This document shows, piece by piece, positions 1 to 64,000 of a DNA stretch of 64,000 nt; positions within the stretch are counted from its first letter, which is position 1, and each line of letters begins with the position of its first letter. Origin of the DNA: Heterodontus francisci (lineage: Eukaryota). The translations under genes were made by a program, and so were the position numbers. The notes under the pieces were generated by a model, which saw only the letters and a list, made by a program, of their open reading frames with translations, was not told the DNA's origin and made no database searches. Where the stretch lies: NCBI RefSeq assembly GCF_036365525.1, contig NC_090371.1:113784388-113848387 (forward strand). The letters are read 5' to 3'.

Positions 1-721
1 GGAGCACTTTATTTCTTAGCTTGGACTGCTTCTGTTAGGAAAGGCAATTTTAACATTACAACTGAATATAGGATGGTTTAATTAAGATGGCAGTGAATCT
101 GTAATAAGTGGAAATATATACAATGATATTTCTGGATAATACCATGCGGCGTTTCATTTGTCTCCGAAACTTGTGCAAATATTTATCTGAAAGTTATCGA
201 CAGCAAAGTTCCTAGCTGTAACTGAATTTCCTCACTGAAACTGAATTTCCTATTCTTTTTCCTTATCTTTCACCTACCCTGCTATTGTTTGCCATGTGCT
301 ACCTCTTCCTCTGGCAGCAGGTTAAACCATCCAATTATTAGTAATCATAGTGAAGTACTTAAACTCATTGTACCCGATACCAAAATGCATAAGGTGGGTT
401 TACAATTAGTGCTTTAAGTCAAAAGAACAAGCAGTTTTAAAAGAATGAAACAAGCACAAGAAGCAATGGCTTAAACATGCTGACAAGCTGCTGCATATCA
501 TAGAAATGACTTGATTTTCAGAACAATTCTCACTCATCTAGATATCACTAAGGACAAAAGTGGAATTTTTACCCATGGCTTATCTGGTTTTCATTTAGTT
601 TTAAACAATTGCTTTAAACCTCAACACTCACTTTAAATCAATATGCTTACTTGGAAATCTGAGTAGTAGCTTTACAAAGTTCCAGCATGCAGCTTTGCTC
701 AGTGGGAGAACATATCAGGAA

Positions 722-1581
722 TAGTCATACTAGGTCCCCACCTGCCAAGAATGAGGCACATTAATTTTGTCATGAACATTGATTTTAAATTGTACTGGAG
801 TGAAGAAAGGACTTGTTAAACAGATCAGCCGTGGCTGGAAAAGACATTTGCATATTAACAGAGGGTGCTTGGAAGGCCAAAGGACCATTCCCTGACGTAT
901 TCAATCCACAATGGACCTTGATCACCAAGAGGAGCATTCCAGAGTCTGCTAAGGTGATTCAATCCAAGACTTGATCAGACCAGTTAGTTACGTGGCTAAC
1001 CTGCTTGGCAACCTGTGTTTTTCTGAATTGCAAGAACAGTTCGAACTCAAAGACTGTTTGCTCCTGGACTGAGAAGATCTCTCCTGTCTGCTCCCATCTC
1101 TCTCACAAGCCTCTGAATCCACTGAAAACACATGAACTCCAAGAGATAAAAGTCTCCTACAGGGAACAAGGTTTAAGAAGAATACTGGGCCCCAATGAAA
1201 AGCAAGATCTACCTACAATCAAGGGCTCTACATGAGCTCGAAGGACCATAACAAAAACTCTTCAGATATTTTTTCCACTTTTCTTCTGCTCTTTTCACTC
1301 TCTATCTACAAGTGTGTATCATGGGTGCATGCTAGCGTGGGCACGTCATATATTTGTAAGCGTTAACCGAATTAGAGTTTAAGTTTAATAAATTTCAACT
1401 TCTCTTCTCTAAGAAAGCCTGTTTGTGCTGGTTTCTCTGCCTTATAATTGGAAAGTGGTGAACAAGGATTCACCAAGGGGGGAGCTAAAAACACGGTGTG
1501 TTTAAAATTACACCCTGTTACGGCAAGACCAGGTGAAGGCTGAGAGGGATCCCTAAACCCCTTTCTCACCTGGTCATCACA
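722..1581 (+). mobile_element. Solo LTR (family A), probably Gypsy-type
   Basis: Starts T(a)GTCATAC and ends GGTCATCACA. Flanked by GGAA (718-721 / 1582-1585). Internal AATAAA. Homologous to 15726-16499. No PBS or internal domain follows. Confidence 0.8.
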
Positions 1582-2199
1582 GGAATTCTAATGCACGGTT
1601 CACATGACTTTCTGCCCTATATATAAAATGGTGAATAATGCATGCCTGAATTTATGATATCTTCTCTAAGTGGATGAGGTGCTGTGCCAAGAGCCGGATT
1701 TTGTAAAATTACTCCTGAAGTGTTTTATCTACTGCCTTTGAAGGGGGCAAATATTTTGATATGCTGATCTCTCAGCAGCAATGTTGTTAAGACTTGGAAG
1801 CTATCCTGTACAAGAAGCTATCCTGTAATCCCATTGGAGTAGGCAGTAGAAAGGAAGCTTCTTCCTCTAATCGGAAAACAAAAATTAAGTTGATGGCCTT
1901 GGTCTCAAATGGAATGGTCTATACCTGGTTAATACTGTATGTCTACACAATCATGGTCTTCAACATCCCCCAGCTAGTCATGCTGATGCCTTTACATCTA
2001 TAGGTTGCTGATGCTGCTCAGTTAATCACCTTTAATAAACATAGTGATCTTCAAGAAAGTGAAAATTCATTTGCAGAACAGGCACTATGAAAAGTAGCAC
2101 GTTTTGTGTAATAGTAGCTTACAGCTCATCCAGTCTTGCATGTGCTACAATTTCCTCCATCCTTTTTGGCCCTCACTACAACTCCATATCTTTAGCACC

Positions 2200-2986
2200 A
2201 ATTTAATTCACCGTTGTCTTAGGCTAAACCAGACTGTTCACAGCCTTGGTGTCCTACTCAGTCAAGAACTGAGCTTCTGACTCCATATACTTGCCATCAC
2301 AAAAACTACCTCCCCCCCATCTCTGAAGTCATCCACCTCCATGCCTACAGAAACAATAGCAACTTGTATTTATATAGCACATTTAATGCTTCACAGGAGC
2401 TTTATCAAAAGAAATTTGATCGAGCCAGGGATATTAGGGCAGATGATTTTTTTTTTCTGCTGATGAAACCTAGACCTCATTATTCACCATGCATTAACTT
2501 CAACTCATCTACAGCTCTGCTGGCACTATCCTATCCCTTTCCAAGTCGACTCAATTATCACCCTGATTCTTCTTAACCTACATTCAGTCTTGGTTCCATA
2601 AGGCCTCCGATTTAAAATTCTCAACTTGTGTTTGAACTTGTGTTTGACTGGCCTCACCAGTCCCCTACCTAGCTAACTCCTGCCCCAGCCTGACAACCTT
2701 CCCCATCCCTGGTACTCACGATTGCTCCAACTCTGCCTTTTTGTGCAACTTTCCCCTTTTATCTCACCACTGGCTGTGCTTTCAACCAATTCGGCCACAT
2801 TTTCCTGTATTTTTTCCTAAGCCACTCCACCTCTTCATCTCCCTTTCATCCTTTAACTGCCTTCTTAACACACCTGTGATCAAGCTTTTGACCCCCCATC
2901 TAATATCTGCTTCGTTAGCTCAGCATCCATTTCTTTGATTATGAGACCCTGTGAAAGGCAATATATAAATGCAAATTGCTGTTGTT
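2200..2986 (+). mobile_element. Degraded L2-like LINE 3' fragment, with an inverted L2 tail fragment inside (~2350-2446)
   Basis: 3' tail AAAGGCAATATATAAATGCAAATTGCTGTTG matches the tail at 14150-14187. The reverse-complement tail CAACTTGTATTTATATAGC lies at ~2360. Boundaries approximate. Confidence 0.5.
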
Positions 2987-3227
2987 ATAGTCTTCTCCCC
3001 ATGAGGGTAGTTAGCAACATTTTACACTGGAAGGTTTTGATAAACGCATATCATTAGAGACAGCGCACAGGCATCAGTTGTAATACATGCAATTACATAA
3101 CAGTTCAAGCACACTGTCAAAATTATTCAGCTGATCTGACAATTTCGAACCGCTGTCTCTGTACTGGACTTTAGTCACTTTCTTAATTGTTGGCATTTTA
3201 CTGTTTCCTAATCCAAACAGAAAAGGG

Positions 3228-4134
3228 AAGATGACACCAAAATTGGTGGTATAGTGGACAGTGAAGAAGGTTGTCTAAGGTTACAACAGGATATAGATAA
3301 ACTGGGAAAGTGGGCAAGGGATTGGCAAATGGAATTTAATGCAGACAAGTGCGAAGTGATGCATTTTGGGAAGTTAACGCAGGGCAGGACACATACAGTG
3401 AATGGCAGGGCCCTGGGGAGTGTTGTTGAGCAGAGAGATCTTGGGGTGCAAGTACATAGTTCCCTGAAAGTGGCAACACAGGTAGACAGGGTGGTGATGA
3501 AGGCGTATGGCATGCTTGCCTTCATCGGCCGAGGCATTGAGTACAAGAGTTGGGAAGTCATGTTACAGTTGTACATAACATTGGTTAGGCTGCATTTGGA
3601 GTACTGTGTGCAGTTCTGGTTGCCGCACTACAGGAAAGATGTGATTAAGCTAGAGAGGGTGCAGAAAAGATTCACAAGGATGTTGCCTGGTTTGGAGGGC
3701 TTGAGTTATAAAGAGAGATTGGATAGGCTGGGTCTATTTTCCCTGGAGCAAAGGAGGCTGAGAGGGGACATGATAAAGGTATATAAAATTATGAGAGGCA
3801 TAGATAGGGTAGATAGCCAGAGTCTGTTTCCCATGGTAGGGGTGACTAAAACTAGAGGGCATAGATTTAAGGTGAGAGGGAGGAGGTTTAAAGGGGATCA
3901 AAGGGGCAAGTTTTTCACACAAAGAATAGTGGGTATCTGGAATGAGCTGCCAGAGGAGGTGGTGGAGGCAGAAACAGTGGCAATATTTAAGAGGCATCTG
4001 GACAGGTACTTGAATGAGCAAGGCATAGAGGGATATGGAATCAATGCAGGCAGGTGGGATTAGTAGAGATAGGCATTATGCTCGGCACGGACGCGGTGAG
4101 CCGAAGGGCCTGTTTCTATGCTGTATGACTCTAT
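3228..4134 (+). mobile_element. 5'-truncated CR1 LINE (RT C-terminus and 3' tail)
   Basis: DDTKIGG start. ORF 3254-4063 has WQMEFNADKCEVMHFG, HLEYCVQFW and TRGHRFK. CR1 tail GCCGAAGGGCCTGTTTCT. Confidence 0.95.
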
Positions 4135-7047
4135 AAAAATTGGTGTAATGTTGGAAATCAGTGTGAAGTAGGCGATACACCGGGAATGCGTGTCCAAAGA
4201 AGCTGGTTGGAGGATTTCTTTGAATTGGGCCTCAGGTTCATCTCCATAAACTCAGTGAGTCATGGACAGCAATTGGGTGTCCCAAGGAGCTCACCAGTCC
4301 AGGCTTTGGAAAATCTAGCCGTCTCCAATGTGGAGCCATGTAGACTCCACCCAATTTATGCAGAATTTGGAAGCAGCGTCCTAAAATAGGTATTAGCATC
4401 TTCAAGAGGTCTCATACCAGTTTCAGGAGGGCACATTGGACACCTGGAATTCATTGGCTTTGAATTTGGCAGATGGTGCACTCTCAGAAAAATTGGAGGT
4501 GTGAGATTGCACCTGAAAATTGGTCACCTTGTCACAATATGCTGCCCTACAATGAACAATTACATCACCATACTGCTGCGACCTCAGTGAGACCATTAAC
4601 AAGAAAGTATGAGCTATCAATCTCCAGACCAATTTAAAGAATTACACAAGATTTCACAAATTAAGTCTATTATGACAACTAAGAAATCCCCAATTAACTG
4701 AATAGTACTTTGTAAGTACCCAAATACCCCAAATTACAAAGAAAGATATTTTCCTTACTTATTACAAATACTTAAAAACTTCACAGCACACTTATATGTT
4801 ACACAGTCCTTATTGATGACAAAATACTTTGCGGTTAAAAGTCCCAAACTCCTCCCAGCTGCAATGGATTGGATCTCCCAGACTATTTCAAAAATCAATG
4901 TTCTCTTCCCTCACTTCAAGCACTTCTGATCTGGGCATCCATGAACAAGGTGTTTTCTGGTGATTTTGCTGCTCTTCTACTTCTCTGCAAGCTTTAACCC
5001 TCAAACAGGTGCAAGGCTTGCTGTCTTTTACTGTAACAGCTTCCAAGAACAGGTGTCTCTTCTCTCCCTCTCTCGCGAGGCCACAATGCTCGTTTCTTCT
5101 GTTACAGTCTGCTGTGAGATTGCAACCACTGAGTTCCCTTCTTCCAGCCTGTCTTGAGGCCACAGTCGTTGGTTTCTTCTTACAGCCTGTTTGCCTTCAG
5201 AAAGTCAGGAGTCAATAGCTTATTGTATTGTTTCAAAAATGCAGAGTTTAGAGAGCCACTTGGGCCTTTCCATTGCTCCCAGGTGCTAACAGCTGCCTGG
5301 TACATTACATCTTCCAAATTATTGATTCCTTTTGTTTATGACCCAAAAGTCTGGGAGGGCGAAACCCACCATTCTTCAGTCAGCCCTGCAGTCTCTGTTT
5401 TCCAGAAGAAAGTTTTTGATCAGTGTTTTCTGCTGTAGCCTTTCGCAGGATGGAGGTAAGGTCACCTGACTTTCTGGACTCGAACTTTTAAAAAGCACAA
5501 TTTTTAAAAACATAATCATGTTACAAGGTCCAGCATTCATAATACATAATAGTTGCAAAAAAAACTGAAGCCTGAAATGGAAAAATAAAAAAATGCTGGT
5601 GAATATATAAAATAAATTGGAAAAAATTAGCACAATTAATGGAAGAACTAATGAAATCGCCAAATGGAAAGTGCAAAGCAAGACTGCTGAACCACTCTCA
5701 CCTGAAAAAACAGATTCCTAAAATCATTCAAGCCAGTTACTAAGTGAGTTCTAAAATTTGCTACAAACAAACATTTTAAAGATCAAAGAAAGTTGATATG
5801 GGATAGCTTCTCACAACTTGGCATTCTGGGGAAAATTTATGTTGAATATCAATACAGGTTGATTTCCGTATCATAGTTTAGTCAATGATACTGATATTCA
5901 GGCCAAAGATTTAAAAATCAATATACTATTTGTGCCAGTGTCATAGGATGTAAAGCTTATGCACACAACTTGCTACAATCAGAATTACAATCTTGGCTCA
6001 GTTGTCAGTGAATGACATGAGCTGATGTGAGGCCCTTTCCCAAGCAGGAGGGAGCAGAAAGTAAACCAAAATTCAGGACAATGTTATGGTTGCCTCTCTC
6101 CCATCCAGGAAATCAGGATGAGACCGACACCTGTTCCTTGATCAAAACAATTACAAAAAAAATTGTGTCCGAGGGGTTGTGGCTGGACAGGGGAGGTTGA
6201 CGCAAGGGCTGTGAACCAATTTTCAGGCACAATCTCACAGCAAATTCCCCTGAAAGTACGCCATCTGCTAAATTGAAAGCCAGTGACTTACAAGCGTCTA
6301 GCCCTCTCGTCTGAAACAGGCCTGAGGCCTCCTGAATATGCTAATCAGAGTCTGTTTTAGGATCCCACTTCCAAATTCAGCATTGGAGCTGGACAAATTT
6401 TCCTAAGCTCGGGCCAACGAGTTCCCTTTGGCCTCCCCACTGGCTTCCATAACTCATCTGGTTTATGGAGATAAGACCTGAAGCTCAATTCAGAGAACCT
6501 CCACCCAACATCTTCGGACATATGCTCCAGGTGCGTCACCCACTTCCCGTTGATTTCTGCTGCCAAAACAATTCCTCTCCCATTGTCTTTTCTTTTCATT
6601 GGGAAACAATAAAGTACCAACAATTAAGAATGCAACTCAAATGCATTACAGAGGCAGTGGTTGGAAACTGTTTTCAATCCATTGTCTTCAAGCCTGTATA
6701 AACAAAATCAAACCCAATTTATGATCAGTCAGTTTCCTGTTACTTTTTTTTCAGATCATCTCCATTTTAACAACGCTCCGTCCCCACAACCCAGTTATCA
6801 CTGGGCCGGGCGTTAATGATCCACGCTAAGAATCAGGTAACTGTAAAATATTTTATGCCTAAATTACAAACATGGTAATTGGGTTTGATCCCTTGAAATT
6901 CTGTTTTATTAAGCAGTTTTGCATTCGGAGTAGATGGCATAATTCTCTTGAAAACACTAATTTATTATCAGTGTGTACCGCAGACTAAGCAGCCACAGCA
7001 TGTGGCTATTTCCAATAACTCAAAATTACTAGAGTTTCAATTTTATG

Positions 7048-8589
7048 CTGTGTGAAAAAGAATTTCCTCATGTCACTTTTGCTTCTCTTACCAAATACAG
7101 TAAATCTGTGTCCTCTCTTTCTTGATCCTTTCACGAGTGGGAACAGTTTCTCTCTATCTATTCTGTCCAGACCCCTCATGATTTTGAATAACTCTATCAA
7201 ATCACCCTCAACCTTCTCTTCTTGGAAAACAGTCCTAACTTCTCCAATCTATCTTCATAACTGAAGTTCCTCATCCCTGGAACCATTTTCATGAATCTTT
7301 TCTGTACTCACGTCTTTCCGAAAGTGCGGCGCCCAGAATTGGATGCAATACTCCAGCTGAGGCCGAACTGGTGTCTCATACAAGTTCAATATAACTTCCT
7401 TGTTCTTGTACTCTATGCCCCTATTAATAAAGCCCAGGACACTGTATGCTTTATTAATCGCTCTCTCAACTTGTCCTGCCACCTTCAATGACCTATGCAC
7501 ATATACACCTAGGTCCCTCTGCTCCTGCATCCCCTTTAGAATTGTACCCTTTATTCTATATTGTCTCTCCATCTTCTTCCTACCAAAATGGATCAGTTCA
7601 CATTTCTCTACATTGAACATCATTTGCCACCTGTCGGCCCATTCCACCAACTTGTCTATGTCCTTTTGAAGTTCTACACTATCCTCCTCGCAGTTCACAA
7701 TCCTTCCAAGTTTCGTATCATCTACAAACTTTGAAATTGTGTCCTGTACACCAAGGTCTAGGTCAGGAAATATCAGGAAAAGCAAGGGTCCCAACACTGA
7801 TCCCTGGGGAACTCCACTCCAAACCTTCTTCCAGCCTGAAAACCATCCATTAACCACTAATCTTTGTTTCCTGTAACTCAGCCAATTCCATATCCATGCT
7901 GCTACCGTCCCTTTTAGTCCATGAGCTACAAGTTTGCTCACAAGTCTGTTGTGTGGCACTGTATCAAATGCCTTTTGAAAGTCCATGTACGCCACATCAA
8001 CAGCATTGGCCTCATTAACCCTCTCCTCAAAAAACTCCAGCAAGTTAGTTAAACATGATTTTCCCTTAAGAACTCCATGCAGGCTTTCCTTAATTAACTC
8101 ACATTTGTCCATGTGACGATTGATTTTGTGCCGAAATATTCTTTCTAGAAGTTTTCCCACCACCAAAGTTAAACTGACTGGCCTGTAATTGTTGGGCTTA
8201 TCATTACACCCTTTTTTGAACAAGGGTGTAACGTTTGCAATGCTCCAGTTCTCTGGCACCACCCCCGAGTCTAACGAAGACTGAAAGATTATGGTCAGTG
8301 CCTCTGCAATTTCCACCCTCACTTCCCTCAGTATCCTTGGATGCATCTCATCTGCTCCTGGTGTTTTATCCACTTTAAGTACAGGCGGCCTATCTAATAC
8401 TTCCTTTTTATCAATTTTAAACACCTCTAGTGTCTGACTTACCTACTTTCAACATTGCCTGGGCTGCATCTTCTTCCTTGGTAAAGACAGATGCAAAGTA
8501 TTCATTTGATACCTCAACTGTGCCCTCTCCCTTCATGTGTAAATGCCCTTGCTGGTCCATAATCGGCCCCACTCCTTTTATCACCCTTT
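7048..8589 (-). mobile_element. CR1 LINE ORF2 (RT) fragment
   Basis: ORF 7255-8424 has [30 protein letters not shown] and FVDDTKL. Same subfamily as 41056-42350. Confidence 0.95.
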
Positions 8590-9265
8590 CAAGCACTACT
8601 TAAAAAGAAACTCACTATTGCATTGCTAGTGGAGCTGTGATGAGAACTGTAGTGTATTTTTTAATTATTCATTTTATATGTAGTGTATTGTTCATTTGAG
8701 GTCACCGTACATCCTTGGTATAGCATGTGCAGTGTGCCACTAGAGGGTGTTGATAATAAAGTTTTGGTTTAGAGCAGCAATCCAGAGGTTAGTGCCATGT
8801 GTTCCTTCCAGAGATTTACATTAGCAGAGATACCATGTGAGATCTTATAATGGCTACAAGGTCTGAATCTTCATTTACTTTATAGCCAGGTATACTTTGC
8901 TGTGCTTTCAGTCGTCAACTCCATGTAATGCAGATCGTCAAATACAGACAATATCTGCGGTTTGTGTATCTTTGTGCAGCTAATGCAGGACACCAATGCA
9001 AGGGTAGCTTGGTCTGCTTAAATCTTCAGCCATCTGGCAACGTGCCACCCAGAGCATTCCACATCTGCAGTGGAAGTTGGTGCAAACAGCTCACATATAT
9101 GGCTCCATGAAAACTGCACCTAATCAGCACTTGAATGCTCAAGCTACAGGTGTCTGGTTTAGCATTTCCAGGCAAATTCAAATTATGGTAATCAGCAATT
9201 AGGACCAAAACTCTGTGCTAAATCCAAACTTTCCAATAGGCTAGTCTTAGTAGCACTGCACCCAT

Positions 9266-12200
9266 TTAGAGTCATTTAAGGCACAGAAGGAGACCATTTG
9301 GCCCATCATGTCTATGCTAGCTCTCTATGGAGCACTGCAGTTAGTCTCACTCCCAGCTTGATTGCTGTAGATCTGCGAGTTTATTTCTCTCAGGTGTCCA
9401 TCCAATTTCCTCTTGAAGTCATTGATTGTTTCCACCACCCTTGTGGGCAGAGGGTTCCAGGTCATTGCCATCCGCTGCATAAAAAAGTGCTTTCTCATAT
9501 TCCCTCTGCATCCTTTGCCCAAAACTTTCAATGTGTCGACTAGTCCTTGTACCATTTGTTAAAGGGAACAGTTTTACCTTATCTAAACCTATCATAATCT
9601 TGTACACTTCTATTAAATCTCCCCCAATCCTCTTTGTTCCAAGGAGAACAAATCCAGCTTTTCCAACCTAACCTTGTAACTAATATCCTCCATCCTTGGA
9701 AACATTCTGGTAAATCTCCTCTACACCCTCTCAAGGACTTTCACATCCTTCCTGAAGAGTGGTGACCAGAACTGGGCACAATACCCCAGCTGAGGCCTAA
9801 CCAGAGCTTTATAAAGGTTGATCACCACTTGGAGGAAGCAGTGAGGGTGGCAAGGGCGCAGAATGTACTCTGGGTGGGGGATTTCAATATCCATCACCAA
9901 GAATGGCTTGGTAGCACTATTACTTACCGAGCTGGCCGAGTCCTAAAGGACATATCTGCTAGACTGGGTCTGCGGCAGGTGGTGAGGAAACCAACAAGAG
10001 GGAAAAACATACTTGACCTTGTCCTCACCCATCTGCCTGTCACAGATGCATCTGGCCATGACAGTAGGAGTGACCACCGCACAGCCCTTGTGGAGACAAA
10101 GTCCCATCTTCACTTTGAGGATACCTTCCATCGTGTCGTATGGCACTACCCACAGTGTTAAATGGGATAGATTTTGAACAGATCTAACAATGCAAAACTG
10201 GGCATTCATGAGGCGCTGTGAGCCATCAGCAGCAGCAGAATTGTACTCAACTAAAATTTGTAACCTCATGGCCCGGTATATTCCCCACTCTACCATCACC
10301 CTCGAGCCAGGGGATCAACCCTAGTCCATTGAAGAGTGCAGGAGGGCATGCCAAGAGCAGCACCAGGCATAATTCAAAAGCAGGTGTCAACCTGGTGAAG
10401 CTACAACATGGGCCTATTTGCATGCCATCAGTGCAAGCAGCATGCGATAAATAGAGCTAAGCGATCCGATAACCAATGGATCAGATCTAAGCTCTGCAGT
10501 CCTGCCACATCCAGCCGTGAATGGTGGTGGACAATTAAACAACTAACTGGAGGAGGCGGCTCCACAAATATCCCATCCTCATTGATGTGGGAGCCCAGCA
10601 CATCAGTGCGAAAGATAAGGCTGAAGCATTTGCAACAATCTTCAGCCAGAAGTCCCAAGTGGATGATCCATCTCGGCCTCCTCCTGAAGTTCTCAGCATT
10701 ACAGATGCCAGACTTCAGCCAATTCAATTCACTCGCGTGATATCAAGAAACGACTGAAGGCAGTGGATACCGAAAAGGCTATGGGCCCTGACAACATTAC
10801 AGCAATAGTGACCTGTGTTCCAGAACTGGCCGCGCCCATAGCTAAGTTGTTCCAGTACAGCTACAACACTGGCATCAACCCAGCAAATTGGCAAATTGCC
10901 CAGATATGTCCTGTACACAAAAAGCAGGACAAATCCAACCCGGCCGATTACTGCCCCATCTACTCTCAATCATCAGTAAAGTGATGGAAGGTGTTGTAGA
11001 CAATGCCATCAAGCGGCACTTGCTTAGCAATAACCTGCTCAGAGATGCTCAGTTTGGGTTCCGCCAGGGCCACTCAGCTCCTGACCTCATTACAGCCTTG
11101 GTTCAAACATGGACAAAAGAGCTGAACTCAAGAGGTGAGGTGAGAGTGACTGCCCTTGACATCAAGGCAGCATTTGACTGAGTATGGCATCAAGGAGCCC
11201 AAGCAAAACTGGATTCAATGGGAATCGGGGGAGAACTCTCTGCTGGTTGGAGTCATACCTAGCGGAAAGGAAGATGGTTGTGGTTGTTGGAGGTCAATCA
11301 CCTGAGCTCCAGGACATCACTGCAGGAGTTCCTCAGGATAGTGTCCTAGACCCAACCATGTTCAGCTGCTTCATCAATGACATTCCCTCCATCATAATGT
11401 CAGAAATGGGGATGTTCGCTGATTGCACAACGTTCAGCACCATTCGCGACTCCTCAGATACTGAAGCAGTCCGTGTAGAAATGCAGCAAGACTTGGACAA
11501 TATCCAGGCTTGGGCTAATAAGTGGCAAGTAACATTCGTGCCACACAAGTGCCATGCAATGACCAGCTCAAACAAGAGAGAATCTAACCATCTCCCCTTG
11601 ACATTCAATGGCATTATGATCGCTGAATCCTCCACTATCAACATCCTGGGGATTACCATGAACCAGATATTGAACTGGAGTAGCCATATAAATACCGTGG
11701 CTACAAGAGCAGGTCAGAGGCGAGGAATCCTGCAGCGACTAACTCACCTCCTGACTCCCCAAAGTCTGTCCACCCATCTACAAGCCACAAGTCAGGAGTG
11801 TGATGGAATACTCTCCACTCACCTGGATGGGTGCAGCTCCAACAACACTCAAGAAGCTCAACACCATCCAAGACGAAGCAGCCCGCTTGATTGGCACCCC
11901 ATCCACAAACATTCACTTCCTCCACCACCGGCGCACAGTGGCAGCAGTGTACACCATCAACAAGATGCACTGCAGCAACGCACCAAGGCTCCTTAGCCAG
12001 CACCTTCCAAACCCACGACATCTACCAACTAGGAGGACAAGGGCAGCAGCTGCATGGAACAGCACCACCTGCAAGTTCCCCTCCAAGCCACACACCATCC
12101 TGACTTGGAACTATATCGCCGTTCCTTCACTGTCGCTGGGTCAAAATCTTGTAATTCCCTTCTTACCTGTATTGTGGGTGTACCTACAACCCAAGTTCTG

Positions 12201-13341
12201 CAGCGGTTCAAGGCGGCGGCTCATCATCACGTTCTCAAGGGCAATTAGGGATGGGCAATAAATTCTGGCCTAACCAGCAATGCCCATACCCCATGAATGA
12301 ATAAAAAAGCATAACTTCCCTGCTTTGGTACTCAATGCCTCTATTTATGAAGCCCAAGGTCCCATATGCTTTACTAACCACACACTCAATATGTCCTGCC
12401 ACCTTCAAAGACTTATGTACATGCACTCCCAGGTCCCTCGGTTCCTAAATTTGCCATTTACTATTTTGAAACCATGTCACCTTTCCTACTCTCAATTTAT
12501 TTTTAAATCAGTTTTTTTGTGTACCTGCACTTTTTTGAACGGTGCTATTAAGTATATATTGCCTCTCCCGACTCCTTCTGCCAACATGCATCAACTCACA
12601 CTTGTCTGCATTAAATTCCATCTTCCACCTCTCTACCCATTATGCTAGCCAGGTGTTTCATATCATCCACATTGTTTGCCACACCTACAAGTTTGGTGTC
12701 ATCAGCAAATTTTCAGGTTCTACTCTGTATTCCAAGATCCAAGTCATTTATATATAGCACAAAAAGTGGCCCTTGGGGAACACCACTGTCTACCATCCTC
12801 CAGTCTAAAAAGCTTTTTTTTTCTTTACTATGACTCACTGTTTTCCGTCCTTAAGCTGATTTTTTAAAATCCAATTAAAATTGGAGACTGATCCTCCTAT
12901 TCGAGGAGCCTCAATGTTGTTAACCAACCTGTTATATGGCACCTTATCAAACACTTTCTTAAAATCCATACAAACAACATCCACCGCATTCTCTTCATCA
13001 ACCTTCTCTGTTACTTCATCAAAAAATTCAATTAGATTAGTCAAGCATGATCTGTCATTTACAAATCCATGCTGGCTATCCTCAACTCAAACCTGTCTGA
13101 ATGTCCGTTGATATTTTCCCTGATTATTGTTTCTAAAACTTTACCTACCACTGATGTTAAACTAACTGACCTGTAGTTGCTGGACTGTCCTATTTGCCAC
13201 TCTCCAATCCTCTGGCACTCCCCCATATCCAGGTAAGATTGGAATATTATGGCAAATCCTTACGCTATTTCTGCCCCCACTTCCTTTAGCAACCTGGGAT
13301 GCAAACCATCGGGACCAGATGACTTATGTACCCTAAACATA
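9266..13341 (-). mobile_element. CR1 LINE (subfamily shared with 54358-56676), split by a nested LINE at 9820-12308
   Basis: The halves rejoin as ...CTTTATAAAGGTT|AGCATAACTTCC..., which is contiguous in the sister copy at ~54875-54900. RT motifs LTNLIEFF and MDFKKVFDKVP. Confidence 0.9.
9820..12308 (+). mobile_element. 5'-truncated non-LTR retrotransposon 'family B' (APE endonuclease and RT, CR1/L2-group), decayed
   Basis: APE motifs [14 protein letters not shown] and SDH. RT motifs QFGFRQGHS, LDIKAAFD, GVPQDSVL and FADC. Tail ATGAATGAATAAAAAA. Several frameshifts. Confidence 0.9.
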
Positions 13342-13394
13342 GGGTACCTCCTCCCTCAATCTTTTAGCACCTAATTACATTCTTTGACCAAAAT

Positions 13395-14187
13395 AACCCC
13401 CAAAACTCTCCTGCCCATATCCTAACTCACAAGAAGTCCTATTCGCCGATCACCTCCATGCTTGCTGACCTTCATTGGCTCCCGGTTAAGAAATGCCTCT
13501 TTTAAAATTCTCCTCCGTTTCCAAATCCCTCCATGATGCTGCTCCTCCTGATCGCTGTAACCTCCTCCAATCCTACAACCCTGAGATACCTGCACTCCTC
13601 CAATTCTGGCATCTTGTGCATCCCCAATTTTAATTGCTCTAAATTGGTGACAATGCCTTCAGCTGCCCAGGACCTAAACTCGAATTCACTTCCTAAATTG
13701 GGGTGGCACAGTGGTTAGCACTGCAGCCTCACAGCTCCAGAGACCCAGGTTCAGTTCTGGGTACTGCCTGTGTGGAGTTTGCAAGTTCTCCCTATGACTG
13801 CGTGTGTTTCCGGCAGGTGCTCCGGTTTCCTCCCACAGCCAAAGACTTGCAGGTTGATAGGTAAATTGGCCATTGTAAATTGCCCCTAGTGTCGGTAGGT
13901 GGTAGGAGAATTGACGGAAGGTGGGGATGTGGTAGGGAATATGGGATTAATGTAGGATTAGTATAAATGGGTGGCTGATGGTCGGTACAGACTCGGTGGG
14001 CCGAAGGTACCTGTTTCAGTGTGTATCTCTCTATGACTCTAAATCCCTCTCCCTTTCTTTCCTCCTTTCACACACTGCTTAAAACTTGCCTCTCATCTGC
14101 CCCATCAAATTTTTTTGATAACGCTCCTGTAGACCTTGGGATGTTTTACTATGTAAAAGGCACTATATAAATGCAAGTTGTCGTTGC
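13395..14187 (+). mobile_element. L2 LINE 3' fragment, interrupted by a SINE
   Basis: Translates to ITSMLADLHWLPVK..FKIL, an L2-type RT C-terminal motif. Tail GGCACTATATAAATGCAAGTTGTCGTTG. Confidence 0.75.
13700..14040 (+). mobile_element. tRNA-derived SINE with CR1-like tail (HE1/V-SINE-like)
   Basis: tRNA-like head with degenerate A/B boxes, core GGAGTTTGCAAGTTCTCCC, tail TCGGTGGGCCGAAGG. Homologous to three other copies in the window. Confidence 0.9.
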
Positions 14188-14439
14188 TAAATATGTGTAT
14201 TTGGTACCTTATCTGTAGGATTATTTGAACTGGTAATAGCTTAATTAATTGGTTATATAAATGGTGTGATCCGCTGTTCTCTGACTAATATTACCCGTGA
14301 GAATTGGATTATTATGTTAATTAAAATAGTGCAAAATTGAGGTTATTGGTGAGAGATTAGTCTACAACTGCAAAACATCAGTGCAAAAGATGTCATGGTA
14401 TTTATGGATAAGGAATGCTATTTGTCCTATTTTAGTTCT

Positions 14440-14670
14440 TCTATCTAAAAAAGCTCTAAAGATTCCCCAAGAAAGCATTCAATTGTCCCCACAATCATTC
14501 CATGTCCATTACATGTATTGATTACTATTTGTGTGAAGAACTTCCTAATATCGGTCCTAAATTTTCCATTTACTATTTTGAACCCATGTCCCCTTTCCTA
14601 CTCTCAATTTACTTTAAATCAATTTGCATGGTGCATTACCTTTTCCATACTATTATCTGTCTTGTAAACC
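14440..14670 (-). mobile_element. Old CR1-like 3' fragment; candidate donor of the ~70 bp insert at 12441-12510
   Basis: TGTGTGAAGAACTTCCT and GAACCCATGTCCCCT resemble the reverse complement of CR1 'RGH.FK...KFFTQ'. Boundaries approximate. Confidence 0.5.
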
Positions 14671-15725
14671 TCTGGTTACTGATCCAGCCATCAGCAGAAA
14701 CAGATTCTGCTTATTTGTTCTGATAAAACCCCTCGTTTTTTTCCTTACTTGGCAGCCCACAGAAGAAATAAAGGCTGGCAATTGGCCACCGGTGTCTTCT
14801 GAAATTCCTCATTTGGAAGCCCAGCTTCAGTTTTGTGGAGAAATTAGTCTGAGATGCTATCTACAGCGCTAGCCATGGTGCATTACCTTATTTATTATGA
14901 TAAGTACAGAATTACAGTTGTGAATTTATTGAAAAATTACCATGTCTGTTCTGAAGCCTAATGTGGGCAAAAGCAAAAGGATAAAGTTAAAAGAAAATGC
15001 TAAATCTAACAGAAAAATGTTGCTAAACTGGCTAATGTCATGACAACTGTGCCCTCACTGAAACTAGCTCCCTGATCTTTAGTAAATAATGCAGATTCAT
15101 AACTGTCGATGTTCTAGAGAACTGACCACTTGACTCTGAAAAAAAAAAGAGCTCCAGAAAAAAAAAAATCAAACTGTGAAAAGCATGAGAGAAATCAGGC
15201 AAATCAAGTTGATTTTAGTTGAAGATGCATATTAAGCACATCAAATAATTACCTGGTTATTTTTCAAGTCTGCACCCACAAGAAAACTGCCTTAAATGCA
15301 TATTAAGTATGACTGTTAAAAGCACTTTGTACAGCTCACAAATTAAAAAAAAAATTGCACCTGAATAAAATAGGACACATATTATGGTAACTACACCATG
15401 ATTGACAGTTTATTTTAAAATTTTGATGAATGATATTTAAGATAACCATGAATAAATCCTTCAATAGAAGCATTTTGGTGACCTCTTTTACCCTAATGGG
15501 TTTTCTTTTAAATCATGAGTCAGGAGAACTGAAATGTTTACTAAATTACTTTTAGTTGAAGTGATTAAGCAATATGGGCATATCACTTACGCTTTCTGCA
15601 TGTAGACCAATTTGTCATATCAGTGTCACATTTAAACCTGCTGCTCTTTAATTTTCTTAAAGCTATTAAGGGTGAAATTCCTCTTTGCACATGGAATATC
15701 GATTCAAGCTGGGGTATTTTACTTG

Positions 15726-16499
15726 TGTCAGACAAACCCCTACCTGCTAAGACTTCGCCACATGAATAAAAACTTTAAATTACAAGCCCTGACTGGAAGG
15801 ACATTTGCATGGTACCAGACAATGTTGAAACACTGGGGACCCAGTAGTTGCTTCCCCAATACACAGAAGTGGTCAAACCAGTTTTAGTCACATGACTAGC
15901 TGGCTGGAGTTTTTGAATTTGAACTTCCAACAAAGGATTTGAACTCAGAATGCCGTGTGCTCATGGACTGAGAACATCTCCTCTCTGTTTGCTTGCCTCC
16001 ATCTCTTTCCCACGGAACTGAGTCTTGTGAAGACACGTAAACTCAGAGAACAGTCTCCTATGTGAACAGGGTTGAAGACGAATACTGGGCCCCAACGAAA
16101 CGCAAGGCCATATCTTCAATCAAGGACTACAGCGAGTTGAAGAAACAGTACCAAGATATTACCTATTGCCTCAAACTGTTCTGCTTATCTTTTTTTCTGC
16201 TCTTTCCTATCCCTATTTGCATGTGTATTGCATGTCATGCTAGTGTAGGCGCGCGTATATCCATAGGCGTTAAGCACATCAGAGTTTAAGTTTAAGGTTT
16301 AATAAATTTCATCTTTCTTCTTTAAACCAAAGAAAGCCCGTTTGTGCTCATTTCTTTGCCTTATAATTGGAAAGTTTTGAACAAGGATTCACAAAAAGGT
16401 TGCTCAAAACACAGTGTGTTTAAAATAAAACTCTGTTACAATAAGACCAGGTAAAGACAGCAAAAGACCCTTTGATACATTTCTCACCTGGTCGTAACA
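15726..16499 (+). mobile_element. Solo LTR (family A)
   Basis: TGTCAGAC...GGTCGTAACA with a perfect 4-bp TSD CTTG (15722-15725 / 16500-16503). Homologous to 722-1581. Confidence 0.9.
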
Positions 16500-16736
16500 C
16501 TTGACATTTTAACTCAGAGAAATTAGCTATTTTAAACAGCACATAAATTTCATGCTGTCAGTTAATTTAAATGATAGCAACTTGCAGCCCAGTGCTAAAT
16601 GAGTATGCCTCAGTAGGGGGATGGGTTTGTGCCACTTAAAGCCAGTCTGTTCCTTTTAAAAGGGAGGTGCATTCCAGCTCCATCAGATGCTGGAAGTTGT
16701 TTGGGGAAGACTGTCTGACTGTCAAGACGATTGAAT

Positions 16737-16956
16737 ATGGTGCTACAGTGCAGAATGCCTACTCCAAGATTCTCTGATGGAAGCCTTGGTGAAGGAGGTG
16801 AACAAGAGAGAGGTTTTCTGTTCAGCGGGACCAAGGAGGCCCTCTAGACAAACTTTGCGAAGGTAGTGGATGCAGACAGCCATCGCTGTCAATGTAGCCC
16901 CAAAGGACCTGGATGCACTGCAAGAAGTTTAATGACCACACACAAAAGTGGTCAAG
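16737..16956 (+). pseudogene. Harbinger Myb/SANT-like DNA-binding protein remnant
   Basis: Frameshifted translation PRFSD..EALVKEVNKREVF...RPSRQTLRR*WMQTAIAVN..PRTWMHCKKFND. Confidence 0.75.
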
Positions 16957-17055
16957 ATCAGGGAGTTCATCTTCAAATGACATATCCTTACAAATGAATC
17001 ACGAGCATCACACACTATTCCATTATCCAAACTGCCTTCACTTGCATACCAACAA

Positions 17056-17357
17056 TTGAGAACGAGAGGGCACAGATTTAAAGTATTTGGTGAGAGATTC
17101 AAAAGTGACATGAGGAAAAACTTTTTCACGCAGCAAGTGGTTAAGTCTGGAATGTGCTGCCTGTGAACGTGGTGGAGGCAGGTTTAATTAAAGCATTCAA
17201 AAGGGAATTAGACAGACAGTTATATGAAAAGGAAGAATGTGCAGGGTTATGGGAAAAAGGCAGGGGAATGGAACTGAGGGAATGCTATTTCAGAGAGCTA
17301 GTGTGGACACGATGGGCCGAATGGCCTCTTTTTGCTCTAACACTTCTGCGATCTCTA
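17056..17357 (+). mobile_element. CR1 3' fragment
   Basis: Translates to RTRGHRFKVFG...KNFFTQ. Tail GATGGGCCGAATGGCCTCT. Confidence 0.85.
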
Positions 17358-18133
17358 TCAACCACACTCACATTCAGAGCTACATCTCACCCTCAGAGCA
17401 TTGCTGAACACCCACATCTCCCAGTTGCACACACAGCCAGCTATTCAACCATTCCAGACACATCAGTCAAACATAGTGAACCACACTTGCTGACACACTT
17501 TCCTCTCTCTTGCAGGATAAGGTGGTGCACATTCACAGGCTTCAGGATTTGGCCAGTGGGAGACAAGCACGGTTGCATGTCCTCATCCCAATGGAAGAGA
17601 CAGTACTCACCATCATTGGAGCAGCCATGAATGAGGCCATGACCAATGGGAGACTGAAACAATTGAAGATGATAGTATAATCATATCTAATCCTCCTTCT
17701 CACATCTCACTTCTCCCTCATCCCACAATCTCTTCTGGTTTACGAACTGCAGATGGTTTAAGGATGCACCTCTTGCTTTCTCCCACTCCCCTCAAGACAA
17801 CCCTACCCAAGGGCCCAAGAACTACAACCTGGTCAGAAGTGGTGTAGAAGCAAGAAGTGGGAGAGGAACAAGACGCTGAAGAAGGAAGTCCATCACTCGC
17901 TCTCATGCCAGAGCCACCAGTTCAGGTACTAACGCTGCATGCACATTAAATGGAGCAGAGAGACAGCATCTACACACAGTGAGATTCTGGGCCTGCAGCC
18001 AGGGTCGTGCAGGTGCCATCTCTGTGGAGGCCAAGGTCACACATGAATTCTGTTGCAGAGGATGCAGATGAGGACTTCAATGGGGCAGTCTGCAGAAGAA
18101 GGCTGATGGTATGCACAGTGAAATGCTTGTAAG

Positions 18134-19206
18134 TGTCATGCACAGAAGAAGCTGTGATGAAATGGAAGAATTATGAAGGAAAAAAGTCAACTGTTAAACA
18201 AAACCACAGGAACATGGACATTTGGATCACAGTCAAGATGGAGAAGCGGTCATGTGACCCCCTCCTGTACTGAAAAAAATCAACAAACCTGTCTGCAGAG
18301 CTGAACCTCATGAACCTTATCTGAAATAGCTCTGGGGAGAATCCCTTTGAAATTGAAAAGAGCGCTATTGCATATTAATGACTCTTATCGACATGAATGA
18401 ACTAACAAAGGAGACAGACTGACTCACAGCCCAAATCAAAATAAACGGGTGTGAACTAGCACTGTTCGACCAGAATGGTCCCCATTCAGACATCAATCGA
18501 TAGCCATGATCATCATATCCTGGTCCATTGTGTGGTCACACCAGGGGAGTGGGCCATGTATCTCCTAACAGAAACTCTAATGTGATGGATTCTTACCTTA
18601 AAAAGGTAACCCTCTAAAGAGAGAGAGATATGGGAAATCATACCAACACCTTCAGAAAGCAATCCAGCCAGAGGCTGTTCAAGCGATCTAGCCAAGCAAG
18701 AAACCTGCTGAACAATAACTAAACGACTATAGCAGAGACATCACAAAGTGATTGCAAGACTCTTCATCTATGTAGGTAATAAAAATCCACACCACCAGCT
18801 TTCTGTTGCGTTGTAACCACGAGAACTCTACAACACCTCATCAACAAGTTTGAGACTACAAACACCAGGCCTGCACCTTTAAAAGAGACTGTCCTCCTGA
18901 GAAGATTCAAGAGGTTTATTGTAAACCATGAACAGTTTTTTTTTTATTCGTTTCATGGGATCTGGGCTGGCCAGGTCAGCATTTTTCTTTTCTCTCTATC
19001 TCTTATGTATATGTGTGTGTGAGAGTGATTATGTCAATGGGTGAGGTTGCGATCATTTTGGGAATAGGTTAGAAATAGTTATTTTTATTAAACCTACGAG
19101 AAACCCTATCATTTGTCCGTTCATTTGACCTGAAAGGCACTCAGGGCCAAAACATTATTTTTAACAAAATATGACTGCAGTCAGTTGGGAGATGAACAGT
19201 GGGAAC
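18134..19206 (+). repeat. Gypsy 5' LTR, main part (last 29 bp displaced to 34041-34069)
   Basis: Colinear with 39067-40034. Contains a short reverse family-B LINE tail at ~18936-18983. Confidence 0.9.
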
Positions 19207-19328
19207 TGTTAATGGTTAATTATGTTGTTCCAGCTGAAGGGCATTATTAAATTAAGGATTCGAAGAGAGCCTGCTGGACACAAAGGTGGTTGGTAAACAG
19301 AAAGCAGAGATGTGTAATGCTGCATTCT

Positions 19329-19663
19329 ATTTATATTTTATTTAGAGATACAGCACTGAAACAGGCCCTTCAGCCCACCGAGTCTGTGCTGACCAACAAC
19401 CACCCATTTATACTAATTCTACATTAACCCCATATTCCCTACCACATCCCCACCACCTACCTAAACTAGGGGCAATTTACAATGGCCAATTTAACTATCA
19501 ACCTGCAAGTCTTTGGCTGTGGGAGGAATCCAGGGCACCCGGTGGAAACCCACGCGGTCACAGGGAGAACTTGCAAACTCCACACAGGCAATACCCAAAA
19601 CTGAACCCGGGTCGCTGGAGCTGTGAGGCTGCGGTGCGAACCACTGCGCCACTGTGCTGCCCA
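19329..19663 (-). mobile_element. tRNA-derived SINE (HE1/V-SINE-like) inside the Copia 5' LTR
   Basis: TSD ATTCT (19324-19328 / 19664-19668). The 3' LTR reads CTGCATTCTGTGAATAA uninterrupted. Confidence 0.95.
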
Positions 19664-19744
19664 ATTCTGTCAATAACCTGACTATCAAGAAAAGGATCTA
19701 TGTTTAGTTTCATTCTTCACTGTTTGGCTTGGATCCATTTAACT

Positions 19745-19762
19745 TGGTAGCAGAGAATGATT
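19745..19762 (+). promoter_or_regulatory. Primer-binding site, tRNA-iMet (Copia)
   Basis: TGGTAGCAGAGAATGATT matches 16/18 of TGGTAGCAGAGGATGGTT and lies immediately after the LTR. Confidence 0.9.
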
Positions 19763-21501
19763 GCCTAAAGAACAAAGAACAGTATAGCACAGGAACAGGC
19801 CATTCGGCCCTCCAAACCTGTGCCGATCTTGATGCTTGCCTAAACTAAAATCTTCCGCACTTCCGGGGACCATATCCCTCTATTCCCATCCTATTCATGT
19901 ATTTGTCAAGATGCCTCTTAAACGGCGCTATCACACCAGCTTCCACCACCTCCCCCGGCAGCAAGTTCCAGGCACTCACCACCCTCTGTGTAAAGAACTT
20001 GCCTCGCACATCCCCTCTAAACTTTGCCCCTCTCACCTTAAACCTATGTCCCCTAGTAACTGACTCTTCCACCCTGGGAAAAAGCTTCTGACTATCCACT
20101 CTGTCCATGCCACTCATAACTTTGTAAACCTCTATCATGTTGCCCCTCCACCTCCGTCGTTCCATGAAAACAATCCGAGTTTTTCCAACCTCTCCTCATA
20201 GCTAATGCCCTCCAGACCAGGCAACATCCTGGTAAACCACTTCTCTACCCTCTCCAAAGCCTCCACATCCTTCTGGTAGTGTGGCGACCAGAATTGCATG
20301 CAATATTCTAAGTGTGGCCTAACTAAAGTTCTGAACAGCTGCAGCATGACTTGCCAATTTTTATACTCTATGCCCCGACCGATGAAGGCAAGCATGCCAT
20401 ATGCCTTCTTGACTACCTTATCCACCTGCGTTGACACTTTGTGACCTGTGGACCTGTACGCCCAGATCTCTCTGCCTGTCAATACTCCTAAGGGTTCTGC
20501 CATTTACTGAATACTTCCCACCTGCATTAGATCTTCCAAAATGCATTACCTCACATTTGTCTGGATTAATCTCCATCTGCCATTTCTCCGCCCAAGTCTC
20601 CAACCGATCTATATCCTGCTGTATCCTCTGACAATCCTCATCACTGTCCGCAACTCCACCAACCTTTGTGTCATCCGCAAACTTACTGATCAGACCAGCT
20701 ACATTTTCCTCCAAATCATTTATATATGCTACAAAGAGCAAAGGTCCCAGCACAGATCCCTGCGGAACACCACTAGTCGCATCCCTCCATTCAGAAAAGC
20801 ACCCTTCCACTGCTACCCTCTGTCTTCTATGACCGAGCCAGTTCTCTATCCATCTTGCCAGCTCACCTCTGATCCCGTGTGACTTCACCCCTTGTACCAG
20901 TCTGCCATGAGGGACCTTGTCAAAGGCTTTACTGAAGTCCATATAGATAACATCCACTGCCCTTCCTTCATCAATCATCTTTGTCACTTCCTCAAAAAAC
21001 TCAATCAAATTAGTGAGACACGACCTCCCCTTCACAAAATCCTGTCCCGAAGAATCCTCTCTAATAATTTCCCCACCACTGACGCAAGGCTCACCGGCCT
21101 GTAATTTCCTGGATTATCCTTGCTACCCTTCTTAAACAAAAGAACAACATTGGCTATTCTCCAGTCCTCTGGGACCTCACCTGTAGCCAATGAGGATGCA
21201 AAGATTTCTGTCAAGGCCCCAGCAATTTCTTCCCTTGCCTCCCTCAGTATTCTGGGGTAGATCCCATCAGGCCCTGGGGACTTATCTACCTTAATGCTTT
21301 GCAAGACACCCAACACCTCCTCCTTTTTGATAGTGAGATGACTGAGACTATCTACACTCTCTTCCCTAGGCTCATCATCCACCAAGTCCTTCTCTTTGGT
21401 GAATACTGATACAAAGTACTCATTTAGTACCTCGCCCATTTCCTCTGGCTCCACACATAGATTCCCTTCTCTGTCCTTGAGTGGGTCAACCCTTTCCCTA
21501 G

Positions 21502-24180
21502 AGGAAAGAGGATATCACAGCTGTGCTGAAGGAGGGCACTATGGAGGACTCGAGCAGTGAGGCAATATGGACAGAACTCAGAAATAGGAAGGGTGCGGTA
21601 ACAATGTTGGGGCTGTACTACAGGCCTCCCAACAGCAAGCGTGAGATAGAGGTACAAATATGTAAACAGATTATGGAAAGATGTAGGAGCAACAGGGTGG
21701 TGGTGATAGGAGATTTTAATTTTCCCAACATTGACTGGGATTCGCTTAGTGTTAGAGGTCCAGATGGAGCAGAATTTGTAAGGAGCATCCAGGAGGGTTT
21801 TCCAGAGCAGTATGTAAGTAGTCCAACTCGGGAAGGGGCCATACTGGACCTGGTGTTGGGGAATGAGCCCGGCCAGGTTGTTGAAGTTTCAGTAGGGGAC
21901 TACTTTGGGAATAGTGATCACAATTCCGTAAGCTTTAAAATACTCATGGACAAAGACGAGAGTGGTCCTAAAGGAAGAGTGCTAAATTGGGGGAAGGCCA
22001 ACTATACCAAAATTCGGCAGGAGCTGGGAAATGTAGATTGGGAGCAGCTGTTTGAAGGTAAATCCACATGTGATATGTGGGAGGCTTTTAAAGAGAGGTT
22101 GATAAGCATGCAGGAGAGACATGTTCCTGTGAAAATGAGGGATAGAAATGGCAAGATTAGGGAACCATGGATGACAGGTGAAATTGTGAGACCAGCTAAG
22201 AGGAAAAAGGAAGCATACATAAGGTCTAGGCGGCTGATGAAAGACGAAGCTTTGAAAGAATATCGGGAATGTAGGACCAATCTGAAATGAGGAATTAAGA
22301 GGGCTAAAAGGGGTCATGAAATATCTTTAGCAAACAGGGTTAAGGAAAATCCCAAAGCCTTTTATTCATATATAAGGAGAAAGAGGGTAACTAGAGAAAG
22401 GATTGGCCCACTAAAGGACAAAGGAGGAATGTTATGCTTGGACTCAGAGAAAATGGGTGAGATTCTAAACGAGTACTTTGCATCGGTATTCACCGAGGAG
22501 AGGGACATGACGGATGTTGAGGTTAGGAACAGATGTTTGATTACTCTCGGTCAAGTCGGCATCAGGAGGGAGGAAGTGTTGGGTATTCTAAAGGGCATTA
22601 AGGTGGACAAGTCCCCAGGTCCGGATGGGATCTATCCCAGGTTACTGAGGGAAGCGAGAGAGGAAATAGCTGGGGCCTTAACAGATATCTTTGCAGCATC
22701 CTTAAACACGGGTGAGGTCCCGGAGGACTGGAGAATTGCTAATGTTGTCCCCTTGTTTAAGAAGGGTAGCAGGGATAATCCAGGTAATTATAGACCGGTG
22801 AGCCTGACGTCAGTGGTAGGGAAGCTGCTGGAGAAGATACTGAGGGATAGGATCTATTCCCATTTGGAAGAAAATGGGCTCATCAGTGATAGGCAACATG
22901 GTTTTGTGCAGGGAAGGTCATGTCTTACCAACTTAATAGAATTCTTTGAGGAAGTGACAAAGTTGATTGATGAGGGAAGGGCTGTCGATGTCATATACAT
23001 GGACTTCAGTAAGGCGTTTGATAAGGTTCCCCATGGCAGGCTGATGGAGAAAGTGAAGGCGCTTGGGGTCCAAGGTGTCCTAGCTAGATGGATAAAGAAC
23101 TGGCTGGGCAACAGGAGACAGAGAGTAGCAGTAGAAGGGAGTTTCTCAAAATGGAGACGTGTGACCAATGGTGTTCCACAGGGATCCGTGCTGGGACCAC
23201 TGTTGTTTGTGATATACATTAATGATTTGGAGGAAAGTATAGGTGGTCTGATTAGCAAGTTTGCAGACGACACTAAGATTGGTGGAGTAGCAGATAGTGA
23301 AGGGGACTGTCAGAGAATACAGCAGAATATAGATAGATTGGAGAGTTGGGCAGAGAAATGGCAGATGGAGTTCAATCAGGGCAAATGCGAGGTGATGCAT
23401 TTTGGAAGATCCAATTCAAGAGTGAACTATACAGTAAATGGAAAAGTCCTGGGGAAAATTGATGTCCAGAGAGATTTGGGTGTTCAGGTCCACTGTTCCC
23501 TGAAGGTGGCAACGCAGGTAAATAGAGTGGTCAAGAAGGCATACGGCATGCTTTCCTTCATCGGACGGGGCATTGAGTACAAGAGTTGGCAGGTCATGTT
23601 ACAGTTGTATAGGACTTTGGATCGGCCACATTTGGAATACTGCGTACAGTTCTGGTCGCCACATTATCAAAAGGATGTGGATGCTTTGGAGAGGGTGCAG
23701 AGGAGGTTCACCAGGATGTTGCCTGGTATGGAGGGCGCTAGCTATGAAGAGAGGTTGAGTAGATTAGGATTATTTTCATTAGAAAGACGGAGGTTGAGGG
23801 GGGACCTGATTGAGGTGTACAAAATCATGAGAGGTATAGACAGGGTGGATAGCAAGAGGCTTTTTCCCCAGAGTGGGGGTTTCAATTACTAGAGGACACG
23901 AGTTCAAAGTGAAAGGGGAAAAGTTTAGGGGGGATATGCGTGGAAAGTTCATTACGCAGAGGGTGGTGGGCACCTGGAACGCATTGCCAGCGGAGGTGGT
24001 AGATGCGGGCACGATGGAGTCTTTTAAGATGTATCTAGACAGATACATGAATGGGCAGGAAGAAAAGAGATACAGAACCTTAGAAAATAGGCGACATGTT
24101 TAGAGAGAGGATCTGGATCGGCGCAGGCTTGGAGGGCCGAAGGGCCTGTTCCTGTGCTGTAATTATCTTTGTTCTTTGTT
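21502..24180 (+). mobile_element. Young 5'-truncated CR1 nested antisense in the full-length CR1
   Basis: TSD CTAG (21498-21501 / 24181-24184). ORFs 21523-22290 and 22429-23892 are in one frame, separated by a single TGA. One late frameshift near 23865. Confidence 0.95.
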
Positions 24181-25399
24181 CTAGTTACCCTCTTGCTCTT
24201 TATATACGTATAAAAAGCCTTGGGATTTTCCTTAATTCTGTTTGCCAATGACTTTTCATGACCCCTTTTAGCCTTCCTGACTCCTTCCTACTGTCTTTAT
24301 ATTTCTCAAGGAATTTGTCCGTTCCGAGCCTTCCAGCCCTTACGAATGCTTCCTTTTTCTTTTTGACTAGGCTCACAATATCCCACATTATCCAAGGTTC
24401 CCGAAACTTGCCAAACTTATCCTTCTTCCTCACAGGAACATGCTGGTCCTGGATTCTAATCAACTAACGTTTGAAAGACTTCCACATGTCAGATGTTGAT
24501 TTACCCTCAAACAGCCGCCCCCAATCTAAATTCTTCAGTTCCTGCCTAATATTGTTATAATTAGCCTTTCCCCAATTTAGCACCTTCACCCGAGGACTAC
24601 TCTTATCCTTATCCACAAGTACCTTAAAGCTTATGGAATTATGGTCACTGTTCCCGAAATGCTCCCCTACTGAAACTTCGACCACCTGGCTGGGGTCATT
24701 CCCCAATACCAGGTCCAGTACGGCCCCATCCCTAGTTGGAATATCTCCATATTGTTTCAAGAAGCCCTCCTGGAAGCTCCTTACAAATTCTGCCCCATCC
24801 AAGCCCCTAGCACTAAGTGAGTCCCAGTCAATATAGGGGAGGTTAAAATCACCCACCACTACAACCCTGTTACCTTTACATCTTTCCAAAATCTGTCCAC
24901 ATATCTGCTCCTCTACCTCCCGCTGGCTGTTGGGAGGCCTGTAGAAAACCCCCAACATCGTGACTGCACCCTTCCTATTCCTGAGCTCCATCCATATTGC
25001 CTCGCTGCACGACCCCTCCGAGGTGTCCTCCCGCAGTACAGCTGTGATATTTTCCTTAACAAGTAATGCAACTCCCCCACCCCTTTTACATCCCCCTCTA
25101 TCCCACCTGAAGCTTCTAAATCCTGGAACATTTAGCTGCCAATCCTGTCCTTCCCTCAACCAAGTCTATGTAATAGCAACAACATCATAGTTCCAAGTAC
25201 TCCAAGCTCTAAGTTCATCTGCCTTATCTGTTATACTTCTTGCATTGAAACAAATGCACTTCAGACCACCAGTCCCGCTGTGCTCAGCAACATCGCCCTG
25301 CCTGCTCTTCCTCTTAGTCTTACTGGCCTTATTTACTAGTTCCCTCTTATTTATTTCACTTGCTGTCCTACTGCTCTGGTTCCCACCCCACCTGCCACA

Positions 25400-26240
25400 C
25401 TAGGTTAAACCCTCCCGAGTGACACTAGCAAACCTCGCAGCCAGGATATTTGTGCCTCTCCAGTTTAGATGCAACCCGTCCTTCTTGTACAGGTCCCATC
25501 TGTCCCTGAAGAGATCCCAATGGTCCAGATATCTGAAACCCTCCCTTCTACACCAGCTGCTCAGCCACGTGTTTAGCTGCACTATCTTCCTATTTCTGAC
25601 CTCACTGGCACGTGGCACAGGGAGTAATCCCAAGATTACAACCCTAGAGGTCCTGTCTTTTAACTTTCTACCTAACTCCCTAAACTCCCCCTGCAGGACC
25701 TCGTCACTCTTCCTGCCTATGTCGTTGGTACCGATGTGTACCACAACCTCTGGCTGTTCACCCTCCCCCTTCAGAATGCCCTCTGTCCGTTCAGAGACAT
25801 CCTTGACCCTGGCACCAGGGAGGCAACATACCATCCTGGAGTCTCTTTCACATCCACAGAAGCGCCTATCTGTGCCCCTATAACTATTGCTGTTCTGCGC
25901 TTTGTCCCTCCCTGCTGAACAACAGTGCCAGCCGTGGTGCCACTGCTCTGGCTGCTGCTGTTTTCCCCTGATAGGCCATCCCACCCAACAGTATTCAAAA
26001 CGGTATACTTGTTAGAGAGGGGGATAGCCACAGGGGCTTCCTGCACTGACTGCCTGCCCCTTCTAGCGGTCACCCATCTATCTGCCTGCACCTTGGGTGG
26101 AACCACTTCTCTAAAACTCCTGTCTATGACGCTTTCTGCCACCTGCATGCTCCTAAGTGCATCCAGTTGCTGCTCCAACCGATCCATGCGGTCTGTGAGG
26201 AGCTGCAACTGGGTACACTTCCTGCAGATGTAGTCGTCCG
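25400..26240 (-). pseudogene. CR1 ORF1 (coiled coil and SGNH/GDSL esterase), frameshifted
   Basis: CCLPGARV, HIGTNDIG and DGLHLN motifs. Confidence 0.9.
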
Positions 26241-26329
26241 GAACGCTGGAAGCGCTTCACCCCTCTGACATTTCTCGCACTAATTAATAAATTAATTTAA
26301 AATAAATAAATACTTATAAAATCCTTACT

Positions 26330-26555
26330 TCTTTTTCTTTTGGGCCTCCTTATCTCGAGAGACAATGGATACGCGCCTGGAGGTGGTCAGTGGTTTGTGA
26401 AGCAGCGCCTGGAGTGGCTATAAAGGCCAATTCTAGAGTGACAGGCTCTTCCACAGGTGCTGCAGAGAAATTTGTTTGTCGGGGCTGTTGCACAGTTGGC
26501 TCTCCCCTTGCGCCTCTGTCTTTTTTCCTGCCAACTACTAAGTCTCTTCGACTCG
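26330..26555 (-). mobile_element. Short retroposed insert (SINE or truncated LINE, possibly RTE-related) in the CR1 5'UTR
   Basis: TSD CTTACT (26324-26329 / 26556-26561). A/G-rich tail on the minus strand. GC-rich and CpG-containing within AT-rich flanks. Confidence 0.7.
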
Positions 26556-27761
26556 CTTACTAAATTGTTATAATTAACTATATGGTCCCTAGTGCTAGAT
26601 TCCTACTATAAATATTAAATGCTAACTAAATACAGTAATCTCCTCCCTCTAGTTTAGTGACTACTTGTTAATTAGGTTTTTAATCAATTTTTATCAATGT
26701 TTTATTTTCAAATTCAGTAAAAAAATTCCCTACCAGCCAATCAGGTCACAGCTTTCCTGTGACGTCACTTTCAGTTTTTTTTACCAGCGGTAAGTTTTTT
26801 ATACTTACCGGTCTGGAACTCCGCCCTCCGAGTCTTCTCCCAGTCAGCTGTGCTCTTTGGAAGCTCTCAGCTCCCCTCACTCTGAGGACAGGTAGGAAAT
26901 GAAAGGAGCTCCTCACTCCCTCCTTACCGAACTTCCTCACTTACCAAACTTCCACTGTAGCACTCTAATACAACCCAAGTCAGCACTCCAATGCAAACAA
27001 AGTCAGCACTGTAAGATGGCTCACTTTTATACTGACTGACTCTAGCCCCCTGAAAACTGGTTTAAGCCAATTTTCTAATTAACACGGTGCAGCTGCAAGC
27101 AGAGCCTGAGTGAACCCTGTTTAAAGCTGGTCTAAAACTCACCTTCCCCAACCCAAACAGCAACTGTTAAGTTACTCTGCTAAATAAAAGACAGATTAGA
27201 TTTAAGATAAAATTAACCCTTAATTATCCTCAGTTACCAAACTTCCACTGTCGCACTCTAATGCAACCCAAGTCAGCACTCCAGTGCAAAAAGGTGAAGA
27301 TTGGAAACTATTTTTTTTCCAGATGGAAGGTTGCAATCTGAATTACTTTTGAGAAGAATGGCTGAAACCAACTGCGAAATGTCAGGGTATGATTTCCCAC
27401 CAATGTTCTCTGAATCTGAATCTTATGACCAATGGAAAAAAGAAAACCAGGTATGGCCTTGGCACTGTCCCTTCCTAAAAAAAAGCAAGATCAGGTGCAA
27501 AGTGTTTTGTGAGGCTCGTCAGTTGGACACTGAGGAAGGTTTGGAGCTTCTATTCAGCTTTATGGATAAAATTTATAAGAAAAATGATTTTATTAAATGC
27601 ATACCAGGCATGATCAGAATTTGCTAAATTTAGAAAGACAGATGATCATTCCATAAAGGGAAAAATTATGGAATTTTACACACTATATAACAGACTGCAG
27701 AAATTCTACTTTGAAATTCCTTGTTCAGTGCATGCTTTCAAATTGTTGGATTGTGCTAAAG

Positions 27762-28210
27762 CAGAGGTGTCCAACATACAGCCCGCAGGCTAGAATCTGG
27801 CCTGCTGAAGGTTTCCATCCAGCTCGCTGGTCCCCTGTGACTGACAGCAGGCTGCAAGGGGCTCACCTGTACAGTCGTGTATGTCAGGTGGAGGGCTGGA
27901 TGGGGCCTGCGTCTAAAGGATGGTGGACGTCTGTCAGTGATTGGTCACTGTGTGATTGACAGAGGGTTGCTCATGTGGTGGTGAACGCTGATTGGCAGTT
28001 CGCAGCGCAGGCGTACTGAGATCAGCCACCCCTGCTGTTTTTGCACGGTTCAGGGACCGGGCGCAAATGCAAGCGGGGAATGCGAGAGATGTATGGAAGG
28101 GGGTTGAGAGAAACAGATGGAGAGCGAGACAGGGAGACAGACAGATAGAGAGGGGGGGAAGAGAGAGAGAGACAGCTGGGGGGAGAGAGAGAGAGACAGG
28201 GGGTGGGGGG
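27762..28210 (+). mobile_element. hAT/Charlie-like non-autonomous element, left part, ending in GA-rich simple sequence
   Basis: Starts CAGAGGTGTCCAACATACAGCCCGCAGGC, resembling a Charlie-type terminus. Interrupts Copia gag. Right TIR not found. Confidence 0.6.
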
Positions 28211-29668
28211 AAGTGGAAGATGATGATATTGATCAGTCTGAGGGAACTGTACTGGTCACAAGAAGCTTCAGTCCGGTAATGAGGGTATTAGTCGCAGATT
28301 CATTTAATTGCTCCATGTTGAATAGTGTTCCACAGTATGTGGAATGGATTGACTGAAGTGTTATTTCAATTCACTAAGTAGTAAGGATCGAAATAATATC
28401 AGGGAGTATGAAAGTTCGACTTTGGGGATTGTAACACATGAAAGTCACTGAAAAGAGCGGTGATTCCATGTAGAATAGCTGGAGTAAGCCACTTATTAGT
28501 ACAAATGTGGTATCTAGTGAGATGCCCTTGCTGCTGAGCAAGCCTTCCATGAAAGAGGCACAAATTAAATTGGACATGGAACATGATAAAGCAATTTTCC
28601 TTGAGTAAATTGCAAATCTACTGACTTTCCAATCAGGACGTTATTGCAGCCCTTTAACAGAAACTAGCATCTCAAATAGGAATGTTAAAGCAGTGTTAGT
28701 GGCATCAGGTGATAGGAGTTTGACAGACAAGAAGCAAATTGTCTTAAAGTTACTTCGCTAAATTGTTATGTAATTTAAAGACAATTTTCTCATCCCTCGT
28801 CACAGATTCAATTCCTACTAAAAGATGTGGGGGTCGATGATGACTACACAAAGCTTATTGAGATTAGTGAAAAATATGATACATGTAAAAAGTATTGGGG
28901 GACGCCATCACAGCCTATTGTAAGTCATCCATTAGCAAGAGACTTTAATGATGTAGTAACTATGGATTTAAAGGTGTGGGACAAGGACAAACATTTTCAT
29001 TTTGCATTTCATAGATATGGCAACAAGATTCAGTCATTTTACAGGATTACATGGTAAAAGACAAAACAGTAACTGTAGATAAAATAATGGAAAAATGTAT
29101 ACAGACTCGACTGAGGACACCAGCAATTCCTGACTGACAATGGTGGGGAATTTGCCAATGATGCGTTCGGAGACATGTGCGAAAATATGAACACTGTAGT
29201 GATGAACACCACAGCTGAAAATCCTTTCAGTAATGAACTTTGTGAAAGAAATCACGCAGTGATTGATGAGATGCTCCAAGAGATTTTAGCTTGCAATTTG
29301 GTTGGTTGGCTAACATCTGCTATAGCGTGGGCAGTCCATGCGAAAAATTTGCTCCAAAAGGTTTGGGGGCTATAGTCCGTAACAGTTCGTCTTTGGGAAG
29401 AATCCCAAAATACCTTCTGTACTGCTTGATCATCCCCAGCCATAGAAGGGACTACAATTAGTTCCACCTTCTCTGAGCATTTGAGTGCCCGACATGTAGG
29501 GAGATGGGCGTTCATCAAGGCAGAAGACTCAAGAGAAAATTTGACGAGCTTTATGGCATTGCATAAGACCGTCAGAGATAAACTTTAATCCTGGGGATTT
29601 AATATACTATAAAAAAAGAGGGTCAGAAAGTGTGGAAAGGTCCAGGTAAAACGATGGGAAGACTTAGA

Positions 29669-31856
29669 TTCTCCAACATCTTCCCTTGATATTCAATGGC
29701 ATTACGATTGCTGAAGCCCTCACTATCAACATCCTGGGGGTTACCATTGACTAGAAGCTGAACTGGAGTAGCCATATAAATACCTTGGCTACAAGAGCAG
29801 GTCAGAGGCTAGGAATCCTGTGGCGATTAACTCACCTCCTGACTCCCCAAAGCTTGTCCACCATCTACAGGGCACAAGTCAGGAGTGTAATGGAATACTC
29901 TCCACTTGCCTGGATGGGTGCAGCTCCAACAACACTCAAGAGCCTCGACACCAACCAGGACAAAGCAGCACGCTTGATTGGCACCCCATCCATAAACATT
30001 CACTCCCTCCACCACCAATGCAAGATTTTTAAAAATTCATTCATGGGATGTGGGCGTCGCTGGCCAGGCCAGCATTTATTACCCATCCCTAATTGCCCTT
30101 GAGAAGGTGGTGGTGAGCTGCCTTCTAGAACCACTGCAGTGCATGTGGGGTAGATACACCCACAGTGCTGTTAGGAAGGGAGTTCCAGGATTTTGACCCA
30201 GCGACAGTGAAGGAACAGCAATATAGTTCCAAGTCAGGATGGTGTGTGACTTGGAGGGGAACTTGCAGGTGGTGGTGTTCCCATGCATTTGCTGCCCTTG
30301 TCCTTTTAGTTGGTAGAGGTCGCGGGTTTGGAAGGTGCTGTCTAAGGAGCCTTGGTGCATTGCTGCAGTGCATCTTGTAGATGGTACACACTGCTGCCAC
30401 TGTGCGTCGGTGGTGGAGGGAGTGAATGTTTGTAGATGGGGTGCCAATCAAGCGGGCTGCTTTGTCCTGGATGGTGTCGAGCTTCTTGAGTGTTGTTGGA
30501 GCTGCACCCATCCAGGCAAGTGAAGAGTATTCCATCACACTCCTGACTTGTGCCTTGTAGATGGTGGACAGGCTTTGGGGAGTCAGGAGGTGAGTTACCC
30601 GCCGCAGGATTCCTAGCCTCTGACCTGCTCTTGTAGCCACGGTATTTATATGGCTACTCCAGTTCAGTTTCTGGTCAATGGTAGCCCCTCGGAGGTTGAT
30701 AGTGGGGGATTCAATGATGATAATGCCATTGAATGTCAAGGGGAGATGGTTAGATTCTCTCTTGGTGGAGATGGTCATTGCCTGGCACTTGTGTGGCACG
30801 AATGTTACTTGCCACTTATCAGCCCAAGCCTGGATATTGTCCAAGTCTTGCTGCATTTCTACACAGACTGCTTCAGTATCTGAGGAGTCACAAATGGTGC
30901 TGAACATTGTGCAATCATCAGCGAACATCCCCACTTCTGACCTTATGATTGAAGGAAGGTCATTGATGAAGCAGCTGAAGATGGTTGGGCCTAGGACACT
31001 ACCCTGAGGAACTCCTGCAGTGATTTCCTGGAGCTCAGATGATTGACCTCCAACAACCATAACCATCTTCCTTTGCGCTAGGTATGACTCCAACCAGCGG
31101 AGGGTTTTCCCCCGATTCCCACTGACCTCAGTTTTGCTCGGGCTCCTTGATGCCATACTCGGTCAAATGCTGCCTTGATGTCAAGGGCAGTCACTCTCAC
31201 CTCACCGCTTGAGTTCAGCTCTTTTGTCCATGTTTGAACCAAGGCTGTAACGAGGTCAGGAGCTGAGTGGCCCTGGCGGAACCCAAACTGAGCGTCACTG
31301 AGCAGGTTATTGCTAAGCAAGTGCCGCTTGATGGCACTGTCTACAACACCTTCAATCACTGTACTGATGATTGAGAGTAGGCTGATAGGGCTGTAAGTGG
31401 CCGGGTTGGACTTGGCTACTTTTTGTGTACAGGACGTACCTGGGCAATTTTCCACATTGCAGGGTAGTTGCCAGTGTTGTGGCTGTACTTGAACAGCTTG
31501 ACTAGGGGCACGGCAAATTGTGCAGCAACGCACCAAGGCTCCTTAGACAGCACCTTCCAAACCCGCCACCTCTCCCACCTAGAAGGACAAGGGCAGCAAA
31601 TGCATGGGAACACGACCACCTGCAAGTTTCCTTCCAAGCCACACACCATCCTGACATGGAACTTTATTGCCACTCCTTCACTGTCGCTGGGTCAAAATCC
31701 TGGAACTCCCTTCCTAACAGTACTGTGGGTGTACCTACCCCACATGGACTGCAGCGGTTCAAGAAGGCAGCTCACCACCACCTTCTCAAGGGGAATTAGG
31801 GATGGGCAATAAATGCTGGCCTGCAATGCCCACATCCCCATGAATGAATTAAAAAA
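29669..31856 (+). mobile_element. Family-B LINE 3' fragment (29669-30022 + 31518-31856), split by an antisense copy of the same family
   Basis: Both halves are colinear with 11585-12308. Tail ATGAATGAATTAAAAAA. Confidence 0.9.
30030..31517 (-). mobile_element. Family-B LINE, 5'-truncated, young
   Basis: ORFs 30125-31156 and 31078-31536 have [16 protein letters not shown] and LDIKAAFDRVWH. Confidence 0.93.
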
Positions 31857-33825
31857 CGATTAGGGTCCATTCATCTAGGTTAATAGGGATTGATTATAAA
31901 CTTGCAGAATCTGAACAATTATTAGAAGGTGATGCACTAGTCGGTACTAGGGTAATGCACATACCAGAGGGATCCACTGAATGGAGGGATACAACCATTG
32001 TAGTGAGAGCAGGGAGAGCCACCTGCAAATTCAAACATTGGCTAAACATCCAAGATGATGGACCAGAGGCAAGATCTATGCACTGGCAAAATGAAGTGAA
32101 ACAGTGGAAAGCGAGAAAAAGCAGTGCGAGTCCCCATAGTGAGTCTGAAAGTGACTACGGCACTCGGAAACTATCACGTGCTGGTGACAGAACCTCTGAT
32201 CATAGGAGGGAGAGATCCTGTAGGAGAGGTCCAGAAAGAGATAAGAGGGCAAGTAGAGGCCGTAGCTTGACTAGAACAAGGATTACAGAACAATCTAGGA
32301 ACACTACTAGAAGTAGAAGGCCTTATGATCGGCAAGTTATGGTGGTTGCAAATAAATTAGAAGAAAAACTGATGAGAGACACACAACAAAAAGTTGGAGG
32401 GAATTTGGTGTCTATTCTGAAGTGCAAGATAGGGGACAGCCAGTCTCATCATACAGATGGATATGTACGGAAAAGTACTCCCAGATGGGAAATAAAGGTT
32501 AAAGCGAGACTAGTGGCTCGGGGTTTTGAAGAGAGACTTGGTGATCAAGATGTGACACTGGACGCCCTCACGGCAGGAAAAGTGATCTTGTAAATTTTCT
32601 TCGCTCTTTTAGCCACATACTCTTAGGAATTTAGGTTGATTGATTGCAGGGTGAAAAATTGCAAAGAGAAGTGTTTTTGAAATCACGTAGAGAAGCGAAT
32701 GATGTAGAAGGGAAGCTGTGGAAAGTAAACAAATGTGTTTATGGATTCAATGATGCGTCAAGAGTATGTTATTTCTCTGTTAGGTCTGTCTTCTTGAAAG
32801 TAGGCTGTATTGAGCTGAAAGCAGATCCAGCAATGTTCTACTGGCATCACAAAGAGAAACACGCAGTCATCTTTATGATGCATGTCTATTTTCTATGGGA
32901 ATGTTCTGCAGAATTTGAGCAATTGGTTATAGATAAATTAAAAGGGGAGTTTAAGATTGGAAGCCAGGCTTCGGGGGCTATTAAAAAGGGTTAGAAATTG
33001 ATCAGAATAGGTTGGAAATTACCCTTGAAATAACAATCATATTTAGAAAGCGTTAATCGGTTCCCCATAAATTGGACCAGGTCGTCAAAGAAAGGTGATC
33101 TTACGACCAAAAGAGAAACAGCAGCTAAGAAGCCCGATTGGGTGGTCCAGCTGGTTATTTACTCAGAAGTATCGGAACTCAGTACTATAATGAAACACAC
33201 GACAATTGAGGAAGTTTTGAGGGCAAATAAAACATTAAAGAAATTAAACTGAGAAATTCATACTCAAGTTTCCATCATTGGGTGATCCGAAAACAAGAAA
33301 TTAATAATTTTTAGAGACACTTCTCATGCCAATCTTCTGGATAGATAGTCAAGTACAGCCGGGTTTATCATATTCTTGGTGGGAAAACATGGGAAGTGTT
33401 GTAAGCACTCTAGCTGCAGAAACACTGTTCGACACTGCTAGAGGCGTTAAATATGGGATTTTACTTACCTAACATTTAGAATGAAATCTTATACAAGGGG
33501 CATTCTGAGAAAAGTTTGCCCATTGAATTTTATGTGGATAACTGTTCACGTTGAGATAAAGTTCATTCGACAAAGAGTGTCACTGAGAAAAGATTACAGA
33601 TTGACCTTGCTAGCATAAAAGAAATGTTGGAGAGAAAAGAAATCTCTCAGATTAAATGGGTCATCGCAAGTCACCAACTTTCAGTCTGTTTTACAAAAAG
33701 GAATGCTAGATCCAAGAAATTTTTGGAGGAACTAGAAGGAGGACATGAGTTGTATGAAATATGGAAAATCATTTTTTTCTCTTTTTCTTTGTAATTCTTT
33801 AAGGTTCCTTTAAAGAAAATGATTT

Positions 33826-34035
33826 TTTTAATGGTTAATTATGTTAACGGTAAACAGCTGAAGGGCACTGTTCAATTAAAGAAAGTGAATATAAAAAGAG
33901 ATTGTGCTGGACACAGGGTGTTGGTGAACAGAAGGCAGAGATCTGTAATGCTGCATTCTGTGAATAAACAGACGATCAAGTAAAGGATCTGCGTCTAGTT
34001 TCATTCTTCGCAGTTTGGCCTGGATCCATTTAACA
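33826..34035 (+). repeat. Copia 3' LTR
   Basis: Homologous to 19207-19744. Ends CCATTTAACA. Preceded by purine-rich AAAGAAAATGA. Confidence 0.9.
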
Positions 34036-34072
34036 GAAACCACCCAATCCTTTCTACCTGTCTGTCACAAAT

Positions 34073-34090
34073 TGGGGACTCGTCTACGAT
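34073..34090 (+). promoter_or_regulatory. Primer-binding site, tRNA-Pro (Gypsy)
   Basis: TGGGGACTCGTCTACGAT matches 14/18 of TGGGGGCTCGTCCGGGAT, 3 nt after the LTR end TGTCACA. Confidence 0.8.
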
Positions 34091-34259
34091 ATTTTTGACC
34101 AATCAAATTAAAGGAAAGATTTGGAAACACGAGCAAAATTGACCTCGTGGAAAACTGAACAAACAGGTTTTCACGTATCATTCTGTTCTTCTCTACAGTG
34201 CTAGAAACAAAAAGACAGTCACATTTAGAGCAGGGAGCTTTATCCCATGATAAGTTAAA

Positions 34260-36600
34260 TCAATTAAGTATTGAAGATTGAAATGTTGTAACTGCCCACG
34301 TGGGAGTCACTTTCAAAACAAAGAAACCTGAAATAATGAAAAAAAAAAATAGCTAGCCATTTTAATCCTACCCCAAACTAGAAGAAATGGGCATGGAACC
34401 TGAAACGAATAAAAATTACACTAGCTAAGATTCAAGTGGAAAGGGGCCTTGCTATGAGAAAACTGGAATGACAAAAGGAAAGAGAGGAAAGAGTTTCAGT
34501 TGAAAATCAGAGAAAATACAATTGCAGAGAAGGGAAGAAGAGGTGAAGACTGCTGAGTTAGAAAGGCTGCACGCACAAGGTGAGAATGCCACCAGACACT
34601 CAAACCTTATCCCAAATCAGAGCAAAACTTTGATGTATTGAGACACTCACGGTTAGTACCAAAATGTAATGCGGAAGAGGTCACGTCCTATTTTATCTCC
34701 TTTTGAGAAAATAGCTAACAGGCTAAACTGGCCAAAAGAATATTGGACCCTCCACTTACAAAGCGAATTGGTGAGTTTGTGAAGCTCAGTCCGTTATCAA
34801 CAGAAAGCTCCCTCGATTATAAACAGACAAAAACTCCAATACTAAATGCATACGAGTTAGTTCCTGAAGCCTACTGAGAACAGTTTTGAAATGTTAGAAA
34901 ATGACCTATCCAAACCTTCATCTAATTTGAAAGAATTAAACATATGACTTTTGATCACTGAATCTGATCTCTTAAGTTAGAGGTCTCATATGAAAATTTG
35001 AGAGAAGTGATTTTACTAGAAGAATTTAAAAATAGCATTCCCTTTAACATAAAGACTCATTGAAAAACAAAGAATTACAAGAGTAAGAGAAGCAGCTGCA
35101 ATTGCAGATGATTATCAGCTTACGCATAAATCCTTTTTTCAGGGAAAACCCTTCCAGGAACCCTTCTGGGAAGGACAGAAAGTGGGATAATGATAAAAGA
35201 TGGGGTGCTAGTGAACAGTGAACCAAAAGTGAGAATGCAAGAAGCTCTCCGCCAGTAAAGAAAGAGCAGAGGGCAGGAATGTTTTCCACAGATTGTGTGT
35301 TCCCATTGCAGCAAAACAGGGCATGTAAAAGCCGAATGCTGGAAGTTAAAAAGGAAACCCATAAATTTTGTAGGTGTTCACAAGGCTTGCCTAGAAAAGG
35401 ATGTACAAGCAGGCAACAAGGCAGACAAGCCTGTGACCCTAACCACTGTGATGGACCCCTCAAAGAATACTGCTCTAGATGTAGCAAAAATAGAAAAGAT
35501 CTCTGAAGGTTATCAGGGTTTTGTTTCAAAGGGAAAGGTGTCCCCATACAATTCTAATGAGATGGGCAAGTCCATTGTCCTGCTCCAATATACAGCCGCC
35601 ACTCAATCCTTCATGGCATGACCTTTCCACCAGAGAGCTTGCTCAAGGCAAATGTTCTGCTACGAGGCATTGGAGGAGGATACATGCCAGTGCCTTTGAA
35701 TCAGGTCCAACTGCAGTGTGACCTCGTAGCTGGACCAGTTACTGTAGGGATTGTCCCTAGTCTACCTGTGGCCAGAATAGATTTGCTGCTAGGTAATGAT
35801 TTGGCTGGAGGTAAAGTGATAGCAGCTCCAGTGGCCTTAGACCAGCCAAATGAGGCCAGTGGGACAGAACAAATACAGGAGAAATCCCTGGAATCTTTCC
35901 TGCCAGTATAGTAACCAGATCCATAACTAAGCAAGCTCCAACACAGCAGCATGAGCCAGTAATTCAGCCAGATGACCCTGAGGTCTGGCTGGCTGAAACT
36001 TTTTTTTTGGACATCTAGGGTAGGCATACAACAGATCCTCCTCAATGAAGCCTAGCAGACAGACCCTGATTTAAGAAGGACACCGCTAACAGAATATTCT
36101 GAGGTAAAGACAGAGAAACTGCCTGAGTGCTATTGTTCCAAAAATGAAATCCTGATGAGAAAATGGACACCCCCACAGCAACCTGTAGAGGAGGAGTGGA
36201 CAGTAGTTCACCAAATTATAGTTTGCCCTAAATATCGTAGGAAAATTTTGAGAATTGCCCATGAGATCCCTATGGCTGAGCAAGTGGGTATCAGAAAGAC
36301 CCAGGCCCGGATAAGCCAACACTTTTACTGGCCACAAATCCACAAAGATGTGGTTAACTTTTGCAAGACCTGTCATACCTGCCAGGTTGTTGGGAAACCG
36401 CAACCTACAATCAAACCTGCTCCACAGATCCCCATTCCTACTTTCGAGGAGCCTTTCAGTAGAGTTCTAATCAATTGCATGGGACCCCTACCTAAAACCA
36501 GAACAGGTTATTGACACCTCCTAACCATCATGGATATAGTCATCTGATTCCCACAAGCCATACCCTTGAGGAAAATTACTGCCAAAGCGGTATTCTAGGG
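34260..36600 (+). pseudogene. Gmr1-like gag (SCAN-like capsid region, CCHC knuckle), protease and integrase N-terminus
   Basis: LREVILLEEFKNSIP; CSHCSKTGHVKAECW; IDLLLGNDLAG; AHEIP..GIRKTQARISQHFYWP..FCKTCHTCQ; EPFSRVLINCMGPLP. Confidence 0.85.
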
Positions 36601-36672
36601 ACTCCGACAAGTGACTTCTTTTTATTCGTTTGTGGAATGTGAGCGTCGCTGGCTCGGCCAGCATTTATTGCC

Positions 36673-38165
36673 TTTATCATTTCTTATCTTGACCCAAACC
36701 ACTTCTAAATACCTGAGCTTAGGTCATCCCTCTCTATTGTACGGCACAGTGGTGCAGTGGTTAGCACTGCAGCCTCATAGCTCCAGCGACCCGGGTTCGA
36801 TTCTGGGTACTGCCTGTGCGGAGTTTGCAAGTTCTCCCTGTGATCGTGTGGGTTTTTGCCGGGTGCTCTGGTTTCCTCCCACAGCCAAATATTTGCAGGT
36901 GATAGGTAAATTGGCCATTATAAATTGCCCCTCGTGTAGGTAGGTGATAGGGAATATGGGATTACTGTAGGGTTAGTATAAATGGGAGGTTGTTGGTCGG
37001 CACAGACTCCGTGGGCCGAAGGGCCTGTTTCAGTGCTGTATCTCTAAATAAATAAAAATAAATAATACCATTATTAATTTAAAAAGCCACCCCTCCACCT
37101 TTCCCAGCTTCCTGTTCTTCCTAAATGTTCTGTACCCTTCAATCTTCAGGTCATCCTGCAGCCATGTCTCTGTAATGGCTATCAGATCATACTTATTTAT
37201 TTCTATTTGCGCTCTCAGTTCATCTGTTTTGTTTCGAATGCTACATGCATTCAGATACAGAGCCTTTAGTTTTGTCCTTTTATTATTTTTGTAACCTCTA
37301 GCCTTGACTGCTGATTTACTCTTAGATTTGTAATCACTGTCCCTTCTTGTCACAGTTCCCATATTAATACCTTTCTCTCTTGCCTTGTCTGTACTATTTG
37401 ATTTACCATATCTTCCCAAATTTGATGCCTTGCCCCCAAAATTTAGTTTAAAACCCTCCTTACTTCCCTAGTTATGCGGCTCGCTAGAACACTGTCCCAG
37501 CAAGGTTTAGGTGTAGACCGTCCCAAAGGTACAGCCACCACTTTCCCCAGTACTGGTGCCAGTGCCCCATGAACGAGAACCCACTTCTACCACACCAGTC
37601 TCTGAGCCACGCATTCATTTCTCTAATCTTATTTGCCCTACTCCAATTTGTACGTGGCTCAGGTAATAATCCAGAGATGATTACCTTTGAGGTTCTGCTT
37701 CTTAATTTGGTGCCTAGCTCCTCATACTGATTAAGCAGAACCTCTTTCCTTGTCCTGCTTATGTTGTTGGTACCTACATGGACCATGATAACTGGATTGT
37801 CTCCCTCTCACTGTAAGTTCCTCTCTAGCCTTGAGCAGATGTCCTGAACACTGGTACTGGGCAGGCAATACAGCCTTTCGGACTCTCACTCTTTGCTGCA
37901 GAGAACATTGTCAATCCCCCTCACTATACAGTCCCCTTCTACCACCACCTTCCTTTTCGCCCCTCCCGCTTGAACGGCTTCCTGTACCATGGTAGCATGA
38001 TCAGTCTGCACATCCACATTACAGCCCTCGCTCTTGTCCACACAAGCTGCAAGAACCTCTAACTTGTTGCTCAATTGCAAGAGCCGAGGCTCCTCCACTC
38101 CCACCTTCTCGATCCCCCTTACCTGTCTGACCTGCAGTCACACCCTCCTGTTCCTGATCACTGTG
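36673..38165 (-). mobile_element. Old CR1 fragment (esterase ORF1 and APE start), interrupted by a SINE
   Basis: HVGTNNI, DGLHLN, LYLNACSIRNK and IAITETWL. Preceded by a reverse family-B tail at ~36616-36672. Confidence 0.85.
36741..37065 (+). mobile_element. tRNA-derived SINE (HE1/V-SINE-like)
   Basis: A box TGGTGCAGTGG, B box GGTTCGATTCT, CR1 tail and (AAAT)n end. Confidence 0.93.
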
Positions 38166-38199
38166 CCATAACTTATCTATGGTTCTATAGTACCTAAGG

Positions 38200-38935
38200 G
38201 AACTTTTTAAGGGTTTACAGAGACCTCACCTAGAGGTCAATCTAGCAAAGAGCGAGTTCACTAAGGCTAAAGCAACTTATTTAGGTCGCATCTTAGGCCA
38301 AGGTCGCGTGTTGCCAAGGACAACAAAGGTGCATGCCCTGGTAGATTTCTCCAGTCCCAAAACAAAGAGAGAAATAATGCCTTTCCTAGGAATGTGCGGG
38401 TTTTATTGAAAATTTGTTGAAAATTTCAGCACCATAGCTGCACCTTTTATTGACTTGTTGAAGAAAAGTGTAAAAGTGGTGTGGTCAGAGCGATGCCAGC
38501 TAGCCTTTGAAAATTTGAAGGCAATCTTAACAAATGACCCAATACTGGCAGCCCCAAATTTCAACAATCAATTTAAAATGGCTATTGATGCCAGTGATGT
38601 CGGAGTGGGGGCCATCCTACTCCAAGATGATGATTCAGGCCTAGAAAGGTCAATTGGTTATTTTTCCCAAAAAAATTAAACATAATCAAAAAAGAAATTC
38701 CACCATAGAAAAGGAGATATTAGGGCTCCTACACGACCTTCAACATTTCCAAGTCTATGCCAATAACAGACATGTAGAAATTCAAATTTACACCAACCAC
38801 AACCCCTGAACATTCCTTGAAAAATTCAACAATTCCAGACAGTTTTGATGGAGCTTGATGCTCCAGCCATTCAACCTGAAAATTGTACTTATAGCTGGGA
38901 AGAACAACATTATAGCAGACACCTTGTCCAGAAAG
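38200..38935 (+). pseudogene. Gypsy RT C-terminus and RNase H remnant
   Basis: LEVNLAKSEF..ATYLG; FLGMCGFY; FKMAIDASDVGVGAILLQ; YTNHNP; GKNNIIADTLSR. Confidence 0.88.
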
Positions 38936-39066
38936 TAAAATACTGTACAGCTAAAAAGCCTGTACAGAAGTCATGAGTGGAAGCCTGAGGAATGCATAGG
39001 ATGAAGGTGTACATGTGTCCATGTGTCCTACTTTCCTGCTTTCGGAGAAAAAACAAAAAGGGAAGG

Positions 39067-40034
39067 TGCCATGCAAAGAAGGAGCTATGACGAAGTAAAC
39101 AATGAAATGGAAGAATTATGAATAAAAAAAAGTTAACTGCTAAATAAAACCACAGGAACATGGACATTTGTATCACAGTCAAAATAGAGTAGCGGTCATG
39201 TGACCCCCACTCCTGTACTAGAAAATCAACAAACCTGTCTGCAGAGCTGAACCTCATTAACCTCATCTGAAATAGCTCTGGGAAGAACTCCTTTGAAATT
39301 GAAAAGAGCACTGCTACATATTAATGACTCTTACCGACATGAATGAACTAACAAAGGAGTCTGGAGACAGACTGACTCACAGTCCAAACCAAAATGAATG
39401 AGCGTGAACTAGCACCATGCTACCAGAATGGTCTCCATTCAGACATCAATTGATAGCCATGGTTATCATATCCTGGCCCACTGTGTGGTCACACCAGGGG
39501 AGAGGGCCATGTATCTCCTAACAGATAGATTCTTACCTTAAAAAGGTAGCCCTCAGGAGAGAGAGAAAGAGGGATGGGAAATCAAGCCAACACCTTCATA
39601 AAGCAGTCCAGCCAGAGGTTGTTTAAGTGATCCAGCCAAGCAAAAACCCTCCTGAACAATAACTGTACAACCACTATAGCAGAGACATCATAAAGTGATT
39701 TTAAGACTCTTCATTTGTAAGTAATAAAATCCACACCACCAGCTTTCTGCTGAGTTGTAACCACTAGAACTCTACAACACCTCAACAAGTTTGAGACTAC
39801 AAACACCCAGGCCTGCACCTTTAAAAGAGACTGTCCTCCTGAGAAGATTCAAGAGGTTTATTATAAACTATGAACACTTACCTCACTTTGAACTATAAAC
39901 TACCTACCCTTTTCTCTCTATCTATTCTTGTGTATATGTGTGTGTGAGTGAATGTGTGTGTGGGTGAGGTTGAGACCATTTTGGGAATTATGTAAAAAAA
40001 GTTATTTTTATTAAACCTACAAAAAAACCTGTCA
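39067..40034 (+). repeat. Gypsy 3' LTR, truncated at a Penelope insertion
   Basis: Follows PPT AAAAAACAAAAAGGGAAGG. Colinear with 18134-19131. Confidence 0.9.
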
Positions 40035-41055
40035 TAAGCAGGACGTTCTTTTGGCTTGCGGCAGCATCCTGTTAGTGGCGAACACCACATCTGGTGCTAC
40101 TGCATTGTAGTAGTGTGGAACAGCTAGCTGTTGCTCAGATCTTTGGGATACATTACCCTTCCAGGGTAATTTGAGGTAGATTGGGCACTTTTCTGGGCTG
40201 AAAATGACGTCTTTAGGCCTGTTCATAAGTTTGTGCGATATACAGCGAGAAATGATCTGATCAGGGTAACCATTGTCATGCAGGATGTCTTTGATTCGCC
40301 CTATTTCAGCATCAAACTTGCATGATGAGCAAATGGCTCAGGCCCTATTTTGAGGTTGCCGTCCTGCCTATCACACAAATGAGTAATGTGATGTATGAAT
40401 TTCAATACCAGTGTGATGCTAGGTACATCGGCCATACGTCCCAAAGACTGGCGGATTGTATCAAACAACATGTCCCTTCTGCTGTTCACAAGGGGCAAGA
40501 TACAGGCCGTACCCAACCAGCCCGTGCTTGCAAAACTTAAAACACAGTGTCCAACATTAGATGTGATTCTGCGATTGGACAACATTTGCTAAATAATGCT
40601 GACAACCAATTTAAGATGGTCAGTAGGGCTCACAGTGTGGTGCATTTACGCGTACTGCAAGATACATATATTAATACACAGGGCCCTGTTCTTTGCAGAC
40701 AGAAAGAATATGTACAAGCATTGCACCTGTTTCAGCTAAACAAAATAAGTGACAGCCATTCGCTGGTTCATTCCTCAGGGCAATGCCTTGACCAATCAGA
40801 GTCAAGCTGCCTGTTTTAAATTTCAAACAAAGCTTGGCAGTTAACTGTCAGTCACCGTAAACTGCTACGTTCTCCATGGCACCACCTCTACTAATCAGAG
40901 TTCACTTGCCAACCCATCAACACTCTCCACTTGCCAACCAATCAGCACTCTCTTCCCATACTGTATAAAGTTGTTGTTTTCCCTGACCTTGGTATTCCGG
41001 CTTATTGTCCTGATCAGTACAAGACGAAAAGTTTCGGCATGTCTCTATTTTCAGC
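40034..41055 (+). mobile_element. Penelope-like element (GIY-YIG end and pLTR) with an inverted 5' segment (40034-40350)
   Basis: Plus strand: SNVMYEFQYQCDARYIGHTSQRL..IKQH and DSAIGQHL. Minus strand: AICSS..EIGRIKDILHDNGYP..YLKLPWKG. Confidence 0.88.
41006..41039 (+). ncRNA. Degenerate minimal type-I hammerhead ribozyme in a Penelope pLTR
   Basis: TGTC-CTGATCA-GT(ACAAG)AC-GAAA-AGTT-TC-GGCA. Core G8 reads C, so it is likely inactive. Confidence 0.7.
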
Positions 41056-42605
41056 AATACTTTAAATCTGTGCCCTCTCATTCTTGATCCTTTCACGAGT
41101 GGAAACAGTTTCTCCCTACCTACTCTGTCCAGACCCCTCATGATTTTGAATAACGCTATCAAATCTTCTCTCAGCCTTCTCTTCTCCAAGGAAAACAGTC
41201 CCAACTTCTCGAATCTATCTTCATAACTGAAATTCCTCATCCCTGGAATCATTCTTGTGAATCTTTTCTGCTTTCTCTCTAATGACTTCACATCTTTCCG
41301 AAAGCACAGCGCTCAGAAATGTACACAGTACTCCAGCTGAGGCCGAACTAGTGGCTTATACAAGCTCAAAATAACCTCCTTGTTCTTGTACTCTATGCCA
41401 CTATGAATAAAGTCCAGGATACTGTATGCTTCATTAACCACTCTCTCAACCTGTGCTGCCACCTTCAATGACTTATGCACATATACACCCATGTGCCTCT
41501 GCTCCTGCAGCCCCCATTAGAATTGTATCCTTTATTTTATATTGTCATTCCATGTTCTTCCTACCAAAATGTATCATTTCATATTTCTCCACATTGAACT
41601 TCATCTGCCACCTGTCTGCCCATTCCACCAACTTGTTTATGTCCTTTTGAAGTTCTACATTATTCTCCTCACAGTTCACAATGCTTCCAAGTTTCGTACC
41701 ATCTTCAAACTTTGAAATTGTTCCCTGTACAACAAGGTCTGGGTCATTATTAAATATCAGGAACAGCAAGGGTTCCAACACTAACCCCTGGGGAACTCCA
41801 ATACAAACCCCCCTCCAGTCCGAAAAACATCCATTAATCACTACTCTTTGTTTCCTGTCACAGTCAATTCCGTATCCATGTTGCTACTGTCACATTTATT
41901 CCTGAGCAATAACTTTGCTCACAAGTCTGTTGGCTGGCACTGTATCAAATGCCTTTTGGAAGTCCATGTACACCACATCAACTGCATTGCCCTCATCAAC
42001 CCTCTCTATTACCTCCTCAAAGAAACTCCAGCAAGTTAGTTAAACATGATTTTCCCTTAAGAAATCCATGCTGGCTTTCTTTAATTAACCTACATTTGTC
42101 CATGTGACTATTAATTTTGTCCCAAATTATTCTTTCTAGAATTTTCCTCACCACCAAAGTTAAACTGACTGGCCTATAGTTGCTGGGCTTATCTTTACAC
42201 CATATTTTGTACACGGGTGTAACGTTTGCAATTCTCCAATCCTCTGGCACCACCCCTGAGTCTAAGGAAGACTGAAAAAGTTTGGCCAGTGCCTCTGCAA
42301 TTTTCATTCTCAGTTCCCTCAGTATCCTTGGATGCATCTCATCCAGTCCTGCTGGGAAATACTCACCAGCTAATCACCTACCTACTTTCCTGTAATGTCA
42401 CATCTCAATTTTTCTTTCTGAACACCAGTGCTGAACCTACAAACTGGCAGCAACGGCAACAGCAGCAGCAGTTAGCCCCACACAGCTCTCGCTGTTTATA
42501 CCTGCTCCACTCTCACTGTTTCCCGCTGCTCTCTCTGCGAGCTCTCACTCTCCTCCTCCTAGGTTCTTTATGCCCTGCTCAGCTCTCGCTGCTTCCCGCC
42601 GCTCT
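41056..42605 (-). mobile_element. CR1 RT fragment (41056-42350) joined to 5'UTR-like sequence (~42350-42605)
   Basis: [16 protein letters not shown] and FEDGTKL. The UTR-like part resembles 26725-26785. Confidence 0.85.
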
Positions 42606-42609
42606 CATT

Positions 42610-42971
42610 GAGTTCAAGACTACAAACATCCAGGCCTGCAACTTTAAAAGAGACAGTCTTCCTGAGAAGATTTAAACAGATTTAATGTAAACCACGAAAA
42701 CTTACCTCACTTTGAACTTTAAACTACCTGCTCTTTTATCTCTATCTATTCTTGTGTCTGCGTGCAACTGAATTTGTGTGGGGATTAGGTTGCAACCACT
42801 TTGGGAATTGTGTAAAAAAAAGATACTTTAAAAAAAAACTGTCATTTGTCTGTTTATTTGAGCCAGAAGACACTCCGGGATCAATACATTATTTTCAAAA
42901 AAAGACAATTGCAGTTAGTTGGGAGGTAAAAAGTCGGAAACACACATACCCCTTACTAACTGCCCGTAACA
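42610..42971 (+). repeat. Third, more diverged Gypsy LTR segment (3' end)
   Basis: Homologous to 39787-40034 and to 18845-19206 + 34041-34069. Ends CCGTAACA. Confidence 0.85.
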
Positions 42972-43680
42972 TAATTCTGCAGTCACTTTCAAGGAACATG
43001 GAGAAGTCTGACACTGTCTTAGCACAGGGCTTTATGCAGAGCTTGGAATCCATCCTTTGTCAGCATGCAAGTGCAAATGCAAGAACACTTGCTTCCATTG
43101 CAGCACAAGCAGAAGCCACCAACATCTGGGTGCTGCATGAAAGCTCAGACTAAAGTAATACAAGCTCAGCTTGCTGTCACACAAGCTCAGACTACTGCCA
43201 TCATATCTGCAGATACCAGTGTGCACAAAGGGGCATGCAAGGTCTCACAGAATCCAGCAATCTGCCCTCCAACCTGTTGCTAAAGTGCCACCCCATGGCA
43301 GTGGCAGAGGCTATATGGAGCAGGAACATCCAGTCCTCTCTCATGTTGACAAAATGTATCCTCCAACCAAAGTCACTCCACCAATTCCTATGCTGTTGAC
43401 TGTTACCCAGCCAGCCTTGACTGCTGCCAACATACTTAGGTGATGCAGTCCAAACCCAGGCATTCTAGGCACAGGGCTGCTCAAGGTCATCCGACAAAGC
43501 CATTTGCTGTCTTCCCCACTGGAAGACAAAGCTTTCTGCCATCCATGCTGCAGCAACTGGGAGTAGGACTTTGTAGGAGCACTAGGACATGCAAAGACAC
43601 ATGGAAGACAGGCAGTAAGAGAATGCACAAGGGTGATTATTTCATTTGAGTGGAATATTGAATGGCTTGTTTGTTTGTTT

Positions 43681-43820
43681 GTTCTGATGAAGGGTCACTG
43701 ACCTGAAACGTTAACTCTGCTTCTCTCTCCACAGATGCTGCCAGACCTGCTGAGTGTTTCCAGCATTTCTTGTTTGTGTTACAGATATCCAGCATCTGCA
43801 GTATTTTGCTTTTATTTTAC
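43681..43820 (+). mobile_element. Penelope pLTR remnant carrying a minimal hammerhead ribozyme (43681-43715)
   Basis: GTT-CTGATGA-AGGGTCACTGACCT-GAAAC-GTT-AAC with an intact core. Homologous to 53125-53224 and, inverted, to 52520-52636. Confidence 0.8.
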
Positions 43821-43835
43821 TGTTTGTTTGTTTGT

Positions 43836-46800
43836 TTAGAATTAGAATTAGAATTAGAACATTACAGCGCAGTACAGGCCCTTCGGCCCTCGATGTTGCG
43901 CCGACCATCTGACCTACACTATTCCATTTTCATCCATATGTCTATCCAATGACCACTTAAATGCCCTTAAAGTTGGCGAGTCTACTACTGTTGCAGGCAG
44001 GGCGTTCCACGCCCCTACTACTCTCTGCGTAAAGAAACTACCTCTGACATCTGTCCTATATCTTTCACCCCTCAACTTAAAGCTATGTCCCCTCGTGTTT
44101 GCCATCATCATCCGAGGAAAAAGACTCTCACTATCCACCCTATCTAACCCTCTGATTATCTTGTATGTCTCTATTAAGTCACCTCTCCTCCTCCTTCTCT
44201 CTAACGAAAACAACCCCAAGTCCCTCAGTCTTTCCTCGCAAGACCTTCCTTCCATACCAGGCAACATCCTAGTAAATCTCCTCTGCACCCTTTCCAAAGC
44301 TTCCACATCCTTCCTATAATGCGGTGACCAGAACTGCACGCAATACTCAAGGTGCGGCCTCACCAGAGTTTTGTACAGCTGCATCATGACCTCGTGGCTT
44401 CGAATCTCGATCCCCCTACTAATAAAAGCTAACACACCATATGCCTTCTTAACAGCCCTATTAACCTGGGTAGCAACTTTCAGGGATTTATGTACCTGGA
44501 CACCAAGATCTCTCTGCTCATCTACACTACCAAGAATCTTCCCATTAGCCCAGTACTCTGCATTGCTGTTACTCCTTCCAAAGTGAATCACCTCACACTT
44601 CTCCGCATTAAACTCCATTTGCCATCTCTCAGCCCAGCTCTGCAGCCTATGTCCCTCTGTACCCTACAACACCCTTCGACACTATTCACAACTCCACCGA
44701 CCTTCGTGTCATCCGCAAATTTACTAACCCACCCTTCTACACCCTCATCCAGGTCATTTATAAAAATGACAAACAGCAGTGGCCCCAAAACAGAACCTTG
44801 CGGTACACCACTAGTAACTAAACTCCAGGATGAACATTTGCCATCAACCACCACCCTCTGTCTTCTTTCAGCTAGCCAATTTTTGATCCAAAGCTCTAAA
44901 TCACCTTCAACCCCATACTTCCGTATTTTCTGCAATAGCCTACCGTGGGGAACCTTATCAAACGCCTTACTGAAATCCATATACACCACATCTACGGCTT
45001 TACCCTCATCCACCTGTTTGGTCACCTTCTCGAAAAACTCAATAAGGTTTGTGAGGCACGACCTACCTTTCACAAAACCGTGCTGACTATCGCAAATGAA
45101 CTTATTCTTTTCAAGATGCTTATAAATCCTATCTCTTATAACCTTTTCCAACATTTTACCCACAACCGAAGTAAGGCTCACAGGTCTATAATTAGCAGGG
45201 CTGTCTCTACTCCCCTTCTTGAACAAGGGGACAACATTTGCTATCCTCCAGTCTTCCGGCACTACTCCTGTCGACAATGACGACATAAAGATCAACAACA
45301 ACGGCTCTGCAATCTCCTCCCTGGCTTCCCAGAGAATCCTAGGATAAATCCCATCTGGCCCAGGGGACTTATCTATTTTCACTCTTTCCAAAATTGCTAA
45401 CACCTCCTCCTTGTGAATCTCAATCCCATCTAGCCTAGTAGGCTGTATCTCAGTAATCTCCTCGGCAACATTTTCTTTCTCTACTGTAAATACTGACGAA
45501 AAATATTCATTTAACGCTTCCCCTATCTCCTCTGATTCCGCACACAACTTCCCACTACTATCCTTGATTGGCCCTGTTCTAACTCTTATCATTCTTTTAT
45601 TCCTGATATACCTATAGAAAGCCTTAGGGTTTTCTTTGATCCTATCCGCCAATGACTTCTCATGTCCGCTCCTTGCTCTTCTTAGCCCTCCCTTTAGATC
45701 CTTCCTGGCTAGCTTGTAACTCTCAAGCGCCCTAACTGAACCTTCACGTCTCATCCTAACATAAGCCGCCCTCTTCCTCTTGACAAGCGCTTCAACTTCT
45801 TGAGTAAACCACGGCTCCCTCGCTCGACAACTTCCTCCCTGCCTGACAGGTACATACTTATCAAGGACACTCATTAGCTGCTCCTTGAATAAGCTCCACA
45901 TTGCGTTTGTGCCCATCCCCTGCAGTTTCCTTCCCCATCCTACACATCCTAAATCTTGCCTAATCGCGTCATAATTTCCTTTCCCCCAGCTATAATTCTT
46001 GCCCTGCGGTATATACCTGTCCCTGCCCATCTCTAAGGTAAACCTAACCGAATTGTGATCACTATCACCAAAGTGCTCACCTACATCTAAATCTAACACC
46101 TGGCCGGGTTCATTACCCAGTACCAAATCCAATGTGGCATCGCCCCTGGTTGGCCTGTCCACATACTGTGTCAGAAAACCCTCCTGCACACACTGGACAA
46201 AAACAGACCCATCTAAAGTACTCGAACTATGGTATTTCCAGTCAATATTTGGAAAGTTAAAGTCCCCCATAACCACTACCCTGTTACTCTCGCTCCTGTC
46301 GAGAATCATCTTCGCTATCCTTTCCTCTACATCTCTGGAACTATTCAGAGGTCTATAGAAAACTCCCAACAGGGTGACCTCTCCTCTCCTGTTTCTAACC
46401 TCAGCCCATACTACCTCAGTAGACGAGTCCTCAAACGTCCTTTCTGCCGCTGTAATACTTTCCTTGATTAACAATGCCACACCCCCCCCTCTTTTACCCT
46501 CTTCTCTGTTCTTACTGAAACATCTAAATCCCGGAACCTGCAACATCCATTCCTGCCCCTGCTCTACCCATGTCTCTGAAATGGCCACAACATCAGGATC
46601 CCAGGTACCAACCCATGCTGCAAGCTCACCCACCTTATTCCGGATGCTCCTGGCGTTGAAGTAGACACACTTTAAACCAAGTTCTTGCTTGCCAGTGCCC
46701 TCTTGCGTCCCTGTAACCTTATCCCCTACCTCACTACTCTCAACAGCCTGTACACTGGAACTACAATTTAGGTTCCCATTCCCCTACTGATTTAGTTTAA

Positions 46801-48031
46801 ACCCCCCCGAAGAGCACTAACAAATCTCCCCCCCAGGATATTGGTACCCCTCTGGTTCAGGTGAAGACCATCCTGTTTGTCGAGGTCCCACCTACCCCAG
46901 AAAGAGCCCCAATTATCCAGGAAACCAAAACCCTCCCTCCTGCACCATCCCTGCAGCCACGTGTTCAACTCCTCTCTCTCCCTATTCCTCTCTTCGCTAG
47001 CACGTGGCACGGGCAACAACCCAGAGATAACAACTCTGGTTGTTCTCGCTCTAAGCTTCCACCCTAGCTCCCTGAATTTCTGCCTTAAATCCCCATCTCT
47101 CTTCCTACCTATGTCGTTGGTGCCTATGTGGACCACGACTTGGGGGTGCTCCCCCTCCCCCTTAAGGATCCCAAAAACACGATCAGAGACATCACGAACC
47201 CTGGCACCTGGGAGGCAACACACCAACCGTGAGTCTCTCTCGTTCCCACAGAACCTCCTATCTGTTCCCCTAACTATGGAGTCCCCAATGACTAATGCTC
47301 TGCTCCTCTTCCCCTTTCCCTTCTGAGCAACAGGGACTGACTCTGTGCCAGAGACCTGTACCCCATTGCTTACCCCTGGTAAGTCGTCCCCCTCAACAGT
47401 ATCCAAAAACGGTATACTTGTTGTTGAGGGAAACGGCCACAGGGGATCCCTGTACTGCCTGCTGGTTCCCTTTCCTTCCCCTGACGGTAACCCATCTACC
47501 TACTTCTTTTACCTGAGGTGTGACTGCCTCCCTATAACTCCTGTCAATAATCCCCTACGCCTCCCGAATGATCCGAAGTTCATCCAGCTCCAGCTCCAGT
47601 TCCTTAACGCGGTCTGCGAGGAGCTGGAGTTGGGTGCGCTTCCCGCAGATGCAGTCAGCAGGGACACTCTTGGCGACCCCTACCTCCCACATTCTGCAGG
47701 AGGAACATACAACTGCCTTTACCTCCATTCCCACTATTCTAGATTCCCAACAAATCTACTGAAAAACCAAACGAAAAAAAAAAAAGTCAAAACTTGTTCG
47801 CTTAGCAATCCGACGGACTGAACTTTTTAAATAAAAAGCTTACCTTATCAACACACCAGAGTCCTTTTTTTTTGGTTAGAGGAGGAGGGTGGGTGGGAGA
47901 CACTACACGTGTAGTGTCTCGGGTACTGCCACTGCCCAAATAAATAGTTTTCCCTTACCCAGCAGTCCCCTGGTCCTCCGAAACAAAAGGGGATTAACTT
48001 GTAACTTACTCTGAAATTGACCGCGAAAGAG
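43836..48031 (-). mobile_element. Near-intact full-length CR1 LINE
   Basis: (TTCTAA)n tail. ORF2 reads as 681-aa and 234-aa ORFs with one frameshift at ~44650. Esterase ORF1 46792-47740 (VIGDSIVRG, HIGTNDIG, DGLHLN) has one frameshift at ~47405. 5'UTR present. Confidence 0.95.
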
Positions 48032-48254
48032 TTGTTTGGAACCTTATTTGTGGTGCCTTTTATTTCAGCAATGTGGCCAAGAAGAAGCTGTGATGGTTGT
48101 AACAGAGATGGTAAATTGTGCAAATGTTATTGCTTGGGGAATTGGGGTTTTACTCAATGGTACCACAGTCAGATGAGCCTATCACGGACAGTTGGCTACA
48201 AAGGGAATGTGTTAGCTGCTTCCACCCCTCAGCTACCTGATGGCAAGGGTTGTG

Positions 48255-48610
48255 CCTCACAATGGCAAAGTTGTGCAACATGCAGCTGACCATGACAAAT
48301 CATGACATGTGCTCTGGAGGGCTCCTGCAGAGTGGTCCAGGCAACGGAAGCGTTGGTTAAGCACCTCAATGGTCTGAATGATGACATCCAGTGTGGCAGC
48401 ATGGCTCTCATTATATGCTTACTGCCCATGTATGTGTGTGAGTTGCACACCAAAATCATGATCCAGGTAGTCAGCGATCAGCCCTTTTAGCCACACTCTG
48501 GTCTTTTGTGGTGGCTCAAGTGCTGATGGTACAGCAGAGTGGCACAGAATAAAGGCATCATGACTGCTGCCTGGATACCGGGGATTGACCTGCACAATGT
48601 GCTAAGCATG
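48255..48610 (-). pseudogene. Harbinger transposase (HARBI1-like DDE nuclease) remnant
   Basis: Frameshifted translation YPGSSHDAFIL...TWIM...AYNESHAATLDVIIQTIEVLNQRFRCLDHSAGALQ...CMLHNFAI. Confidence 0.85.
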
Positions 48611-49856
48611 TTTTTTTTATTCTTTCACAGGGTGAGGGCATTACTGGCTAGGCCAGCATTTATTGCCCATCCCTAATTACCCTTGAGAAGGTGATGGTGA
48701 GCCTCCTTCTTGAACCGCTGCAGTCCATGTGGTGTAGGTATACCCATAGTGCTGTTAGGAAGGGAATTCCAGGATTTTGACCCAGCGACAGTGAAGGAAC
48801 GGCGATATCGTTCCAAGTCAGGATGGTGTGTGGCTTGAAGGGGAACTTGCAGGTAGTGGTGTTACATGCAGCTGCTGCCCTTGTCCTTCTATGCGGTAAA
48901 GGTCACGGGTTTGGAAGGTGCTGTCTAAGCAGCCTTGCTGAGTTGCTGCATTGCATATTGTACAAGTGTGAACGTTGAAGGTGGTGGATGGATGCCAATC
49001 AAGCGGGCTGCTTTGTCTTGGATGGTGTCAAGCTTCCTGAGTGTTGTTGGAGCTGCACTAATCCAGGCAAGTGGAGAGTATTCCATCACACTCCTGACCT
49101 GTGCCTTGTAGATGGTGGACGGGATTTGGGAAGTCAGGAGGTGAGTAACTCGCCGCAGGATTCCTAGCCTCTGAATTGCTCTTGCAGCCACAGTATTTAA
49201 ATGCCTTCTCTAGTTAAGATTCTTATCAATGGTAACCCCCCAGGATGTGGACAGTGGGAGATTCAGCAATCATAATGCTGTTGAATATCAGGGGGAGATG
49301 GCCAGATTCTCTCTTGTTGGAGATGGTCATTGCCTGGCACTTGTGTGGCATGAATGTTACTTGCCACTTATCAGTCCAAGCCTGGATACTGTCCAGCTCT
49401 TGATGCATTTCTACACAGACTGCTTCAGTATCTGAGGAGTCGCGGATGGTACTGGACATTGTGCAATCATCAGCGAACATCCCCACTCAGACGTCATGAA
49501 GGTCATTAATGAAGCAGCTGAAGATAGTTGGGCCTAGGACACTACCCTGAGGAATGCCTGAATGATCCCCTGGAGCTGAGATGATTGACCTCCAACAACC
49601 ACAACCATCTTTCTTTGTGCTAGGTATGACTTCAACCAGCGGAGAGTTTTCCCCAATTCCCATTGAATCCAGTTTTGCTGGGACTCCTTGATTCCACACT
49701 CGGTCAAATGCTGCCTTGATGTCAAAGGCAGTCACTCTCACACCTCTTGAGTTCAGCTCTTTTGTCCATGTTTGAACCAAGGCTGTAATGAGGTCAGGAG
49801 CTGAGTGGCCCTGGCAGAACCCAAACTGAGCGTCACTGAGCACGTTTATTGCTAAG
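48611..49856 (-). mobile_element. Family-B LINE, 5'-truncated, with 3' tail
   Basis: Tail TTTTTTTTATTC on the + strand. FADDCT and PQGSVLGP motifs. Confidence 0.9.
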
Positions 49857-51641
49857 TCAGGATGGTGTGTGACTTGGTGGGGAACTTGCAGGTGGTGGTG
49901 TTCCCATGCATTTGCTGCCCTTGTCCTTCTAGTTGGTAGAGGGCGCGGGTTTGGAAGGTGCTGTCTAAGGAGCCTTGGTGCGTTGCTGCAGTGCATCTTG
50001 TAGATGGTACACACTGTTGCCACTGTGCGTCAGTGGTGGAGGAAGTGAATATTTGTAGATGGGGTGCCAATCAAGCGGGCTGCTTTGTCCTGGATGGTGT
50101 CGAGCTTCTTGAGTGTTGTTGGAGCTGCACCCATCCAGGCAAGTGGAGTGTATTCCATCACACTCCTGACTTGTGCCTTGAAGATGGTGGACAGGCTTTG
50201 GGGAGTCAGAAGGTGAGTTACTCGCCGCAGGATTCCTAGCCTCGGACCTGCTCGTAGCCACGGTATTTATATGGCTACTCCAGTTAAGTTTCTGGTCGAT
50301 GGTAGCCCTTAGGATGTTGATAGTGGGGGATTTAGCGATGGTAATGCCATTGAATGTCAAGGGAAGATGGTTAGATCCTCTCTTGGTGGAGATGGTCATT
50401 GCCTGGCACTTGTGTGGCACGAATGTTACTTGCCACTTATCAGCCCAAGCCTGGATATTGTCCAAGTCTTGCTGCATTTCTACACAGACTGCTCCAGTGT
50501 CTGAGGAGTCACAAATGGTGCTGAACATTGTGCAATCATCAGCGAACATTCCCACTTCTGACCTTATGATTGATGGAACGTCATTGATGAAGCAGCTGAA
50601 AATGGTTGGGTCCAGGACACTACCCTGAGGAACTCCTGCAGTGATGTCCTGGAGCTCAGATGATTGACCTCCAACAACCACAACCATCTTCCTTCGCGCT
50701 AGGTATGACTCCAACCAGCGGAGGGTTTCCCCCCGATTCCCACTGACCTCAGTTTTGCTCGGGCTCCTTGATGCCATACTCAGTCAAATGCTGCCTTGAT
50801 GTCAAGGGCAGTCACTCTCACCTCACCGCTTGAGTTCAGCTCTTTTGTCCATGTTTGAACCAAGGCTGTAATGAGGTCAGGAGCTGAGTGGCCCTGGCGG
50901 AACCCTAGCTGAGCGTCACTGAGCACGTTATTGCTAAGCAAGTCCCACTTGATAGCACTGTCTACGACACCTTCCATCACTTTACTGATGATCGAGAGTA
51001 GACTGATGGGGCGGTAATTGGTCTGGTTGGATTTGTCCCGCTTTTTCTGTTTAGGATATATCTGGGCAATCTTCCACACTGCAGGGTAGATGCCAGTGTT
51101 GACGCTGTACTGAAACAGCCTGGCTATGGGCGTGGCAAGTTCTGGAGCACAGGTCTTCAGTACTATTGCCGGAATGTTGTCAGGACCCATAGCCTTTGCA
51201 GTATCCAGTGCCTTCAGTTGTTTCTTGATATCACGCGGAGTGAATCAAATTGGCTGAAGACTTGCATCTGTGATGCTGGGGACTTCAGGAGGAGGCTGAG
51301 ATGGATCATCCACTTGACACGTCTGGCTGAAGATTGTTGCAATTGCTTCAGCCTTATCTTTTGCACTGATGTGCTGGGTTCCTGCATCATTAAGGATGGG
51401 GATATTTGTGGAGCGAGCTCCTCCAGTAAGTTGTTTAATTGTCCACCACCATTCAAGACTGGATGTGGCAGGACTGCAGAGCTTAGGTCTGAGTCGTTGG
51501 TTGTGGGATTGCTTATCTGTCTATTGCATGCTGCTTACATTGTTTGGCATGCAAGTAGTCCTGTGTTGTCGCCTCACCAGATTGACACCTCATTTTGAGG
51601 TATGCCTGGTGCTGGTCCTGGCATGCCCTCCTGCACTCTTC
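49854..51641 (-). mobile_element. Family-B LINE lacking its 3' tail, in tandem with the previous copy
   Basis: NYRPISLLS, LDIKAAFD and FADDCT. The junction shares AAG microhomology. Confidence 0.9.
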
Positions 51642-52519
51642 ACATGGTCTGAGCACAAACCTTGCAGTCAGAACTCAAGCTTTCACCACTTACCAGACCA
51701 CTCCCTGTTGAGTTCAGCAAATTTAACTCATAGTACAAACCACCAAACATATCTACAAACTCAGCAGCAGGCAGTGAATATCAGATCAGCAACTAACCTC
51801 AGATAGGTTGATGATCTCTTTAAATAGTGCTGGTGGCGGGCGGTGGGGCTGGCATGGTCCTTCCTGCTGCTGAACACACATTCAACTGGGTAAGGTTAAG
51901 AGAGGGCAATGGCTGGAGCACTGAGGTCAAAATGGCACAGCCAGAGGCAAATCAGTGTTATGTGCTGAATGGCGTCGCGATCTGCCTATTCTGCATATTT
52001 CCTAACGACTGCCCTTTCAACCTACCCAAATTGGTATACAGTGCAACCCGCATCAGAACTGTGACATGGAGACCATTTTGGACCTGAAACTACACCTGTA
52101 GTGTCAAAGATACAGGCACTTTGGTGCCAAACTTTGTGGCCTTAGGTTCCTGCAATATTGAAGGAGCTAGAATGCATGCATAATTAAACATCCAATCAAA
52201 TGTGGCTCAATTCACATTAATGGGAAGCTCTCCTAATTTTAATAAAATCTGAGGCCTTAATGAGCCATCCATTTAGAGCATATGCAGCATGCATTTTCAT
52301 GCATTGGGTGCTGATTATATTACAAGCTTCAGCATCGGATACTAAGTATGTAAGGAAACTGAAGTTAAGTATCAGAAAGGAAAAGAAACACAGGAATGCA
52401 AAAATAGAGGGCTACCCAGCAAAGCCAACTAATATGTAGATCAAATTGCAAATAAATAGAAGTACAAAAGAATCTAAAATAAAAACTGCTTTCAGTAACA
52501 ACCATCTTGGGGATCACTA

Positions 52520-53224
52520 AAATAAAAGCAAAATATGACAGATGCTGGAAATGTGAAATAAAAACAGAAAGTGCTAGAAATGCTCAGCAGGTCAGGCAGC
52601 ATTGTGGAGAGAGAAGCAGAGTTAACGTTTCAGGTCCTAAAGCATGACCCCAGCTTCCCAATGCTTGCCATTTCAACAACCCCCACCCCCCACTTCCTTG
52701 CTTTCATGCCCACATTTCTGTCCTTGGCCTGCTGCAGTGTTCCAGTGAACATCAATGCAAGCTCAAGGAGCAGCACCTGATCTTTCTACAGCCTCGCAGA
52801 CTCAATGCTGAGTTCAACAATTTCAGAGCATGACTGGCCTGTTTTTATATTTTTATTATTTTATTTTTTAAACATTTGCCTATTTTTTCATGTGGTCAGC
52901 GATGCTCATTACTCTGCCATTAACACTCTATCTGGACTAATGCTTTGTCTTTCACCGCAAGCATCAACACACTCTTCATCCCATTACAGCTTTGTTATTT
53001 AATCTCTCCTGCCCTCTGCCCTATCACACACCTTCCCTTTTATTCTCTTCCCCACCAAACACCACCAACTCCGCCCCCCCCACCTTCACTTGCTTAAAAT
53101 CGAATTCTTTTCTAACCTTTGCCAATTCTGACAAAAGGTCACAGACCTGAAACGTTAACTCTGCTTCTCTCTCCACAGATGCTGCCAGACCTGCTGAGTA
53201 TTTCCAGCACTTTCTGTTTTTATT
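52520..53224 (+). mobile_element. Penelope-like element 3' end with an inverted pLTR copy at its 5' side
   Basis: Inverted repeat ~52558-52636 / 53144-53224. GIY-YIG C-terminal remnant ACHFN...KLKEQHLIF...LNAEFNNF. Degenerate hammerhead at 53125-53159 (CTGACAA). Confidence 0.8.
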
Positions 53225-54357
53225 ATCTTAGGATCGATCACCTTGAGCTGATCAGAACTGGTCCTAATATTCCCCCAAGCCCAGATTTAATGGACAGTAT
53301 TAGTGATATGCAGAATCTTTTCCACAGTTTGCTTGGAACCCTTTTCATACATGTTTTATATGTAAATGAGGTGGAGCATTCCACAAACATATATTTGTTG
53401 TCTTAAATGATCAAGCGGAAAATCAGGCATATCACATGTGGTCCCGTTCCTTCACCTCTCTGTCTGCACTACAGCTAGAACTTCCAAGCCTGATGCCAAC
53501 AGTTTGCCTGCCTACTTCCTCATATCATAGCCACACACTGCAACATACTGCTTCCTCCTCCAACCAACATCCTCTCCTCTCACCCCCAACTCCCAAGAAG
53601 AAATATATTTGGGATCCAGAAGTGCCTAGCTCAACACAGATAGCCTCTTCGACATAAAAATACAGTAAAACTAGGGAAATCTAGAGCTGCAGCCCATCTC
53701 TGGAAATGCTGAATCACAGGGCTGAATTTTATGGACTCCTAAGGACAGGAATAGAGGCAGGGGAACCCATAAAATTGTGTGGGAAGGCAAGGGGGTGGAG
53801 TGCCCGTCACCTTCCAATCTAGCCCGACTACGGCCTTCCTGCTTCAAGCCAATTGAGGTCCTTAAGTGGCCAATTAATGACCACTTAAGGGCCTCTTCCT
53901 GCCACCACCTCAATTTAATGGAAGACAGAGGTGCCCACCGTGGTGGGGAGATGCCGCCTGGTAAAACTTAGCAGCCTCCTAGCGAGGTCAGGGAGGGGTG
54001 GGGGGTGCCTCCTTTGGTGGCAATCCAGGGCCCCCAGTGGGGGCCTGCCCGGTGTCGATGGCTGCCCCAACCCAGGAACACACCCTGAACCTCACTGACA
54101 CCTTCCCCCACTGTGTCACCGGGCCTGCCTGAATGGTCCTGGCAACCCCCACCCCACTTACCTGTCCCCTCCTGGTGGCACTGCTAATACAGCAGAGCTG
54201 CCGGCCTTCTGACTGGCCAGCAGCTCTGGAGGCAGGAGCTCATCCCTTAAAGGAATGGCAGCCCGGACGGTGGGCTGTTAATTGACTGCCCGCCATTAAA
54301 TAGGACCAGGGGTCCGACCGAGGGCCAAGGCAGGGTCCCCGACACCTTAGAGGAAGC

Positions 54358-56676
54358 GAGTCATTTTCGGCACAGAAGGCCATTCAGCCCATCGAGTTCA
54401 AGCCGGCTCTTAAGAGCTATCCAGTCAGTCCCACTCCCCAGCTCGATCCCCCTAGCGGTGAAAGTTTATTTTCTTCAGGTGGTCATCCAATTTCCTTTTG
54501 AGTCACTGATTGCCTCCGCTTCCACCACCCTTGTGGTCAGCGAGTTCCAGGTCACTATCACCCACCATGTAAAAAAAAATTCTTCCTCACATTTCCCCTG
54601 CACTTCTTGCCCGAAACTTACATCTGTATCCACTAGTCCTTGTACCATTGTACCTGAGCATGTCATAATCTTGTCCACCTCTGTTAAATCTCCCCCCAAT
54701 CTCCTTTGTTCTAAGGAGAACAAACCCAGCTTTTCCAACCTAACCTTGTAACTAGAATCCTCCATCCCTGGAACCATTCTGGTAAATCTCCTCTACACCT
54801 TCTCAAGGACTCATCTTTCCTGAAGCGTGGTGACCAGAACTGGATGCAATACTCCAGTTGGGGCCAAACCAGAGCTTTATAAAGGTTCAGCATAACTTCC
54901 CTGTTGTTGTACTCAAGGCCTCTATTTATGAAGCCCAAGATCCCAGATGCTTTACTAACTACTCTCTCAATATGCCCTGCCATCTTCAAAGATGCATGCA
55001 CATACACCCCCAGGTCCCTCTGTTCCTGCATACTCTTTAGAACTGTGCCATTAAGTATATATTACCAACAGCTCTCAGGCATATCTAAAATATTAATGCA
55101 TCATCTCACACTTATCAGTATTAAGTGCAATCCGCTACGTGTCTGCCCATTCTGCCAGGCTATCCATGTCCTGTTGCAGGCGATTCATATCATCCTCACA
55201 ATTTGCCACACCTCCAAATTTGGTGTCATCAGCCAATTCTGAGATTCTACTCTGTAATCCAAAATCCAAGTCATTTATATATAGCAAAAAAAGCAATGAC
55301 CGTTGGGGAACACCACTGTTTACCATCCTCTAGTCTGAAAAGCAACCATTTACGACAGCTTGCTGTTTTCTGTCCTTAAGCTGATTTTTTAAAATCCAAT
55401 TGGACACTGATCCTCCTAATCCAGGAGCCTCAAGTTTCCTTAACCAGCGTTTTATGTGGTATCTTATCAAACACATTCTTAAAATCCATATATACATCAC
55501 ATTCCCTTCATCAACCTTCTCTATTACTTCATCAAAGAAATTCAATTTGATTAGTCAAGCATGATCTCCCTTTTACAAATCCATGCTGGCTCTCCTTAAT
55601 TAATCCAAATCTCTCCAAGTGTGTGTTGATATTTTCCCTGATTGTTTCTAAAACCTTACCCACCACTGATGTTAACTAACTGGTCTATAGTTGCTAGGAC
55701 TGTCCTTACACCCTTTCTTGATTAAGGATGTCACATTTGTCACTCTCCAATCCTCTGGCATCTCTCCCGTATCCAGGGAAGACTGGAAGATTATGGCAAA
55801 CCCTTCTGCTCTCTCCACCCTCACTTCCTTTAGCAACCAGGGATGTAAGCCATCTGGACCAGATGACATATCTACCCTAAGCATAGCCAGCCTTTTTAGT
55901 ACCATCCCCTCTAAAATTTTACCCTATACATTAAAGCCCTGCTACCTGACCCAAACCCAAAGGGACCCTACGACATGTGTCGGGTTCGGGTCGGGCCCAT
56001 CTTCCGGGTCCGGCTTTCGGGCTTGGGTCAGGTCGGGCCAGACACACACGGTAGGTGTTCTGCTGGTAAGTATTAAAAATAAAAAACTTAGCTGAGCTGG
56101 GAGTCCAGGACGAAACGAAGTCTGCGCAGTGAGCGAGTGGCGTCACTATGACGTCATCACGCATGCGCTGCAGTTTCGTGCAGCTTCCCTGTCGGAAGGT
56201 AAGTAAACGGATGTCGGGTCAGGGTAGAGTGGGGTCGGGCTTGGGCTTGGGGCGAAACTGGAGGGTCTCGTGTTGGGTCCACTGTGTATCGGTTGGGTTC
56301 GGGTCGGGTTCTTTTTCCTGTCCTGAGCAGGCCTTTACTATACATTGCATCTAATCTCTCTGCTTCTACCAATATTGTGTCAGATTCCAATTCCTGAAGG
56401 AGTACTTTGTATTAGTGTTCACTAAGTATATTAGCCTTGCCTCTAAGCACATATTATCCTCAATGTCTGTTACAGGTTCCTCTCCTCCTTTTACTACCTG
56501 CTTACTATTTACATGCCGGTAGAAGATCTCTGGGTTGCCTTTTATGTTGACTGCCATTCTATTCTCATGTTCTCTCTTTGCCAGTCTTCTTTTTCTCTTC
56601 ACCTCCTTTCCCAACTTTTTGTATATGGCCTGGTTCTCACTTGAAGAATTCACCTGACATGCATCATACACTCTCT
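54358..56676 (-). mobile_element. CR1 LINE fragment (sister of 9266-13341)
   Basis: NYRPVS, LADDTKFGG and QLEYCIQFWSP. 3' end colinear with 9266-9819. Confidence 0.9.
55932..56337. mobile_element. hAT MITE (406 bp)
   Basis: TIRs TAAAGCCCTGCT / AGCAGGCCTTTA (11/12). Perfect 8-bp TSD CTATACAT (55924-55931 / 56338-56345). Many subterminal TCGGG repeats. Confidence 0.93.
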
Positions 56677-57340
56677 TCCGGCCTGCTATCGCCAGAATAA
56701 AATCCAGCCCACAGTATCTAACTTGCTTAAAATAAAGTACATTATACTTGAACATTGTTTTCTTTCCTTTCATGCTCCTTGTAAAAAAACTCAATGGCTG
56801 ATGTTTTAGTCTATTCTACATCCAAGAATTTACATTTTATGATATTTAGTTACCCTCTTTAGTGTTCTTTAATTGCTTTAAATACAAATATCTATTTTTT
56901 CTATTATTCCTTAAAAAAATTGTAATTCCAATTTTAATGTTTTAAATACACGAACTTATTTTATAGGGTTTATTTTCTTTTACTGTTCAAAAATTAGACC
57001 TACTTTCATTCTCATTCTTCAGCTAATACAAGCATACTATAGGTATAATTTTTTTAAATTAAACTTCACACCTACCAACCAACATTTAATACTCTATTCC
57101 TATTAGTTCATTAAATATTTCAAGTTCAATTAATTTCTTTGCTCTATCTTTTTCCTCCAACCTCCAGTCAGCAGGTAACAAGAAATCTAGTGGTATCTGT
57201 AATATATTAAGATTTGTTCATAGTCCACAAGAGTCATACTTACTTCCTGTAATGCTTTTCCATTGTTGATAAAACTATCAATCCCCTCACCACCATGGAG
57301 TAGCACCATGTTACTATACAATTACTCGATCACCCATGAC

Positions 57341-57894
57341 ATTTCATGCAAGGGAGTAGAAATTCCTCGGGACCTGGTAAGAGCCAGGGGATGGACAGAG
57401 AGCGAGACCGAGAGCGAGACCGAGAGCAAGAGCAGACAGTCAGGAGGTAGGCAGGCAACAGCTCTCAGGCATATCTAAAATATTAATTTGTATGTATATA
57501 TTAAACACATTCACATAGAGACACTTAATATTTTTGTTTTTTTCTTCTGGCTTTATGGAGCAGATGGAAGCATGTTTCACGTATTATGATACAGAATTAA
57601 TATACTCTTGTTGAGTTGTTCTTTTGAATTAAAACTGATTTATCAATTTCAGAAAGCAAATCCTCAAACCAAAAATAAATTGGTTTCATATTACTGGCTT
57701 CAACTGTGTTCTACCGAGTAGGATAGTTTTTCATTATTCACTAATGAGTTATGAAAAGAAACTGTGATTCTGCAAGAATTTCATGCAAGGGAGTAGAAAT
57801 TCCTCGGGACCTGGTAAGAGCCAGGGGATGGACAGAGAGCGAGACCGAGAGCGAGACCGAGAGCAAGAGCAGACAGTCAGGAGGTAGGCAGGCA
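57341..57894 (+). repeat. Exact 117-bp direct repeat (57341-57457 = 57778-57894)
   Basis: Base-by-base identical by eye, offset 437 bp. Confidence 0.97.
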
Positions 57895-57908
57895 CAGTTC
57901 TGCAACAT

Positions 57909-58266
57909 GGGCGGCACAGTGGCGCAGTGGTTAGCACCGCAGCCTCACAGCTCCAGGGACCCGGGTTCGATTCCAGGTACTGCCTGTGTGGAGTTTGCAA
58001 GTTCTCCCTGTGTCTGCGTGGGTTTTCTCCGGGTGCTCCGGTTTCCTCCCACAAGCCAAAAGACTTGCAGGTTGATAGGTAAATTGGCCATTATAAATTG
58101 TCACTAGTATAGGTAGGTGGTAGGGAAATATAGGGATAGGTGGGGATGTTTGTTGGGAATATGGGATTAGTGTAGGATTAGAAGAAAATGGGTGGTTGAT
58201 GTTCGGCACAGACTCGGTGGGCCGAAGGGTTCTGTTTCAGTGCTGTATATCTAATCTAATCTAATC
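57909..58266 (+). mobile_element. tRNA-derived SINE (HE1/V-SINE-like), young, with intact Pol III boxes
   Basis: A box TGGCGCAGTGG (57920-57930), B box GGTTCGATTCC (57964-57974), CR1 tail and (CTAAT)n end. Confidence 0.95.
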
Positions 58267-59030
58267 AAGAATGCATTTTTCTGATTACACATTTTAGGCT
58301 TCTTCACTTTTGGTTGATATTTGACTATTCCGATGATATTCGGATGAATGGGAAAGTACTGATCACAAATGCTAAGACGACATTAATCAAATCAAACCAA
58401 TGTGCGGTACTCATTATTTGTTTGTCTGTCTCAAAGAAAGAAATAAAACTACAAAATCATAAAGAAGAGTGACATTTTAGTTTTAGGTGGTGAAGTAGCT
58501 GAGCTTGAAGAAAAAACAATATCCTTGCACCTGACAGCTCAAATCTTGCAAATCTCATTGAAACAAAGTAAGCTTTATTTTGCATGGGTCTGTGGCAGAT
58601 GTTGTTATTAAATATGTAATCTCTATCGATTAATATTGCACATTAATACTGATGCTGATTGATTAGAGCACTGTACCTTTAAATGAATGCATCTAAAGAT
58701 CCAGGTAATTACAGAGCTGCTCTTTATACTTGCCAATGATGTTAGAAACAATTCAGTTGCAAGATGGACAAGATTACCTCAAATTTGTAGTGAATTTTGT
58801 ATTTCAGAAACTTATTAGGCATCAATGGCCTGAAATATTAATACATAGCACAGAAATACAAGAGGTATAAAGCACAACTGCCAAGGATCATCAATGAAAG
58901 TTTGGAGCTATGATTCTAATTAGCAAACATCAGGGTGGTCAATCCATGGTAAACATTCAAATAGAGAGTAGACAAAATGCGAAACAATTTAAATGTAACT
59001 TTATTTATAATGATGGTTAAAAGCACTTAC

Positions 59031-59254
59031 CTCCATAACTTTCGTTGGTTCCCTTCTTCAGTACAGAACATCAAGGCATGCCTTATTAAGACACTACGTA
59101 GGACTGTTGAATGGCAATAAGCAGTGCAGCGTGCCAATTTTTGATGAGGACAGCCCCCACTAGAACAGCCTGCACTGATTTCACTTAGAATACTAATAGT
59201 CATTGAGGATAGTTCATCCCATTTGTCTGGGTTGAATGAATTCAGAGCCATGTC
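59031..59254 (-). CDS. Internal coding exon of an unidentified host gene (224 bp, phase 0 to 2)
   Basis: Acceptor ttttaaccttcag|GAC and donor GAG|gtaagt. Only one open frame: DMALNSFNPDKWDELSSMTISILSEISAGCSSGGCPHQKLARCTAYCHSTVLRSVLIRHALMFCTEEGNQRKLW. Lies in repeat-poor sequence. Confidence 0.75.
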
Positions 59255-60443
59255 CTGAAGGTTAAAAGCCTACAATATACTTCATTAAAACTCAGACCAT
59301 GATTTGAAATGCAGAGAATTAACACTCAACATGTGATCATAGTTTGTGTACAACAAATAAATGATGTGTTATACTAATAGAAACACTACTCCTTGTTATC
59401 AGACAAAGCAAGCAAAGCAAAAACATCCATTCTAAGTTATGCCTGCTTCAAGATCCTGTCATGCAGCATTAGAGGCTATTGTAATTGCACAATGCTATAC
59501 TATGACTGTGTCCTTTATCCATTTGATTCTTACAATTTGAACTTTTGTTCAGTGCTTTGGCCACTTGTAAATATCAGTGGCTTCAGGGAAAATATAGCCA
59601 TTGTTCAATCAAATGATTTCCCTTAGAAATGATCTTTAAAAGTAAAAATATGATTTGATTGATTAAAGAAAAAAGGTTTAATCTACCTGCTTCACAGTAT
59701 TTCACAAGGTAATGCAATAAAACAATATTTTAGTTCTTAATTGTGCACAAATATTTAAAATTACTTGATATCTATCAGATAAAAGGATTTTGAATTGACA
59801 GATTATTTTGCAGCTTATATGGATTGTCTCCAGAGAATTCAATGTCTACCGACATTGTCAAGTTTGTTCAGTTCATGGCTACTGAACAGAGGCCACCTCA
59901 GCTTCGAAAAGCAATCTTGAAACCTTTGATCTATTGTCTACTTTGAGACAACCTTCTCTCAAAGCAAACAGAGTTAATATTGATGCTATCATCGTCGTGC
60001 TTTATCAATGAAGAGCATGAAGTGCTTCTGACATCCTTCTTTAGTCTTTTTAAATGTTCACTAGGCTAATGCACAGCATTTCCCCAGCATGGCTAAAATG
60101 TCTAGACTGATGTGATCACGTTATAAATTGTAAGAGAAATCTGACAGCTTGGCAAATTATTTCCACAGGCTTATGTCAAACCAACGATCAGTGCAATGCA
60201 AACACAACAAATTAGCTTTTGGTTTAAAGATTTCATGATAGACTCCCACGCAATACATAATGTGAAAAAGATGCAGATCTTCTAGTTACAGCACAGAAAA
60301 TTATACAAAGTAAAAAATATCAAAATTTTTCATGCTATTCCAAGGTACTTGACTGGCAATGCATTCATAGTAATTTATTAACCAATGCAACAAATTAAAA
60401 CACCTTTGTCTATGAATCAAAACTAATGCACCAAAAAACTTAC

Positions 60444-60483
60444 CAAATTTGCTCCTTTTTTAATAGTACCTAGTGAAGTACAA
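60444..60483 (-). CDS. Candidate 40-bp micro-exon upstream of the 224-bp exon
   Basis: ctcataactctgcag|TTGTAC...AATTTG|gtaagt. The reading CTSLGTIKKGANL ends in phase 0, compatible with the next exon. Confidence 0.4.
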
Positions 60484-61889
60484 CTGCAGAGTTATGAGAA
60501 CTATGCTTTAAAATAAAAAAAAGCCTGAACGTTGAATAATCACCATGACATCGCCCTCTATTTGTGCGGACAGGGAAAATATAGCTAATTGAAGCAATTT
60601 GAGCAGTGACCCTAAAATGTACATTACTCTCCTTTAAATTCATTTAATTTAAACAAAAAAAGGGAGAGGATCAAAGGAAAGACAAATATTACGATATCAT
60701 GTATCCACTATGCAAAACCATTGTTCTGTAAGACATCAATAACTCTTACCCCCTAGGCAGAGCAGATACTTACTAACCAATGTAAGCAAGTTTGTTAAAT
60801 TTTGTGAAAGATGCAAACATTTCTAAGATGAGAATCGTAGTGTGCCAATCCCTGGCTTCCCAATTTCTAAATTGAAAAAAACTACAAATTAACTGGAAAA
60901 CTTTTTAACAAAAAAATTATGTATTTTTCAGACTATAAAAAGTAGTCAAAGTAATTGTGAGCCAACGACCACTACACAGGCATATTAATTCAATATTACT
61001 TTCACCTTCTATGTTTGTAGTTATCTAAATATTGCCAGTTGCTTCAATATTAAAATATCTATATTAATAACTATTCTAAGCTGTATTTTGAAATCAGCCT
61101 GTATTTGCATGTACTGTAAAACCCAGTGTGCAGGTCATATCTCTTGTTTATAGAGGGCTATAGTAGAATCAAACAAGATTGCCTTAGTGTGCAAATCAAA
61201 GACTTCACCTTGCAGGGTGTAAAATAATCTGCATAAAGATTGGGTGTATATACTGGATTTTAGGTAAATAACAGTATGTTATAAATAGATTCTGTGCCTT
61301 GGTCTGGGATGACGAAAATCATAGCCAACTGTCCTGGTCACTATCTAACAATCCTTGCTGTAAATGGGTGTGTGTAGACATCAAATGAGAACAGGAAAAA
61401 AGGCTTGGCGATGTTGCCCCCACAGCCGGATAGTACTGTCACGGTCCATACATGAATATGGCCATTTGGCAAAGTGGAGCTACTGCCTATGGAGCTTCAC
61501 GCCAGAAGGGAGATCAGAGGGAAGAGAACTGATGATGCGTAAAGAAAACAGATGTTGACTTAATCTACACACTGATCCAAAGTATTTTGAATTCTGAAAT
61601 CATTCACACAAATACGTTAACACTATTCCCAAATTTTATAACTAATGATTTGCGCCACTAGAAATAATCGAAGAAAGAGTCATCTCTACAGTTTAATTAC
61701 AGAACTCAGTTTGAATCAGTAGCTCTACGTTAAAAGTAATGCACAAAGCTTTTGCTTCAATTTTTTTCTTTACAAGATTTTGTATAGTGAATGCATTCAT
61801 TAGGTAAATAGATACAAATATACTTTTGGACTAAACATATGGCATCATTTCCAAATAACTTTCAAGAAATTACCTTAATTATAATGCTT

Positions 61890-62910
61890 GTATTAAGTCT
61901 ATAATTAAGAATAGTGTGACAGAAAACCATAAAAATTTCAGCTGATCTGAGCAAGCCAGTGTTGGTTTGTAAAGGGTAGGTCATGCCTGGTGAATCTGGT
62001 TGAAGTTTTTACAGAGGTGACTAAAGTAGCGAGCAGGGGAATGCCTATGAATGTTATTTATATGGACTTCCAGAGGGCATTTGATAAAGTCCCTTATAAG
62101 GGACTGTTAGCTAAAGTTGAAGCTCATCGAATTGAAGGCAAATTATTGACCGGTTTAGGAAATTGGCTGAGCGACAGAAGACAGAGAACAGAAGACAGGG
62201 ATTATAGGCAGGTTCTAATTGGCAGAAAGTGACTAGCAGTGTCCCTCAAAGATTTGTGTTGGGGCCTCAATTACTCTCCGTATTTATTAACGGCTGAGAT
62301 GATGGGATAGAAAGCCATATATCCAAATTTTCTGATGACACAAAAATAGGCTGCCATGGAAGCCTAACACTTCAAAGCAATATTGATAGATTAAGTGAAG
62401 GGGAAAAACTGTGGCAAATGGATTTCAATGTAGGCAAATATGAGGCCATCCACTTTGGACCTAAAAAGGATAGTACAGGGTACTTTCAAAATGGTGAAAA
62501 GCTAGAAACATGGAGATCCAAAGTGACTTGGGGGTCCAGGTACATAGACAATCAAAATGCCAGGAACAAGTACAGAAAATAAATCAAAAGGCAAATGGAA
62601 TGCTGGCCTTTATATCGACAGCACCAGAATACAAAGGGGGTAGAAGACATGCTTCAGCTATACAAAGCCCTGGTTAGACTACACTTGGAGTACTGTGAGC
62701 AGTTCCAGGCACACCACCTGAGGAAGGATATATTGATATTGGAGGGAGTGCAGCATAAATTTAGAACCAGGGGACATAGTCTCAGAATAAGGACTGAGAT
62801 AAGGAGGAATTTCTTCACTCAATTGTGGAGGCACTGGCCATAATTTTCCAGTCTTCCTTAGACTCAAGTGTGGTGCCAGAGGACTGGAGAATTCCAAATG
62901 TTACACCCAG
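61890..62910 (+). mobile_element. Old degraded CR1 RT fragments
   Basis: IYMDFQRAFDKVP, SKFSDDTKIG and HLEYCEQF. Confidence 0.85.
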
Positions 62911-63594
62911 TCTGGCCTACATGTAACTCCAGACCCACAGCAATGTGGTTGACTCTCTGATACAGAGATGTATCATCCGCTGTATTGGTAAAGGCTCCTG
63001 CGTAGTTGTCCAGGATCCGCACCTCAAAGGCCCAGCAGGCCGTTTTTCTATGCAAATAGAGGATCTAAGGCATGTTTCAGGCCCCCTTTTCAAAATTTGC
63101 TCTGGTACATGCTACGGTCAATATCTTCAAATGCTTGACAGCCAAACCAGCATTTGCTAAAAAGGTTAAGTTGTAACTTTTTTTTAAAAACTAATTTTAT
63201 TGTGGATCCAGGTGAAGCACGATGGTCCAAGTGGCTCCACATTAAATTTGCGACTGCTTCCAGCCACTGCTCACCTCACACTTGATGACACATCCCCACC
63301 TGCTAGATTCTCCTTACCAGCTGCACGCTGGCCGACCTTCATGTTTCTTGGTATCAGCGATCTGCCTCTGGGGCTATAACTGGCCTACTGCTCACCACTA
63401 AATAAACAAATGAGGTCAGTGGACCAATATTCCACTTTTCTGTCACTGATCTTATAAGCCACATGGAACATGTGCTATCTTGGAAACGCACCTCGATTCA
63501 GATGCAAATCAATTGCTAGGCCTGTACGTTCTTGTAATTAGAGGTGAGAAAATTATTTTGTGAACTGTATTTTATTGATAGTTACCATCCATAT

Positions 63595-64000
63595 GGATAT
63601 AATAAATGGGAGCAGTAGACCATTTCAGTCCCTCGATCCTGCTCAGCTATTCAATACGATCATGACTGGTCTTCTACCTCAACTCCACTCTCCTCCCTGC
63701 TACTCATATTCCTCGATTTCCTGAGAGATCAAAATTCTGACTATCTTAGCCCTGAATATATTCAACAATGGAGCATCCACAACCCTCTGGGGCAGAGAAT
63801 TCCAAAGATTCACAACCCTCTCAGTGAAGTAACTTTTCTTCATCTCAGTCCTAATTGATTGACCCCTTCTCCTGAGACTGTTTCCGTGTTGCAGATTCCC
63901 CAGCCAAGGAAAACAACCTCTCAATGTCTACCCTATCCAGCTCCTTCAGAATTTTGTATGTTTCAATGAGATTACTTCTCATTCTTCTGAACTCCAGAGA
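63595..64000 (-). mobile_element. CR1 3' end (runs off the window)
   Basis: Translates to YFTERVVNLWNSLPQRVV. Tail-like sequence lies near 63600-63700. Confidence 0.85.

What the first reader, a model, noticed from the sequence alone, without database searches (positions are those of the whole stretch)
12441..57487. Two sister CR1 copies each carry a local-copy insert at nearly the same position, matching DNA just beyond their own 5' end
Seen: CR1 copies 9266-13341 and 54358-56676 are the same subfamily, 43 kb apart. Each has a non-CR1 insert within ~40 bp of the same consensus position (around CAGGTCCCTCTGTTCCT...AGTATATATT). Each insert matches, in direct orientation, sequence ~2.1-2.4 kb to the right and outside the element (12441-12510 ~ 14554-14622; 55066-55097 = 57456-57487). 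Known: polymerase-theta end joining and microhomology template switching create such inserts. Inference: the positional coincidence could reflect a subfamily-specific fragile or pause site, or reverse-transcriptase excursions onto target DNA during integration. With n=2, chance is not excluded.
Basis: partly seen in the sequence, partly recalled or inferred. Interest (0 to 1): 0.7.

Follow-up and report, generated by a model that had tools for sequence, protein, structure and literature searches.

The report
Two unrelated repair scars in CR1s
Two dead copies of a jumping gene each hold a short piece copied from DNA about 2 kb away; these are real but likely ordinary scars of later DNA-break repair, and genome-wide counts show no excess of inserts at this spot in the element, so their near-matching position is likely chance.

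Summary
Copy 1 has an 80-bp insert 91% identical to DNA 2.1 kb away. Copy 2 has a 32-bp replacement identical to DNA 2.4 kb away. The two sit 33-60 bp apart on the element.

- Genome-wide, 25 of 2,555 scorable copies carry a 19-79-bp insert across this interval; 15 are C-run slippage. The other 10 (0.39%) match a control interval (4 of 1,092; 0.37%). Only copy 1 has a flank donor.
- At copy 2's site, 2 of 4,149 copies pass a replacement filter; only copy 2 has a local donor.
- In 138 unselected copies, inserts in this 100-bp bin number 6 against 6.4 expected. Locally copied inserts occur at other positions, with donors on both sides.
- Both inserts are closer to their donors than sister copies are to each other (about 16% apart), so they likely post-date integration.

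These fit repair-mediated duplications (Pace et al. 2009), which this scan has noted before in this and other genomes. One extra: donor 2 begins exactly where a perfect 117-bp local duplication ends, which suggests one compound repair event.

The parts
9266..13342 (-). CR1 copy 1, 5'-truncated (majority positions about 9-1591), interrupted by a nested LINE and by insert 1
   Evidence: RVT_1 in a sister copy; 9.6% from the majority sequence
9820..12306 (+). Nested 2.5-kb repeat of another LINE family inside copy 1; not part of the scar
   Evidence: 2,487-bp insert at position 581; 85-90% matches to 29677-31856 and 48612-51650
12447..12526 (+). Insert 1: 80 nt copied from donor 1, with CCT shared at both junctions (left junction 8 of 9 with TCGG-TCCT)
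14551..14641 (+). Donor 1: part of an old dispersed repeat that continues on both sides here, so this is the native site
   Evidence: 248 candidates, 40 scored, others 73-87%
54358..56677 (-). CR1 copy 2, 5'-truncated (majority positions about 1-1976)
   Evidence: 9.2% from the majority sequence
55064..55097 (+). Insert 2: replacement of about 26 element bases; 55066-55097 identical to donor 2; AAT shared at the right junction, 1 base at the left
57456..57487 (+). Donor 2: AT-rich DNA found otherwise only in insert 2
   Evidence: 31 of 31 candidates scored; very common words are skipped by that search
57341..57457 (+). Exact 117-bp direct copy of 57778-57894; its right end overlaps the left end of donor 2 by 2 bases
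57778..57894 (+). Partner of the 117-bp duplication; which arm is the original is not resolved

Best explanation
Each insert is a private copy of DNA 2.1-2.4 kb away, likely written by DNA-break repair after the CR1 copy had integrated, and the two inserts likely lie near each other on the element by chance. Inferred mechanism: a break falls inside the dead CR1; the left 3' end primes on a few matching bases in resected or unwound DNA about 2 kb to the right, copies 32-90 nt, is released, and re-anneals to the right end of the break through 3 matching bases (CCT in copy 1, AAT in copy 2). Copy 1 lost almost nothing; copy 2 lost about 26 bases. Shown: the copies, their junction matches, the native site of donor 1, the even spread of inserts along the element. 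Inferred: the break, the enzyme (SDSA-like synthesis or polymerase theta), the timing.
For: Genome-wide, the interval 687-784 has 25 distinct copies with a 19-79-bp net insert against 2,530 with normal spacing. 15 are C-run expansions (11 fetched, 4 judged from the 80 printed bases); 10 are other inserts. Control interval 1117-1214: 4 against 1,088; Fisher p = 1.0. Of the 25, only copy 1 has a flank donor within 5 kb. At copy 2's site, 2 of 4,149 copies pass the replacement filter and the second, L186, has no local donor. In 138 unselected copies, 131 inserts are evenly spread; bin 700-800 has 6 against 6.4 expected. Local donors occur elsewhere and on both sides: L073 (position 431, -1.3 kb), L159 (120, +0.67 kb), L236 (2302, -0.56 kb), L196 (434, inverted, -0.83 kb), L172 (722, inverted, own element, +0.47 kb). 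Age: copies differ by 13.5% or more (median about 17%); 0 of 32 differences has P = 0.004 at 16% and 0.017 at 12%; 5 of 72 has P = 0.019 and 0.12. Background: 8 private local duplicate pairs in 98 loci of 10 kb. Pace et al. 2009 (PMC2671141) describe this class inside transposon copies.
Against: Leaving out copy 1, 5 of the 9 non-slippage inserts in the interval lie at 722-736; for a window of 12 bases either side of copy 1's site this is p of about 0.05 by my arithmetic, so a weak local preference is not excluded. Counting slippage, the interval has more inserts than the control (25 vs 4; p = 0.066). Only one control has a denominator. The window holds 3 private local pairs against about 0.5 expected, although two were selected by the finding. 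The age test is weak for insert 1, and later gene conversion could also explain the identity of insert 2. The pattern counts see only copies with exact anchors, and the replacement filter passes about one replacement in five (0.75^6, my estimate). No empty allele or orthologue was seen.
Confidence: 0.87

Rival explanations
1. Insert 2 and the 117-bp duplication are one compound repair event: two breaks 2.4 kb apart; the end inside the CR1 briefly joined the free end at 57456, copied 32 nt and returned, and the second break was then patched from 57778. This refines the best explanation and does not oppose it.
For: Donor 2 starts within 2 bases of the right junction of the duplication; both copies are 100% identical to their partners, direct, and lie left of their partners. 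The junction shows a 7-of-8 match (ACAGCTCT / ACAGTTCT). A shared end point within 3 bases by chance is about 0.2% (my arithmetic: 4 junctions x 6 bases in 10 kb).
Against: Which arm of the 117-bp pair is the original is unresolved. The two bases left of insert 2 (AC) equal those left of the duplication, which would fit insert 2 being copied before the duplication. No pre-event allele was seen.
Confidence: 0.45
2. A weak sequence-dependent fragile or nick-prone spot at majority positions about 720-736 attracts inserts of all kinds, insert 1 among them.
For: 6 of 10 non-slippage inserts in the 97-bp interval fall at 722-736; the spot lies about 20 bases from a C-run that expands often (15 copies).
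Against: The whole-interval rate equals the control; the implied excess is about two-fold at most; the inserts are mixed (retroposon fragments, a tandem copy, an inverted self-copy); insert 2 lies outside the spot; no excess in 138 copies.
Confidence: 0.08
3. The CR1 reverse transcriptase jumped onto target DNA beyond the future 5' junction and back to the RNA during integration, at a pause site.
For: Both donors are on the 5' side in direct orientation, the geometry such a jump would give (inference). Extra bases at LINE 5' junctions often derive from flanking DNA (PMC4245944, passages).
Against: The inserts are 0.8 and 1.2 kb inside the 5' ends and the donors 1.2 and 0.78 kb outside them; each needs two jumps. 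No recurrence at either site among 2,555 and 4,149 copies. Insert 2 is identical to its donor while the copy has drifted 9%. Other donors lie on the 3' side or are inverted.
Confidence: 0.04
4. The matches are assembly artefacts or chance likeness to dispersed repeats.
For: Donor 1 belongs to an old repeat family; insert 2 is short and AT-rich.
Against: Insert 1 is 91% like the local donor, the best match among the 40 scored, and shares its private differences from family member L207. Insert 2 has no other match. Short-read unitigs carry insert 2's right junction.
Confidence: 0.01

Closest known systems
Repair-mediated duplications (RDs), Pace, Sen, Batzer and Feschotte 2009, PMC2671141 (read: parts 1-3 of 8 and found passages; supplements not opened)
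   Same: A transposon copy interrupted by non-consensus DNA copied from within 5 kb (824 of 1,136 human cases; 753 under 3 kb), with microhomology of 2-9 nt, deletion or filler, and no poly-A tail. Found in mammals, chicken and zebrafish.
   Different: Their screen needed 50 bp or more and a single-copy donor: insert 2 is 32 bp and donor 1 is part of an old repeat. The 26-nt deletion exceeds their 1-15 nt. The species they list include no cartilaginous fish. They confirmed empty sites by orthologues, which I could not.
Polymerase-theta templated insertions (TINS), Carvajal-Garcia et al. 2020, PMC7165422 (read: found passages only)
   Same: Direct-repeat inserts made by one broken end copying the other resected end; AT-rich; microhomology at junctions; deletion plus insertion.
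   Different: TINS are described as 3-30 bp, with first-round tracts rarely over 10 bp and distal templates in under 0.1% of repair. Here the tracts are 32 and about 80-90 nt from over 2 kb away.
5' extra nucleotides of LINE inserts (ZfL2-2), PMC4245944 (read: found passages only)
   Same: Flank-derived sequence associated with a LINE copy.
   Different: Those lie at the 5' junction and arise at integration; these lie 0.8-1.2 kb inside the element and look younger than it.

Membership tests
Repair-mediated duplication (Pace 2009) | Transposon copy interrupted by sequence not alignable to its consensus | tested here: met
Repair-mediated duplication (Pace 2009) | Donor within 5 kb and more than 50 bp away | tested here: met
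   2,112 and 2,390 bp
Repair-mediated duplication (Pace 2009) | Microhomology, deletion or filler at junctions; no poly-A/T retrocopy tail | tested here: met
   CCT at both ends of insert 1; AAT plus a 26-nt deletion for insert 2. The T7 run near the end of insert 1 aligns inside the donor tract.
Repair-mediated duplication (Pace 2009) | Screening cut-offs: at least 50 bp and a donor found at one other place only | tested here: inconclusive
   Insert 1 meets the length but its donor is in an old repeat family; insert 2 has a unique donor but is 32 bp. These are pipeline filters, not mechanism.
Repair-mediated duplication (Pace 2009) | Empty site in an orthologue or allele | tested here: inconclusive
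   X5 and X6 have next to no depth on the unique DNA; X1/X4 are one sample; no related genomes are held
Polymerase-theta TINS | Short tract (3-30 bp) templated close to the break | tested here: not met
   32 and about 80-90 nt from over 2 kb (PMC7165422 passages)
Polymerase-theta TINS | Dependence on POLQ | not testable with these tools
   fixed genomic scars
LINE 5' extra nucleotides / RT template jump | Located at the 5' junction | tested here: not met
   inserts at 721-783; 5' ends at 1591 and 1976
LINE 5' extra nucleotides / RT template jump | As old as the element copy | tested here: not met
   insert 2: 0 of 32 differences, P 0.004-0.017; insert 1 only suggestive, P 0.02-0.12
Position-specific hotspot in the subfamily | Excess of flank-templated inserts at 700-800 | tested here: not met
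CR1-type non-LTR retrotransposon (host element) | Reverse transcriptase ORF, 5' truncation, short tandem 3' tail | tested here: met
RVT_1 E 4e-21 in L014; 850-aa frame in the majority sequence; coverage falls toward the 5' end; tandem tail.

The most novel reading that the evidence does not exclude
This CR1 subfamily carries a short built-in fragile spot (majority positions about 720-736, beside an unstable C-run) that is broken or nicked about twice as often as the rest of the element in tens of thousands of dead copies, so the element's own sequence shapes where germline repair scars accumulate.
Probability: 0.08. Interest if true: 0.45.

Novelty: new member of a known kind. Interest (0 to 1): 0.12.

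Why it matters
A real hotspot for reverse-transcriptase excursions onto distant target DNA would have been a new step in LINE integration; the counts argue against it. What remains is two clean examples of repair-mediated duplication in a vertebrate lineage that Pace et al. did not list, a rough background of 8 private local pairs per 0.98 Mb, and a possible compound event linking two breaks 2.4 kb apart.

Tried and rejected
Control interval 1 gave 221 matches, most of the 100 listed being one multi-copy family with an inherited C-run; its anchors also catch other CR1 subfamilies. I ran no denominator and did not use it as a rate; 15 of its loci were read for donors only.

An early idea that the element has a fixed 5' end at 56677 was dropped when the majority sequence extended to 3.2 kb.

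A retrocopy origin for insert 1 was rejected: the T-run is on the wrong side for a poly-A tail and aligns within the donor.

The raw gapped alignments ran into junk beyond element ends, so only blocks of 40 or more bases at 70%, or 25 or more at 84%, were kept; one search also drops inserts with deletions over 60 bases.

Copy 1 was not checked in reads. The nested LINE in copy 1 was not typed by a family search.

Three literature searches were answered; none of the listed titles or abstract starts describes a positional hotspot in CR1. This is not an exhaustive search, and no supplements were opened.
Full report
1. Observation. The window lies on contig C1 of a 6.0-Gb genome; earlier scan notes call it a shark, which I did not test. 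Both matches are real: 12438-12514 with 14551-14625 (90.9%, 77 columns: 5 substitutions, 2 one-base gaps) and 55066-55097 with 57456-57487 (32/32), both direct. The hosts are minus-strand, 5'-truncated copies of one LINE family: a sister copy hits RVT_1, the majority sequence of 3.2 kb has an 850-aa frame, and coverage falls toward the 5' end. On that sequence, numbered from the 3' tail, insert 1 lies at about 721-724 and insert 2 replaces about 757-783. The copies are 15.7% apart, like any two members (medians 16.5% and 17.5%, minimum 13.5%, 94 comparisons each). The donors are 1.2 and 0.78 kb beyond the 5' ends.

2. Anatomy. Insert 1 (12447-12526) starts after CCT, shared with the donor (8 of 9 with the bases before it), and the donor alignment runs on to TACCT, so CCT is shared at the right junction too. 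Donor 1 is part of an old dispersed repeat that continues on both sides at 14.5 kb, and the insert shares the local donor's differences from family member L207; the transfer went from flank to element. Insert 2 replaces about 26 element bases and shares AAT at its right junction. Its donor has no other match among 31 of 31 candidates scored. Short-read unitigs of X1 and X4 (one sample, probably the assembly's) carry 55068-55189 and 57398-57779 at the depth of unique DNA, which speaks against an assembly artefact but is not independent support.

3. Hotspot test, genome-wide. A pattern with exact anchors around positions 687-784 found 2,530 copies with normal spacing and 26 rows, 25 distinct copies, with 19-79 extra bases, copy 1 among them. 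I fetched 20 of the other 24 with 5-kb flanks and judged 4 from the 80 printed bases. 15 are expansions of the C-run at about 700. The other 10 are three tandem copies, a SINE-like piece, a piece of another repeat, an AT-rich filler, one piece of CR1 sequence absent from its own locus, one mixed case, one inverted copy from the element itself (L172) and copy 1. Copy 1 is the only one with a flank donor. A control interval of the same length (1117-1214) has 4 inserts against 1,088 normal copies, none with a flank donor: 0.39% against 0.37%, Fisher p = 1.0; with slippage counted, p = 0.066. Because insert 2 adds only 7 bases, a separate pattern asked for replacement of 757-783: 2 of 4,149 copies pass, copy 2 and L186, and L186 has no donor in its 10 kb. 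That filter passes about one replacement in five (my estimate), so such replacements are of the order of 0.2%.

4. Hotspot test, unselected copies. 98 copies came from the 100 places listed for an anchor 130-160 bases from the site (left out: copy 2 itself and one place lying inside another fetched locus), and 40 from the 100 listed. All are on C1. In these 138 copies (219 kb aligned), 131 inserts are spread evenly; bin 700-800, covered by at least 116 copies, has 6 against 6.4 expected. Of 63 inserts up to 300 bp (the window copies included), those whose best match is local are copies 1 and 2, L073 (431), L159 (120), L236 (2302), the weaker L077 (59) and a tandem copy (L141); none but the two selected lies at 700-800. 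With L196 (434, inverted, 3' side) and L172, unselected non-tandem donors lie on the 3' side in 4 cases (one weak) and on the 5' side in 2.

5. Age. The copies are 9.6% and 9.2% from the majority sequence. An insert made at integration should now differ from its donor about as much as two copies differ. For insert 2, 0 of 32 has P = 0.004 at 16% and 0.017 at 12%; for insert 1, 5 of 72 has P = 0.019 and 0.12. Insert 2 is therefore likely much younger than its host; insert 1 probably is. Gene conversion is not excluded.

6. Chance. 8 private local duplicate pairs occur in 7 of 98 loci of 10 kb; the window has 3. By my arithmetic, not a tool result: about 2.5% of copies carry a local insert (3-4 of 138), two inserts fall within 60 bp on a shared 1.55 kb with probability about 0.08, and about 46,000 copies give some 17,000 pairs within 50 kb, so roughly one such coincidence is expected in this subfamily alone.

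7. Results against my reading. Without copy 1, 5 of 9 non-slippage inserts lie at 722-736, p about 0.05 for a window centred on copy 1's site; the implied excess is about two-fold, and the inserts are of mixed kinds. Only one control has a denominator. Exact anchors favour less diverged copies. No empty allele was seen.

8. Mechanism. Shown: private local copies with 1-3-base exact junction matches and a deletion in one. Inferred: a break in the dead element, priming of the left 3' end about 2 kb into the right-hand DNA, short synthesis, release and re-annealing. Direct orientation with the donor on the right is what one end copying the other resected end gives (PMC7165422, passages), so it does not point to the reverse transcriptase. 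Tract length and distance fit the SDSA-like model of Pace et al. better than typical polymerase-theta inserts; the enzyme cannot be told from sequence.

9. An extra feature. 57341-57457 is an exact copy of 57778-57894, and donor 2 starts within 2 bases of its right end. Both copies are perfect and direct. One compound event with two breaks is plausible (0.45), but the original arm is unknown.

10. Comparison and verdict. Pace et al. 2009 (PMC2671141; parts 1-3 of 8 and passages) found 824 such duplications within 5 kb inside human transposon copies and others in chicken and zebrafish. The two inserts meet the biological criteria; each misses one pipeline filter. LINE 5' extra nucleotides (PMC4245944, passages) lie at the junction and do not fit. 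Earlier notes of this scan reached similar readings on other DNA; I found the Pace paper through, and those notes are not counted as support. Verdict: new members of a known kind, positional coincidence likely chance, interest 0.12.

Noticed in passing
window 14627-14642 and 14874-14889: An exact 16-bp direct pair overlaps the end of donor 1. Insert 1 and family member L207 both lack 3 bases that the donor has there, so the donor may have been patched from 14874 after insert 1 was copied (one family member only).
   Followed up: partly
window about 56376-56398 (majority positions 1686-1709 of copy 2): About 23 bases of copy 2 read as an inverted copy of the adjacent element sequence: a second small repair or template-switch scar in the same copy.
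   Followed up: partly
window 55931-56337: About 410-bp insertion in copy 2 with terminal inverted repeats and a near-perfect 8-base flanking repeat; looks like a hAT-type MITE (family label recalled).
   Followed up: partly
majority position about 700 (window 12425-12430, 55006-55011) and about 445-454: Short C-runs expand into 19-54-base C-rich tracts in many independent copies: 15 of 25 inserts at the first site and several at the second.
   Followed up: partly
G000 contigs C21, C28, C84, C177, C286, C891 and others: One CR1 copy with a C-run expansion recurs in most of the 100 listed of 221 matches, mainly on small contigs: a large multi-copy unit or segmental family.
   Followed up: no
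window 26934-26997 and 27227-27290: Another short direct local duplication, 94% over 64 bases, 293 bp apart.
   Followed up: no
window 19767-26235, 29677-31856, 48612-51650: LINE copies with internal inversions or head-to-tail internal duplications.
   Followed up: no
L159, majority positions 120-164: A 178-bp replacement copied from 0.67 kb further into the same element, sharing its private deletion: a clear unselected example of the same process.
   Followed up: yes
L166, majority position 705: A 58-bp insert of CR1 sequence from positions 2090-2153, which this copy (ending at 1797) does not otherwise hold within 5 kb: capture from another copy or from CR1 cDNA.
   Followed up: no
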